Source: the human T2T-CHM13v2.0 reference genome, Homo sapiens
Assembly (NCBI GenBank): GCA_009914755.4
Contig: CP086569.2
Location: forward strand, 27,424,001 to 27,488,000
Length of the DNA stretch: 64,000 nucleotides
Direction: 5' to 3'
Shown here in pieces: positions 1-64,000 of the stretch. How positions within the stretch are numbered: the first letter of the stretch is position 1; each line of letters opens with the position of its first letter. Made by a program: the position numbers and the translations under genes. Under the pieces are notes generated by a model that made no database searches, was not told the DNA's origin, and worked only from the letters and a program-made list of their open reading frames with translations.

Positions 1-1379
1 TAAATATGTTTCCATGTATTGAATTTCAGTTAATTACAGCATTTCTAACATTTTTATTACTGTAAAATAAGGTTCTTCATACACTAGTGACATAGTATTG
101 TTTGGAACCTCATAAACGCTATGAAGACTACATATGTGGTGGCATTTATAAAAAGTGTGGAAAGAGACTCATGTGTAGAGATTTTTTTAAATCGTACTTT
201 TTTTCTTCTAGCAATGCTTTATTTCATTTTTTATTGGTACGTATTTTGGGGTTCACATGATATTTTGATACATGCATAGAATGTGAAATAATCAGGTCAG
301 GGTATTTAGGATCTCCATCAGCTTGAACATTTATCATGTATTTGTGTTGGCAATATTTCGAATATTTTCTTCTAGCCATTTTGACGTATACAATGTCTTG
401 TTAACTATAGTCACCCTACTGCATTATCAACTAGCAATGAGCATTGAACCGGTATTTCTCAAACTTTTAAATAGCATGATTCCCTCTTTAAAAAAAACCC
501 ACTTTACTGAAATATGACTGGCATACAAAAAGTCACCAATATTTTATGTATACAACTTGATGTGCTTGGAGTTAAGTATACACCTGTGAAAACATCAAAC
601 CATCAATCATCAATGCCATGAACTTAGCCACCACTCCCAGAACTTTTCTTCCACCCCTTTTGTTTTGTTTTGTTCCCTTTTGTGGAAAAAGTGCTTAACA
701 TAAGATAGACCTCTTAGCAAATGCTTAAGTATACCATATTGGATTGTCAATCATAGGCCCTGTATTGTACAGTAGATCTCCAGCATGATTCCTTTTGTTT
801 AACATAAAAATGTACCCTGATGTAGTCTGAAACATGAAAATGACAGTTTTTTCTAAGTATAAAATTGTTATATTAAACACGGACTTTAAAACTAACTTGC
901 CTGCACCCCCCCAACTTCTGCCTGCTTCATCACATGCAGAGGAGAGTGTGCTAAGCCTGAGCTTGGGGATATTAACCTCAACGGAGACAGAATCCAGGGA
1001 AACCAACACAGGGAGCAGAAAGCAGGGTGTGGCCCTAGGCAGGTGCACAGGTTTAAGGGCCTATGGCAATAATTTGAAAAATTACAGCAGTGATAATATG
1101 TGCCATCCCATAGAGAAATGGTACCAGGTGCTGTTCTTTTATATGTTTAGCCACTTCCTGTGGAGCACTATTATCACACCCACATTGCAGATGAGAACAC
1201 GGAGGCAGAGAAAGGTGAAGTAATTGTCTAAAGTCTCACAGCTAACAAGCAGCAGAGTCAGGAGTGGCTGTGGGATCCACACTCTTGACCATCTGCAGTA
1301 TGCTCCCAGCAGGCTTTTGGGTGCACTGTCTCAAGTAGGGAAACTGGGCAGCTGTGATTATCCTGTTTAAACCCCAAAC

Positions 1380-1500
1380 CCACTCTGTGAAGTAGACACT
1401 ATCATTATCTCCACTATATGGATGAGGAAACTGAGGCTCAGAAAGGTTACCTGACTTGCCCCAATCACAAAGTTGGCTGGGACTCAGGCTTACTTTTATG
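1380..1500 (+). mobile_element. MIR (ancient SINE) remnant.
   Basis: Core-like sequence gaggaaactgaggctcagaaaggttacctgacttgccccaatcacaaag, compared with the MIR core gaggaaactgaggctcagagaggttaagtgacttgcccaaggtcacacag. Confidence 0.6.
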
Positions 1501-2906
1501 CTGCATCAAGCCCTTTCCGTTTCACTAAACTACTTTACACCAAACCAAGTAATCACAGATGCAGGACTGGGTCTTAGTACCAGTGCAGGGGCCAAATCTA
1601 CAGGGTGTTTATTAGCTTAACAAATGGAGTGATAAGCTCTAACACAATATACACGTTGAATAATATCTGTATTCCCATGACCTTATGTGAAAATATTTAG
1701 AGTACAAGTACAAGTGCTTGTGCTCTACTTCACAGTGTGAAATTTATGTGGATTACAATCCATTAGTTCTAGAATCTAGGAAATTAAGATCTCACCCCAT
1801 CATCTGTTCAGAGATCTTCATTTTCATGTGAGGAATAGAAACATTCACCAGCATGAGGTTCTGGTCTAATGTTGGTAGAGAAACACCAGCCAGCATCAAG
1901 CACACTGTTTCATCCAGCTGTCTGTTTTGTTTTGTAGCAAGAGTTCCTCAATGAGTGAAGCAGTATGATTTACACCCCAGTGCACAAGCCCCTTCCTTCA
2001 CTACAGACTGACGATAGACAGTTCCTTGACCAGCTGCTTTGAGGAGCCCCATTCTAAACTATGAAGCCAGCTAACCACAGATTTAAGGAGAAATAAAACA
2101 CATACCTCTCTCTGTAGACTGAAGAGTGCAGTCCAAGGCACAGCATCCTGCCAGTGCTGTGTGCACACTGTTTCATCCTCCTCTATTACCTCCAGAAAGC
2201 ACGGGATACTGTTGTCTGTTGTATCACATTTTATTTGTAAAAAGCAGTACTTCTCATAGCTCATGACTTTCTGTTTCAGAACAACTTTGAAAACCATAGT
2301 CAGGACATTGACTTCCTTCAAGACTGCCTACTGATTCGTCCAGAAGACAGAGATCTACTGGGGTAGTCCAGGACTGACTGTAAAGAGGCTCAGGTAAGGC
2401 AGAGGTTATTGGCAGTCAAAGGGGCTGCGGAAAGCTGAAAATGAAAAGGAGAGGAAGCAGAGGGATGATAAGACCCAAAACCTCTGATGGGATCAGGGTC
2501 TGTAGGAAGAGAGAAATGAAGCTGGGGAGAATCCAGCTCAGGGTAGGTGCCAGTAGAAGGCCTGGTCGTACGGCCTCCAACAGGTTGCAGTGGAGCAGAC
2601 TGTGTGGAGCTCAATGAGCTCCCTGAAAGAGCAATGCCACAGTAGGGTGCAGAAGAGGGGTTCTGGGGAGGTCCTGTGGGACAAGACGCCAACTGTGGGA
2701 TACAGTCAGCACAACTGCCAGGCACAGGGCCTTGGCTGAATTGAGATGCATCAAACTGTCTGGGAGGAGCAGCAAAACCAAAACTAGCTATCTGACAATA
2801 TGAGGCAAAAGGCAAGGAAGCAGGACTGTGAGAGCGGGCAGCCGGGGGAAGAGAGGAACCAAAGGCTGGAGCAGAAACACAAAAAAAGTTAGAAGTAGAT
2901 GTTTCC

Positions 2907-3186
2907 GGTCAGGCGCGGTGGCTGACGCCTGTAATCCCAGCACTTTGGGAGGCCGAGGCGGGCGGATCACGAGGTCAGGAGATCGAGACCATCCTGGCTA
3001 ACACGGTGAAACCCCATCTCTACAAAAAATACAAAAAATTAGCCGGGCGTGGTGGCGGGTGCCTGCAGTCCCAGCTACTCAGGAGGCTGAGGCAGGAGAA
3101 TGGCATGAACCCGGGAGGCGGAGCTTGCAGTGAGCCGAGATCGCACCACTGTACTGAAGCATGGGTGACAGAGTGAGACTCCGTCT

Positions 3187-3218
<32 letters not shown>
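2907..3218 (+). mobile_element. Full-length young Alu (AluY-like) with a 32-nt pure poly(A), flanked by a perfect 16-bp TSD (agaagtagatgtttcc at 2891..2906 and 3219..3234).
   Basis: Sequence ggtcaggcgcggtggctgacgcctgtaatcccagcactttgggaggccgaggcgggcggatcacgaggtcaggagatcgagaccatcctggctaacacggtgaaacc... carries the AluY-diagnostic 'ggatcacgaggtcaggagatcgagaccatcc'. The poly(A) is uninterrupted and the TSDs are perfect. Confidence 0.93.
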
Positions 3219-3221
<3 letters not shown>

Positions 3222-3643
3222 AGTAGATGTTTCCAGTGGACTTTCTTAACTTTCTTATATAGTGGTTCAGTTGCTGTTGGTTTACATGACTCTGTCCAAT
3301 TTAAATCCAATAGCTTTTCCACACCTCCACGTTCCAAAGTTGATGTGAAAGCTGGTAGTACACCTAAGCCATCCTCTTCAAAATCTTCAGAAATTTCTGT
3401 CTTAGATAATTTCATTTTTCTTTTAGCCCTAAGTTTTGGTTTGGATGAAGGTAATTCTTGCCACTCAGAGGACACTAAAAGAGGCTGCCCAGAAGAGAGA
3501 ATTATTAACATAAGAGGAAAACACAGAATAAAAAGAACAATCAAGCAAACATTCTTCCTAGCACTTGACTTCCCACCCATCAGGCAGTTGCTCATCCAGA
3601 ATCATAATCATCAATGTGAGCTGGGATGTTGAAAATAACACCA

Positions 3644-3950
3644 GTGCTGGGTGCGGCAACTCACGCCTATAATCCCAGCACTTTGGGAGGCCAAAGAGGA
3701 AGGATCGCTTGAGGCTAGGAGTTTGAGAGCAGCTTGGGCGACACACTGAGACTCCATCTCTACAAAAAATAAAAAATTAGCCAGGTGTAGTGGCTCACGC
3801 CTATAGTCCCAGCCACCTGGCAGGCTGAGGCAGGAGGAGTGCTTGAGTCTGGGAAGCTGAGGCAGCTATGAGTGCAGATTTGCACTACTGCTCTCCAGCC
3901 TGGGCGAGAGGGCAATACTCTGTCTAAAAAAAGAAAAAAAGGAAAGAAAA
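3644..3950 (+). mobile_element. Alu element, an older subfamily, with an A-rich tail.
   Basis: Sequence ccagtgctgggtgcggcaactcacgcctataatcccagcactttgggaggcc ... ctccagcctgggcgagagggcaatactctgtctaaaaaaagaaaaaaa. Confidence 0.9.
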
Positions 3951-4089
3951 TAACGCCACCAGAGACATTCAAGATCATTTCAGTACAAGGCCCTTTTTTT
4001 CTAGACATGGAAACTGAGACCTGGAGAGAATATCAGCAATCAATAGATTGAAAGAACTTCTCTCTTAGTTCTTAGAATTGTGGAAATTT

Positions 4090-4165
4090 AAACACCCCTC
4101 ATTTTACACATGAGGGAACTGAGGAGCACAGAAGTGACTTGCCCAAGATTTTACAATGAGCAGTA
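4090..4165 (+). mobile_element. MIR-like remnant.
   Basis: Sequence catgagggaactgaggagcacagaagtgacttgcccaagattttacaatgag resembles the MIR core. Confidence 0.4.
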
Positions 4166-4282
4166 TCACTGGGTGTATGTTAGGCCTAACATTAGATAGT
4201 CATTTGAAGTAAATTATTCTACTCTTTTATATTGCTTTACAGCAATATTAAGAAAATGGAAAAACAGTCTCAAAAGCTTTAT

Positions 4283-4592
4283 TTAGTTTTTTACTTATTT
4301 ATTTTTTGAGACAGGGTCTTGCTCTGTTGTCTGAGGCTGGAGTACCATGGTACAATCACAACTCACTATAGCCTCAAACTCCTGGGCTCAAGCGATCCTC
4401 TCACCTCAGCCTCCCCAGTAGCTGGGACTATGAGCATGTGCCACCACACCCAGCTTATTTTTAAATTATTCTTTTGTAGAGATATGATCTCGCTGTGTTG
4501 ACCAGGCTGATTTTGAACTCCTGGGCTCAAGTGATCCTCTCAGCTCGGCCTCTCAAAGTGCTAGGATTACATGTGTGAGACTCTGTCCAGCC
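4283..4592 (-). mobile_element. Alu element in reverse orientation.
   Basis: Sequence ttttttgagacagggtcttgctctgttgtctgaggctggagtaccatggtacaatcac ... cctctcaaagtgctaggattacatgtgtgagac. Confidence 0.9.
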
Positions 4593-4849
4593 AAAAGCTT
4601 TAAGGTAATTAAATGAACATATAGTTATAGAAGAATATGAATAATATGCATGCAAAACAAATTTTGAGGGATGCTATATTACTATTACTGTTTCAATCTA
4701 AATGGAAATAGTGTTCCTCAAAAAGTTGGCTGTATCAAATCCAGTTTTAGATGGATGACAAGTCCTTGATATTTTTGAAATAGTTAGCCTGTAATTTTAC
4801 CTGTGAATATGAACTATTTAAAAGAGGAGTAGTCCATTCCCAACTCAGT

Positions 4850-5685
4850 CAAATTTTAAGTATATTCCTGAATAATTAATATTATACAATATATGAAAAG
4901 ACAGATTTAAAAATAATGCTTACTTATCTGGTTAAATTTTTAAAAATCAGAGAAGCAAACTGGAAAAGACTAATAGTGATGGACTAGACCTATCAGATAT
5001 TAAAGTCTTTTATAAAATTACAATAATTATAGTAGATGAATCAAGGAACAGAGTAGATTAAGTCCAGCAATAGCTCCTAAAACGTGAGAACTACTAGATT
5101 ATGAAGGTGGCATTTCAAGTCAATAGGAGGAAAAGGAATAGCCATCTGGAAAAGAAAAATATTGGTTCCATATCTCTCATCTTGTGCCAGGATAAATTTC
5201 AATCAGATGAAAAATTGATGTAAACATGAAAACATAAAACTATTTAAAGTAATAAAGGGAAAAATTTTTAAGTGTAATCTCTGACTAGGAAAGGTATTTC
5301 TAAGCATGATGAAAAACAAAACAACACTAAACAAAAAAAAAGAAACACAAAGATTAAAAATTTGACTGCATTAAAAAATCTGCATTACAAAAAGATAATA
5401 AACAACATCAAAATAACATGTGGAATACTGGTAAATAAATTTTCACAACTCATATCACAAAGGGCCAATTTCCCTAACATAAAAAGTTTTCATAAGATAA
5501 ACAAGAAAACGACTAAAATCTCAATAAAAAAGATAAAAGACATGAACAGATAACACACAGGAAGTGATGCATAGGGCTGTAAGAATATAAAACGTGCTCC
5601 TCTTCATTCATAAAGAAACAAAAATATAAATGTCACCAATATATTTTTCACCTGTAAGATTTGCAAAGATCAAAAATTTGATTAA

Positions 5686-5686
<1 letters not shown>
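4850..5686 (+). mobile_element. Ancient L1 fragment from the ORF2-region of an old L1M/L1P-type element. It is AT-rich and heavily diverged.
   Basis: Collinear, diverged similarity to the L1 ORF2 3' portion (...gacatgaacagat / acacaggaagtgatgcatagg / cataaagaaacaaaaatataaatg...). It is truncated by the Alu fragments at 5686. Confidence 0.5.
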
Positions 5687-6039
<353 letters not shown>

Positions 6040-7202
6040 TCATTATGATTCTTCTATTTGCCAAAATCACCCATTTGCTTCCTCTTTCCCTTGAAATTCA
6101 CAATTGCTTATTTTGCTTAACCACACACTCACACCTTGATCATCTAAGGTGTGGCCCCCAATCTTTTTGGCAGCAGGGACTGGTTTCATGGAAGGCAATT
6201 TTTCCATGGACGGGGTGGGGCAGATGGTTTTGGGATGAAACTATTCCACCTCAGATCATCAGGCATTAGATTCTCAGAAAGGGCACCTAGATCCCTCCAT
6301 GGGCTGTTCACAACAGGGTTCGGGGCTCCCATGAGAATCTACTGCCACTGCTGATGTGACAGGAGGTGAGCTCAGGCAGTAATGCTCGCTCACTGCCCCC
6401 CCACCTTCTGTTGCGCAGCCTGGTTCCTGACAGGTCAGGGACTGCAGGTTGGGGACCCCTGATTTAAGGAACAGCATGGGCTCTGGACCCCTAGCTTCAG
6501 TGCCCTCAATTTCTTGCTAAGAGTTATAGCATTGAATTTTTCAAATGATTTACTTTAAAAACTTGGATTAGGAGGTATGTTTTAAAAATGTCTCCCTCTG
6601 GCTTGTTCTCAGTGTGCTTTCATGAGCGGGAGGGAACGAAGTGGACTTGGGGTTGGTGCAGAAGACACTGCGCCTAAGCCCTGGTGTGGCTTTAGGGGGG
6701 CGAGAGCACCCAGCACTGAGCGCTGTCCTTCCTGAGCGCGTCCCAGCAGAAAAGGTGTTGCACTCCCTGGACGGTCTCATTTCACAATGAAGATGTATCA
6801 AATAAGGAAATGCCTCAAGCTTCAGTGAGTCGGGAAGGACCAAACAGATCCAGATGTCTGGGCTCTATTGCAGCTGGCTTGTTACTGAATTCAGTGGAAT
6901 AACTCCATGCAGAATGTGGCAGGTGCCACATTTTGGTAAAACAGATACCGAGGGAGAGTAACAGAGGCTTGACATTTTTGATAAATTACATGGCCCATTA
7001 AAAAAATTTATTGCAGCTAACATAAATATAAACTTTCAAGTCATCAAACTAATGGATAATATTTTTCATCTGATATTTTTGGATCTGGAAGTATTCAGAT
7101 CCAAAGTATTTGCAAATTTAGTATGAAATAATTCATCACCACGCTGTATTAAAACCTAAATTAATTTATAACTAATTTTGAAAATAACTTCAAACATCTC
7201 TA

Positions 7203-7406
<204 letters not shown>

Positions 7407-7962
7407 TTAGAAAATACAAGTAGACACAAGTAGACAGCCACAAAGAAGAACATAAAAGCCATACAGAATGTTTTATCTGATCTCTGGCATATATCCCTCC
7501 AGAGCTTTTCTCTGAACAAAGTACTTACGTGTGTGGCAGAGTGTAGGGGCGTATCTCTTATTTTGTTAATTTAATTTTCATTGTGGGAATAATGTATACA
7601 ACAATGTTTGCTATTGTAGTCATTTCAGAGGTTAGTGGCATGAAGCACACTCACACTGTTGTGCAACCATGACCATCTCCAGTTTCAGAGCTTCTTCTGG
7701 GTGTGCGTTTTTGAAACACATAAAAGATAAGTATACATTTTCCAGGGCCCATTTTAACAGTGAGTCTCTCTTGTTTCAAGGACAGTCGATTCTTAATTGT
7801 ACATCAGAATTTTTTTTTTCCAAAACAATGAACTTCCTACTCCTCCTGACTCCCCAAACTATTTGTTTGTGTTTGCTTAAAGTATTATTTTTCTTTCATG
7901 GGCAATCCATGCCAATGGTTCAAAATTCAAAATATACAAAAGGGTGCACTGTAAGAAAGTAA

Positions 7963-8262
7963 GGCCAGGGGCGGTGGCTCATGCCTGAAATCTGAGCACT
8001 TTGGAAGGCCAAGGCAGGTGGATCACTTGAGGTCAGGAGTTCGAGACTAGCCTGGCCAACATGGTGAAACCCTGTCTCTACTAAAAATACAAAAATTAGC
8101 TGGGTGTGGTGGCACACAAGTGTAATCTCAGCTAATCAGGAGACAGAGGCATGAGAATCACTTGAACCCAGGAGGCAGAGGTGGCAGTGAGTCGACATCA
8201 TGCCACTGCCCTCCAGCCTGGGTGACAGAGTGAGACTCCATCTCAAAAAAAAAAAAAAAAAG
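7963..8262 (+). mobile_element. Full-length Alu with poly(A), followed by an A-rich tract to about 8290.
   Basis: Sequence ggccaggggcggtggctcatgcctgaaatctgagcactttggaaggccaaggcaggtggatcacttgaggtcaggagttcgagactagcctggccaacatggtgaaaccc ... ctccagcctgggtgacagagtgagactccatctcaaaaaaaaaaaaaaaa. Confidence 0.92.
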
Positions 8263-8726
8263 TTAAGATTTAAAAAAAAGAAGAAAAAGCAAGTATCCCT
8301 CCAAACCCAAGACCACTTGTCAGCTTTCTGCCCCATCTGTTTGGGCAACAGTGTCTGTTTCAGACACCTTTGTGAATTAATAACTACAGCTAATATTTAT
8401 CAAATATCCACAAGCTAGACATGTTATAATGGTCTCAGAACTCTTTACAATCACCTGAGGTGGATTTTTCTGCTCTCCCCACTCGGGCATTAGGACTGGG
8501 GCACTGGGAAGGTCAAGTCCAACAGAGCGAAGTGCGGGCTGGGGTTCAGACCTGAGCACTCAGCCACAGCACCTGTGATCTTAACCACTGTATTTACTGA
8601 CTTTCAGTCATCTACCTTTTATGATATTTGCCAACCTGACAGAGTTAAATAATAAAAAGGAATCTCATGACAGTTTTTATATTTTAAATTCTTTTAGTAA
8701 CAAGGTTGCACATCTTTCGTATGTTA

Positions 8727-9021
8727 TTTTCTTATTTATGATCAAATCCTCACTCTGTTACCCAGGCTGGAGTGTAGGGGTGCCATTTTGGCTCACTGCA
8801 ACCTCTGCCTCCTGGGTTCAAGCATCTTCCTGCCACAGCCTCTTGAGTAGCTGGGATTGCAGGCATGCACCACCATGCCCAGCTAATTTTTGTACTTTTT
8901 TTTGGAGAGATGGGGTTTCAGCATTTTCCCCAGGCTGGTCTTGAACTTCTGGGCTCAAGCAATCTGCTTCTTCGGCCTCCCAAAGTGCTGGGATTACAAG
9001 CATGAGCCACTGCACCCAGCC
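8727..9021 (-). mobile_element. Full-length Alu in reverse orientation.
   Basis: Sequence ctcactctgttacccaggctggagtgtaggggtgccattttggctcactgcaacctctgcctcctgggttcaagc ... cctcccaaagtgctgggattacaagcatgagccactgcacccagcc. Confidence 0.92.
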
Positions 9022-9152
9022 TAAAAAACTTTTTGTAGAGATGAGTTCTCACTTTGTTGCCCAGGCTGGTCTCAAACTCCTGGGTTGAGGTGATTTTTCC
9101 CACCTCAGCTTCCCAAAGTGCTTCGATTACAGTAATGAACCATGGTGCCCAG
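9022..9152 (-). mobile_element. Alu left-arm fragment in reverse orientation, immediately adjacent to the previous Alu.
   Basis: Sequence ctttttgtagagatgagttctcactttgttgcccaggctggtctcaaactcctgggttgaggtgatttttcccacctcagcttcccaaagtgcttcgattacagtaatgaaccatggtgcccag. Confidence 0.85.
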
Positions 9153-12100
9153 TTAGATTTTAAATTCTTACATTTTGGAAATTTTAGTTTTTTAACCTAG
9201 AGACCTAAGAGTGTTATCGGCACTGTTAACAAAACAGTTTCTTTGCTTTTCAATTTGTTTCCAATTTTTATTTAAGCCACATTTTTCCATTTCTATTGTA
9301 TTTCTGGTCATAAGGGCCACAGTCTAAAGCACTATAAACTTTAAGAAATATTGGTGGTGAATTTAGATTATTAGCAGTTCTATTGATCTATTAGATATAG
9401 CACTTCTATTGATAATTTTATGACAAACCTATTACACTACCTAGATGACTTTAGCTTCCTGTATGAAAATCTATTTGCCCATGATAGAAGCACAGCCACA
9501 GGTGTTCTCTTTTTGTACTATACAGCTCCGTTCATACATTGTGAAGTCTCTGTAATGCAACATGATGTAATTCAACATTTTATAAATGCATGAATATTTT
9601 CCATCATCAGGGATACAACAACTTCTTCATATACAGGTAAGAAGGGAGCTATTTTAGCAAAGGGTTCCCTTCATCTTCATGAACAAACAAAGCTCAATAT
9701 CAACTTATTTGGTAATCAGCATTTACTTGGTTCCTGATGGCTCCTTGGTGCTCCCCCTGCCAGCTCATGTAGGGCAGGAAGTCTACATCTTCTTTGGTAA
9801 TAAGTTCAGAAACTTTTGGAATATCAGGAAAAGGTGACTCATTCTCATCCTATATCGAATCACAAATAGATTAAATCAAACAGACATTATCCAATTAAAT
9901 GATAATCACACATTCTAAAGCCTATGGGTGTTGGCTTTTATGCTGGTGTGTGGGACTGGAGCTTGGGCCTTGGGCCACAAGCGTGAGGGAAAGTGGGGAG
10001 GTGGAGTGACTTTCCTCTTTACAGAGCACTGGCAGGTGCTGGCCACTGTGCTGGGCATATTATGTGAATTTTCCCCTTAAACTTATGAAGGGGGAAGGGG
10101 CTCTCAGAGAACCCAGGCCTTTTCTATTTTTTGACGATCTTGGATTAATAAAAGACAATAAATGCCAAAACTGTAACAAAATTATAGGGTATCTGAAAAA
10201 TACACATTAGCTAATTATTAATAATAACTATAACATTAAAAATGATAACATACCCAACTCATTTAGAAAGATCACCATAAGTCCCAACACTGAAACTGCC
10301 CATGAATGGGAGGTTGGGACTCATGGGGCCTACTGGCCTGTCAGCAACCCACGCTTCACAGGCCCAGGGTGTGGGTGTTGTCATTAACCGTCAAAGCAAG
10401 AGTGACTTTCTTAATGTGGAAATATAAATAAAATAATATAACCTTGAATTAACAATAATACATACCCTTTTCTCAACTGCCACAAAGCTTGTAAATTGTA
10501 TTATGAGAGAGTTTTCTTTACTGGGTTTAATAATCAGAGATTTCAAGGTTTGTTTCTTCATCCAGGATAGAATAAAATATAAGTCATGTCCTGTTTTGTT
10601 TATTTCTATTTAGATACTTCAGTAAATCATTTTAAGATTTGTATTTCAGACTAAATATTGAATTGTAGGTCCCATCTAAATAGGTGGCTCAATATTCCCT
10701 TTAAAATGAGATCAACTGACTTAGCCATAGAAAATGTCACTCTTCATTATTCAGCTCCCTGTAGTTCACAGAGAGCTCTCCTGGGCAGTGGGCTTTCTCA
10801 TTCTTTCACAGTCTGTGGCTCCCAATTTAAAGCTGAAGAATTGGAAAGACAGAATGACTTGTTCAGGACAAAAGGGTCTTAAACAAAACATCACAGAGAA
10901 GCTGCCAACCCAGGGGCATCTGAGTAGAATAGGGAGACCACCAGGTGACCATCTGTCACTAGAACTGTCTGTGGGGGTCTCCAGGGCCTGCTGTCACGCT
11001 GGCACCTTCTTGTGGGGATGGCATTGAGGACTAACACTCACAGCGTTGTTGAAGATCTCATCCCTGAGAGAACAGCTGGGCAGTCCCTGTGGCCTGGGTG
11101 AGGGGATCCTCTGCGGAGGCCGTGGTCTGCACAGCATCGGGGAGTCAGGTGGGCTTTGGCAGGTCACTCAGCATTTCGCACTCAGGACTCTCATCAGTAA
11201 GATGGGAATACTAATGCTACCACATGAGAGATCTGAGGTGACGTCCACTACAGGCACTCACTGAGTGCTCTCTGAGCCCTCCTTGGTTTTTTTCTGATAA
11301 ACAAAACATTACAGAATTTTCCAGAAACCACTGACATCCACTCTTTTGTTAATTCATTCAACAAACATTTACCACACACCACACATCCCAGGCACAGTGT
11401 CACAGATACAGTGATGAATGCCCTGACACCACAGTCTCCTTCTCCATGCAGCTGACCTCACTTTCTATTTCCACAGATAAATCAATGTAAGAATGCTTAA
11501 GAACAATGTCTAATAGTTTTTACAATGAAAAGAACAAACCTCACGACTGGTTTCATTTTCATGAAGAATGCCATCTTTGTAATCTCTGATTAGAGCTCGG
11601 GTTGCCAGCTTGTCAATCATCTGTGTTTAAGTAGCAAAGGAAAAAAAAAGATCCACTTGGCTTCTAATAAAAGACTTGCAAAGAAAATCATTTTAAAAAT
11701 GAAGGTATAACCTACATACAGTAAAATGCACTCCTCTTAAATATATAGTTTGATGATCTTAAGGGATGTATACAGTTGCATGACCACTGTTGAAGTGAAG
11801 ACAGAATATTCTCTTTACCTTGAAAGGTTCCTCTGTGTCCCTGTGTAGCTTCCTCCAGCTCTGGCAGCTCCTCATCTGCTTTCTGTCCCTAGAGTTTTGC
11901 TTTTTCTATAAAAGGCCATTTTGCCAATTCATTTTATTTAAAAAAATGAAAACTTCTTTTCTACCATAGGAAGAGCTACCTTGGTGCTGGGATGCCCATC
12001 CATGAACATGATCTGCACTCTGCAGGGTGAGGACGGCACAATGTGCACCACCAGGTGCTTCCTCTCCAACAACTGAGAGATGGAACTCTCCTTCATTCCA

Positions 12101-14017
12101 ACCCTTGTAATTTTGTCATTGATAGGGGTGTTTCTCACAGAGGAAGTACAACTTGCTGTGACTTCATGGAAAATTACCTGTTCCCAGGTAAAATTATTTT
12201 ACCTTCTTTCCCCCTTAGATCTAATTTTAAAAGTACACTTTTAATTTATTCTCCCTTATCAGTACCCATAAAGATCTATTTTTTAAAGCAATATTGAGCT
12301 TAAGTTCTATACATAAGTCACTGGCAACTAATAAGTCAATATACTGATATAGTGATGAAAAGTAAGCTACACATTTTTGAGAAAAAAACCAGCAATGTCT
12401 GGGAAATGGTTTACCTGGTTATACTAATACTCCTTTGAATAAAAAAACTACATAAATGGCATATATAGGCTAAACTATAGTGGATTCAGTACCAGTCCAA
12501 ATGTTGCTTCTTGGTAATAATTTGCAATATTGTGATATACAAAAAGGTAAAAATAGGCCACCCCGAAAGAGACTTATTTGGCATATTTTGAGATGCTTTC
12601 AGAGGGACAGCAGACACAGGAATAGCTCTGAAAAGCAGTCCATTTGTAGGGAATATTTGCATCTGCAGAGGAATCTTATGTCAGTGAAGTAAACAGCAGG
12701 TGCAAATAGGCTTTCTCTGAGACCCCCTTATCTGCCTTATCCAGATTTAGGAAAGATGAACTCCCAGGAAGAGGAGGCTAAAGTCTGATATTTAAAGAGA
12801 TGATAGAGAAACTGTTACCAGAAGTGCTTCTATTCTCTCAGGTCTGCTGCCTGCCAGACTTCATCTGCATCAGAAGAAAGCCTTTGCTCACCACATGTTT
12901 CCTCCCCTCACCCTCCCACAACCTGTCCCCACTTCCCCCCAGGAGCCTGACAATCTACCCACCTCTGTATGGTATGAAACTTCACTCATCTGGCCCTTCT
13001 TTGAGTCTCATGTGGCCCCTGCACACGTAACGACATCTGCATGTCGTTTGCCCTGTTCATCTATTGTTGGATTATTTTATAGACCAAAGGTGGAAACTTC
13101 AGAGGGAAAGTTTGAACTTCCCTACAGACATAAGAAATGTATGTATTTGTTATTCCTAACAGGACACTTCAACCACACCTGAGTTTATGTTAATGAGGTG
13201 ACTTTTAGAAAGTCCCATGGTGAGGGCTGGTAGCAGGGGAGCCAACCATATGATTAGAGGGCTGGAACTTTCTGCCCCACTCCCCAATCTCCAGGGAGGG
13301 GAGAGTAAATCACCAACAGCCAATGATTTAATCAACCAGGACTTTGTAATGAAACCTGCATTAAAAACCCCATCTAAAGGGGTTGAGGGAGCTTCTGGGT
13401 CAGCATTCATGTGCCAGGAGGATGGTGCACCCCAATTGTATGTTAGACAGAAGCTCCTGTGCTTGGGACTATTCTGGGCCTTACCCTATATACCTCTTCA
13501 TCTGGCTGTTCATTTGTATCCTTTATAATATTCTTTGCAATAAATCAGTAATACTAATTATTAAGTATTAAGTATTAAGTAAAGGTTTCCTGAGTTCTGT
13601 GAGTTGCTACAGGAAATTACTGAACCTGAGAAAGGGTTGTGGGAACACTGTCTTGGAGCTGACCAGAAGTGTGGGTAACCTGGGGACCTGGTACTTGCTA
13701 CTGGTTTCTGGAGTGGGGAGCAGTCTTGTGGGACTGGGCCCTCACCCTGTGAGATCTGTGCCAACCCCAGGCAGCTAATGTCAGAACTGAATTAAATTGT
13801 AGGACATGCAACTGGTGTCAGAGAATTGGTTGGGAAAAACACATATCTGGAAACTAGAAATGGTGTGACTGTGGGGGAAACAGGAATTTTTTCTTTCATA
13901 ATTCATTTGGTTTTAATCAAAACACGGAAAAAACCCACATCCTCAATATACAATATGATCTACTCTTAGTCCAGTACTTTATAACTAATATTTCTAAGTA
14001 GCATCAGTAGACCAGTG

Positions 14018-14031
14018 GGCATGTAACTTTT
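14018..14031. repeat. Target-site duplication (3'-side copy) of the CCNQ retrocopy: ggcatgtaactttt.
   Basis: An identical 14-mer occurs at 15361..15374. In insert orientation it reads AAAAGTTACATGCC, consistent with an L1 endonuclease TT|AAAA-type target. Confidence 0.8.
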
Positions 14032-15360
14032 TTTTGACTTGCATCACCTTTTATTACACAAAATAGATTTCAGCCACATTGCACATTCATTCTTGCTATA
14101 AATCTGGCTATAAAAAAATCCCTAGGGATTCAGTCTCATCGATTTCATGATTTTCCTTTCATTGATGTCATGCCTGTATTGTAGTCAGATTCCTCTCAAA
14201 GGACAAAAGCAGATGTGGCTGCCTTGGATCAGCTGCACACAGTGCACTCCGGGCCTGCCCGCTGGAGGCCCAGCTCCCACCATCACCTGGACCACGACTG
14301 CTAGGGACTGTCAAAGCGGCAGCATGCTATCGCCTTCTCCAGCCCTTCTCCAGCAGCACAACCAGTCCTCCCAGCTGGTCCTCTGAGGACCAGCCATCGT
14401 GGTGACATGGTGGCAATTTCCCCAGGCAGCTGATCATCCTAGGCTTCTCTTTGGGCAGGCCTAGGCCAGGGCCTTAGGGGATCTCTGAGTCCGTGGTATA
14501 AATCTGAATGAGATCAGACACAATATTGTCAATGATTGGTAAGGTCGTCACCAAACTCCTGCCACCACGGCTTCTCAGCCTCGACCTCAGCGGGCACCTC
14601 AACTCCGCAGACCTGCAGGGCCAGGTAGAGCACTGCCACGGTGATGTGCTGGGCCTGGAAGTGGAGGCACAGCCCCCCGTGGTAGGTGTCCTGCAGCAGG
14701 GCCCAGGCAGTGACGGCAACGGGGGTCCGCTGCCAGGTATGGCGGTTCAGCCAGTTCTTGAGGGAAACCAGGTAGTGGAGCAGGTACTTGTGTGGATGCT
14801 GGAAGGAGACTTGGAAGCGCAGAACTCTCAGCATGAGAAGCTGACACTGCACAATGCTGTCCCTAAGCTCCCAGAAGAGGGAGTCCAATTCCAGGGGCTC
14901 ATCGCTTGGGTTTAAGTACCTGTTGGACACATTGATGATGTCACGAGTCCGCAGGTGCTGCTCTTCCACTTTGCCGGCCAAGTAAATGGAAGACATGGTA
15001 ATCAGGTAAGGGTCACAGGCGTCCAGTCAGGTCTCGCAGAAGAATTTATGGTAAATGGTGCAAGCAGTGGCAATGGGAATGGACTGCACCCCTAGCTTGA
15101 CACTTGCCTCCATGATGAACCTCGCCGCTTGGAAGTGCACCCTGGATTCGGGCGCCGGCTGCCTCTCTGGGCACCGCGCTGCGGACCCCACTCCGCCGCC
15201 CTCCCAGGCTTCCATGAAGCTCCGGGGCTTCCAGGACACCCCGCTGCCCCTGCGAAAGGAAAGGCGGCCCCAGGGTGTGGAGGCCAGCAGAGCGCGGGGA
15301 GGCGGGTGCTCGCGGCATGCGCCCCGCCCTCGTCCCGTCCCGCAGGGCCCGCACCCTGGT
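14032..15360 (-). pseudogene. CCNQ: Processed (intronless) pseudogene, a retrocopy of cyclin Q (CCNQ, formerly FAM58A). The CDS-homologous part is 14474 to 15215.
   Basis: Minus-strand ORFs 15027..15365, 14529..14996 and 14474..14719 together translate to MEAWEGGG...[75 protein letters not shown]...[24 protein letters not shown]...[39 protein letters not shown]. This is colinear with the whole cyclin Q protein with no introns. There is an in-frame stop after FCET and a frameshift near DDLT(K)PIID. The GC-rich 5'UTR-like leader is retained. A short T-run lies at the 3' end on the plus strand, and the copy is flanked by a 14-bp TSD. Confidence 0.88.
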
Positions 15361-15374
15361 GGCATGTAACTTTT
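15361..15374. repeat. Target-site duplication (5'-side copy) of the CCNQ retrocopy: ggcatgtaactttt.
   Basis: An identical 14-mer occurs at 14018..14031. The two copies bracket exactly the mRNA-derived segment. Confidence 0.8.
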
Positions 15375-16562
15375 ATTGAGTCATGAACATCTTTGAGAAC
15401 CTCTCTAGAAAAATTTCCAAGCATAAATGCCATATTTAACTGCAGAATTGCCACCCACTGATGCCCATATAGACACACCTAAACCCAACTACCTCAGATG
15501 AAGAAGTGCTGCATTAGAAACAGAAGGAAAGTAAGCTCATTTGTACAGATGGCCCATCTCCACATCGTGTAATGAAATTTCAACACAGGAAATCAACAAA
15601 GGAAGTACAGACAGCAGGGGATCCAATCTTTTGGTTTCCCTGGGCCACAATGGAAGAAGAAGAATTATCTTGTGTGACACATGAAATACACTAACACTAA
15701 TGATAGCTGATGAGCTGAAAAAAAACTTGCAAAACATTTTCATAATGTTTTAAGAAAGTTTACGAATTTGTGTTGGGTCGCATTCAAAGCTGCCCTGGGT
15801 TGTGGGTTGGACAAGCTTGACATAGAGCATTATATTTGGAAATATAAAATCATAACTTTCAAACAATGGGTCGATAGTTTAGGTTTTGAATCTTAAAGTT
15901 CCAGTTGTCTTCTGAAGCTCAATAGTCGACACTATTGTACAAAAATTCTTTCTCAAATTAGTGCACACAGAGTTGCCTGAAATGGGAAAAAAAAATCCTC
16001 ATTAGCCTTTCCGCTCTGCAGTGTCTTCGTTTAACAGAAATTCTTTTAGTGATTTCCTCTCCCCTTTCAATAAAAACTAGAAGCCTCCCCAAAGCCCTGG
16101 CTAACCACCAGCTGTGTTCTCAGAAGAAGAAAATCTGTTGGTGAGAAGGGGAGGGAAGAAGACAGAAAAAAATAGCAAAATATATTGGTCTTCCCATAGA
16201 ATAACAAACTCTGCTCCTTCTTACCTGTGTGCAGTGAGGAATGAATCCATAGACAAGGAGTCAATCATTGTGAAACAACGACGGCACCTGGGCTGGGGCC
16301 TGCAGGGCCGCGGGCACATCTGTGTTGAGTTGCTACCATTTGACGGAGACAGAGTGGCAATTCGGAGAACATAACCTGGTCATTTGGTCTTCTATCTATT
16401 TATAAAAAAGGAATTATTTCTCTTTCAATGCTCCATCCAGAAAATAGTTACTTCACATTTAAAATAAAATATACATTCTATCCTTCGGGAATTTTATAAC
16501 TCTATGGTATTTTCTCTCCCTCCTGCTACTGGGTATTTTCCCGAAAAGATTTTAAACAGAAT

Positions 16563-16886
<324 letters not shown>

Positions 16887-16949
16887 TAAATAATAGCATG
16901 ATCCCATCCTTTACATTTACAAAGCATCCTGAAATTATGTCTTTAGCTA

Positions 16950-17137
16950 ATTACTAATATGCAACCTTGGTATGAGTAGATTCCAGTACTTGATATTTCT
17001 CCAAAGAAGATACACAAAAGCCAGCAAGTGCATGCAAAGATGCTTGATGTCACTAGTCATTAGGGAAGTGTAAATCAGAACCACTGCGAGATCCCATTTC
17101 ACACCCAGTGGGATGGCTGTTATTAAAAAACAAGTGG
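16950..17137 (+). mobile_element. L1 fragment from the ORF2 C-terminal region. It is the upstream piece of an L1 3' end that is interrupted by Alu insertions.
   Basis: Sequence gcatgcaaagatgcttgatgtcactagtcattagggaagtgtaaatcagaaccactgcgagatcccatttcacacccagtgggatggctgttattaaaaaacaag matches the L1 consensus ...catgaaaagatgctcaacatcactaatcatcagggaaatgcaaatcaaaaccacaatgagatatcacctcacacctgttaggatggctattatcaaaaag. Confidence 0.75.
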
Positions 17138-17469
17138 TGGCTGGGCAGAGTGGCTCATGCCTGCAATACCAGCCCCTTTGGGAGGCCAAGGCAAGCAGAT
17201 TGCTTGAGCTTGGGATTTGAGACCAGCCTGGGTCCATGGTGAAATGCTGTCTCTACAAAAAATTAGCTGGGTGTGGTGGTGTGGGCCTGTAGTCCCACCT
17301 ACTTGGAGGGCTGAGGCAGGAGGATGGCTTGAGACCCAGATGTCAGGGCTGCAGTGAGCCAAGATTGCACCACTCCATTCCAGCTTGGGTGACAAAGTGA
17401 TACACTGTCTCAAAAAATACCAACAACAAACAAAAACCAAACAGAGAAATAAAAAACAATAGGAAAAAA
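17138..17469 (+). mobile_element. Alu with an A-rich tail, inserted into the L1.
   Basis: Sequence ggctgggcagagtggctcatgcctgcaataccagcccctttgggaggccaaggcaagcagattgcttgagcttgggatttgagaccagcctgggtccatggtgaaatgctgtctctacaaaaaattagctgggtgtggtgg... Confidence 0.9.
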
Positions 17470-17470
17470 A

Positions 17471-17632
17471 GTGGTGGCATACCCCTGTAGTTCCAGCTAC
17501 TCTGGAGGCTGAGGTGGGAGGATTGCTTGGGCTCAGGAAGTCGAGGCTGTGGTGAGCTATGATTGCACCACTGCACTCCAGCCTAGATGACCAAGTGACA
17601 CCGTGTCTCAAAAACCAAAACAAACCAAAGAA
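17471..17632 (+). mobile_element. Alu right-arm fragment, in tandem with the preceding Alu.
   Basis: Sequence gtggtggcatacccctgtagttccagctactctggaggctgaggtgggaggattgcttgggctcaggaagtcgaggctgtggtgagctatgattgcaccactgcactccagcctagatgaccaagtgacaccgtgtctcaaaaacc. Confidence 0.85.
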
Positions 17633-18340
17633 AAGCTGGTTGACTTCAATCAATATAGAAAAAACCGGAATGATGAGTGTTGGTGAGGATGTAGAAAAAC
17701 TGGAATCCAGGTGCATTGGTGGTGGGAATGTAAAATGATGCAGCTGCTATGGAAGACAACATGGCAATTCCCAAAAAAAACTAAAGATAGAGTGACCATA
17801 TGATACAGCAATCCCACACTACACATATATCCAGAATTGAAAGCAGACTCAAACAGACACTTGCATACCAATGCTCATAGCTGCATTATTCACAATAGCC
17901 AAAGGACAGAAACAACCCAAGTGTCCACCGACAGATGAATGGATAAGCAAAATGTGGTCTATCCAGGCAATGGAATATTATTCAGCTTTAAAAAGAAGGG
18001 AAATTCTGACACATGCTTCAACGTAGATGGACGTTAAAAACATCATGTTAAGTGAAATAAGCCAGACATAAAGGGACAATGTCCTATTACTCCACTTATA
18101 TGAGATACTCAGAAAAGGCAAAGTCATAGAGACAGAAAGTAGAGTCGTGGTAGCAGGCACTGGGTGTAGGAGGGAATGTGGAGTTACTGTTTAATGGGTA
18201 CATAGTTTCTGTTTGGGCTGATGAAATAGTTTGAAGATGGTGATGGTTGCACAGAATTGTGAATGTAGCTAACAGCACTAAATTGTACACTTAAAAAAGG
18301 TTAAAATGGTAAATTTTATAATAAAGAAAATTAATTTCAG
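17633..18340 (+). mobile_element. L1 3' end (ORF2 C-terminus plus 3'UTR) of an old L1M/L1P-type subfamily. It continues the fragment at 16950..17137.
   Basis: Sequence ...gtgttggtgaggatgtagaaaaactggaatccaggtgcattggtggtgggaatgtaaaatgatgcagctgctatggaagacaacatggcaattccc...attattcacaatagccaaaggacagaaacaacccaagtgtccaccgacagatgaatggataagcaaaatgtggtctatccaggcaatggaatattattcagc...ggttaaaatggtaaattttat is collinear with the L1 3'-end consensus. Confidence 0.8.
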
Positions 18341-19688
18341 CAAAACATATTTAATAATTCACTTTTAAAAAATCAGTCCATGATTTTTAAGGCAGAAATC
18401 AAACTATGAGCTGGGAGATTGACCTGAAGAACTCCTGTATTCCCGCTGGTGCAGTCCTGAGTCAGGGCTCACAACTGCGGCAGCGCTTGCCTCTTTGCGC
18501 CTCCCCTCTCACTCAAGGAAACACAGATGTTCCTATTTCTTAGCCTTGGAAGAATGTGAGATTTCCGCATGTACACATAAAACCAGATGTTTAAAAAACA
18601 TATCTCTTTTCTCCAACTATGTTTGGATTTTGCATTAAAATATTCAAATACTCCGGCACTACACTGGGAAAAAATCCTTAGGATGTGACGATTTGCTGTA
18701 GAACTGATTGCATTTCACCTGTTTTAATTTTGAAGATATTGGAGAAATATTTTTGAAGTACATGTTAACAGTGTTGAGAAATCTCACAACTCAACATGAG
18801 AGACAAGACATGGGGAAGAATGTACTCAAGTGTAGCTGAGGTTAAACAGAGAAAGTGATAATAGGAGGAAAGATCTGAAAGTTTGGCTAATTTAAGCTCC
18901 CATCCATCAGAGGACTGACTTATCCTTCAAATAGAAAAAAGTTGAAAATCTTGACTTTCAATTCCTGAGGGAGGGAGTAAATGACGCTAAAAACAACCCT
19001 ATAAGGTATCAGAATGCTGACAAAGATATCAACTTAATTTCCATAAGTAACAATATTACCTAAATCTGATCCCAAAGGCCTAGAGCTGGCAAAGAGTGAA
19101 TAAAGTCTACCTCTTAAAATCTGATACACATCAACATAGCAAAAGGCATAAGGAAGCAACTCTCACTCTAGCAAAGAGCATCTCTGACATTTAAATGACA
19201 AATGCCCTATTACTTTTCTCTCTAAAATAATTCTACAACTATCAAGAACTCCTTGCTTAAAGGAGTTCCTCCTGAAGTATTAAAGAAAACATCAATTATT
19301 TTTCAGAAAAAGAGCTTATGAAAATAATTTCCAAGATGTTTTTCAACCTATGGATAAAGACTGGATTTGTCTTTAACCTCCATATTAATTGGTGATGATC
19401 ATAACATTGACTAAAAGATCCCTAACATGGGTTATTGGTAGTTACAGCTTCCATCCATTAGCAAGGCAGGCTGGAGTCTTCCTGTGCTCCTTCAGGGCGG
19501 CTCTCAGAGGACGAGGACTCACGCCAGGGAGGACGCCTGATGGTCTCTATCCCGGGAAGCTCACTTTACTAGAGTTTGAAATTGCAAACACATGCTTGGA
19601 AGATGAGGGAGAAACACTTAGAAAGATCCCAAAAACTTGACAGAAAAGCAGAATGGATCCCAGCCCCTCCAGGCATGGGCACTGCTAA

Positions 19689-19886
<198 letters not shown>

Positions 19887-20642
19887 TGAATACCATATAT
19901 TATGATAGGAGAACATTATAGTCACAAGATGTCAAATGCATTCTGGGAGACCTGAATTCTTGGGTTAGCAATAGTTTTGATCAGACTTTACCCATAGGTA
20001 ATATCTTTTGTGAAGACTGTTGTCTTATGGACCATATTCCTAGGGAAATACATAGGTATTTAGGAGGAAACATTTACCAACTCACATAGGAGGATAACCT
20101 GATAATGAACCCCAGGCTTCTATACATACAGTTTGTCCATACATAGAGTCAGCATTGTTAACTGTTCAATAATCACCTCTTCATTGCCTATTCCCGTCGT
20201 GCAAGTGGATATCTTAGATGTCAAGAGCAATAATTTACCCCTTCGATCTATATTAATCTTGAATATGCCCCTAGCTCCAGCAAACATTAAATTTTCAAAA
20301 CACCATTGTCATTTGTCTCCCCCAGAGGTGATACTCAAACATAAGGCCCCATCTGCAAAAACAACTAAAATATCTGCACTAGAGTTAGACGCTGACTACA
20401 CGCAATCTAGCACCTGCCAGAAGCCTCGTGAAAACACCTGATATTTAAGAAAAGTAGTCCAGTGGACCTGCCAGCTGTTCCCTCTTCCACGCTGTCCAGG
20501 TCATGTCCCTGCTAAATCTAATCACCTAAAAGCACAGGAGCAGGGCCCACACAGGACCCGGCAGGGATGCCTCCCTTCTTTATGTTTGGACCATCTGCTA
20601 GGTGAGCTTACTTCCAGGGAAATTGTAAATATATCACACTAT

Positions 20643-20657
20643 TCTTCTTCTTCTTCT

Positions 20658-20694
<37 letters not shown>
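20643..20694. repeat. Simple repeat, (TTC)n followed by poly(T). It is the tail of the reverse-oriented Alu.
   Basis: The run ttcttcttcttcttcttc is followed by about 35 t. Confidence 0.9.
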
Positions 20695-20695
<1 letters not shown>

Positions 20696-20977
20696 AGACG
20701 ATGTTTCGCTCTTGTCATCCAGGCTGGAGTGCAATGGTGCAATTTTGCCTCACTTCAAACTCTGCCCCCCAGTTTTAAGAGGTTCTCCTGTTGCAGCCTC
20801 TCCAGTAGCTGGGATTACAGGTGCCTGCCACCACACCCAGCTAATTTTTGTACTATTAGTACAGACGGGGTTTCACCATGTTGGCCAGGCTGGTCTCGAA
20901 TTCCTGACCTCACGGGATCTGCCCGTCTCAGCCTCCCAAAGTGCTCAGATTACAGGTGTGAGCCATTGTGCACGGCC
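20643..20977 (-). mobile_element. Full-length Alu in reverse orientation with a long poly(T), which is the poly(A) tail, preceded by a (TTC)n microsatellite.
   Basis: The run (ttc)6 plus about 35 t is followed by gagacgatgtttcgctcttgtcatccaggctggagtgcaatggtgcaattttgcctcacttcaaactctgcc ... cctcccaaagtgctcagattacaggtgtgagccattgtgcacggcc. Confidence 0.92.
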
Positions 20978-21861
20978 AATATATCACTCTTATCAGAAGA
21001 TGAAAGTTACATATCTCAAATGTTATCTTTTTGTCTGTCATTCCTTCTGGGAAACTCAGTTCCCAATGACAGGCCTAGCTCTTCCTGTTTGTCTGGAACT
21101 ATTGATGCCGTTTCCTCCTTTGTTCAGGTAAGTCAAATGGGTCTGACTGTCATGGCTTCCCCTTACTTAGAGCAAGTGGAAGTCTGGGTCCCACAACAGT
21201 GTAAATTTTCTCAGCTTCTAGGATGAAATTCGTATTTCATATCTTGTTCTAACTCTCTTTTCCTCTCCTGTATGCACGCAGCATGCACACCAAGCCATAC
21301 TGGAGCATCCTGACTCATCAGGTAAGCGCCATGGCCCTGGGTCACTGCTCCTCGGTACTCTGACTGGGCTTCTTCCTTCTCTTTAATCTGGAAAAGATGA
21401 TTTTTAAATCATTCCTTACATGAAGAGTGACTTCAGGCTTTAATGAAGAAAACAACATCAATGTTTATTAAAACCCAGGCAAAACCTAAAAACTGAGTCT
21501 AAGATGAATGGAAACTTAAAGTGACCATCAAAATATACTTATCTGATAAGAATTTGAACCAGGAAAGGCCAACTAAAGAGAAGTCTCTTTCAGTTGGGAT
21601 CAATATATTTTAGAATCAATAGTGAAAGAAATTTTTTTTGGTTGGGAGTTTATGTTGAACAAAAAATAATAATTACTTTAAATTTAGTAAATTATAGTTT
21701 ATAATTGTAACTGTGGGATAATCCTTACAATATACAAAGAATTAATAAACTGTTGTTTCTTTTCTTTCTTTTTTATTTTTTTTAGAAAGTTACAATAGTT
21801 TTCATTTCAGCTTGACTTTTATAGCAGGATGCCGAGGGTCAGGTTTTACAAAAATATATAA

Positions 21862-22200
<339 letters not shown>

Positions 22201-25200
22201 CTCTTAAACTTTTCATACTGAAATCACTCTTACAGTGCCAAGGCAAAGAGTGTGCAAGACACTGATGATGAAGACTGGATAGATAGGGATAGAAACACTT
22301 CATCAGGGAGGGATGTTTGAGGAAGGCTTACTGTGCAAGAACTGGTTCTTCGAAGAATATTCTCGTTTTATGACAAGGCTGCTACTCAACCTTATAGCCA
22401 TGGGGACTCTGAAAACAAAGGTTCTGGGAAATGGAAGCTGACTTTGAAAGCAGAGAGCAGGCATGATCTCTGCCTTACCTCTCCAACTATGTACTTCCCA
22501 CTGATGACCTTCAAAGCAACACACAGCGGCCTTGTCATCCAAAGGAAAGATATATTTTGCCTCAATGGGCACATGACTTTTATTTGTGTATGTCTGAAAT
22601 ACAATGACCTGAAGAAGAAAAAAATCCATACTTCTGATGAGACCACATGGACTACATTTGCAGGTACAAGGACAAATTCAAATGATTTTGCGTATTTATT
22701 TGAATTTCCTTGAATTTGTATCATGCCCCTCAAATTCCCAACCCTGGTGTCACTTTTGCAATGGAGAGCCAATGTCATGTGATAAAATGCACCAGTCCCA
22801 CGGTTAGGTGGTTCATTCATGTCCAACTGGAATAGAAGCCACCTGAAGTCTTACCAACACTGAATTAGCAGAGGCAATATAGCTGTTGTTAAGACAGCTG
22901 GAAAATCACCCCTTTCATGTTCTGAGCTTTGATGCCTCCTTCGTGCCATGTTGGCTGGAAACGATTCCAGAATAGTCCTTCTCTCCTATCGGCTCTCAGG
23001 ACTTGGCATTTCCTCCTGGGGACATCTCTGTGGCTTTCCCCCTCTCTACACAGCCCTCATCTAGCTCCTCATTTCTGTGTGCCTTGGTTCTTCCAGAATC
23101 AAGTTTTCTCCACTACTCTCTGTTATCTCTATTATCTAATTAATCTTTCCAACAGACTGTTTTCATCACTCCCTCACTCAGGAAAAGGCAGGAGGCTTTG
23201 AATATTTGAAAATTAAGAAAAAAAAAACCCCAGACATATAATAAACAGTAAGATATTAAACATGTGACAATAATAAGGCAAAAATATTTAATTATTTGTA
23301 ATCAATAATCCAGGGAAGAGACCAAATTGAAAAATTTAAAAAAAAATCTAACTTATTTGAAAACATTGTCCACACCTGGATTTTCTGCAAGCTTGGCTGT
23401 CCCTAGGGTGGGTAGGGTGCCAGGGAAAATTTTTCATGGAGTTCTTGTTAATATAAGAAATTTGAGTCTCCCCAAATCAGCAGGTCAGCATCCTCCTGGA
23501 GACAGAATCTTTTGCCATCCTGCAAATGAATACCTTGCTGGCCAGTGGGTAGGATTCCTGGAATCCCTGTCTGGCCAGCCACCCAAGATGAGGCGAAGGT
23601 GCATCCTGGAGTTTCTCAGTAATCTGGGCTACGCTGCCTGCAATGAATTGTTAGAGTGTGCCTGGTGGGGAGACACCAGGACTGGGGACCACCTAGCACT
23701 GACTGGGAGGATGTCAGACACTGTCCCCTTGACTGTGCATGGAACTCCTTCTCATCCTCTCTTGGATTTACTCAGTTTTACAAAACCCTCAAAGGCATGT
23801 ATGCTTGCTCTGAGTTTGATGATCAGGACAACTATCTAATTGTACTTGGTGTAGACTAATGTTTCTTCCTACTCAGTAGCCTTCCTGCCTGTTCTAGTTA
23901 GCAGGTCCGCCTTTGCAAAGGAGTCCCCAGGAGGCCAAATATCACGCCTGTGTCAGCCACACTCTTTTTTGTATATCACACTGTGTGGCTGGGCACTTAC
24001 AAAGGTCAATAATTTTAGACTATAATAAAAGTATTTTTACCAGGCCTTAGAACAGAAACTAATATAATGTAACAAATTTTGACATCTTAATTTTCTTCCA
24101 TTAGATAAAACCATGATGTAACTAAGCTTAACATCTTTAATCTCTTCCAAGAAGGGTCAAAATGTATGAGCCATGCACATATAAGAATCTACATTCCAGC
24201 CTCTGCTTGGATACTCAAGCTCGGTCTACAGTCCGGCTGTTTCATCATAAAATGAGTGAGAAATTCACTGCTAAATTGAAAGTTATTTTGGGGCAAACTT
24301 CCCCAGGGAACAGGCCCCTTTGGGTTTGAAATATCAAATGGTACAAGTCATCTAATCACAAGTAAGGCATGGAGGACACATGCCTACCCTGTAACCTCGT
24401 TATAATTTGTTTTGCAGGTAAGGACAATCCCTAAGTTCTTTATATTTATTAGATGGAATAGCCACAACACTGATGGGCAGATATTATTATTTCCATTTTA
24501 CTCATGAGGAAAGTGACACAAAGAAGTTAAGTTACTTTCCCAAACTCACAGCACTAGAAAGAATAAGCAAGAATTCAAAGCTAAGCCTTACAAATTCCAG
24601 ATCCTTTGCTTTGTATAATCTACCATGCTGCACTATGGTGTACTGGTTAAGAATCTGGACGTTGGAATCAGAATGATTTGAGTCTGAGAGAATTAAGTAC
24701 TGCATGTGGAAAACTCGGCTGAGGGCCTGACACTTAGGAAATGGTAACCATTATGTTAACAGATCCTAAGTGGTGCCAAAGGGATTGGCGGAAATGGAAC
24801 ATGTCCCATGAGCCCACACCTGTGTCCTTTCAAATTCTATGATGTTGCTCTGAGCTGCCTTGAGGATGTGCGTATGGGTAAGAGTGGGCCCAGGGGTGGA
24901 GGTCAGCTGTATCCAAACTGTTCTTCTCACCCGACACCCCATATCTCCAGTTTAAGGCGATCACTAAAATGGAACTAATTTTCCCCTACAGGGACCAGAA
25001 CATCATGGAACTGTACTTGAATGTTCTTAATCTCCTAAAAGGCCTTTATCATTGTTCAATGCAATCTTCAGAGTCAGAAGCTGATGATGAGGCCAAATCT
25101 TAGCAAACCAATTCAATTTTATGAAACCAAAAACTTAACTTTCCAAGCTCTTACCACTGCATCTGGCCACCTGGAACCCCTGAAACGCTGCCTTCCATCC

Positions 25201-25391
25201 TGTGAAGGTGGATGATGAACCTGCTGCGAGCTCCTGGCTGTGGCCCCAGCACCCACATTAGATAACCCTCCTGTGATGCTTGTTTTCGCTTTGACCAGTT
25301 CTTACTCACTTGGTATTTAATGCTCTTTCTGAGCTTCAGAGCAGATAATTTAATAAGTTGGGGTTTACTCCTTCTCTTTCAACACCCGGAG

Positions 25392-25730
25392 TTATTATTA
25401 TTATCATTATTTTTTGAGACAGGGTCTCATTCTATCACCCAGGTTGGAGTGCAGTGGTGTGGTCTTGGCTCATTGCAACCTCTGCCTCTTCCAACCTGCC
25501 CTCCTGTGACTTTGTCCATTCTAGTAATGGCAAGACATCCTCCCATCTCAACCTCTCAAGTAGTTGGGACTACAGGTCCACCCCACTGCGCTGAGCCAAT
25601 TTTTGTAGAGATGGGGTTTCTCTATGTTCCCCAGGCTGGCCTTTAACTCCTGAATTCAAGCAATCTTAATGTCATGGCCTCCCTTCCAAAGTCCTGGGAT
25701 TACAGGCATGAAACACCACACCTGCCCACC
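25392..25730 (-). mobile_element. Alu in reverse orientation with an internal insertion or rearrangement. It is the last interspersed repeat before the satellite, which begins about 200 bp downstream.
   Basis: Sequence ttttttgagacagggtctcattctatcacccaggttggagtgcagtggtgtggtcttggctcattgcaacctctgcc ... aagtcctgggattacaggcatgaaacaccacacctgcccacc. Confidence 0.88.
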
Positions 25731-25929
25731 AACCTGGTATATATGATAGCAAAATGTGTATATTTTAGAAGCTAACAAATATTTGGGAGAACAGTAGAAT
25801 TCATCTATCTTTGGGAAGAAAGTGCTTTGATCACTGTCTGGCAAAACATAACGGCGATATACATGTTTATTACATAGAAATTGATGTATATTCAAACATA
25901 TATATTTTATGTATATCTACCATACATAA

Positions 25930-28900
25930 AAATGAAATCAAATGGAATCGAATGGAATCGAATCAAATGGATTCGAATGGCATTGAATGAAATCAAATGG
26001 AATACAGTGAAGTGGAGTGGAGTAGAATGGAGTGGAAAGGAATGGGGTGGAATAGAATTGAATGGAGAGGAGTGGAGTGGAGCAGAGTGGAAAGGAGTGG
26101 AATGGAATGGAATGGGAAAAAATGGAATACGATGGAGTGGAGAGGAATGGAGCGCAGTGGAATGGAGTGGAATGGAAAGGAGTGGAGTGGAATGGAATGG
26201 AGTGGAGTGGAATGTAGTGGAATGGAATGGAATGGATTGGAATGGAATGGAGTGGAGTGGAATGGAGTGGAATGGAATGGAATGCAATGGAGTGGAATGG
26301 AAAGGAATGGAATGGAATCGAATCACATGGAATTGAGTCGAATCAAATCAAATTGAATCTAATTGAATCGAATGGAAAAAGTGGAATCAAATGGAATCGA
26401 ATGTAATCAAATCGAATGGATTCGAATTGCATCGAATGGAATTGAATGGAATGCGGAGAAGTGGAGTGGAGTGGAATGGAGTGGAATGGAAAGGGGTGGA
26501 ATGGAATTGAATGGAGTGGAGGGGAGTGCTGTGGAGGGAACTGGAGTGGAATAGAATGGAATGGGAAGGAATGGAATTGAATGGAGTGGAGTGGAGTAGA
26601 GTGGAGTGCAGGGGAGTGGAGTGGAGAGTAGTAGAATGGATTGGAGTGGAATGGAGTGGAGTGAAATGGAATGGAATGGAATGAACTGGAATGGAATGGA
26701 ATGGAATCGAATCACAAGGAACCAAATCAAATCGAATCAAGTGGAAAAAAATGGAATCAAATGGAAATGATCGAATGAATTCGAATGGCATCAAATGGAA
26801 TCGAATGGAATGTGTTGAAGTGGAGTGGAATGGAGAGCAATGGAATGGAATGGAATGCAGTGGAATAGAATTGAATGGAGTGGAGTGGAGTGGACTGGAG
26901 TAGAATGGAAAGGAATGGGAAGGAATGGAATTGAACGGAGAGGAGTAGAGTGGAGTAGAGTGGAGTGGAATGGAATGGAAGGGAATTGCATGGAATTGAA
27001 TTGAATCGAATTGGATGGAAAAAATGGAACCGAATGGAATTGAATGGAATCGAAACAAGTGCATTCAAATGGCTTCAAATGGAATCAAATGGAAGGTGGT
27101 GAATTGAAACAAAACGAATGGAAAAAATGGAACTGAATGGAAATGAAAGGACTAGAATTCAACAAATTCGAACGGCATCGAATGGAATCGAATGCAATGC
27201 GGGGAAGTAGAGTGGAGTACGAATGGAAGTGAATGCAATGTGGGGAAGTGGAATGGAGTGGAATAGAATGGGGTGGAATGGAATTGAATGGAGTGGAGTG
27301 AAGCGGACCAGAGTGAAATGGAATGGAATAGGAAGGAATGGAATGGAACAGAGTGGAGTGGAGTGGAATGGAGTGGAATGTAGAGCAGTGGAATGGAGTG
27401 GAGTGGATTGGAATGGACCATAGTGGAGTGGAATCAAATGGAATGGAGTGGAGTGGAATGGAATAGAAAGGAGTGGAGAGTAATGGAATGGAATTTATTG
27501 GAGTAAAGTGGAGTGGAGTGGAATGGAGTGGAGTGGAGTGGAATGGAATGGAATGGAATGGAATGGAACGGAATGGAGTGGAGTGGAATGGAATGGAATC
27601 AAATCTGATGGAATCGAATCACATGGAATTCAATCAAATCGAATGGAATCGAATGGAAAAAAGGGAATTGAATGGAATCAAAGGTAACTGAATTGAATGG
27701 ATTCGAATGGCATCGAATGGAATTGACTGGAATGTGATGAAGTGGAGTGGAGTGGAATGGAGTGGAATGGAATGGGGTGGAATGGAATTGAATGGAGTGG
27801 AATGGAGTGGAGTGACATGGAGTGGATTGGAGTGGAGTGGAGTGGAATGGAATGAAATGGAATGGAGTGGAATGGAACAGAATGGAATGGAATGAAATCT
27901 AATCACATGGAATTGAATCAAATCGAATTAAATGGAAAAAATGGAACCAAAGGGAATCGAATCGAGTGGATTCCAACGGCATCGAATGGAATCAAATGGA
28001 AGGTGGTGAAGTGGAGTGGTGTTGAGTGGAATGGTGTGGAATGGAATTGAATGAATTGGCATGGAGTGGAATGGAGGGGACTGGAATGGAAAGGAATGGA
28101 AAGGGAAGAAATGGAATTGAATGGAGTGCAGTAGAGTGGAGTGCAGTGGAGTGGAGTGGAGTGGATTGCAGTGGAATAGAGTGGAGCGGAATGGAATGGA
28201 ATGGAATGGAATGGCATGGAATGGGATGGAATGGAATGGAATCACATGGAATCGAATCAAATCAAATGGAATTGAATCAAATTGAATCAAATGGAAAAAA
28301 TGGAATTGAATGGAATCTAATCGAATGGATTAAAATGGCATAGAATGGAATCGAATGAAATGCGGTGAAGTGGAGTGGAGTGGAATGGAGTAGAATGAAA
28401 TGGAATGGGAAGGAAAGGAACTGAATGCAGTGGAGTGGAGTGGAGTGGCACGGAGTGGATTGGAGTGGAATGGAGTGGAGTGGAATGGAATGGAATGGAA
28501 TGGAATGGAGTGGAATGGAATGGAATTGAATGGAGTGGAATGGAACGGAATGGAATGGAATGGAATCAAATCACATGGAATTGAATCAAATCGAATTGAA
28601 TGGAAAAAATGGAACCAAATGGAATCGAACGGAATCGAATCAAGTACATTCGAAGGGCATCAAATGGAATCAAATGGAAGGCGGTGAAGTGGAGTGGTGT
28701 TGAGTGGAATGGTGTGGAGTGGAATTGAATGGAGTGGAGTGGAACGGAGATGACTGGAATGGAAAGGAATGGAATGGGAAAGAATGGAATTCAAAGGAGT
28801 GGAGTGGAGTGCAGTGGAGTGGATTGGAGTGGAATAGAGTGGAGATGAATGGAATGGAATGCAATCGACTTGAATAGCATGGAATGGAATGGAATCGCAA

Positions 28901-31900
28901 GGAATCAAATCAAATAGAATGGAATTGAATCAAATAGAATCAAATGGAAAAATGGAATTGAATGGAATCTAATCAAATGGATTAAAATGGTGTAGAATGG
29001 AATCAAATGGAATGCAGAGAAGTGGAGTGGAGTGGAGTAGACTGGAGTGGAATGGAATGGAATGGGAAGGAATGGAATTCAATGGAGTGGAGTGGAGTGC
29101 AGTGGAGTGGAATGGAGTGGCATGGAGTGGATTGGAGTGGAATGGAGTGGAGTGGAATGGAATGGAATGGAATGGAAACGAATGGAATAGAATCAAATTG
29201 AATCGATTCAAATCAAATGGAAAAAATGGAATCGAATGGAATTGAAAAGATTCGAATGGCATCGAATGGAATCAAATGGAATGCCATGAAGTGGAATGGA
29301 GTGGAATGGAGTGGAATGGAAAGGAGTGGAAAGGAATTGAATGAAGTGGAGTGGAGTGCAGTTGAGTGGAGTGGAGTGGAGTGGAATGGAATGGGATGGG
29401 AAAAAATGGAATGGAATGGAGTGGAGTGGAGTGGAAAGGAGTGGAGTGGAATGGAATGGTGTGAAATGGGTGGAATAGAATGGAATGGAATCGAATCGAA
29501 TCACATGGAATCAAATTGCATCGAATAGAATCAAATCAAATCAAATCGAATCAAATGGAAAAAAATGGAATCAAATGGAATCGATAGAATGCAATCAAAT
29601 GGCATCAATTGGAATTGAAAGGAATGCGATGAAGTGGAGAGGAGTGGAGTGGAATAGAATGCGGTGGAATGGAGTTGAATGGAGTGGAGTGGAATGGATT
29701 GGAGTGGAGTGGAGTGGAATGGAATGGAATGGAATGGGAAGGAATGGAATTGAACAGAGTGGAATGGAGTGGAATGGAATAGAGAGGAGTAGAGTGGAGT
29801 GGAGTGGAATGGAATGGAATGGAATCACATGAAATTGAAAAGAATTGAATCGAATCGAATAAAATTGAAATGAATGGAAAAAGTGGAATCGAATGGAAAT
29901 GAATGGAATCGAATTGAACGGATTCGAACAGCATCAAATGGAATTGAATCCAACGTGGTGAAGTCGAGTGGAGTGCATGGGAGTGGAATGGCATGGGGTG
30001 GAATGGAATTTAATGGAGTGGAGTGGAGTGGAGCGGAATGGAATGGAGTGGAAGGAAAGGAATGGAATGGAAGGGAATTTAATTGAATCACATGGAATTG
30101 AATCAAATCGAATCAAATGGAAAAAATGGAATGGAATGGAATCGAATGGAATGAAATTAAATTGCATGGAATCAAATCATATGGAATCGAATTGAATCGA
30201 ATCTAATAGAATGGAAAAAATGGAATCAAATGGAATCGAACCGAATGGATTTGAATGGCATTGAATGAAATTGAATGGAATGCGGTGAAGTGGAGTGGAT
30301 TGGAATGTAGTGGAATGGAAAGTGGTGGAATGGAATTGAAAGGTGTTGAGTGGAGTGGAGTAGAAAGGACTGGAGTGGAATGGAAGGGAATGGGAAGGAA
30401 TGGAATTGAACAGAGTGGAGTGGAGTAGGGTGGAATGGAGAGGAATGGAGTGGAAAGGAGTGGAATGGAGTGAAGTGGAGTGGAATGAACTAGAGTGGAG
30501 TGGAATGGAGTAGAGTGGAATTGAATAGAATGGAATCAAATCCAATCAACTCGAATGGAAAAAATGGAACTGAATGGAATAAAATGGAATCAAATCAAAC
30601 GGATTGGAATGGCAGGAAATGGAATTGAATGGAATGGAATGGAGTGAAGTGGAATGGAGTGAAGTGGAATGGAGTGGAATGGAATGGGGTGTAATGGAAT
30701 TGAAAGGAATGGAGTGTACTGGAATAGAATGGAATGGAATGGGAAGAATGGAATTGAATGCAGTGGAGTGGAGTGAAGAGCAGTGGAGTGGAGTGGAATG
30801 GAGTGGAGTGGATTGTAGAGGAATTTAGTGGAGTGGAATGGAATGGAATGGAAAGGAATTAAGTGGAAAGGAATGGATTGGAAAGGAACGGGATGAAAAG
30901 GAATCAAATGGAATCGAATCAAATTGAATCAAATAAAAAAATGGAATTGAATGGAATCGAATGGAATCGAATCGAATGGATTTGAATGGCATCGAATGGA
31001 ATCGAGTGGAATGCGGTGAAGTGGAGTGGAGAGGAATGGGGTGGAAAGGAATGGAGTGAAGTGGAGTGGAGAGGAATGGAATGGAGTGGACTGGAATGGA
31101 ATGGAATGGAATTGAGACAAATTGCACGGAATTGAATCGGATGGAATCAAATCAAATCAAATCAAATTGAATCAAAAGGAAAAGGAATCGAATGGAATCA
31201 AATGAAATGGATTCAAATGGCATCAAAAGGAATCAAATGAAATGCGGTGAAGTGGAGTGGAGTGGAATGGAGTGGAATGGAATGGGGAGGAATGGAATTG
31301 AATGGAGTGCAGTGGAGCGAAGTGGAGTGTATTGGAGTGGACTGGAGTTGAATGGAATGGAATGGGAAGGAATGGAATTGAAAGGAGTGGAGTGGAGAGA
31401 AATGGAGTGGAGTGGAGTGGAATGGAGTGGAATGGAATGGAAAGGAAACGAATGGAATGGAATTGAATCAGATGGAATCAAATCGCATGGAATTGAATCG
31501 AATCGAATAGAATCGAATGGAAAAAATGGAGTCGAATGGAATCGAATGGAATCGAATTGATTGGATTCGAATGGCATCGAATGAAATCGAATGGAATCCG
31601 GTGAAGTGGAGTGGAGTGGACTGGAATGTAATGGAATGGAATGGGGTGGAATGGAATTAAATGGTGTGGAGCGGAGTGGAGTTGAGAGGACAGGAGTGTA
31701 ATGGAATGAAAAGGGAAGGAATGGAATTGAACGAAGTTGCATGGAGTGGAGTGCAGTGAAGTGGAGTGGAGTGGATTGGAGTGGAATTGAGTGGAGTGGA
31801 GGGGAATGGAATGGAATGGAATGGAATTGCATGGAATCAAATCGAATCAAAATGAATTGAATCAAATCAAAAGGAAAAAAGGGAATCAAATGGAATTGAA

Positions 31901-34900
31901 TTGAATGGAATAGAATGGCATCAAATGGATTCGAATGGAAAGCGTGGAAGTGGAGTGGAGTGGATTGGAGTGGAATGGAATGGAGTGGAGTGGAATGGAA
32001 TGTAGTGGAGTGGAATGGGATGGAATGGAATGGAATGCAATGGGGTCGAACAGCATGAAATCGAATTGCATGGAATCAAAATGAATCGAATCAAATCAAA
32101 TCAAATCAAATGGAAAAAGTGGATTTGAATGGCATCAAATGGAGTCGAACGGAATGCGGTGAAGTGGAGGGGAGTGGAGTGGAATGGAGTGGAATGTAAT
32201 TGGGTGGAATAAAATTGAATGAAGTGAAGTGGAGTGCAGTGGAGTGGACTGTAGTGAAATGGAATGGAATGGGAAGGAATGAAATTGAGCAGAGTGGAGT
32301 GGCGTGGAGTGGAGTGCAGTGGAGTGGAGTGGAATGGAGTGAAATGGAGTGGAACCGAATGGAATGCAATGAAATGGAATGGAATGGAATTGAATTGCAT
32401 GTAATCAAATAGCTTGGAATCAAAATGAATCAAATCAAATGGAAAAAATGGAATCGAGTGTAATCAAATGCCATCAAATGGAATCAAATGGAATGCAGTG
32501 AAGAGGAGTGGAGTGGATTGGAGTGGAGTGGAGTGGACTGGAGTGGAATGGAATGGAATGGGAAGGAATGGAATAGAACGGAGTGGAGTGGAGTGGAGTG
32601 CAGTGGCATGCAGTGGAGTGGAGTGGATTAGAGTGGATTGGAGTGGAATGGCGTGGAGTGGAGTGGAATGGAATGAAATGGACTGGACTGGAATGGAATG
32701 GAATGGAATGGAATTGAATCACATTAAATCGAGTCGAATCACATCAAATCGAATGGAAACAATGGAATAGAATGGAATCAAATGGAATCAAATCGAATGG
32801 ATTTGAAAGACATCGAACACATTTGAAAAGATTGCTGTAAAGTGGAGTGGAGTGGAATGGAGTGGAATGGAATGGGATGGAATGGAATTGAATGGAGTGG
32901 AGTCGAGTGGAGTGGAGTGGACTGGAGTGGAGTGGACTGGAGTGGAATGCAATGCAATGGGAAGGAATGGAATTGAACAGAGAGCAGTGGCATGTAGTGG
33001 AGTGGAATGGAATGGAATGGAGTGGAGTGGAAAGGAATGGAATGGAGTGGAATGGAATGGAAAGGAATGGAATGGAGTAGAGTGGAGAGGAATGGAATTG
33101 AATGGAGTCAAATCGCATGAAATCGTATCGAATCAAATTGAATTGAATCGAAACGAATAAAATGGAAAAAGTGGAATTGAATGGAATTGAATCGAATGGA
33201 TTTGAATGGCACCCAATGAAATCGAATAGAATGTGGTGAAGTGGAGTGAAGTGGAACGGAATGGAATGGAATGGGGTGGAATGGAATTGAGAGGAGTGGA
33301 GTGGAGTGGATTGTAATGGAGTGGAGAGAAATAGAGTGGAATGGAATGGAATGGAATGGTACGGAATGGAATTGCATGGATTCGCATGGAATCTCATGGA
33401 AACAAATAAAATCGAATGGAATCAATCGAATGGATTCGAATGGAATCGAATAGAATCCAATGGAATGCAGTGAAGTGGAGTGCAGTTGAGTGGAATGGAG
33501 AGGAAGGTAATGGGATGGAAAGGAATGGAGTGGAGTGGAGAGGAGTGGAATGAAACGGATGAGAATGGAGATGAATGGAATGGAATGGAATAGAATGGAA
33601 TGAAATAGCATGGAATCGAATAACATGGAATAGAATCAAATGGAATTGAAAGGAAAAAATGGAAACGAATGGATTTGAATGGAATCAAATTGAATGGATT
33701 CAAATGTCATCGAAAGGAATCGAATGGAATGTGGTGAAGTGGAGTGGATTGGAATGGGGTTGTATGGAATTGAATGGAGTGTAGTGGAATGGAGCAGAGT
33801 GTAGTGGACTGGAGTGGAATGGAATCGAATTGGAAGGAATGGAATTGAACAGAGTGGAGTGGAGTGGAAAGGAGTGGAGTGGAGTGGAGTTGAATGGAAT
33901 GGAATGGAGTGGAATGGAATGGAATCCAATTGCATGGAATTCAATCGCATGGAATCAAAGCAAATCAAATCGAACCGAATGGAAAAAATGGAATAGAATG
34001 TAATCGAATGGAATAGAATTGAATGGACTTGAATGGCATCGAATGTAATCGAAAGGAATGCAGTGAAGTAGAGTGGAGTGGACTGGAATGTAGTGGAATG
34101 GAATGGGGTGGAATGGAATTGAATGGTGTGGAGCGGAGTAAAGTAGAGAGGACTCAAGTGGAATGGAATGGAATGGGAAGAAATGGAATTGAGCAGAGTG
34201 GAGTGGAGTGCAGTGGAGTGGAGTGGAATGGAGTGGAGCAGAATGGATTGGAGTGGAATGGAGTGGAGTGGAATCGATTGCAATGGAATGCAATGGACTT
34301 GAATGGAATGGAAAAGAATGGAATTGCATGGAATCAAATTGAATTGAATAGAAAAAATGGAATCAAATGGAATAGAAAGGAATTGAATCAAATGGAATCG
34401 AATGGTATCGAAGGGAATCAAATGAAATGCGGTGAAGTGGAGAGGAGTGGAGTGGAATGGAATGGAATGGAATGGAATGGAATGGAATGGAAAGGAGTAG
34501 AGTGGAATGGAATGTACTGGAGTGGAATAAAATTTAATGGAATGGAATGGAATCGAATAGCATGAAAATGAATAACATGGAATCAAAATGAATTAAATCG
34601 AAACGAATCAAATCGAATGGAAAATGTTGATTTGAATGGCATCAAATGGAATCGAATGGAATGTGGTGAAGTGGAGAGGAATGGACTGGAATGGAATGGG
34701 TGGAATGGAATTGAATGGAGTGGAGTGGAGTGGACTGTAGAGGAATGGAATGGGAAGGAAGGGAATTGAAAGGAGTGGAGTGGGGTGCAGTTGGTTGGAG
34801 TGGAGTGGAGAGGATTGGAGTGGAATGTGGTGGAGTGGAATGGGTTTCAATGGAATGCAGTGAACTTGAATGGAATGGAATGGAATGGAATCACATGGAA

Positions 34901-37900
34901 TCAAATTGAATGAAATCAAAATGAATCGAATTGAATAGAATGGAAAAAATAGAATCGAATGGAATTAAATGTCACGAAAAGGAATTGAGTGGAGTGAGGT
35001 GAAGTGGAGTGGAGTGGAATGGAATTGAATGGAAAGGAGTGGAGTGGAATGATGTATTGAATTGGAATGGAATGGAATGGAATAGAATGGAATGAAATTG
35101 AATAGCATGAATTCGAATCCCATGGTAACAAATTGAATCGACTTGAATCGAATCAAATCGAATGGAAAAAGTAGAATCGAATTGCATCGAATGGAATGTG
35201 CTGAAGTGGAATGGAGTGGAATGTAGTGGAATGGAATGGGTTGGAATGGAAAGGAATGAGTGGAGTTGAGTGTAGTGTAGTGAGTGTAGTGGAGTGGACT
35301 GTAGTGGAATGGAATGGAATGGGAAGGAATGCAATTGAACGGAGTGGAGTGGAGAGGAGTGCAGTGGTTTGGAGTGGATTGGAGTGGAATGGAGTGGAGT
35401 GGAATGGAATGGAATGGACTGGAATGGAATGGAAAGGAATGGAATCAAATCGAATTTAATTGAATCAAATCAAATTGAATGAAAAAAATAGAATTGAATG
35501 GAATCAAATGGAATCGAATGGAATCAAATCAAATGGATTCAAATTGCATAGAATGGAATCAAATGGAATGCGGTGAAGTGGAGTGGACATGAATGGAGTG
35601 GAATGGAATGGGTTGGAATGGAATTGAGTGGATTGGAGTGGAGTGAAGTGGAGTGGAGTTGAGTGGAGTGAAATGGAATGGAATGCAATGGAATGGAATT
35701 GAATCAAATGGAAAAAATGGAAACGAATGGAATCGAAACATATGGCTATGAAAGGCATAGAATGGAATTGAAAGGAATGCGGTGAAGTGGAGTGGAGTGG
35801 AATTGAGTGGAATGGAATTGGGTGGAATGGATTTAACAGGAGTGGAGTGGAGAGTGGTGGACTGGAGTGGAATGGAATGGGAAAGAATGAATTTGAATGG
35901 AGTGGAGTGGAGTGTAATGGAAAGGAGTGGATTGGAGAGGAGTGGAGTGCAATGGACTGGAGTGGAGTGGATTGGAGTGGAATGGAGTGGAGTGGAATGG
36001 AATGGGATGTACTGGAAGGGAATGCAATAGAATGGAATTGCATGAGGTTGAATTGAATCGAATTGAATGGAAAAAAAAGGAGTCGAATGGAATTGAACGG
36101 AATCAAATCAAATGGATTCAAATGGCAGCGAATGGAATCGAATGGAATGCGATGAAGTGGAGTGTAGAGGAATGGAGTGCAACGGATTTTGGTGGAATGG
36201 AATTGAATGGACTGGAGTGGAATGTAGTGGACAGGAGTGGAATGGAATGTAATGGGAAGGAATGGAATTGAACGGAGTGGAGTACAGTGGAATGGAGAAA
36301 AGTAGTGTGGAAAGGAATGGAGTGGAATGTGATGGAGTGGAATGGAGTGGAATGGAATGGAATGGAACAGAGTGGAGTGGAGTGGAGTGAAATGGAGTGG
36401 AGTGGAGTGTAATGCAATGGAATGGAATGGAATGCAATAGAGAGGAGTGGAGTGGAGTGGATTGGAGTGCAGTGTAGTGTAGTATAGTATAGGGCAATGG
36501 AATGGAATGGAAAGGAATGGAGTTGAGTGGAGTGGTGTGGAGTGGAGAGGAGTGGAGTGGAATGGAGAGGAGTGGAGTGCAGTGAAGTGGACCAGATTAG
36601 AGTGGAATGGAATGCAGTGGAGTTGAATGGAATGTAATGAAGTGGAATTTAGTGGAATGAAGTGGAATGGAATGGAATGGAGTAGAGAGGAATGGAATGG
36701 AGTGTAGTGGAATGGAAGGGATTGTAGTGGATTGGAGTGGAACGGAATGGAATTGAGTGGTAGGGACTGGAATGGAATGGAATGGAATCAAATCAAAGGG
36801 AATCTAATCTAATCAAAATGAATCACATCGAATTGAATGGAAAAAATGGAATTGAATGGAATCGAAAGGAATCAAATCGAATGGAATAGAATAGCATAGA
36901 ATGGAATCAAATGGAATGAGGTGAAGTGGAGTGGAGGGGAATGGATTGGAATGAAATGGGTTGGAAAGGAATCGAACGGACTGGAGTGGATTGAACTGGA
37001 GTGGAGTGGAATGGTACGGAGTGGAAAGTAGTGGAGTGGAGTGGATTGGTGTGGAATGCAGTGGAGAGGAGTGGAGCGGAGGGGATTGGAGTGGAATGGA
37101 GTGGAGTGGAATGGAATGGAATGGAATGGAATGAATTGGACCGGAATGCAATGGAATGGAATGGAATAGCATAAAATCGAATCAAAGCAAATTGAATCGA
37201 TTTGAATCGAATTGTATGGAAAAAAATGGAATCAAATGGAATCCAATAGAATGGATTCGAATAGCATCGAATGGAATTGAATGGAATGCGGGGAAGTGGA
37301 CTGGAGTGGAATGGAATGGGGTGGAATAGAATTGAATGGAGTGGACTGGAGTGGATTGGAGTGGAATGGAATGGAGTGGGAATGAATGGAATTGAATGGA
37401 GTGGAGTGGAGGTGAGTGCAGTGGAATGGAGAGGAATGGAGTGAAGTGGAGTGGAATGGACTAGAGTGGAATGGAATGGTGCAGACAGGAATGGAATGAA
37501 GTGGAGTGGAAGGGAATGGAATGGAATTGACTGGAATGGAGTGGAATGGAATGGAATAGAGTGGAATGAAATGGAAAGGAATGGAATGGAATGGAGTAGA
37601 ATGGAATGGAATGGAATAGAGTGGAGTGGAGTCGAGTGGATTGGAATGGAATGGAACGGAATGAGTTGAAACGAAATTGAATTGTAGGGAATCGAATCAA
37701 ATCAAATCAAATCAAATCACATCAAAACGAATAGAATGGAAAAAATGGAAGTGAATGGAATAGAATGGAATCGAATCAAATGAATTTGAATGGCATCAAA
37801 TGGAGTCAAATGGAATGTGGTGAAGTGGAGTGGAGAGGAGTGGAATGGAGTAGAATGGAGTGGAATGGAGTGGAATGGAGTGGAGTGGAAGGGAGTGGAA

Positions 37901-38400
37901 AGGAGTGGAATGGCGTGGATAGGTATGAAATGGAATGCATTGGAATGGAGTGGAATGGAATGCAATGAATGGAATCGGATGGAATTGAAACGAATCAAAT
38001 CAAATTGAATCGAATGGACCAAATGGAATCAAATGATATCAAACAAAATTGAATCAAACGGAATTGAATGGAATAGAATGAAATCAAATGGAAAGTGGTG
38101 AAGTGGAGTGTAGTGGAATGGAGTTTAATGGAATGGGTTGGAATGGAATTGAATGGACTGGAGTGGATTGGAGTGGAATGAAGTGGAGTGAGTGGAGTGG
38201 AATGGAGAGGAAAGTAGTTTAGTGGAGTGGATTGGAGTGGAATGGAGTGGAGTGGAATGGAATGGATTGGACTGAAATGGAATGGAATGGAATCAAATGG
38301 AATTGCATGGAATCAAATTGAACCAAATCTAATCAAATTTAATAGAATCAAAAGGGAAAAGTGGAATCAAAAGAAATCAAATTCAATGGATAGGAAAGGC
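25930..38400 (+). repeat. Divergent, irregular edge domain of the satellite array with no clean higher-order periodicity.
   Basis: The translated ORF patterns do not recur at a fixed spacing. Sub-blocks have differing composition, for example the GGAGT-rich stretch at about 36.25 to 36.8 kb that lacks aatcgaat motifs. Confidence 0.7.
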
Positions 38401-38479
38401 ATCGAATGGAATTGAATGGAATGCGATGAAGTGGAGTGGAGTAGAATGGAGTGGAATGGAATCGGATGAAATGGAATTG

Positions 38480-38690
38480 AATGGAGTGGAGTGGTGTGGA
38501 GTGGACGGAGTATAATGGAATGGGAAGAAATGGAATTGAATGGAGTGGACTTGAGTGGGGTGGAATGGAGAGGAATGGAGGGGAAACGAGTGGAATGGAG
38601 GGGAAAAGAGAGGAATGGAGGGGAAAGTACTGGAAAGGAGTGAAGTGGAGGGGAATGGAGTAAAGTGGAATTGAATGCAGTGGAGTGGAA
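38480..38690 (+). repeat. Local micro-tandem duplication of a unit of about 24 to 25 bp, roughly 3 to 4 copies, at the boundary of the HOR domain.
   Basis: The sequence 'gaggaatggaggggaaacgagtggaatggaggggaaaagagaggaatggaggggaaagtactggaaaggagtgaagtggaggggaatgg' is present here but absent from the corresponding position of the later HOR copies. Confidence 0.6.
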
Positions 38691-41600
38691 TGGAATGGAA
38701 TGGGCAGGAATGGAATTCAAAGGGGTGAATTGGAATTGAGTGCTGTGGATTGGAGTAGACTGCATTGTAGTGGATTGGAGAGGAAAGAAGTGGAGTGGAA
38801 TGGAATGGAATGCAATGGAGTGGAGTGGAATGGAATGGAGTGGAGTAGAATGGAATTTAATGGAGTGGAGTGGAATTGAGTGGAATGGAGAGTAATGGAG
38901 TGGAGTGGACTGGAGCGAAGTGGAGTGTAGTGCATTGGACTGTAGGGGATTGAAGTGGCTTGGAGTGCAATGGAGCGGAGTGGAATGGAATGGAATGGAA
39001 TGGAGTGGAATGGAATCGAATCATATGGAACTGAATCAAATCGAATTGAATGAAATTGAATGGAAAAAGTGGAATCAAATGGAATCAAATCGAATGGATT
39101 CGAATGACATTGAATGGAATCAAAAGGAATGCAGTGAGGTGGAGTTGAGTGGAATGGAGTGGAATGGAATGGGATGAATGGAACTGATTGGAGAGGAGTG
39201 GAATGGAATGGAATGGAAAGGAATGGAATTGAACAAAATGGAGTGTAGTAGAATGTAGTGGATAGGAGTGGAGTGCAGAGGAGTGCAGTGGAATGAAGAG
39301 GAGTGTAGTTGAATGGAATGGAATGGTATGGAACGTACAGGAATGGAATGGATAAGAATGGAATGGAATGGAATCGCATGGAATTGAATAGAATCAAATC
39401 GAATTGAATAGAATCAAATGGAAAAAATGGAGTCAAATGGAATCGAATGTCATAGAATCGAACGCTTTTGAATGTCAGTGAATGGAAACGAATGGAATGC
39501 GAAGAAGTGGAGTGGAGTGGAGTGGAAAGGAGTGCAATGGAATAGGGTGGAACAGAATTTAATGGAACAGAGTGGATTGGAGTGGACAGGAGAGGAATGG
39601 AATGGGAAGGAAAGGGATTGAAAGGAGTGGCGTGCAGTGGAGAGGAGTGGCACGGAGTGGAGTGGAGTGGAATGGAGTGGAATGGAGTGGAATGGAATGG
39701 AGTGGAATGGAGTGGATTGGAATGGAATGGAGTGCAGAGGAATGGAATGGAATGGTATAGAGTGGACAGGAATGGAGTGGAGTGGATTGGAATGGAATGG
39801 AATGTAAGGGAATGGAACTGAATGGACTGGAATGGAATGGAATAGAATGGAATCGCAGGGAATCAAATTGGATTGAATCGAATCGAATGGAAAAAATGAA
39901 ATCAAATGAAATTGAATGGAATCGAATTGAATGTAAACAATGGAATCCAAAGGAGACAAATGGAATCGAATCAAATGGTTTTGAATGGCATCAAATGAAA
40001 CGGCATAGAAGGCAGTGAATTGGAGTGGAGTGGAATAGAGAGGAATGAATTGGAATGGAGTGTAGTGGAATGGCGTGGATTCCAGTGGAGTGGAATAGAT
40101 TGGATTGGAATGGAATGGAATAGATTGGATTGGAGTGGTGCAGAGTGGAGTGGAATGGAGTGCAAAGGAATGGAGTGGAGTGAAGTCCAGTTGAGTGGAA
40201 TGGAATGGAGTGGAGCAGAGTGGAATGCAAAAGAATGAAGTGGATTCGTATGGAATGGAATGGCGTGGAATGGCATGAAATAGAATGGAATGGAATCGCA
40301 TGGAATGATATCAAATCAAATCGAATCGAACGGAAAATTATGAATCCAATGGAATCCAAAGGATTCTAAAGGAATGGATTCGAAAGACATTGAATGGAAT
40401 GGAAAGGAATGCAGTGGAGTAGAGTGGAGTGGAATGTTTTAGAGTAAACTGGGGTGGATTGGAACTTTATGGAGAGGAGTGGAGTGAAGTGGATTGGAGT
40501 GGAATGGACTGCAATGGACAGGAGTGGAGTGGAATGGATTGGAGTGGAGTGGAGTGGATCGGAGTGGAGTGCCGTGGAGTGGACTAGAGTGAGGTGGAGT
40601 GGAGTGCATTGGAGTGGAATGGAGTGGAGTGGGGTGCAACGGAATGGAATGGCATCAAATCGCATGGTAATGAATCAAATGGAATCAAATGGAATGGAAA
40701 TAATGGAATCGAAGGCAAACGAATGGAATCGAATTGCACAGATTCTACTGACTTCGAACAAAATGAAATGAAACGCGTTGAAGTGGAGTGGAGTGGAATG
40801 TATTGGGTGGAATGGAATTGAATGGTGTGGAGTGGAGTGGAGTGCCCAGGAGTGGAATGGGAAGAAATGGAATTGAACGGAGTGGAGTGGAGTGGAATGG
40901 GGCATAATGGAGTGGAATAGTGTGGAGTGGAGTAGAGTGGAATGGGTTGGAGTGGAATGCAGAGGACAGGAGTGGAGTGCGGTGGACTGGAGTGGAGTGA
41001 AGTTGAGTGGAGTGGATTGGATTGAAATAGAGCGGAGCAGAGTGGAATGGAATTGAGTCACATGGTATTGAATCAAATCGAATGGAATTAAATCGAATGA
41101 AAAAATGGAATCAAATGCAAACGAATGGAGTCAAACCACATTGGTTAAACTGACATCGAATAATATCAAATGAAATGCGTTGAAGTGGAGTGGAGTGTAA
41201 CGAAATGGGGTGGAATGAAATTGAATGGAGTGGAGTGGATTGGAGTCTACTGGAGTGGAATGGAACGGAATGGAAAGGAATGGAATAGAATGGAGTGAAG
41301 TGCAGTGCAGTGAAATGGAGTGGAAAGGAATGGAATGGAATCAAATGGAGTCGAAGAGAATCGAATCTAATGAAATTGATCGGAAAAAATGGAATGGAGT
41401 AGAATCGAATAAGATGGATTCAAAAGGCAACAAATAGAATTGAATGGAATGCGATGAGGTGGAGGGCATTGGAACGGAGTTGAATGGAATGGGGTGTAAT
41501 TGAATTGAATGGAGTGGAGTGGATTGGAGTGGACTGGAGTGGAATGGAACGGAATGGGCAGGAATGGAATTGAAAGGGGTGAATTGGAATTGAGTGCTGT

Positions 41601-44600
41601 GGATTGGAGTAGACTGCATTGTAGTGGATTGGAGTGGAAAGAAGTGGAGTGGAATGGAATGGAATGCAATGGAGTGGAGTGGAATGGAATGGAGTGGAGT
41701 AGAATGGAATTTAATGGAGTGGAGTGGAATTGAGTGGAATGGAGAGTAATGGAGTGGAGTGGACTGGAGCGAAGTGGAGTGTAGTGCATTGGACTGTAGG
41801 GGATTGAAGTGGCTTGGAGTGCAATAGAGTGGAGTGGAATGGAATGGAATGGAATGGAATCGAATCACATGGAACTGAATCAAATCGAATTGAATGAAAT
41901 TGAATGGAAAAAATGGAATCAAATGGAATCAAATCGAATGGATTCGAATGACATTGAATGGAATCGAAAGGAATGCAGTGAGGTGGAGTTGAGTGGAGTG
42001 GAGTGGAATGGAATGGGATGAATGGAATTGATTGGAGAGGAGTGGAATGGAATGGAATGGAAAGGAATGGAATTGAACGAAATGGAGTGTAGTAGAAAGT
42101 AGTGGATTGGAGTGGAGTGCAGGGGTGTGCAGTGGAATGAAGAGGAGTGTAGTTGAATGGAATGGAATGGTATGGAACGTACTGGAATGGAATGGATAAG
42201 AATGGAATGGAATGGAATCGCATGGAATTGAATAGAATCAAATCGAATTGAATAGAATCAAATGGAAAAAATAGAGTCAAATGGAATCAAATGTCATAGA
42301 ATCGCACGGTTTTGAATGTCAGTGAATGGAAACGAATGGAATGCGATGAAGTGGAGCGGAGTGGAGTTGAAAGGAGTGCAATGGAATAGGGTGGAAGAGA
42401 ATTTAATGGAACAGAGTGGATTGGAGTGGACTGGAGTGGAATGGAAAGGGAAGGAATGGGATTGAAAGGAGAGGCGTGCAGTGGAGTGGAGTGGCATGGA
42501 GTGGAGTGGAGTCGAATGGAGTGGAATGGAGTGGATTGGAATGGAATGGAGTGCAGAGGAATGGAATGGAATGGTATAGAGTGGACAGGAATGGAGTGGA
42601 GTGGATTGGAATGGAATGGAATGTAAGGGAATGGAACTGAATGGACTGGAATGGAATGGAATAGAATGGAATCGCAGGGAATCAAATTGGATTGAATCGA
42701 ATCGAATGGATAAAATGAAATCAAATGAAATTGAATGGAATCGAATTGAATGTAAACAATGGAATCCAAAGGAGTCAAATGGAATTGAATCAAATGGTTT
42801 TGAATGGCATCAAATGAAATGGCATGGAAGGCAGTGAATTGGAGTGGAATGGAATAGAGAGGAACGAATTGGAATGGAGGGTAGTGGAATGGAGTGGATT
42901 CCAGTGGAGTGGAGTGGATTGGATTGGAATGGAATGGAATAGATTGGATTGGAGTGGTGCAGAGTGGAGTGGACTGGAGTGCAGAGGAATGGAGTGGAGT
43001 GAAGTCCAGTTGAGTGGAATGGAATGGAGTGGAGCAGAGTGGAATGCAAAAGAATGAAATGGATTGGTATGGAATGGAATGGCGTGGAATGGCGTGGAAT
43101 AGAATGGAATGGAATCGCATGGAATGATATCAAATCAAATCAAATCGAACGGAAAATAATGAATCCAATGGAAGCGAAAGGATTCTAAAGGAATGGATTC
43201 GAAATGCATTGAATGGAATGGAAAGGAATGCAGTGAAGTGGAGTGGAGTGGAATGTTTTAGAGTGAACTGGGGTGGATTGGAACTTTATGGAGAGGAGTG
43301 GAGTGAAGCGGATTGGAGCGGAATGGAGTGCAATGGACTGGAGTGGAGTGGAATGGATTAGAGTGGAGTGGAGTGGATCGGAGTGGAGTGCCGTGGAGTG
43401 GACTAGAGTGGGGTGGAGTGGAGTGCATTGGAGTGGAATGGAGTGGAGTGGGGTGGAATGGAATGGAATGGGATCAAATCGCATGGTAATGAGTGAAATG
43501 GAATCAAATGGAATGGAAATAATGGAATCGAAGGCAAACGAATGGAATCGAATTGCACTGATTCTACTGACTTCGAACAAAATGAAATGAAACGCGGTGA
43601 AGTGTAGTGGAGTGGAATGTATTGGGTGGAATGGAATTGAATGGTGTGGAGTGGAGTGGAGTGCCCAGGAGTGGAATGGGAAGAAATGGAATTGAACGGA
43701 GAGGAGTGGAGTGGAATGGGGCATAATGGAGTGGAATAGTGTAGAGTAGAGTAGAGTGGAATGGGTTGGAGTGGAATGCAGAGGACAGGAGTGGAGTGTG
43801 GTTGACTGGAGTGGAGTGGAGTTGAGTGGAGGGGATTGGATTGAAATAGAGGGGAGCAGAGTTGAATGGAATTGAGTCACATGGTAATGAATCACATCGA
43901 ATGGCTTTAAATCGAATGAAAAAATGGAATCAAATGCAAACGAATGGAGTCAAACCACATTGGTTAAACTGACATCGAATAATATCAAATGAAATGTGGT
44001 GAAGTGGAGTGCAGTGTAACGAAATGGGGTTTAATGAAATTGAATGGATTGGAGTGGATTGGAGTCTACTGGAGTGGAATGGAATGGAATGGAAAGGAAT
44101 GGAATAGAATGGAGTGAAGTGCAGTGCAGTGAAATGGAGTGGAAAGGAATGGAATGGAATGGAATGGAATGGAATGGAATGGAATCAAATGGAATCGAAG
44201 TGAATCGAATCTAATGAAATTGATCGGAAAAAATGGAATGGAGTAGAATCGAATAAGATGGATTCAACAGGCAACAAATAGAATTGAATGGAATGCGGTG
44301 AGTTGGAGGGCATTGGAATGGAGTTGAATGGAATGGGGTGTAATTGAATTGAATGGAGTAGAGTGGATTGGAGTGGACTGGAGTGGAATGGAGCGGAATG
44401 GGCAGGAATGGAATTGAAAGGGGTGAATTGGAATTGAGTGCTGCGGATTGGGGTAGACTGCATTGTAGTAGATTGGAGTGGAAAGAAGTGGAGTGGAATG
44501 GAATGGAATGCAATGGAGTGGAGTGGAATGGAATGGAGTGGAGTAGAATGGAATTTAATGGAGTGGAGTGGAATTGAGTGGAATGGAGAGTAATGGAGTG

Positions 44601-47600
44601 GAGTGGACTGCAACGAAGTGGAGTGTAGTGCATTGGACTGTAGGGGATTGAAGTGTCTTGGAGTGCAATGGAGTGGAGTGGAATGGAATGGAATGGAATG
44701 GAATTGAATGGAATGGAATGGAGTGGAATGGAATCGAATCAGATGGGACTGAATCAAATCGAATTGAATGAAAATGAATGGAAAAAAAAGAATCAAATGG
44801 AATCAAATCGAATGGATTCGAATGATATTGAATGGAATTGAAAGGAATGCAGTGAGGTGGAGTTGAGTGGAATGGAGTGGAATGGAATGGGATGAATGGA
44901 ATTGACTGGAGAGGAGTGGAATGGAATGGAATGGAAAGTCATGGAATTGAAAAAAATGGAGTGTAGTAGAATGTAGTGGATTGGAGTGGAGTGCAGGGGA
45001 GTGCAGTGGAATGAAGTGGAGTGTAGTTGAATGGAATGGAGGGGTATGGAACGTACTGGAATGGAATGGATAAGAATGGAATGGAATGGAATCGCATGGA
45101 ATTGAATAGAATCAAATCGAATTGAATAGAATCAAATGGAAAAAATGGAGTCAAATGGAATCGAATGTCATAGAATCGAACGGTTTTGAATGTCAGTGAA
45201 TGGAAACGAATGGAATGCGATGAAGTGGAGCGGAGTGGAGTGGAAAGGAGTGCAATGGAATAGGGTGGAAGAGAATTTAATGGAACAGAGTAGATTGGAG
45301 TGGACTGGAGTGGAATGGAATGGGAAGGAATGGGATTGAAAGGAGTGGCGTGCAGTGGAGTGGAGTGGCATGGAGTGGAGTGGAGTGGAATGGAGTGGAA
45401 TGGAGTGGATTGGAATGGAATGGAGTGCAGAGGAATGGAATGGGATGGTATAGAGTGGACAGGAATGGAGTGGAGTGGATTGGAATGGAATGGAATGTAA
45501 GGGAATGGAACTGAATGGACTGGAATGGAATGGAATAGAATGGAATCGCAGGGAATCAAATTGGATTGAATCAAATCGAATGAAAAAAATGAAATCAAAT
45601 GAAATTGAAAAGAATCGAATTGAATGGAAACAATGGAATCGAATGGAGTCAAATGGAATCGAATCAAATCGTTTTGAATGGCGTCAAATGAAATGGCATG
45701 GAAGGCAGTGAATTGGAGTGGAGTGGAATAGAGAGGAATGAATTGGAATGGAGTGTAGTGGAATAGAGTGGATTCCAGTGGAGTGGAGTGGATTGGATTG
45801 GAATGGAATGGAATAGATTGGATTGGAGTGGTGCAGAGTGGAGTGGACTGGAGTGCAGAGGAATGGAGTAGAGAGAAGTCCAGTTGAATGGAATGGAATG
45901 GAGTGGAGCAGAATTGATTGCAAAAGAATGAAGTGGATTGGTATGGAATGGAATGGCGTGCAATGGCGTGGAGTAGAATGGAATGGAATCACATGGAATG
46001 ATATCAAATCAAATCGAATCGAACGGAAAATTATGAATCCAATGGAATCGAAAGGATTCTAAAGGAATGGATTCGAAAGACATTGAATGGAATGGAAAGG
46101 AATGCAGTGGAGTGGAGTGGAGTGGAATGTTTTAGAGTGAACTGAGGTGGATTGGAACTCTATGGAGAGGAGTGGAGTGAAGTGGATTGGAGTGGAATGG
46201 AGTGCAATGGACTGGAGTGGAGTGGAATGGATTGGAGTGGAGTGGAGTGGATCGGAGAGGAGTGCCGTGGAGTGGACTAGAGTGGGGTGGAGTGGAGTGC
46301 ATTGGAGTGGAATGGAGTGGAGTGGGCTGGAATGGAATGGAATGGAATCAAATCGCATGGTAATGAATGAAATGGAATCAAATAGAATGGAAATAATGGA
46401 ATCGAAGGCAAACGAATGGAATCGAATTGCACTGATTCTACTGACTTCGAACAAAATAAAATGAAACGCGGTGAAGTGGAGTGGAGTGGAATGTATTGGG
46501 TGGAATGGAATTGAATGGTGTGGAGTGGAGTGGAGTGCTCAGGAGTGGAATGGGAAGAAATGGAATTGAACGAAGTGGAGGGGAGTGGAATGGGGCATAA
46601 TGGAGTGCAATAGTGTGGAGTGGAGTAGAGTGGAATGGGTTGGAGTTGAATGCAGAGGACAGGAGTGGAGTGCGGTGGACTGAGGTGGAGTGAAGTTGAG
46701 TGGAGTGGATTGGATTGAAATAGAGCGGAGCAGAGTGGAATGGAATTGAATTACATGGTATTGAATCAAATCGAATGGAATTAAATCGAATGAAAAAATG
46801 GAATCAAATGCAAACGAATGGAGTCAAACCACATTGGTTAAACTGACATCGAATAATATCAAATGAAATGCGGTGAAGTGGAGTGGAGTGTAACGAAATG
46901 GGGTGGAATGTAATTGAATGGAGTGGAGTGTTTGGAGTCTACTGGAGTGGAATGGAACGGAATGGAAAGGAATGGAATGGAATGGAGTGAAGTGCAGTGC
47001 AGTGAAATGGAGTGGAAAGGAATGGAATGGAATCAAATGGAGTCGAAGTGAATCGAATCTAACGAAATTGATCGGAGAAAATTGAATGGAGTAGAATCGA
47101 ATAAGATGGATTTAAAAGACAACAAATAGAATTGAATGGAATGCGGTGAGGTGGAGGGCACTGGAACGGAGTTGAATGGAATGGGGTGTAATTGAATTGA
47201 ATGGAGTGGAGTGGATTGGAGTGGACTGGAGTGGAATGGAACGGAATGGGCACGAATGGAATTGAAATGGGTGAATTGGAATTGAGTGCTGTGGATTGGA
47301 ATAGACTGCAATGTAGTGGATTGGAGTGGAAAGAAGTGGAGTGGAATGGAATGGAATGCAATGGAGTGGAGTGGAATGGAATGGAGTGTAGTAGAATGGA
47401 ATTTAATGGAGTGGAGTGGAATTGAGTGGAATGGAGAGTAATGGAGTGGAGTGGACTGGAGCAAAGCGGAGTGTAGTGCATTGGACTGTAGGGGATTGAA
47501 GTGGCTTGGAGTGCAATGGAGTGGAGTGGAATGGAATGGAATGGAATGGAATGGAGTGGAATGGAATCAAATCACATGGAACTGAATCAAATCAAATTGA

Positions 47601-50600
47601 ATGAAATTGAATGGAAAAAATGGAATCAAATGGAATCAAATCGAATGGATTCGAATGACATTGAATGGAATCGAAAGGAATGCAGTGAGGTGGAGTTGAG
47701 TGGAATGGAGTGGAATGGAATGGGATAAATGGAATTGACTGGAGAGGAGTGGAATGGAATGGAATGGAAAGGAATGGATTTGATGAAAATGGAGTGTAGT
47801 AGAATGTAGTGGATTGGAGTGGAGTGCAGGGGAGTGCAGTGGAATGAAGAGGAGTGTAGTTGAATGGAATGGAATGGTATGGAACGTACTGGAATGGAAT
47901 GGATAAGAATGGAATGGAATGGAATCGCATGGAATTGAATAAAATCAAATCGAATTGAATAGAATCAAATGGAAAAAATGGAGTGAAATGGAATCGAATG
48001 TCATAGAATCGAACGGTTTAGAATGTCAGTGAATGGAAACGAATGGAATGCGATGAATTGGAGCGGAGTGGAGTGGAAAGGAGTGCAATGGAATAGGGTG
48101 GAACAGAATTTAATGGAAGAGTGTAGATTGGAGTGTACTGGAGTGGAATGGAATGGGAAGGAATGGGATTGAAAGGAGTGGCGTGCAGTGGAGTGGAGTG
48201 GCATGGAGTGGAGTGGAGTGGAATGGAGTGGAATGGAATGGAGTGGAATGGAGTGGATTGGAATGGAATGGAGTGCAGAGGAATGGAATGGGATGGTATA
48301 GAGTGGACAGGAATGGAGTGGAGTGGATTGGAATGGAATGGAATGTAAGGGAATGGAACTGAATGGACTGGAATGGAATGGAATAGAATGGAATCGCAGG
48401 GAATCAAATTGGATTGAATCGAATCGAATGGAAAAAATGAAAACAAATGAAATTTTATAGAATCGAATTGAATGTAAACAATGGAATCCAATGGAGTCAA
48501 ATGGAATCGAATCAAATGGTTTTGAATGGCATCAAATGAAACGGCATGGAAGGCAGTGAATTGGAGTGGAGTGGAATAGAGAGGAATGAATTGGAATGGA
48601 GTGTAGTGGAATGGAGTGGATTCTAGTGGAGTGGAGTGGATTGGATTGGAATGGAATGGAATAGATTGGATTGGAGTGGTGCAGAGTGGAGTGGACTGGA
48701 GTGCAGAGGAATGGAGTGGAGTGAAGTCGAGTTGAGTGGAATGGAATGGAGTGTAGCAGAGTGGAATTCAAATGAATGAAGTGGATTGGTATGGAATGGA
48801 ATGGCGTGGAATGGAGTGGAATAGAATGGAATGGAATCGCATAGAATGATATCAAATCAAATCGAATCGAACGGAAAATTATGAATCCAATGGAGTCGGA
48901 AGGATTATAAAGGAATGGATTCGAAAGACATTGAATGGAATGGAAAGGAATGCAGTGAAGTGGAGTGGAGTGGAATGTTTTAGAGTGAACTGGGGTGGAT
49001 TGGAACTCTATGGAGAGGAGTGGAGTGAAGTGGATTGGAGTGGAATGGAGTGCAATGGACTGGAGTGGATTGGAATGGATTGGAGTGGAGTGGAGTGGAT
49101 CGGAGTGGAGTGCCGTGGAGGGGACTAGAGTGGGGTGGAGTGGAGTGCATTGGAGTGGAATGGAGTGGCGTGGGGTGGAATGGAATGGAATGGGATCAAA
49201 TCGCATGGTAATGAATGAAATGGAATCAAATGGAATGGAAATAATGGAATCGAAGGCAAACGAATGGAATCGAATTGCACAGATTCTACTGACTTCGAAC
49301 AAAATGAAATGAAATGCGGTGAAGTGGAGTGGAGTGGAATGTATTGGTTGGAATGGAATTGAATGGTGTGGAGTGGAGTGGAGTTCCCAGGAGTGGAATG
49401 GGAAGAAATGGAATTGAACGGAGTGGAGTGGAGTGGAATGGGGCATAATGGAGTGGAATAGTGTGGAGTGGAGTAGAGTGGAATGGGTTGGAGTGGAATG
49501 CAGAGGACAGGAGTGGAGTGCGGTGGACTGGAGTGGAGTGAAGTTGAGTGGAGTGGATTGGATTGAAATAGAGCGGAGCAGAGTGGAATGGAATTGAATC
49601 ACATGGTATTAAATCAAATCGAATGGAATTAAATCGAATGAAAAAATGGAATCAAATGCAAACGAATGGAGTCAAAACACATTGGTTAAACTCACAACGA
49701 ATAATATCAAATGAAATGCGGTGAAGTGGAGTGGAGTGTAACGAAATGGGGTGGAAGGAAATTGAATAGAGTGGAGTGGATTGGAGTCTACTGGAGTGGA
49801 ATGGAACGGAATGGAAAGGAATGGAATAGAATGGAGTGAAGTGCAGTGCAGTGAAATGGAGTGGAAAGGAATGGAATGGAATCAAATGGAATCGAAGTGA
49901 ATCGAATCTAATGAAATTGATCGGAAAAAATGGAATGGAGTAGAATCGAATAAGATGGATTCAAAGGCAACAAATAGAATTGAATGGAATGCGGTGAGGT
50001 TGAGGGCATTGGAATGGAGTTGAATGGAATGGGGTGTAATTGAAATGAATGGAGTGGAGTGGATTGTAGTGGACTGGAGTGGAAAGGAACGGAATGGGAA
50101 GGAATGGAATTGAAAGGGGTGAATTGGAATTGAGTGCTGTGGATTGGAGTAGACTGCATTGTAGTGGATTGGAGTGGAAAGAAGTGGAGTGGAATGGAAT
50201 GGAATGCAATGGAGTGGAGCGGAATGGAATGGAGTGGAGTAGAATGGAATTTAATGGAGTGGAGTGGAATTGAGTGGAATGGAGAGTAATGGAGTGGAGT
50301 GGACTGGAGCGAAGTGGAGTGTAGTGCCTTGGACTATAGGGGATTGAAGTGGCTTGGAGTGCAATGGAGTGGAGTGGAATCGAATGAAATGGAATGGAAT
50401 GGAACGTAGTGGAATGGAATCGAATCACATGGAACTGAATCAAATCGAATTGAATGAAATTGAACGGAAAAAATGAAATCCAATGGAATCAAATCGAATG
50501 GATTCGAATGACATTGAATGGAATCGAAAGGAATGCAGTGAGGTGGAGTTGAGTGGAGTGGAGTGGAATGGAATGGGATGAATGGAATTGACTGGAGATG

Positions 50601-51999
50601 AGTGGAATGGAATGGAATGGAAAGCAATGGAATTGAACGAAATGGATTGTAGTAGAATGTAGTGGATTGGAGTGGAGTGCAGGGGAGTGCAGTGGAATGA
50701 AGAGGAGTGTAGTTGAATGGAATGGAATGGTATGGAACGTACTGGAATGGAATGGATAAGAATGGAATGGAATGGAATCGCATGGAATTGAAAAGAATCA
50801 AATCGAATTGAATAGAATCAAATGGAAAAAATGGAGGCAAATGGAATCGAATGTCACAGAATCGAACGGTTTTGAATGTCAGTGAATGGAAACGAATGGA
50901 ATGCGATGAAGTGGAGCGGAGTGGAGTGGAAAGGAGTGCAATGGAATAGGGTGGAAGAGAATTTAATGGAACAGATTGGATTGGAGTGGACTGGAGTGGA
51001 ATGGAAAGGGAAGGAATGGGATTGAAAGGAGTGGCGTGCAGTGGAGTGGAGTGGCATGGAGTGGAGTGGAGTGGAATGGAGTGGAATGGAATGGAGTGGA
51101 ATGGAGTGGATTGGAATGGAATGGAGTGCAGAGGAATGGAATGGAATGGTATAGAGTGGACAGGAATAGAGTGGAGTGGATTGGAATGGAATGGAATGTA
51201 AGGGAATGGAACTGAATGGACTGGAATGGAATGGAATAGAATGGAATCGCAGGGAATCAAATTGGATTGAATCGAATCGAATGGAAAAAATGAAATCAAA
51301 TGAAATTGAATGGAATCGAATTGAATGTAAACAATGGAATCCAATGGAGTCAAATGGAATCGAATCAAATGGTTTTGAATGGCATCAAATGAAATGGCAT
51401 GGAAGGCAGTGAATTGGAGTGGAGTGGAATAGAGAGGAATGAATTGGAATGGAGTGTAGTGGAATGGCGTGGATTCCAGTGGAGTGGAGTGGATTGGATT
51501 GGAATGGAATGGAATAGATTGGATTGGAGTGGTGCAGAGTGGAGTGGACTGGAGTGCAGAGGAATGGAGTGGAGTGAAGTCCAGTTGAGTGGAATGGAAT
51601 GGAGTGGAGCAGAGTGGAATGCAAAAGAATGAAGTGGATTGTTATGGAATGGAATGGCGTGGAATGGCGTGGAATAGAATGGAATGGAATCGCATGGAAT
51701 GATACCAAATCAAATCGAATCAAACGGAAAATTATGAATCCAATGGAATCGAAAGGATTCTAAAGGAATGGATTCGAAAGGCATTGAATGGAATGGAAAG
51801 GAATGCAGTGGAGTGGAGTGGAGTGGAATATTTTAGAGTGAACTTGGGTGGATTGGAACTCTATGGAGAGGAGTGGAGTGAAGTGGATTGGAGTGGAATG
51901 GAGTGCAATGGACTGGAGTGGAGTGGAATGGATTGGAGTGGAGTGGAGTGGATCGGAGTGGAGTGCCGTGGAGTGGACTAGAGTGAGGTGGAGTAGAGT

Positions 52000-54900
52000 G
52001 CATTGGAGTGGAATGGAGTGGAGTGGGGTGCAACGGAATGGAATGGCATCAAATCGCATTGTAATGAATCAAATGGAATCAAATGGAATGGAAATAATGG
52101 AATCGAAGGCAAACGAATGGAATCGAATTGCACTGATTCTACTGACTTCGAACAAAATGAAATGAAACGCGGTGAAGTGGAGTGGAGTGGAATGTATTGG
52201 GTGGAATGGAATAGAATGGTGTGGAGTGGAGTGGAGTGCCCAGGAGTGGAATGGGAAGAAATGGAATTGAAGGGAGTGGATTGGAGTGGAATGGGGCATA
52301 ATGGAGTGGAATAGTGTGGAGTGGAGTAGAGTGGAATGGGTTGGAGTAGAATGCAGAGGACAGGATTGGAGTGCGTTGGACTGGAGTGGGGTAGAGTTGA
52401 GTGGAGTGGAGTGGATTGAAATAGAGCGGAGCAGAGTGGGATGGAATTGAATCACATGGTATTGAATCAAATCGAATGGAATTAAATCGAATGAAAAAAA
52501 TGGAATCAAATGTAAACGAATGGAGTCAAACCACATTGGTTAAACTGACATCGAATAATATCAAAAGAAATGTGGTGAAGTGGAGTGGAGTGTAACGAAA
52601 TGGAGTGGAATGAAATTGAATGGAGTGGGGTCGATTGGAGTCTACTGGAGTGGAATGCAATGGAATGGAAAGGAATGGAATAGAATGGAGTGAAGTGCAG
52701 TGCAGTGAAATGGAGTGGAAAGGAATGGAATGGAATGGAATGGAATCAAATGGAATCGAAGTGAATCGAATCTAATGAAATTGATCGGAAAAAATCGAAT
52801 GGAGTAGAATCGAATAATATGGATTCAAAAGGCAACAAATAGAATGAATGGAATGCGGTGAGTTGGAGGGCATTGGAATGGAGTTGAATGGAATGAGGTG
52901 TAATTGAATTGAATGGAGTGGAGTGGATTGGAGTGGACTGGAGTGGAATGGAACGGAATGGGCAGGAATGGAATTGAAAGGGGTGAATTGGAATTGAGTG
53001 CTGTGGATTGGAGTAGACTGCATTCTAGTGGATTGGAGTGGAAAGAAGTGGAGTGGAATGGAATGGAATGCAATGGAGTGGAGTGGAATGGAATGGAGTG
53101 GATTAGAATGGAATTTAATGGAGTGGAGTGGAATTGAGTGGAATGGAGAGTAATGGATTGGAGTGGGCTGCAGCGAAGTGGAGTGTAGTGCATTGGACTG
53201 TAGGGGATTGAAGTGGCTTGGAGTGCAATGGAGTGGAGTGGAATGGAATGTAATGGAATGGAATTGAATGGAATGGAATGGAGTGGAATAGAATTGAATC
53301 ACATGGAACTGAATCAAATCGAATTGAATGAAATTGAATGGAAAAAATGGAATCAAATGGAATCAAATCGAATGGATTCGAATGACATTGAATGGAATCG
53401 AAAGGAATGCAGTGAGGTGGAGTTGAGTGGAATGGAGTGGAATGGAATGGGATGAATGGAATTGACTGGAGAGGTGTGGAATGGAATGGAATGGAAAGTC
53501 ATGGAATTGAAAAAAATGGAGTGTAGTAGAATGTAGTGGATTGGAGTGGAGTGCAGGGGAGTGCAGTGGAATGAAGTGGAGTGTAGTTGAATGGAATGGA
53601 ATGGTATGGAACGTACAGGAATGGAATGGATAAGAATGGAATGGAATGGAATCGCATGGAATTGAATAGAATCAAATCGAATTGAATAGAATCAAATGGA
53701 AAAATGGAGGCAAATGGAATCGAATGTCATAGAATCGAACGGTTTTGAATGTCAGTGAATGGAAACGAATGGAATGCGATGAAGTGGAGCGGAGTGGAGT
53801 GGAAAGGAGTGCAATGGAATAGGGTGGAACAGAATTTAATGGAACAGAGTGGATTGGAGTGTACTGGAGTGGAATGGAATGGGAAGGAATGGGATTGAAA
53901 GGAGTGGCGTACAGTGGAGTGGAGTGGCATGGAGTGGAGTGGAGTGGAATGGAGTGGAATGGAATGGAGTGGAATGGAGTGGATTGGAATGGAATGGAGT
54001 GCAGAGGAATGGAATGGAATGGTATAGAGTGGACAGGAATGGAGTGGAGTGGATTGGAATGGAATGGAATGTAAGGGAATGGAACTGAATGGACTGGAAT
54101 GGAATGGAATAGAATGGAATCGCAGGGAATCAAATTAGATTGAATCGAATCGAATGGAAAAAATGAAATCAAATGAAATTGAATGGAATCGAATAGAATG
54201 TAAACAATGGAATCCAATGGAATCCAATGGAATCGAATCAAATGGTTTTGAATGGCATCAAATAAAATGGCATGGAAGGCAGTGAATTGGAGTGGAGTGG
54301 AATAGAGAGGAACGAATTGGAATGGAGTGTAGTGGAATGGCGTGGATTCCAGTGGAGTGGAGTGGATTGGATTGGAATGGAATGGAATAGATTGGATTGG
54401 AGTGGTGCAGAGTGGAGTGGACTGGAGTGCAGAGGAATGGAGTGGAGTGAAGTCCAGTTGAGTGGAATGGAATGGAGTGGAGCAGAGTGGAATGCAAAAG
54501 AATGAAGTGGATTGGTATGGAATGGAATGGCGAGGAATGGCGTGGAATAGAAAGGAATGGAATCGCATGGAACGATACCAAATCAAATCGAATCAAACGG
54601 AAAATTATGAATCCAATGGAATCGAAAGGATTCTAAAGGAATGGATTCGAAATGCATTGAATGGAATGGAAAGGAATGCAGTGGAGTGGAGTGGAGTGGA
54701 ATGTTTTAGAGTGAACTTGGGTGGATTGGAACTCTATGGAGAGGAGTGGAGTGAAGTGGATTGGAGTGGAATGGAGTGCAATGGACTGGAGTGGAGTGGA
54801 ATGGATTGGAGTGGAGTGGAGTGGATCGGAGTGGAGTGCCGTGGAGTGGACTAGAGTGAGGTGGAGTGGAGTGCATTGGAGTGGAATGGAGTGGAGTGGG

Positions 54901-57900
54901 GTGCAATGGAATGGAATGGCATCAAATCGCATGGTAATGAATCAAATGGAATCAAATCGAATGGAAATAATGGAATCGAAGGCAAACGAATGGAATCGAA
55001 TTGCACTGATTCTACTGACTTCGAACAAAATGAAATGAAACGCGGTGAAGTGGAATGGAGTGGAATGTATTGGGTGGAATGGAATAGAATGGTGTGGAGT
55101 GGAGCGGAGTGCCCAGGAGGGGAATGGGAAGAAATGGATTTGAACGGAGTGGAGTGGAGTGGAATGGGGCATAATGGAGTGGAATAGTGTGGAGTGGAGT
55201 AGAGTGGAATGGGTTGGAATGGAATGCAGAGGACAGGATTGGAGTGCGTTGGACTGGAGTGGAGTAGAGTTGAGTGGAGTGGAGTGGATTGAAATAGAGC
55301 GGAGCAGAGTGGGATGGAATTGAATCACATGGTATTGAATCAAATCGAATGGAATTAAATCGAATGTAAAAATGGAATCAAATGTAAACGAATGGAGTCA
55401 AACCACATTGGTTAAACTGACATCGAATAATATCAAAAGAAATGTGGTGAAGTGGAGTGGAGTGTAACGAAATGGAGTGGAATGAAATTGAATGGAGTGG
55501 GGTAGATTGGAGTCTACTGGAGTGGAATAGAATGGAATGGAAAGGAATGGAATAGAATGGAGTGAAGTGCAGTGCAGTGAAATGGAGTGGAAAGGAATGG
55601 AATGGAATGGAATCCAATGGAGTCGAAGTGAATCGAATCTAATGAAATTGATCGGAAAAAATGGAATGGAGTAGAATAGAAGAAGATGGATTCAAAAGGC
55701 AACAAATAGAATGAATGGAATGCGGTGAGTTGGAGGGCATTGGAATGGAGTTGAATGGAATGGGGTGTAATTGAATTGAATGGAGTGGAGTGGATTGTAG
55801 TGGACTGGAGTGGAATGGAACGGAATGGGCAGGAATGGAATTGAAAGGGGTGAATTGGAATTGAGTGCTGTGGACTGGAGAAGACTGCATTGTAGCGGAT
55901 TGGAGTGGAAAGAACTGGAGTGGAATGGAATGGAATGCAATGGAGTGGGGTGGAATGGAATGGAGTGGAGTAGAATGGAATTTAATGGAGTGGAGTGGAA
56001 TTGAGTGGAATGGAGAGTAATGGAGTGGAGTGGACTGGAGCGAAGTGGAGTGTAGTGCATTGGACTGTAGGGGATTGAAGTGGCTTGGAGTGCAATGGAG
56101 TGGAGTGGAATGGAATGTAATGCAATGGAATGGAATGGAATGGAATGTAGTGGAATGGAATCGAATCACATGGAACTGAATCAAATCGAATTGAATGAAA
56201 TTGAATGGAAAAAATGGAATCCAATGGAATCAAATCGAATGGATTCGAATGACATTGAATGGAATCGAAATGAATGCAGTGAGGTGGAGTTGAGTGGAGT
56301 GGAGTGGAATGGAATGGGATGAATGGAATTGACTGGAGAGGAGTGGAATGGAATGGAATGGAAAGCAATGGAATTGAACGAAATGGAGTGTAGTAGAATG
56401 TAGTGGATTGGAGTGGAGTGCCGGGGAGTGCAGTGAAATGAAGAGGATTGTAGTTGAATGGAATGGAATGGTATGGAACGTACTGGAATGGAATGGATAA
56501 GAACGGAATGGAATGGAATCGCATGGAATTGAAAAGAATCAAATCGAATTGAATAGAATCAAATGGAAAAAATGGAGGCAAATGGAATCGAATGTCATAG
56601 AATCGAACGGTTTTGAATGTCAGTGAATGGAAACGAATGGAATGCGATGAAGTGGAGCGGAGTGGAGTGGAAAGGAGTGCAATGGAATAGGGTGGAACAG
56701 AATTTAATGGAACAGAGTGGATTGGAGTGGACTGGAGTGGAATGGAAAGGGAAGGAATGGGATTGAAAGGAGTGGCGTGCAGTGGAGTGGAGTGGCATGG
56801 AGTGGAGTGGAGTGGAATGGAGTGGAATGGAATGGAGTGGAATGGAGTGGATTGGAATGGAATGGAGTGCAGAGGAATGGAATGGAATGGTATAGAGTGG
56901 ACAGGAATGGAGTGGAGTGGATTGGAATGGAATGGAATGTAAGGGAATGGAACTGAATGGACTGGAATGGAATGGAATAGAATGGAATCGCAGGGAATCA
57001 AATTGGATTGAATCGAATCGAATGGAAAAAATGAAAACAAATGAAATTGAATGGAATCGAATTGAATGTAAACAATGGAATCCAATGGAGTCAAATGGAA
57101 TCGAATCAAATGGTTTTGAATGGCATCAAATGAAATGGCATGGAAGGCAGTGAATTGGAGTGGAGTGGAATAGAGAGGAATGAATTGGAATGGAGTGTAG
57201 TGGAATGGAGTGGATTCCAATGGATTGGAGTGGATTGGATTGGAATGGAATGGAATAGATTGGATTGGAGTGGTGCAGAGTGGAGTGGACTGGAGTGCAG
57301 AGGAATGGAGTGGAGTGAAGTCCAGTTGAGTGGAATGGAATGGAGTGGAGCAGAGTGGAATGCAAAAGAATGAAGTGGATTGTTATGGAATGGAATGGCG
57401 TGGAATGGCGTGGAATAGAATGGAATTGAATCGTATGGAATGATACCAAATCAAATCGAATCAAACGGAAAATTATGAATCCAATGGAATCGAAAGGATT
57501 CTAAAGGAATGGATTCGAAAGGCATTGAATGGAATGGAAAGGAATGCAATGGAGTGGAGTGGATTGGAATGTTTTAGAGTAAACTTGGGTGGATTGGAAA
57601 TCTATGGAGAGGAGTGCAGTGAAGTGGATTGGAGTGGAATGGAGTGCAATGGACTGGAGTGGACTGGAATGGATTGGAGTGGAGTGGAGTGGATCGGAGC
57701 AGAGTGCCGTGGAGTGGACTAGAGTGAGGTGGAGTGGAGTGCATTGGAGTGGAATGGAGTGGAGTGGGGTGCAACGGAATGGAATGGCATCAAATCGCAT
57801 GGTAATGAATCAAATGGAATCAAATGGAATGGAAATAATGGAATCGAAGGCAAACGAATGGAATCGAATTGCACTGATTCTACTGACTTCGAACAAAATG

Positions 57901-60900
57901 AAATGAAACGCGGTGAAGTGGAGTGGAGTGGAATGTATTGGGTGGAATGGAATAGAATGGTGTGGAGTGGAGTGGAGTGCCCAGGAGTGGAATGGGAAGA
58001 AATGGAATTGAACGGAGTGGAGTGGAGTGGAATGGGGCATAATGGAGTGGAATAGTGTGGAGTGGAGTAGAGTGGAATAGGTTGGAATGGAATGCAGAGG
58101 ACAGGATTGGAGTGCGGTGGACTGGAGTGGAGTAGAGTTGAGTGGAGTGGAGTGGATTGAAATAGAGTGGAGCAGAGTGGGATGGAATTGAATCACATGG
58201 AATTGAATCAAATCGAATGGAATTAAATCGAATGAAAAAATGAAATCAAATGTAAACGAATGGAGTCAAACCACATTGGTTAAACTGACATCGAATAATA
58301 TCAAAAGAAATGTGGTGAAGTGGAGTGGAGTGTAACGAAATGGAGTGGAATGAAATTGAATGGAGTGGGGTCGATTGGAGTCTACTGGAGTGGAATGGAA
58401 TGGAATGGAAAGGAATGGAATAGAATGGAGTGAAGTGCAGTGCAGTGAAATGGAGTGGAAATGAATGGAATGGAATGGAATGGAATCAAATGGAATCGAA
58501 GTGAATCGAATCTAATGAAATTGATCAGAAAAAATGGAATGGAGTAGAATCGAATAATATGGATTCAAAAGGCAACAAATAGAATGAATGGAATGCGGTG
58601 AGTTGGAGGGCAATGGAATGGAGTTGAATGGAATGGGGTGTAATTGAATTGAATGGAGTGGAGTGGATTGGAGTGGACTGGAGTGGAATGGAACGGAATG
58701 GGCAGGAATGGAATTGAAAGGGGTGAATTGGAATTGAGTGCTGTGGATTGGAGTAGACTGCATTGTAGTGGATTGGAGTGGAAAGAAGTGGAGTGGAATG
58801 GAATGGAATGCAATGGAGTGGAGTGGAATGGAATGGAGTGGATTAGAATGGAATTTAATGGAGTGCAGTGGAATTGAGTGGAATGGAGAGTAATGGAGTG
58901 GAGTGGGCTGCAGCGAAGTGGAGTGTAGTGCATTGGACTGTAGGGGATTGAAGTGGCTTGGAGTGCAATGGAGTGGAGTGGAATGGAATGTAATGGAATG
59001 GAATTGAATGGAATGGAATGGAGTGGAATAGAATTGAATCACATGGAACTGAATCAAATCGAATTGAATGAAATTGAATGGAAAAAATGGAATGAAATGG
59101 AATCAAATCGAATGGATTCGAATGACATTGAATGGAATCGAAAGGAATGCAGTGAGGTGGAGTTGAGTGGAATGGAGTGGAATGGAATGGGATGAATGGA
59201 ATTGACTGGAGAGGAGTGGAATGGAATGGAATGGAAAGTCATGGAATTGAAAAAAATGGAGTGTAGTAGAATGTAGTGGATTGGAGTGGAGTGCAGGGGA
59301 GTGCAGTGGAATGAAGTGGAGTGTAGTTGAATGGAATGGAATGGTATGGAACGTACAGGAATGGAATGGATAAGAATGGAATGGAATGGAATCGCATGGA
59401 ATTGAATAGAATCAAATCGAATTGAATAGAATCAAATGGAAAAATGGAGTCAAATGGAATCGAATGGCATAGAATGGAACGGTTTTGAATGTCAGTGAAT
59501 GGAAACGAATGGAATGCGATGAAGTGGAGCGGAGTGGAGTGGAAAGGAGTGCAATGGAATAGGGTGGAACAGAATTTAATGGTACAGAGTGGATTGGAGT
59601 GTACTGGAGTGGAATGGAATGGGAAGGAATGGGATTGAAAGGAGTGGCGTGCAGTGGAGTGGAGTGGCATGGAGTGGAGTGGAGTGGAATGGAGTGGAAT
59701 GGAATGGAGTGGAATGGAGTGGATTGGAATGGAATGGAGTGCAGAGGAATGGAATGGAATGGTATAGAGTGGACAGGAATGGAGTGGAGTGGATTGGAAT
59801 GGAATGGAATGTAAGGGAATGGAACTGAATGGACTGGAATGGAATGGAATAGAATGGAATCGCAGGGAATCAAATTGGATTGAATCGAATCGAATGGAAA
59901 AAATGAAATCAAATGAAATTGAATGGAATCGAATTGAATGTAAACAATGGGATCCAATGGAATCCAATGGAATCGAATCAAATGGTTTTGAATGGCATCA
60001 AATGAAATGGCATGGAAGGCAGTGAATTGGAGTGGAGTGGAATAGAGTGGAACGAATTGGAATGGAGTGTAGTGGAATGGCGTGGATTCCATTGGAGTGG
60101 AGTGGATTGGATTGGAATGGAATGGAATAGATTGGATTGGAGTGGTGCAGAGTGGAGTGGACTGGAGTGCAGAGGAATGGAGTGGAGTGAAGTCCAGTTG
60201 AGTGGAATGGAATGGAGTGGAGCAGAGTGGAATGCAATAGAATGAAGTGGAATGGTATGGAATGGAATGTCGAGGAATGACGTGGAATAGAAAGGAATGG
60301 AATCGCATGGAACGATACCAAATCAAATCGAATCAAACGGAAAATTATGAATCCTATGGAATCGAAAGGATTCTAAAGGAAGGGATTCGAAATGCATTGA
60401 ATGGAATGGAAAGGAATGCAGTGGAGTGGAGTGGAGTGGAATGTTTTAGAGTGAACTTGGGTGGATTGGAACTCTATGGAGAGGAGTGGAGTGAAGTGGA
60501 TAGGAGTGGAATGGAGTGCAATGGACTGGAGTGGAGTGGAATGGATTGGAGTGGAGTGGAGTGGATCGGAGTGGAGTGCCGTGGAGTGGACTAGAGTGAG
60601 GTGGAGTGGAGTACATTGGAGTGGAATGGAGTGGAGTGGGGTGCAATGGAATGGAATGGCATCAAATCGCATGGTAATGAATCAAATGGAATCAAATGGA
60701 ATGGAAATAATGGAATCGAAGGCAAACGAATGGAATCGAATTGCACTGATTCTACTGACTTCGAACAAAATGAAATGAAACGCGGTGAAGTGGAGTGGAG
60801 TGGAATGTATTGGGTGGAATGGAATAGAATGGTGTGGAGTGGAGTGGAGTGCCCAGGAGGGGAACGGGAAGAAATGGAATTGAAGGGAGTGGAGTGGAGT

Positions 60901-63900
60901 GGAATGGGGCATAATGGAGTGGAATAGTGTGGAGTGGAGTAGAGTGGAATGGGTTGGAATGGAATGCAGAGGACAGGATTGGAGTGCGTTGGACTGGAGT
61001 GCAGTAGAGTTGAGTGGAGTGGAGTGGATTGAAATAGAGCGGAGCAGAGTGGGATGGAATTGAATCACATGGTATTGAATCAAATCGAATGGAATTAAAT
61101 CGAATGTAAAAATGGAATCAAATGCAAACGAATGGAGTCAAACCACATTGGTTAAACTGACATCGAATAATATCAAAAGAAATGTGGTGAAGTGGAGTGG
61201 AGTGTAACGAAATGGAGTGGAATGAAATTGAATGGAGTGGGGTCGATTGGAGTCTACTGGAGTGGAATAGAATGGAATGGAAAGGAATGGAATAGAATGG
61301 AGTGAAGTGCAGTGCAGTGAAATGGAGTGGAAAGGAATGGAATGGAATGGAATCAAATGGAATCGAAGTGAATCGCATCTAATGAAATTGATCGGAAAAA
61401 ATGGAATGGAGTAGAATCGAAGAAGATGGATTCAAAAGGCAACAAATAGAATTGAATGGAATGCGGTGAGTTGGAGGGCATTGGAATGGAGTTGAATGGA
61501 ATGGGGTGTAATTGAATTGAATGGAGTGGAGTGGATTGTAGTGGACTGGAGTGGAATGGAACGGAATGGGCAGGAATTTAATTGAAAGGGGTGAATTGGA
61601 ATTGAGTGCTGTGGATTGGAGTAGACTGCATTGTAGTGGATTGGAGTGGAAAGAAGTGGAGTGGAATGGAATTGAATGCAATGGAGTGGGGTGGAATGGA
61701 ATGGAGTGGAGTAGAATGGAATTTAATGGAGTGGAGTGGAATTGAGTGGAATGGAGAGTAATGGAGTGGAGTGGACTGGAGCGAAGTGGAGTGTAGTGCA
61801 TTGGACTGTAGGGGATTGAAGTGGCTTGGAGTGCAATGGAGTGGAGTGGAATGGAATGTAATGCAATGGAATGGAATGGAATGGAATGTAGTGGAATGGA
61901 ATCGAATCACATGGAACTGAATCAAATCGAATTGAATGAAATTGAATGGAAAAAATGGAATCCAATGGAATCAAATCGAATGGATTCGAATGACATTGAA
62001 TGGAATCGAAATGAATGCAGTGAGGTGTAGTTGAGTGGAGTGGAGTGGAATGGAATGGGATGAATGGAATTGACTGGAGAGGAGTGGAATGGAATGGAAT
62101 GGAAAGCAATGGAATTGAACAAAATGGAGTGTAGTAGAATGTAGTGGATTGGAGTGGAGTGCCGGGGAGTGCAGTGAAATGAAGAGGATTGTAGTTGAAT
62201 GGAATGGAATGGTATGGAACGTACTGGAATGGAATGGATAAGAACGGAATGGAATGGAATCGCATGGAATTGAAAAGAATCAAATCGAATTGAATAGAAT
62301 CAAATGGAAAAAATGGAGGCAAATGGAATCGAATGTCATAGAATCGAACGGTTTTGAATGTCAGTGAATGGAAACGAATGGAATGCGATGAAGTGGAGCG
62401 GAGTGGAGTGGAAAGGAGTGCAATGGAATAGGGTGGAACAGAATTTAATGGAACAGAGTGGATTGGAGTGGACTGGAGTGGAATGGAAAGGGAAGGAATG
62501 GGATTGAAAAGAGTGGCGTGCAGTGGAGTGGAGTGACATGGAGTGGAGTGGAGTGGAATGGAGTGGAATGGAATGGAGTGGAATGGAGTGGATTGGAATG
62601 GAATGGAGTGCAGAGGAATGGAATGGAATGGTATAGAGTGGACAGGAATGGAGTGGAGTGGATTGGAATGGAATGGAATGTAAGGGAATGGAACTGAATG
62701 GACTGGAATGGAATGGAATAGAATGGAATCGCAGGGAATCAAATTGGATTGAATCGAATCGAATGGAAAAAATGAAAACAAATGAAATTGAATGGAATCG
62801 AATTGAATGTAAACAATGGAATCCAATGGAGTCAAATGGAATCGAATCAAATGGTTTTGAATGGCATCAAATGAAATGACATGGAAGGCAGTGAATTGGA
62901 GTGGAGTGGAATAGAGAGGAATGAATTGGAATGGAGTGTAGTGGAATGGCGTGGATTCCAGTGGAGTGGAGTGGATTGGATTTGAATGGAATGGAATAGA
63001 TTCTATTCGAGTGGTGCAGAGTGGAGTGGACTGGAGTGCAGAGGAATGGAGTGGAGTGAAGTCCAGTTGAGTGGAATGGAATGGAGTGGAGCAGAGTGGA
63101 ATGCAAAAGAATGAAGTGGATTGTTATGGAATGGAATGGCGTGGAATGGCGTGGAATAGAATGAAATTAAATCGCATGGAATGATACCAAATCAAATCGA
63201 ATCAAACGGAAAATTATGAATCCAATGGAATCGAAAGGATTCTAAAGGAATGGATTCGAAAGGCATTGAATGGAATGTAAAGGAATGCAGTGGAGTGGAG
63301 TGGAGTGGAATGTTTTAGAGTAAACTTGGGTGGATTGGAAATCTATGGAGAGGAGTGCAGTGAAGTGGATTGGAGTGGAATGGAGTGCAATGGACTGGAG
63401 TGGACTGGAATGGATTGGAGTGGAGTGGATTGGATCGGAGCGGAGTGCCGTGGAGTGGACTAGAGTGAGGTGGAGTGGAGTGCATTGGAGTGGAATGGAG
63501 TGGAGTGGGGTGCAACGGAATGGAATGGCATCAAATCGCATGGTAATGAATCAAATGGAATCAAATCGAATGGAAATAATGGAATCGAAGGCAAACGAAT
63601 GGAATCGAATTGCACTGATTCTACTGACTTCGAACAAAATGAAATGAAACGCGCTGAAGTGGAGTGGAGTGGAATGTATTGGGTGGAATGGAATAGAATG
63701 GTGTGGAGTGGAGTGGAGTGCCCAGGAGTGGAATGGGAAGAAATGGAATTGAACGGAGTGGAGTGGAGTGGAATGGGGCATAATGGAGTGGAATAGTGTG
63801 GAGTGGAGTAGAGTGGAATAGGTTGGAGTGGAATGCAGAGGACAGGATTGGAGTGCGGTGGACTGGAGTGGAGTAGAGTTGAGTGGAGTGGAGTGGATTG

Positions 63901-64000
63901 AAATAGAGCGGAGCAGAGAGGGATGGAATTGAATCACATGGAATTGAATCAAATCGAATGGAATTAAATCGAATGAAAAAATGGAATCAAATGTAAACGA
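52000..64000 (+). repeat. Dimeric supra-HOR of about 5.74 kb: two alternating ~2.87-kb HOR variants, with alternate copies nearly identical.
   Basis: Peptide markers alternate between copies. CPGV / GATEWNG / QRNGMASN occur at 52003, 57729 and 63470, while CPGG / GAMEWNG / QWNGMASN occur at 54861 and 60601. MEWIRMEF occurs at 52913 and 58653, while MEWSRMEF occurs at 55810 and 61551. The 79-aa pseudo-ORFs at 53849 and 59589 are identical and lie 5740 bp apart. The 304-aa pseudo-ORFs 53672..54586 and 59412..60326 have ends exactly 5740 bp apart. Confidence 0.8.

What the first reader, a model, noticed from the sequence alone, without database searches (positions are those of the whole stretch)
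25930..64000. Layered satellite organisation: a divergent irregular edge of ~12.5 kb, then a homogeneous 2.85-kb HOR
From 25.9 to about 38.4 kb the (GGAAT)n-derived units are diverged and show no fixed long-range period. From about 38.4 to 38.7 kb onward the array snaps into a 2.82 to 2.87-kb higher-order repeat with 9 copies, whose markers recur at 40454, 43273, 46147 ... 63330. This pattern of old, decayed monomers at the edge and homogenised HOR toward the interior is the layered organisation classically described for alpha satellite. Seeing it at single-base resolution for an HSat3-type array is worth noting. Copy-length differences of 55, 25, 20 and 5 bp are mostly multiples of the 5-bp unit, consistent with slippage or unequal exchange in pentamer register.
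Basis: seen in the sequence. Interest (0 to 1): 0.6.

Follow-up and report, generated by a model that had tools for sequence, protein, structure and literature searches.

The report
HSat3 array edge with 2.85-kb repeat
This is the boundary of a human-type satellite III (GGAAT-derived) array, where 12.7 kb of loosely similar ~340-bp units gives way abruptly to tandem copies of a 2.85-kb block; it is real and cleanly resolved, but it is an ordinary example of local amplification already described for such satellites.

Summary
An uninterrupted (GGAAT)n-derived array runs from 25,931 to the window end. Up to 38,652 no lag gives more than background similarity (~72%). From 38,653 a 2,819-2,874-bp unit repeats 8.85 times: 8 full copies and 2 partial ones. 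All multi-base length differences are whole pentamers (5-25 bp) at three pure-pentamer hotspots.

Three things were missed. First, the whole array is built from a ~340-bp composite monomer; the edge is a monomeric run and the 2.85-kb unit is a 7-monomer block. Second, the last 4-5 copies form a 5.74-kb dimer (98.6-98.8% against ~97% between neighbours). Third, the block is only moderately homogeneous (95.5-98.8%).

The alpha-satellite-style "layered, old decayed edge" reading is only partly supported. The junction is a sharp breakpoint within about 40 bp. The edge is not more decayed than the unit's own monomers, and it holds no transposon insertions or inversions. Only one side of the array is visible.

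The best explanation is local tandem amplification by unequal exchange within an older monomeric HSat3 (A4-like) array, with the array end left unhomogenised. Multi-kb nested tandem repeats and shifting periodicities in HSat3 are already published, so novelty and interest are low.

The parts
25931..38652 (+). Monomeric edge of the satellite array. It holds about 27 near-full-length and about 10 partial copies of a ~340-bp composite monomer (an ATC-rich GAATC/AAATC head followed by a GGAGT/GGAAT tail). There is no multi-kb period.
   Evidence: no lag above background. ATC-block spacing has a median of ~325 bp, the nhmmer monomer profile tiles the region, and mean monomer identity is 0.77.
27604..29180 (+). 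Weak relic of an older ~650-bp dimeric repeat inside the edge, about 2.5 units long.
   Evidence: alternate monomers are 0.74-0.82 identical against 0.67-0.74 for adjacent ones, and dimer-vs-dimer identity is 0.78-0.81 against 0.66-0.68 in two control regions; 672 bp is the top 24-mer distance in the edge; best monomer partners lie at lag 2.
38653..38690 (+). Junction (amplification breakpoint) between the monomeric edge and the first, truncated copy of the 2.85-kb unit. It lies inside a GGAGT/GGAAT tract, so built-in pentamer microhomology prevents exact placement.
   Evidence: homology starts at 38653, which is reference position 911; identity to the next period rises from ~0.7 to >=0.98 between 38,650 and 38,700; residue-level view of the junction.
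38653..40606 (+). Copy c0p of the 2.85-kb unit. It is partial (1,954 bp) and starts at unit position 911.
40607..52000 (+). Copies c1-c4 (2819, 2874, 2848 and 2853 bp). These are the older, more diverged copies: 95.6-97.3% identical to each other, with 27-52 private substitutions each.
52001..64000 (+). Copies c5-c8 (2873, 2868, 2872 and 2869 bp) and the partial c9p (518 bp), organised as a 5.74-kb dimer. The A type is c5, c7 and c9p; the B type is c6 and c8. c4 leans towards the B type.
   Evidence: 5741/5740 bp are the top 24-mer distances; lag 5741 gives 0.98-1.00; c5-c7 98.57%, c6-c8 98.61%, c7-c9p 98.84%, c5-c6 97.1%; shared sites c6+c8 14, c5+c7 11; 46 diagnostic A/B sites. PstI, MspI and NsiI sites recur 5,740 bp apart.
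52043..54915 (+). The seven monomers of one unit, shown for c5. Monomer starts are at 52043, 52441, 52740, 53289, 53653, 54167 and 54552. Lengths are about 398, 299, 549, 364, 514, 385 and 364 bp; the longer ones carry extra tail fragments.
   Evidence: The same monomer class across copies averages 0.94 identity (class means 0.88-0.97); different classes average 0.71.
52716..52736 (+). Length-variation hotspot 1, given in c5 coordinates: a (GGAAT)n tract with 0 to 5 extra pentamers between copies.
53240..53270 (+). Length-variation hotspot 2, given in c5 coordinates: a (GGAAT)n tract that varies by 5-20 bp between copies.
53924..53964 (+). Length-variation hotspot 3, given in c5 coordinates: a (GGAGT/GGAAT)n tract with +10 bp in c0p and -15 bp in c1 and c2.
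25416..25930 (.). Non-satellite flank directly next to the array: a diverged Alu on the minus strand followed by ~230 bp of AT-rich unique sequence. The array begins in the ATC-rich head of a monomer.
   Evidence: sequence; Alu mapping.

Best explanation
The region is the flank-proximal end of a pericentromeric, non-centromeric HSat3 array that looks like subfamily A4. It has four nested levels of repetition: the 5-bp GGAAT/GGAGT unit, a ~340-bp composite monomer, a 2.85-kb block of seven monomers, and a 5.74-kb dimer of that block.

The older state of the array is a run of diverged monomers. One 2.85-kb stretch of that kind of sequence was then amplified in tandem by out-of-register (unequal) exchange between sister chromatids or homologues, or by replication-associated duplication. 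The left limit of that amplification is the discrete breakpoint at ~38,653-38,690. A later round duplicated two units at a time, which gave the 5.74-kb period.

The 12.7 kb next to unique DNA stayed outside these exchanges. Misaligned exchange is least effective at array ends, so the end keeps unhomogenised repeats. Copy-length variation arises separately, by slippage of whole pentamers in three short pure-pentamer tracts.

Shown: the anatomy, the identities, the breakpoint and the indel register. Inferred: the exchange mechanism, the order of events and the subfamily.
For: - Sharp junction rather than a gradient: identity to the next period goes from ~0.7 to >=0.98 within ~50 bp.
- The edge has no trace of the 2.85-kb period, and none of its monomers belongs to the seven monomer classes of the unit (best class mean 0.81 against 0.88-0.97 within class).
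- The same ~340-bp monomer architecture, the same strand and an uninterrupted pentamer register run across the junction.
- The copy tree is ((c5,c7),(c6,c8)), with c1-c4 on long private branches and fewer private changes inward.
- The 5.74-kb lag gives 0.98-1.00.
- All multi-base indels are multiples of 5 bp inside pure pentamer tracts.
- A relic ~650-bp dimer in the edge shows that local amplification of monomer multiples had happened earlier and then decayed.
- The unit exists outside this assembly: 12 independent metagenome contigs (presumably host DNA) match the consensus at 87-98%, and one has two markers 2,889 bp apart.
- Literature: the centre of the Drosophila Rsp satellite array is homogenised, TEs cluster at array ends in the satellites studied, and the end-of-array model of McAllister & Werren 1999 is cited there (PMC5411766).
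Against: - Only one end of the array and ~25 kb of the repeat block are visible. I cannot say whether the block is small and bounded or the start of a large homogeneous core.
- The edge and the block differ somewhat in composition. GGAAT density is 55 vs 43 per kb. ATCGAATGGAATC occurs 12 vs 0 times. The HSat3A4 24-mer has exact hits 4 vs 0. This would also fit two arrays of separate origin placed side by side.
- No read-level or independent-assembly support for the junction or the copy number could be obtained.
- The mechanism is inferred from pattern only.
Confidence: 0.72

Rival explanations
1. Alpha-satellite-style layered expansion. A young repeat arose in the array interior and expanded. 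This pushed older layers outward, where they decayed into the irregular edge.
For: - There are two tiers with a steep identity step.
- Homogeneity rises inward.
- A relic dimer at ~80% identity in the edge could be an older layer.
- The layered model and its steep ~10% divergence step at the HOR boundary are described for alpha satellite. The authors also note comparable evolutionary patterns in non-centromeric satellites.
Against: - The edge is not more decayed than the unit's own monomers. It has a higher GGAAT density, a higher lag-5 match, and monomers that are more alike.
- The edge shows no decayed 2.85-kb periodicity.
- There are no TE insertions or inversions in 12.7 kb.
- Symmetry cannot be tested.
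- HSat3 arrays are not sites of kinetochore assembly (established knowledge), so the driver proposed for alpha satellite would not apply.
Confidence: 0.2
2. Two satellite domains of separate origin lie side by side. The 2.85-kb repeat block was seeded from another locus, for example another acrocentric short arm, and expanded next to a resident monomeric HSat3 array. In this reading the junction is an insertion or translocation breakpoint.
For: - The junction is sharp.
- No edge monomer belongs to a unit monomer class.
- The two parts differ in composition and diagnostic k-mers.
- HSat3A4 is reported on several acrocentric chromosomes and on Y (Table 1 of PMC4022460), so exchange between chromosomes is plausible.
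- Variant forms of the unit occur in other contigs.
Against: - Strand, monomer architecture and pentamer register are continuous across the junction, and no foreign sequence lies between the two parts.
- Edge-to-unit monomer identity (0.74) lies between edge-edge (0.77) and unit-unit (0.71). That is what a common pool would give.
Confidence: 0.15
3. Assembly artefact: the tandem copies or their number result from mis-assembly of a repeat.
For: Satellite arrays are prone to collapse or false expansion, and no reads were available to me.
Against: - Every copy carries 12-52 private substitutions and its own indel pattern.
- The copies form a consistent tree.
- The unit and its period are seen in independent assemblies.
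Confidence: 0.03

Closest known systems
Nested tandem repeats (NTRs) of HSat2/3 arrays, for example DYZ1 (3.6 kb, HSat3A6), the chr1 1.77-kb HSat2 unit and the chr15 1.8/3.6-kb HSat3A5 unit (Altemose 2014; Altemose et al. 2021/2022)
   Same: A multi-kb unit built from diverged (CATTC)n/(GGAAT)n pentamers is repeated head to tail at 95-99% identity. The periodicity is local and changes along the array.
   Different: The 2.85-kb period and its 5.74-kb dimer match none of the published unit sizes I could read. For HSat3A4 clones these are 1366, 1529, 1556, 1026 and 584 bp, and in-silico digests give no such fragments. This unit also resolves into seven recognisable ~340-bp monomers, which makes it more HOR-like than the NTR definition implies.
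Alpha-satellite HOR arrays with monomeric or divergent flanking layers (layered expansion model)
   Same: There is a hierarchy of monomer, HOR and super-HOR. Monomers within a unit are ~70-80% alike while whole units are 95-99% alike. There is a steep identity step at the boundary with a monomeric flank (model described).
   Different: The monomers have variable length (299-549 bp) and derive from a pentamer. The flank is not more diverged and has no TEs or inversions. Symmetry is untested and there is no kinetochore. The units are less homogeneous than active alpha HORs.
End-of-array effect in tandem repeats (McAllister & Werren 1999, as cited and illustrated for Drosophila Rsp in PMC5411766)
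   Same: Repeats in the array interior are homogenised by unequal exchange and conversion, while repeats at the ends escape it.
   Different: That model also predicts TE accretion at array ends, which is not seen in this 12.7-kb edge. Here the change is stepwise, at a breakpoint, rather than gradual.
Super-HORs of alpha satellite (n-mers of HORs repeated in tandem, annotated in T2T-HG002; PMC13477032)
   Same: Two distinguishable variants of the unit alternate (A-B-A-B-A) over at least 4.2 units, giving a 5.74-kb period (definition).
   Different: This is a different satellite family, and only ~2 dimer repeats are visible in the window.

Membership tests
HSat3 (classical human satellite III) | The array derives from the pentamer (CATTC)n = (GGAAT)n. 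| tested here: met
   TRF finds period 5, consensus AATGG, ~7,560 copies and 65% matches over 25,941-63,610. The lag-5 match is 0.64-0.69 against 0.28 in the flank.
HSat3 (classical human satellite III) | The array is not HSat2: it lacks the ATCATC-containing 23/26-bp HSat2 motif structure. | tested here: met
   ATCATC occurs 0 times in 38 kb of array. The HSat2A1, A2 and B diagnostic 24-mers have 0 hits at <=2 mismatches. Lags 23 and 26 are not enriched.
HSat3 (classical human satellite III) | The 10-mer A(T/C)TCGGGTTG is interspersed among the pentamers. This is the classical biochemical definition, which I recall from memory (Prosser et al. 1986). | tested here: not met
   There are 0 occurrences on either strand. 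Related motifs appear in the diagnostic 24-mers of HSat3B1 and B4 but not in those of the A subfamilies (Table 1). I therefore treat this as a feature of only some subfamilies, not of the k-mer-defined family. That reading is my inference.
HSat3 subfamily A4 (Altemose 2014) | Subfamily-specific 24-mers are present. | tested here: inconclusive
   Only the single most common 24-mer of each subfamily was available. The A4 24-mer is the only one with exact hits: 4, all in the edge. Within one mismatch it has 17 hits in the edge and 8 in the repeat block; the next best subfamily, A1, has 1. The full 24-mer list is truncated in the held copy, so the block's assignment is tentative.
HSat3 subfamily A4 (Altemose 2014) | Location on the acrocentric chromosomes 13, 14, 15, 21, 22, or on Y. 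| not testable with these tools
   No human reference genome is among the searchable collections.
Nested tandem repeat (NTR) of HSat2/3 | A multi-kb unit made of diverged pentamer sequence is repeated head to tail with high identity between units. | tested here: met
   There are 8 full and 2 partial units of 2,819-2,874 bp at 95.5-98.8% identity.
Higher-order repeat in the strict sense | The unit is composed of a discrete number of monomers of similar length. | tested here: inconclusive
   Each unit holds seven monomer-profile matches, with clean class structure across copies (same class averages 0.94, different classes 0.71). However, monomer lengths range from 299 to 549 bp because of extra tail fragments.
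Layered expansion architecture (alpha-satellite model) | A homogeneous core is flanked by a divergent monomeric layer, with a steep identity step between them. | tested here: met
   Only one flank could be examined.
Layered expansion architecture (alpha-satellite model) | The outer layers are older: they are more diverged and accumulate TE insertions and inversions. | tested here: not met
   The edge is closer to the ancestral pentamer, and its monomers are more alike than those inside the unit. It holds no TE and no inversion. The only hint of age is the relic dimer at ~80% identity.
Layered expansion architecture (alpha-satellite model) | Mirror symmetry of layers on both sides of the core. 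| not testable with these tools
   The window ends inside the repeat block at 64,000.

The most novel reading that the evidence does not exclude
HSat3 (A4-like) arrays have a true hierarchy of monomer (~340 bp), HOR (7-mer, 2.85 kb) and super-HOR (5.74 kb), with a monomeric layer at the array edge. This reproduces the architecture of alpha-satellite centromeres in a satellite that assembles no kinetochore. If it holds across whole arrays and on both flanks, it would argue that layered satellite architecture is a generic product of unequal exchange and not of kinetochore-linked selection.
Probability: 0.3. Interest if true: 0.45.

Novelty: new member of a known kind. Interest (0 to 1): 0.25.

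Why it matters
The region gives a base-resolution example of how a pentamer satellite builds successively longer repeat units. It also shows what the boundary of a local amplification looks like: a discrete breakpoint with pentamer microhomology, not a decay gradient.

Because HSat3 is not a kinetochore site, arrays like this can serve as a natural control for whether the layered structure of centromeric alpha satellite needs kinetochore-linked selection. Altemose et al. already raised that point. The ~340-bp monomer profile and the marker k-mers of the unit could be used to annotate this repeat type in complete assemblies.

Beyond that, this is an expected feature of an already annotated satellite class.

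Tried and rejected
- The repeat finder on the array was swamped by pentamer-level similarity and could not resolve the 2.85-kb unit. Only its 'no inverted repeats' result was useful. TRF is limited to periods <=500 bp and reported only the 5-bp level.
- Rfam at gathering thresholds found nothing in the window.
- The full list of HSat subfamily 24-mers (Dataset S2 of PMC4022460) is truncated in the held copy and does not contain the A4 k-mers. A proper k-mer classification was therefore not possible.
- The published Science version (PMC9233505) and Jarmuz 2007 (PMC1821104) are not held.
- I tried matching the unit to published HSat3A4 clone sizes by in-silico digestion. No enzyme gave 1366, 1529, 1556, 1026 or 584-bp fragments.
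- Scanning GTDB genomes for the unit marker found 0 hits.
- The metagenome contigs were checked for the edge or the junction, and none covers them.
- A pentamer-block shuffle null gives 0.42. It is too weak a null because it destroys the register, so I used the edge as the internal control instead.
- I asked whether the A/B dimer alternation extends to c0-c3. It does not: the states are mixed.
- I asked whether private substitutions are templated by neighbouring pentamers. There is only a modest excess (65 observed vs 49 expected, p = 0.008), and most private changes break the periodicity.
- The 5-bp-periodic patch at 20.6 kb is just an Alu poly-T tail.

Full report
**What the window is.** The first 25.9 kb is ordinary primate-type unique and interspersed DNA. 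At about 25,931 the sequence switches to a G-rich satellite that runs to the end of the window. GC skew jumps from about 0 to about +0.7 and stays there. TRF calls one period-5 array, consensus AATGG, with ~7,560 copies at 65% matches. Lag-5 periodicity is continuous, with no window falling to flank level, and there are no inverted repeats. The array therefore has no transposon insertion and no strand switch in 38 kb. The species cannot be fixed with the tools available. 'Human' rests on the Alu content, the HSat3-type sequence, and close matches in metagenome contigs that are presumably host DNA.

**Checking the observation.** A lag scan with 300-bp windows found no lag giving more than ~0.8 identity before ~38.9 kb. 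From there on, a lag of 2,819-2,874 bp gave 0.91-0.98. Over all lags 1-6 kb, the median best identity is 0.765 in the edge and 0.967 in the repeat block. BLAST of one copy against the window places in-register copies at:
- 38653 (partial, starting at unit position 911)
- 40607, 43426, 46300, 49148, 52001, 54874, 57742 and 60614 (full copies)
- 63483 (partial)

Upstream of 38,653 nothing exceeds ~74% over kilobase lengths, which is the background similarity of any two stretches of this satellite. Full-copy lengths are 2819, 2874, 2848, 2853, 2873, 2868, 2872 and 2869 bp. The observation, its coordinates and its copy lengths are therefore correct. The 'nine copies' are eight full copies plus two partial ones.

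**Length variation.** In a MAFFT alignment of the copies, every multi-base indel is 5, 10, 15, 20 or 25 bp. These indels sit in three short tracts of pure GGAAT or GGAGT/GGAAT, where whole pentamers are gained or lost. Five single-base indel sites account for length differences such as 26, 4 and 3 bp.

C-containing GAATC/AAATC blocks of 40-130 bp recur throughout the array, separated by GGAGT/GGAAT tracts. A profile built from nine such units (339 positions) tiles the entire array. The edge holds about 27 near-full-length monomers plus fragments. Each 2.85-kb unit holds exactly seven near-full-length monomers plus extra tail fragments, with monomer lengths of about 398, 299, 549, 364, 514, 385 and 364 bp.

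Across copies, monomers at the same position in the unit average 0.94 identity (class means 0.88-0.97), while different positions average 0.71. That is the signature of a higher-order repeat. The variable monomer length puts the unit between a strict HOR and the 'nested tandem repeat' of Altemose et al..

The strongest 24-mer distances are 5,741 and 5,740 bp. Copies c5, c7 and c9p are 98.6-98.8% identical, as are c6 and c8, while neighbouring copies are ~97% identical. Shared derived sites give ((c5,c7),(c6,c8)). PstI, MspI and NsiI sites recur every 5,740 bp. At 46 sites that distinguish the A and B types, c4 leans towards B and c0-c3 are mixed, so the dimer organisation covers roughly 49-64 kb.

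The copies are 95.5-98.8% identical, which is comparable to divergent rather than active alpha-satellite HORs. There is an inward trend. Best-partner identity rises from 96.2-97.3% (c0-c4) to 98.6-98.8% (c5-c9). Private substitutions fall from 27-52 per copy (c1-c4) to 12-19 (c5-c8).

**The junction.** Identity to the next period rises from ~0.7 to >=0.98 between 38,650 and 38,700. At residue level, homology becomes clean within about 40 bp of 38,653, inside a GGAGT/GGAAT tract. This is a breakpoint, not a decay gradient. It falls at unit position 911, inside the tail of the third monomer.

**Is the edge 'old and decayed'?** Not relative to the block.
- The edge has more intact GGAAT (55 vs 43 per kb) and a higher lag-5 match (0.685 vs 0.641).
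- Its monomers are more alike (0.77 in profile columns, 0.86 in raw pairwise alignments) than the seven monomers of the unit are to each other (0.71 / 0.82). The profile came from edge monomers, but the raw alignments give the same order.
- No edge monomer falls into any of the seven classes (best class mean 0.81).
- The edge holds no TE or inversion.

The one sign of an older event is a weak ~650-bp dimer at 27.6-29.2 kb. There, alternate monomers are 0.74-0.82 identical against 0.67-0.74 for adjacent ones, and dimers are 0.78-0.81 identical against 0.66-0.68 in control regions.

**Identity of the satellite.** The HSat2 signatures are absent. Among the most common diagnostic 24-mers of the 14 HSat2/3 subfamilies (Table 1 of PMC4022460), only the HSat3A4 one has exact hits: 4, all in the edge. 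Within one mismatch it has 17 hits in the edge and 8 in the block. It lies inside the monomer consensus. HSat3A4 is reported on chromosomes 13, 14, 15, 21, 22 and Y. The assignment is tentative for the repeat block, because the full k-mer list was not available. Published A4 clone unit sizes (584-1556 bp) do not match the 2.85-kb unit or its in-silico restriction fragments.

**Evidence from elsewhere.** A 24-mer present in all nine copies hits 12 contigs of public metagenome assemblies and none in GTDB genomes. The contigs match the unit consensus at 87-98%, and one carries two markers 2,889 bp apart. None is more than 96.6% identical to any copy in the window, and none covers the edge or the junction. 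The family must therefore be much larger than the nine copies seen here, but the junction has no outside confirmation. Four contigs share a consistent variant that diverges to ~87% after unit position ~2838. These are short-read assemblies of a satellite and may be chimeric.

**Mechanism.** The pattern fits successive local tandem amplifications by unequal exchange, or by replication-associated duplication, within an older monomeric array. The likely order is:
1. monomer multiples (the relic dimer),
2. a 7-monomer block,
3. pairs of blocks.

The array end escaped homogenisation, and pentamer slippage adjusted tract lengths. As a rough inference from my own knowledge of neutral rates (~0.5-1 x 10^-9 per site per year), 1.4% divergence between dimer copies would imply several million years, and 4% would imply tens of millions. 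Both would be less if satellites mutate faster. The copies near this edge are therefore not recent.

**Comparison with what is known.** Altemose et al. described multi-kb NTRs in HSat2/3. [quoted passage not shown] DYZ1 is a 3.6-kb HSat3 NTR. A homogenised array centre with unhomogenised ends, and the end-of-array model, are established for at least some other satellites. Super-HORs are annotated for alpha satellite. This locus is a well-resolved further example, not a new kind of organisation.

**Verdict.** The region is a new member of a known kind, of low to moderate interest.

Noticed in passing
window 14,529-15,365, minus strand: Two adjacent ORFs (155 and 112 aa) encode a cyclin-box-like protein. 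The closest solved structures are cyclin L2 and cyclin K (E ~2e-14), and Pfam gives only a weak CycT2-like_C hit. The ORFs lie in different frames, which suggests a processed pseudogene. From memory it resembles cyclin Q (FAM58A), which I did not verify. It could help place the window on a chromosome.
   Followed up: partly
Another Alu on the minus strand at 20,695-20,965 is preceded by a perfect T35 run and a (TTC)n stretch.
   Followed up: no
window 40,607-63,482 (the eight full copies): Differences between copies show an unusually low transition:transversion ratio (137:176), with many G>T (52) and T>A (31) changes. Only 14 are CpG transitions, although the unit holds 51 CpGs. Derived bases match the base 5 bp away slightly more often than chance (65 vs 49 expected, p = 0.008). 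The cause of this spectrum is unexplained.
   Followed up: partly
L001, L004, L007 and L010 (metagenome contigs): Four independent contigs are 96-98% identical to each other. Three of them (L001, L004, L007) follow the window's unit at 94-96% up to unit position ~2838 and then continue colinearly at only ~86-88%; L010 matches the unit at ~87% overall. This suggests a second consistent variant of the unit elsewhere in the genome. L010 shows a self-lag of ~3.07-3.13 kb. These are short-read assemblies and may be chimeric.
   Followed up: partly
L001-L012: Twelve contigs in public metagenome assemblies consist of this satellite unit and are presumably host DNA. None was found in one genome per GTDB species. 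Satellite contamination of microbial sequence databases was also reported in the T2T-Y paper.
   Followed up: no
window 25,931-38,652 compared with 38,653-64,000: Several k-mers separate the two parts. ATCGAATGGAATC occurs 12 times in the edge and never in the block. Exact copies of the HSat3A4 24-mer occur only in the edge. MboI, AccI and BstXI sites occur almost only in the block, while AvaII and ClaI sites occur only in the edge.
   Followed up: partly
window 25,881-26,336, both strands: ORFs of 139-151 aa run through the start of the satellite. They arise because the pentamer repeat lacks stop codons and give no sign of coding.
   Followed up: no
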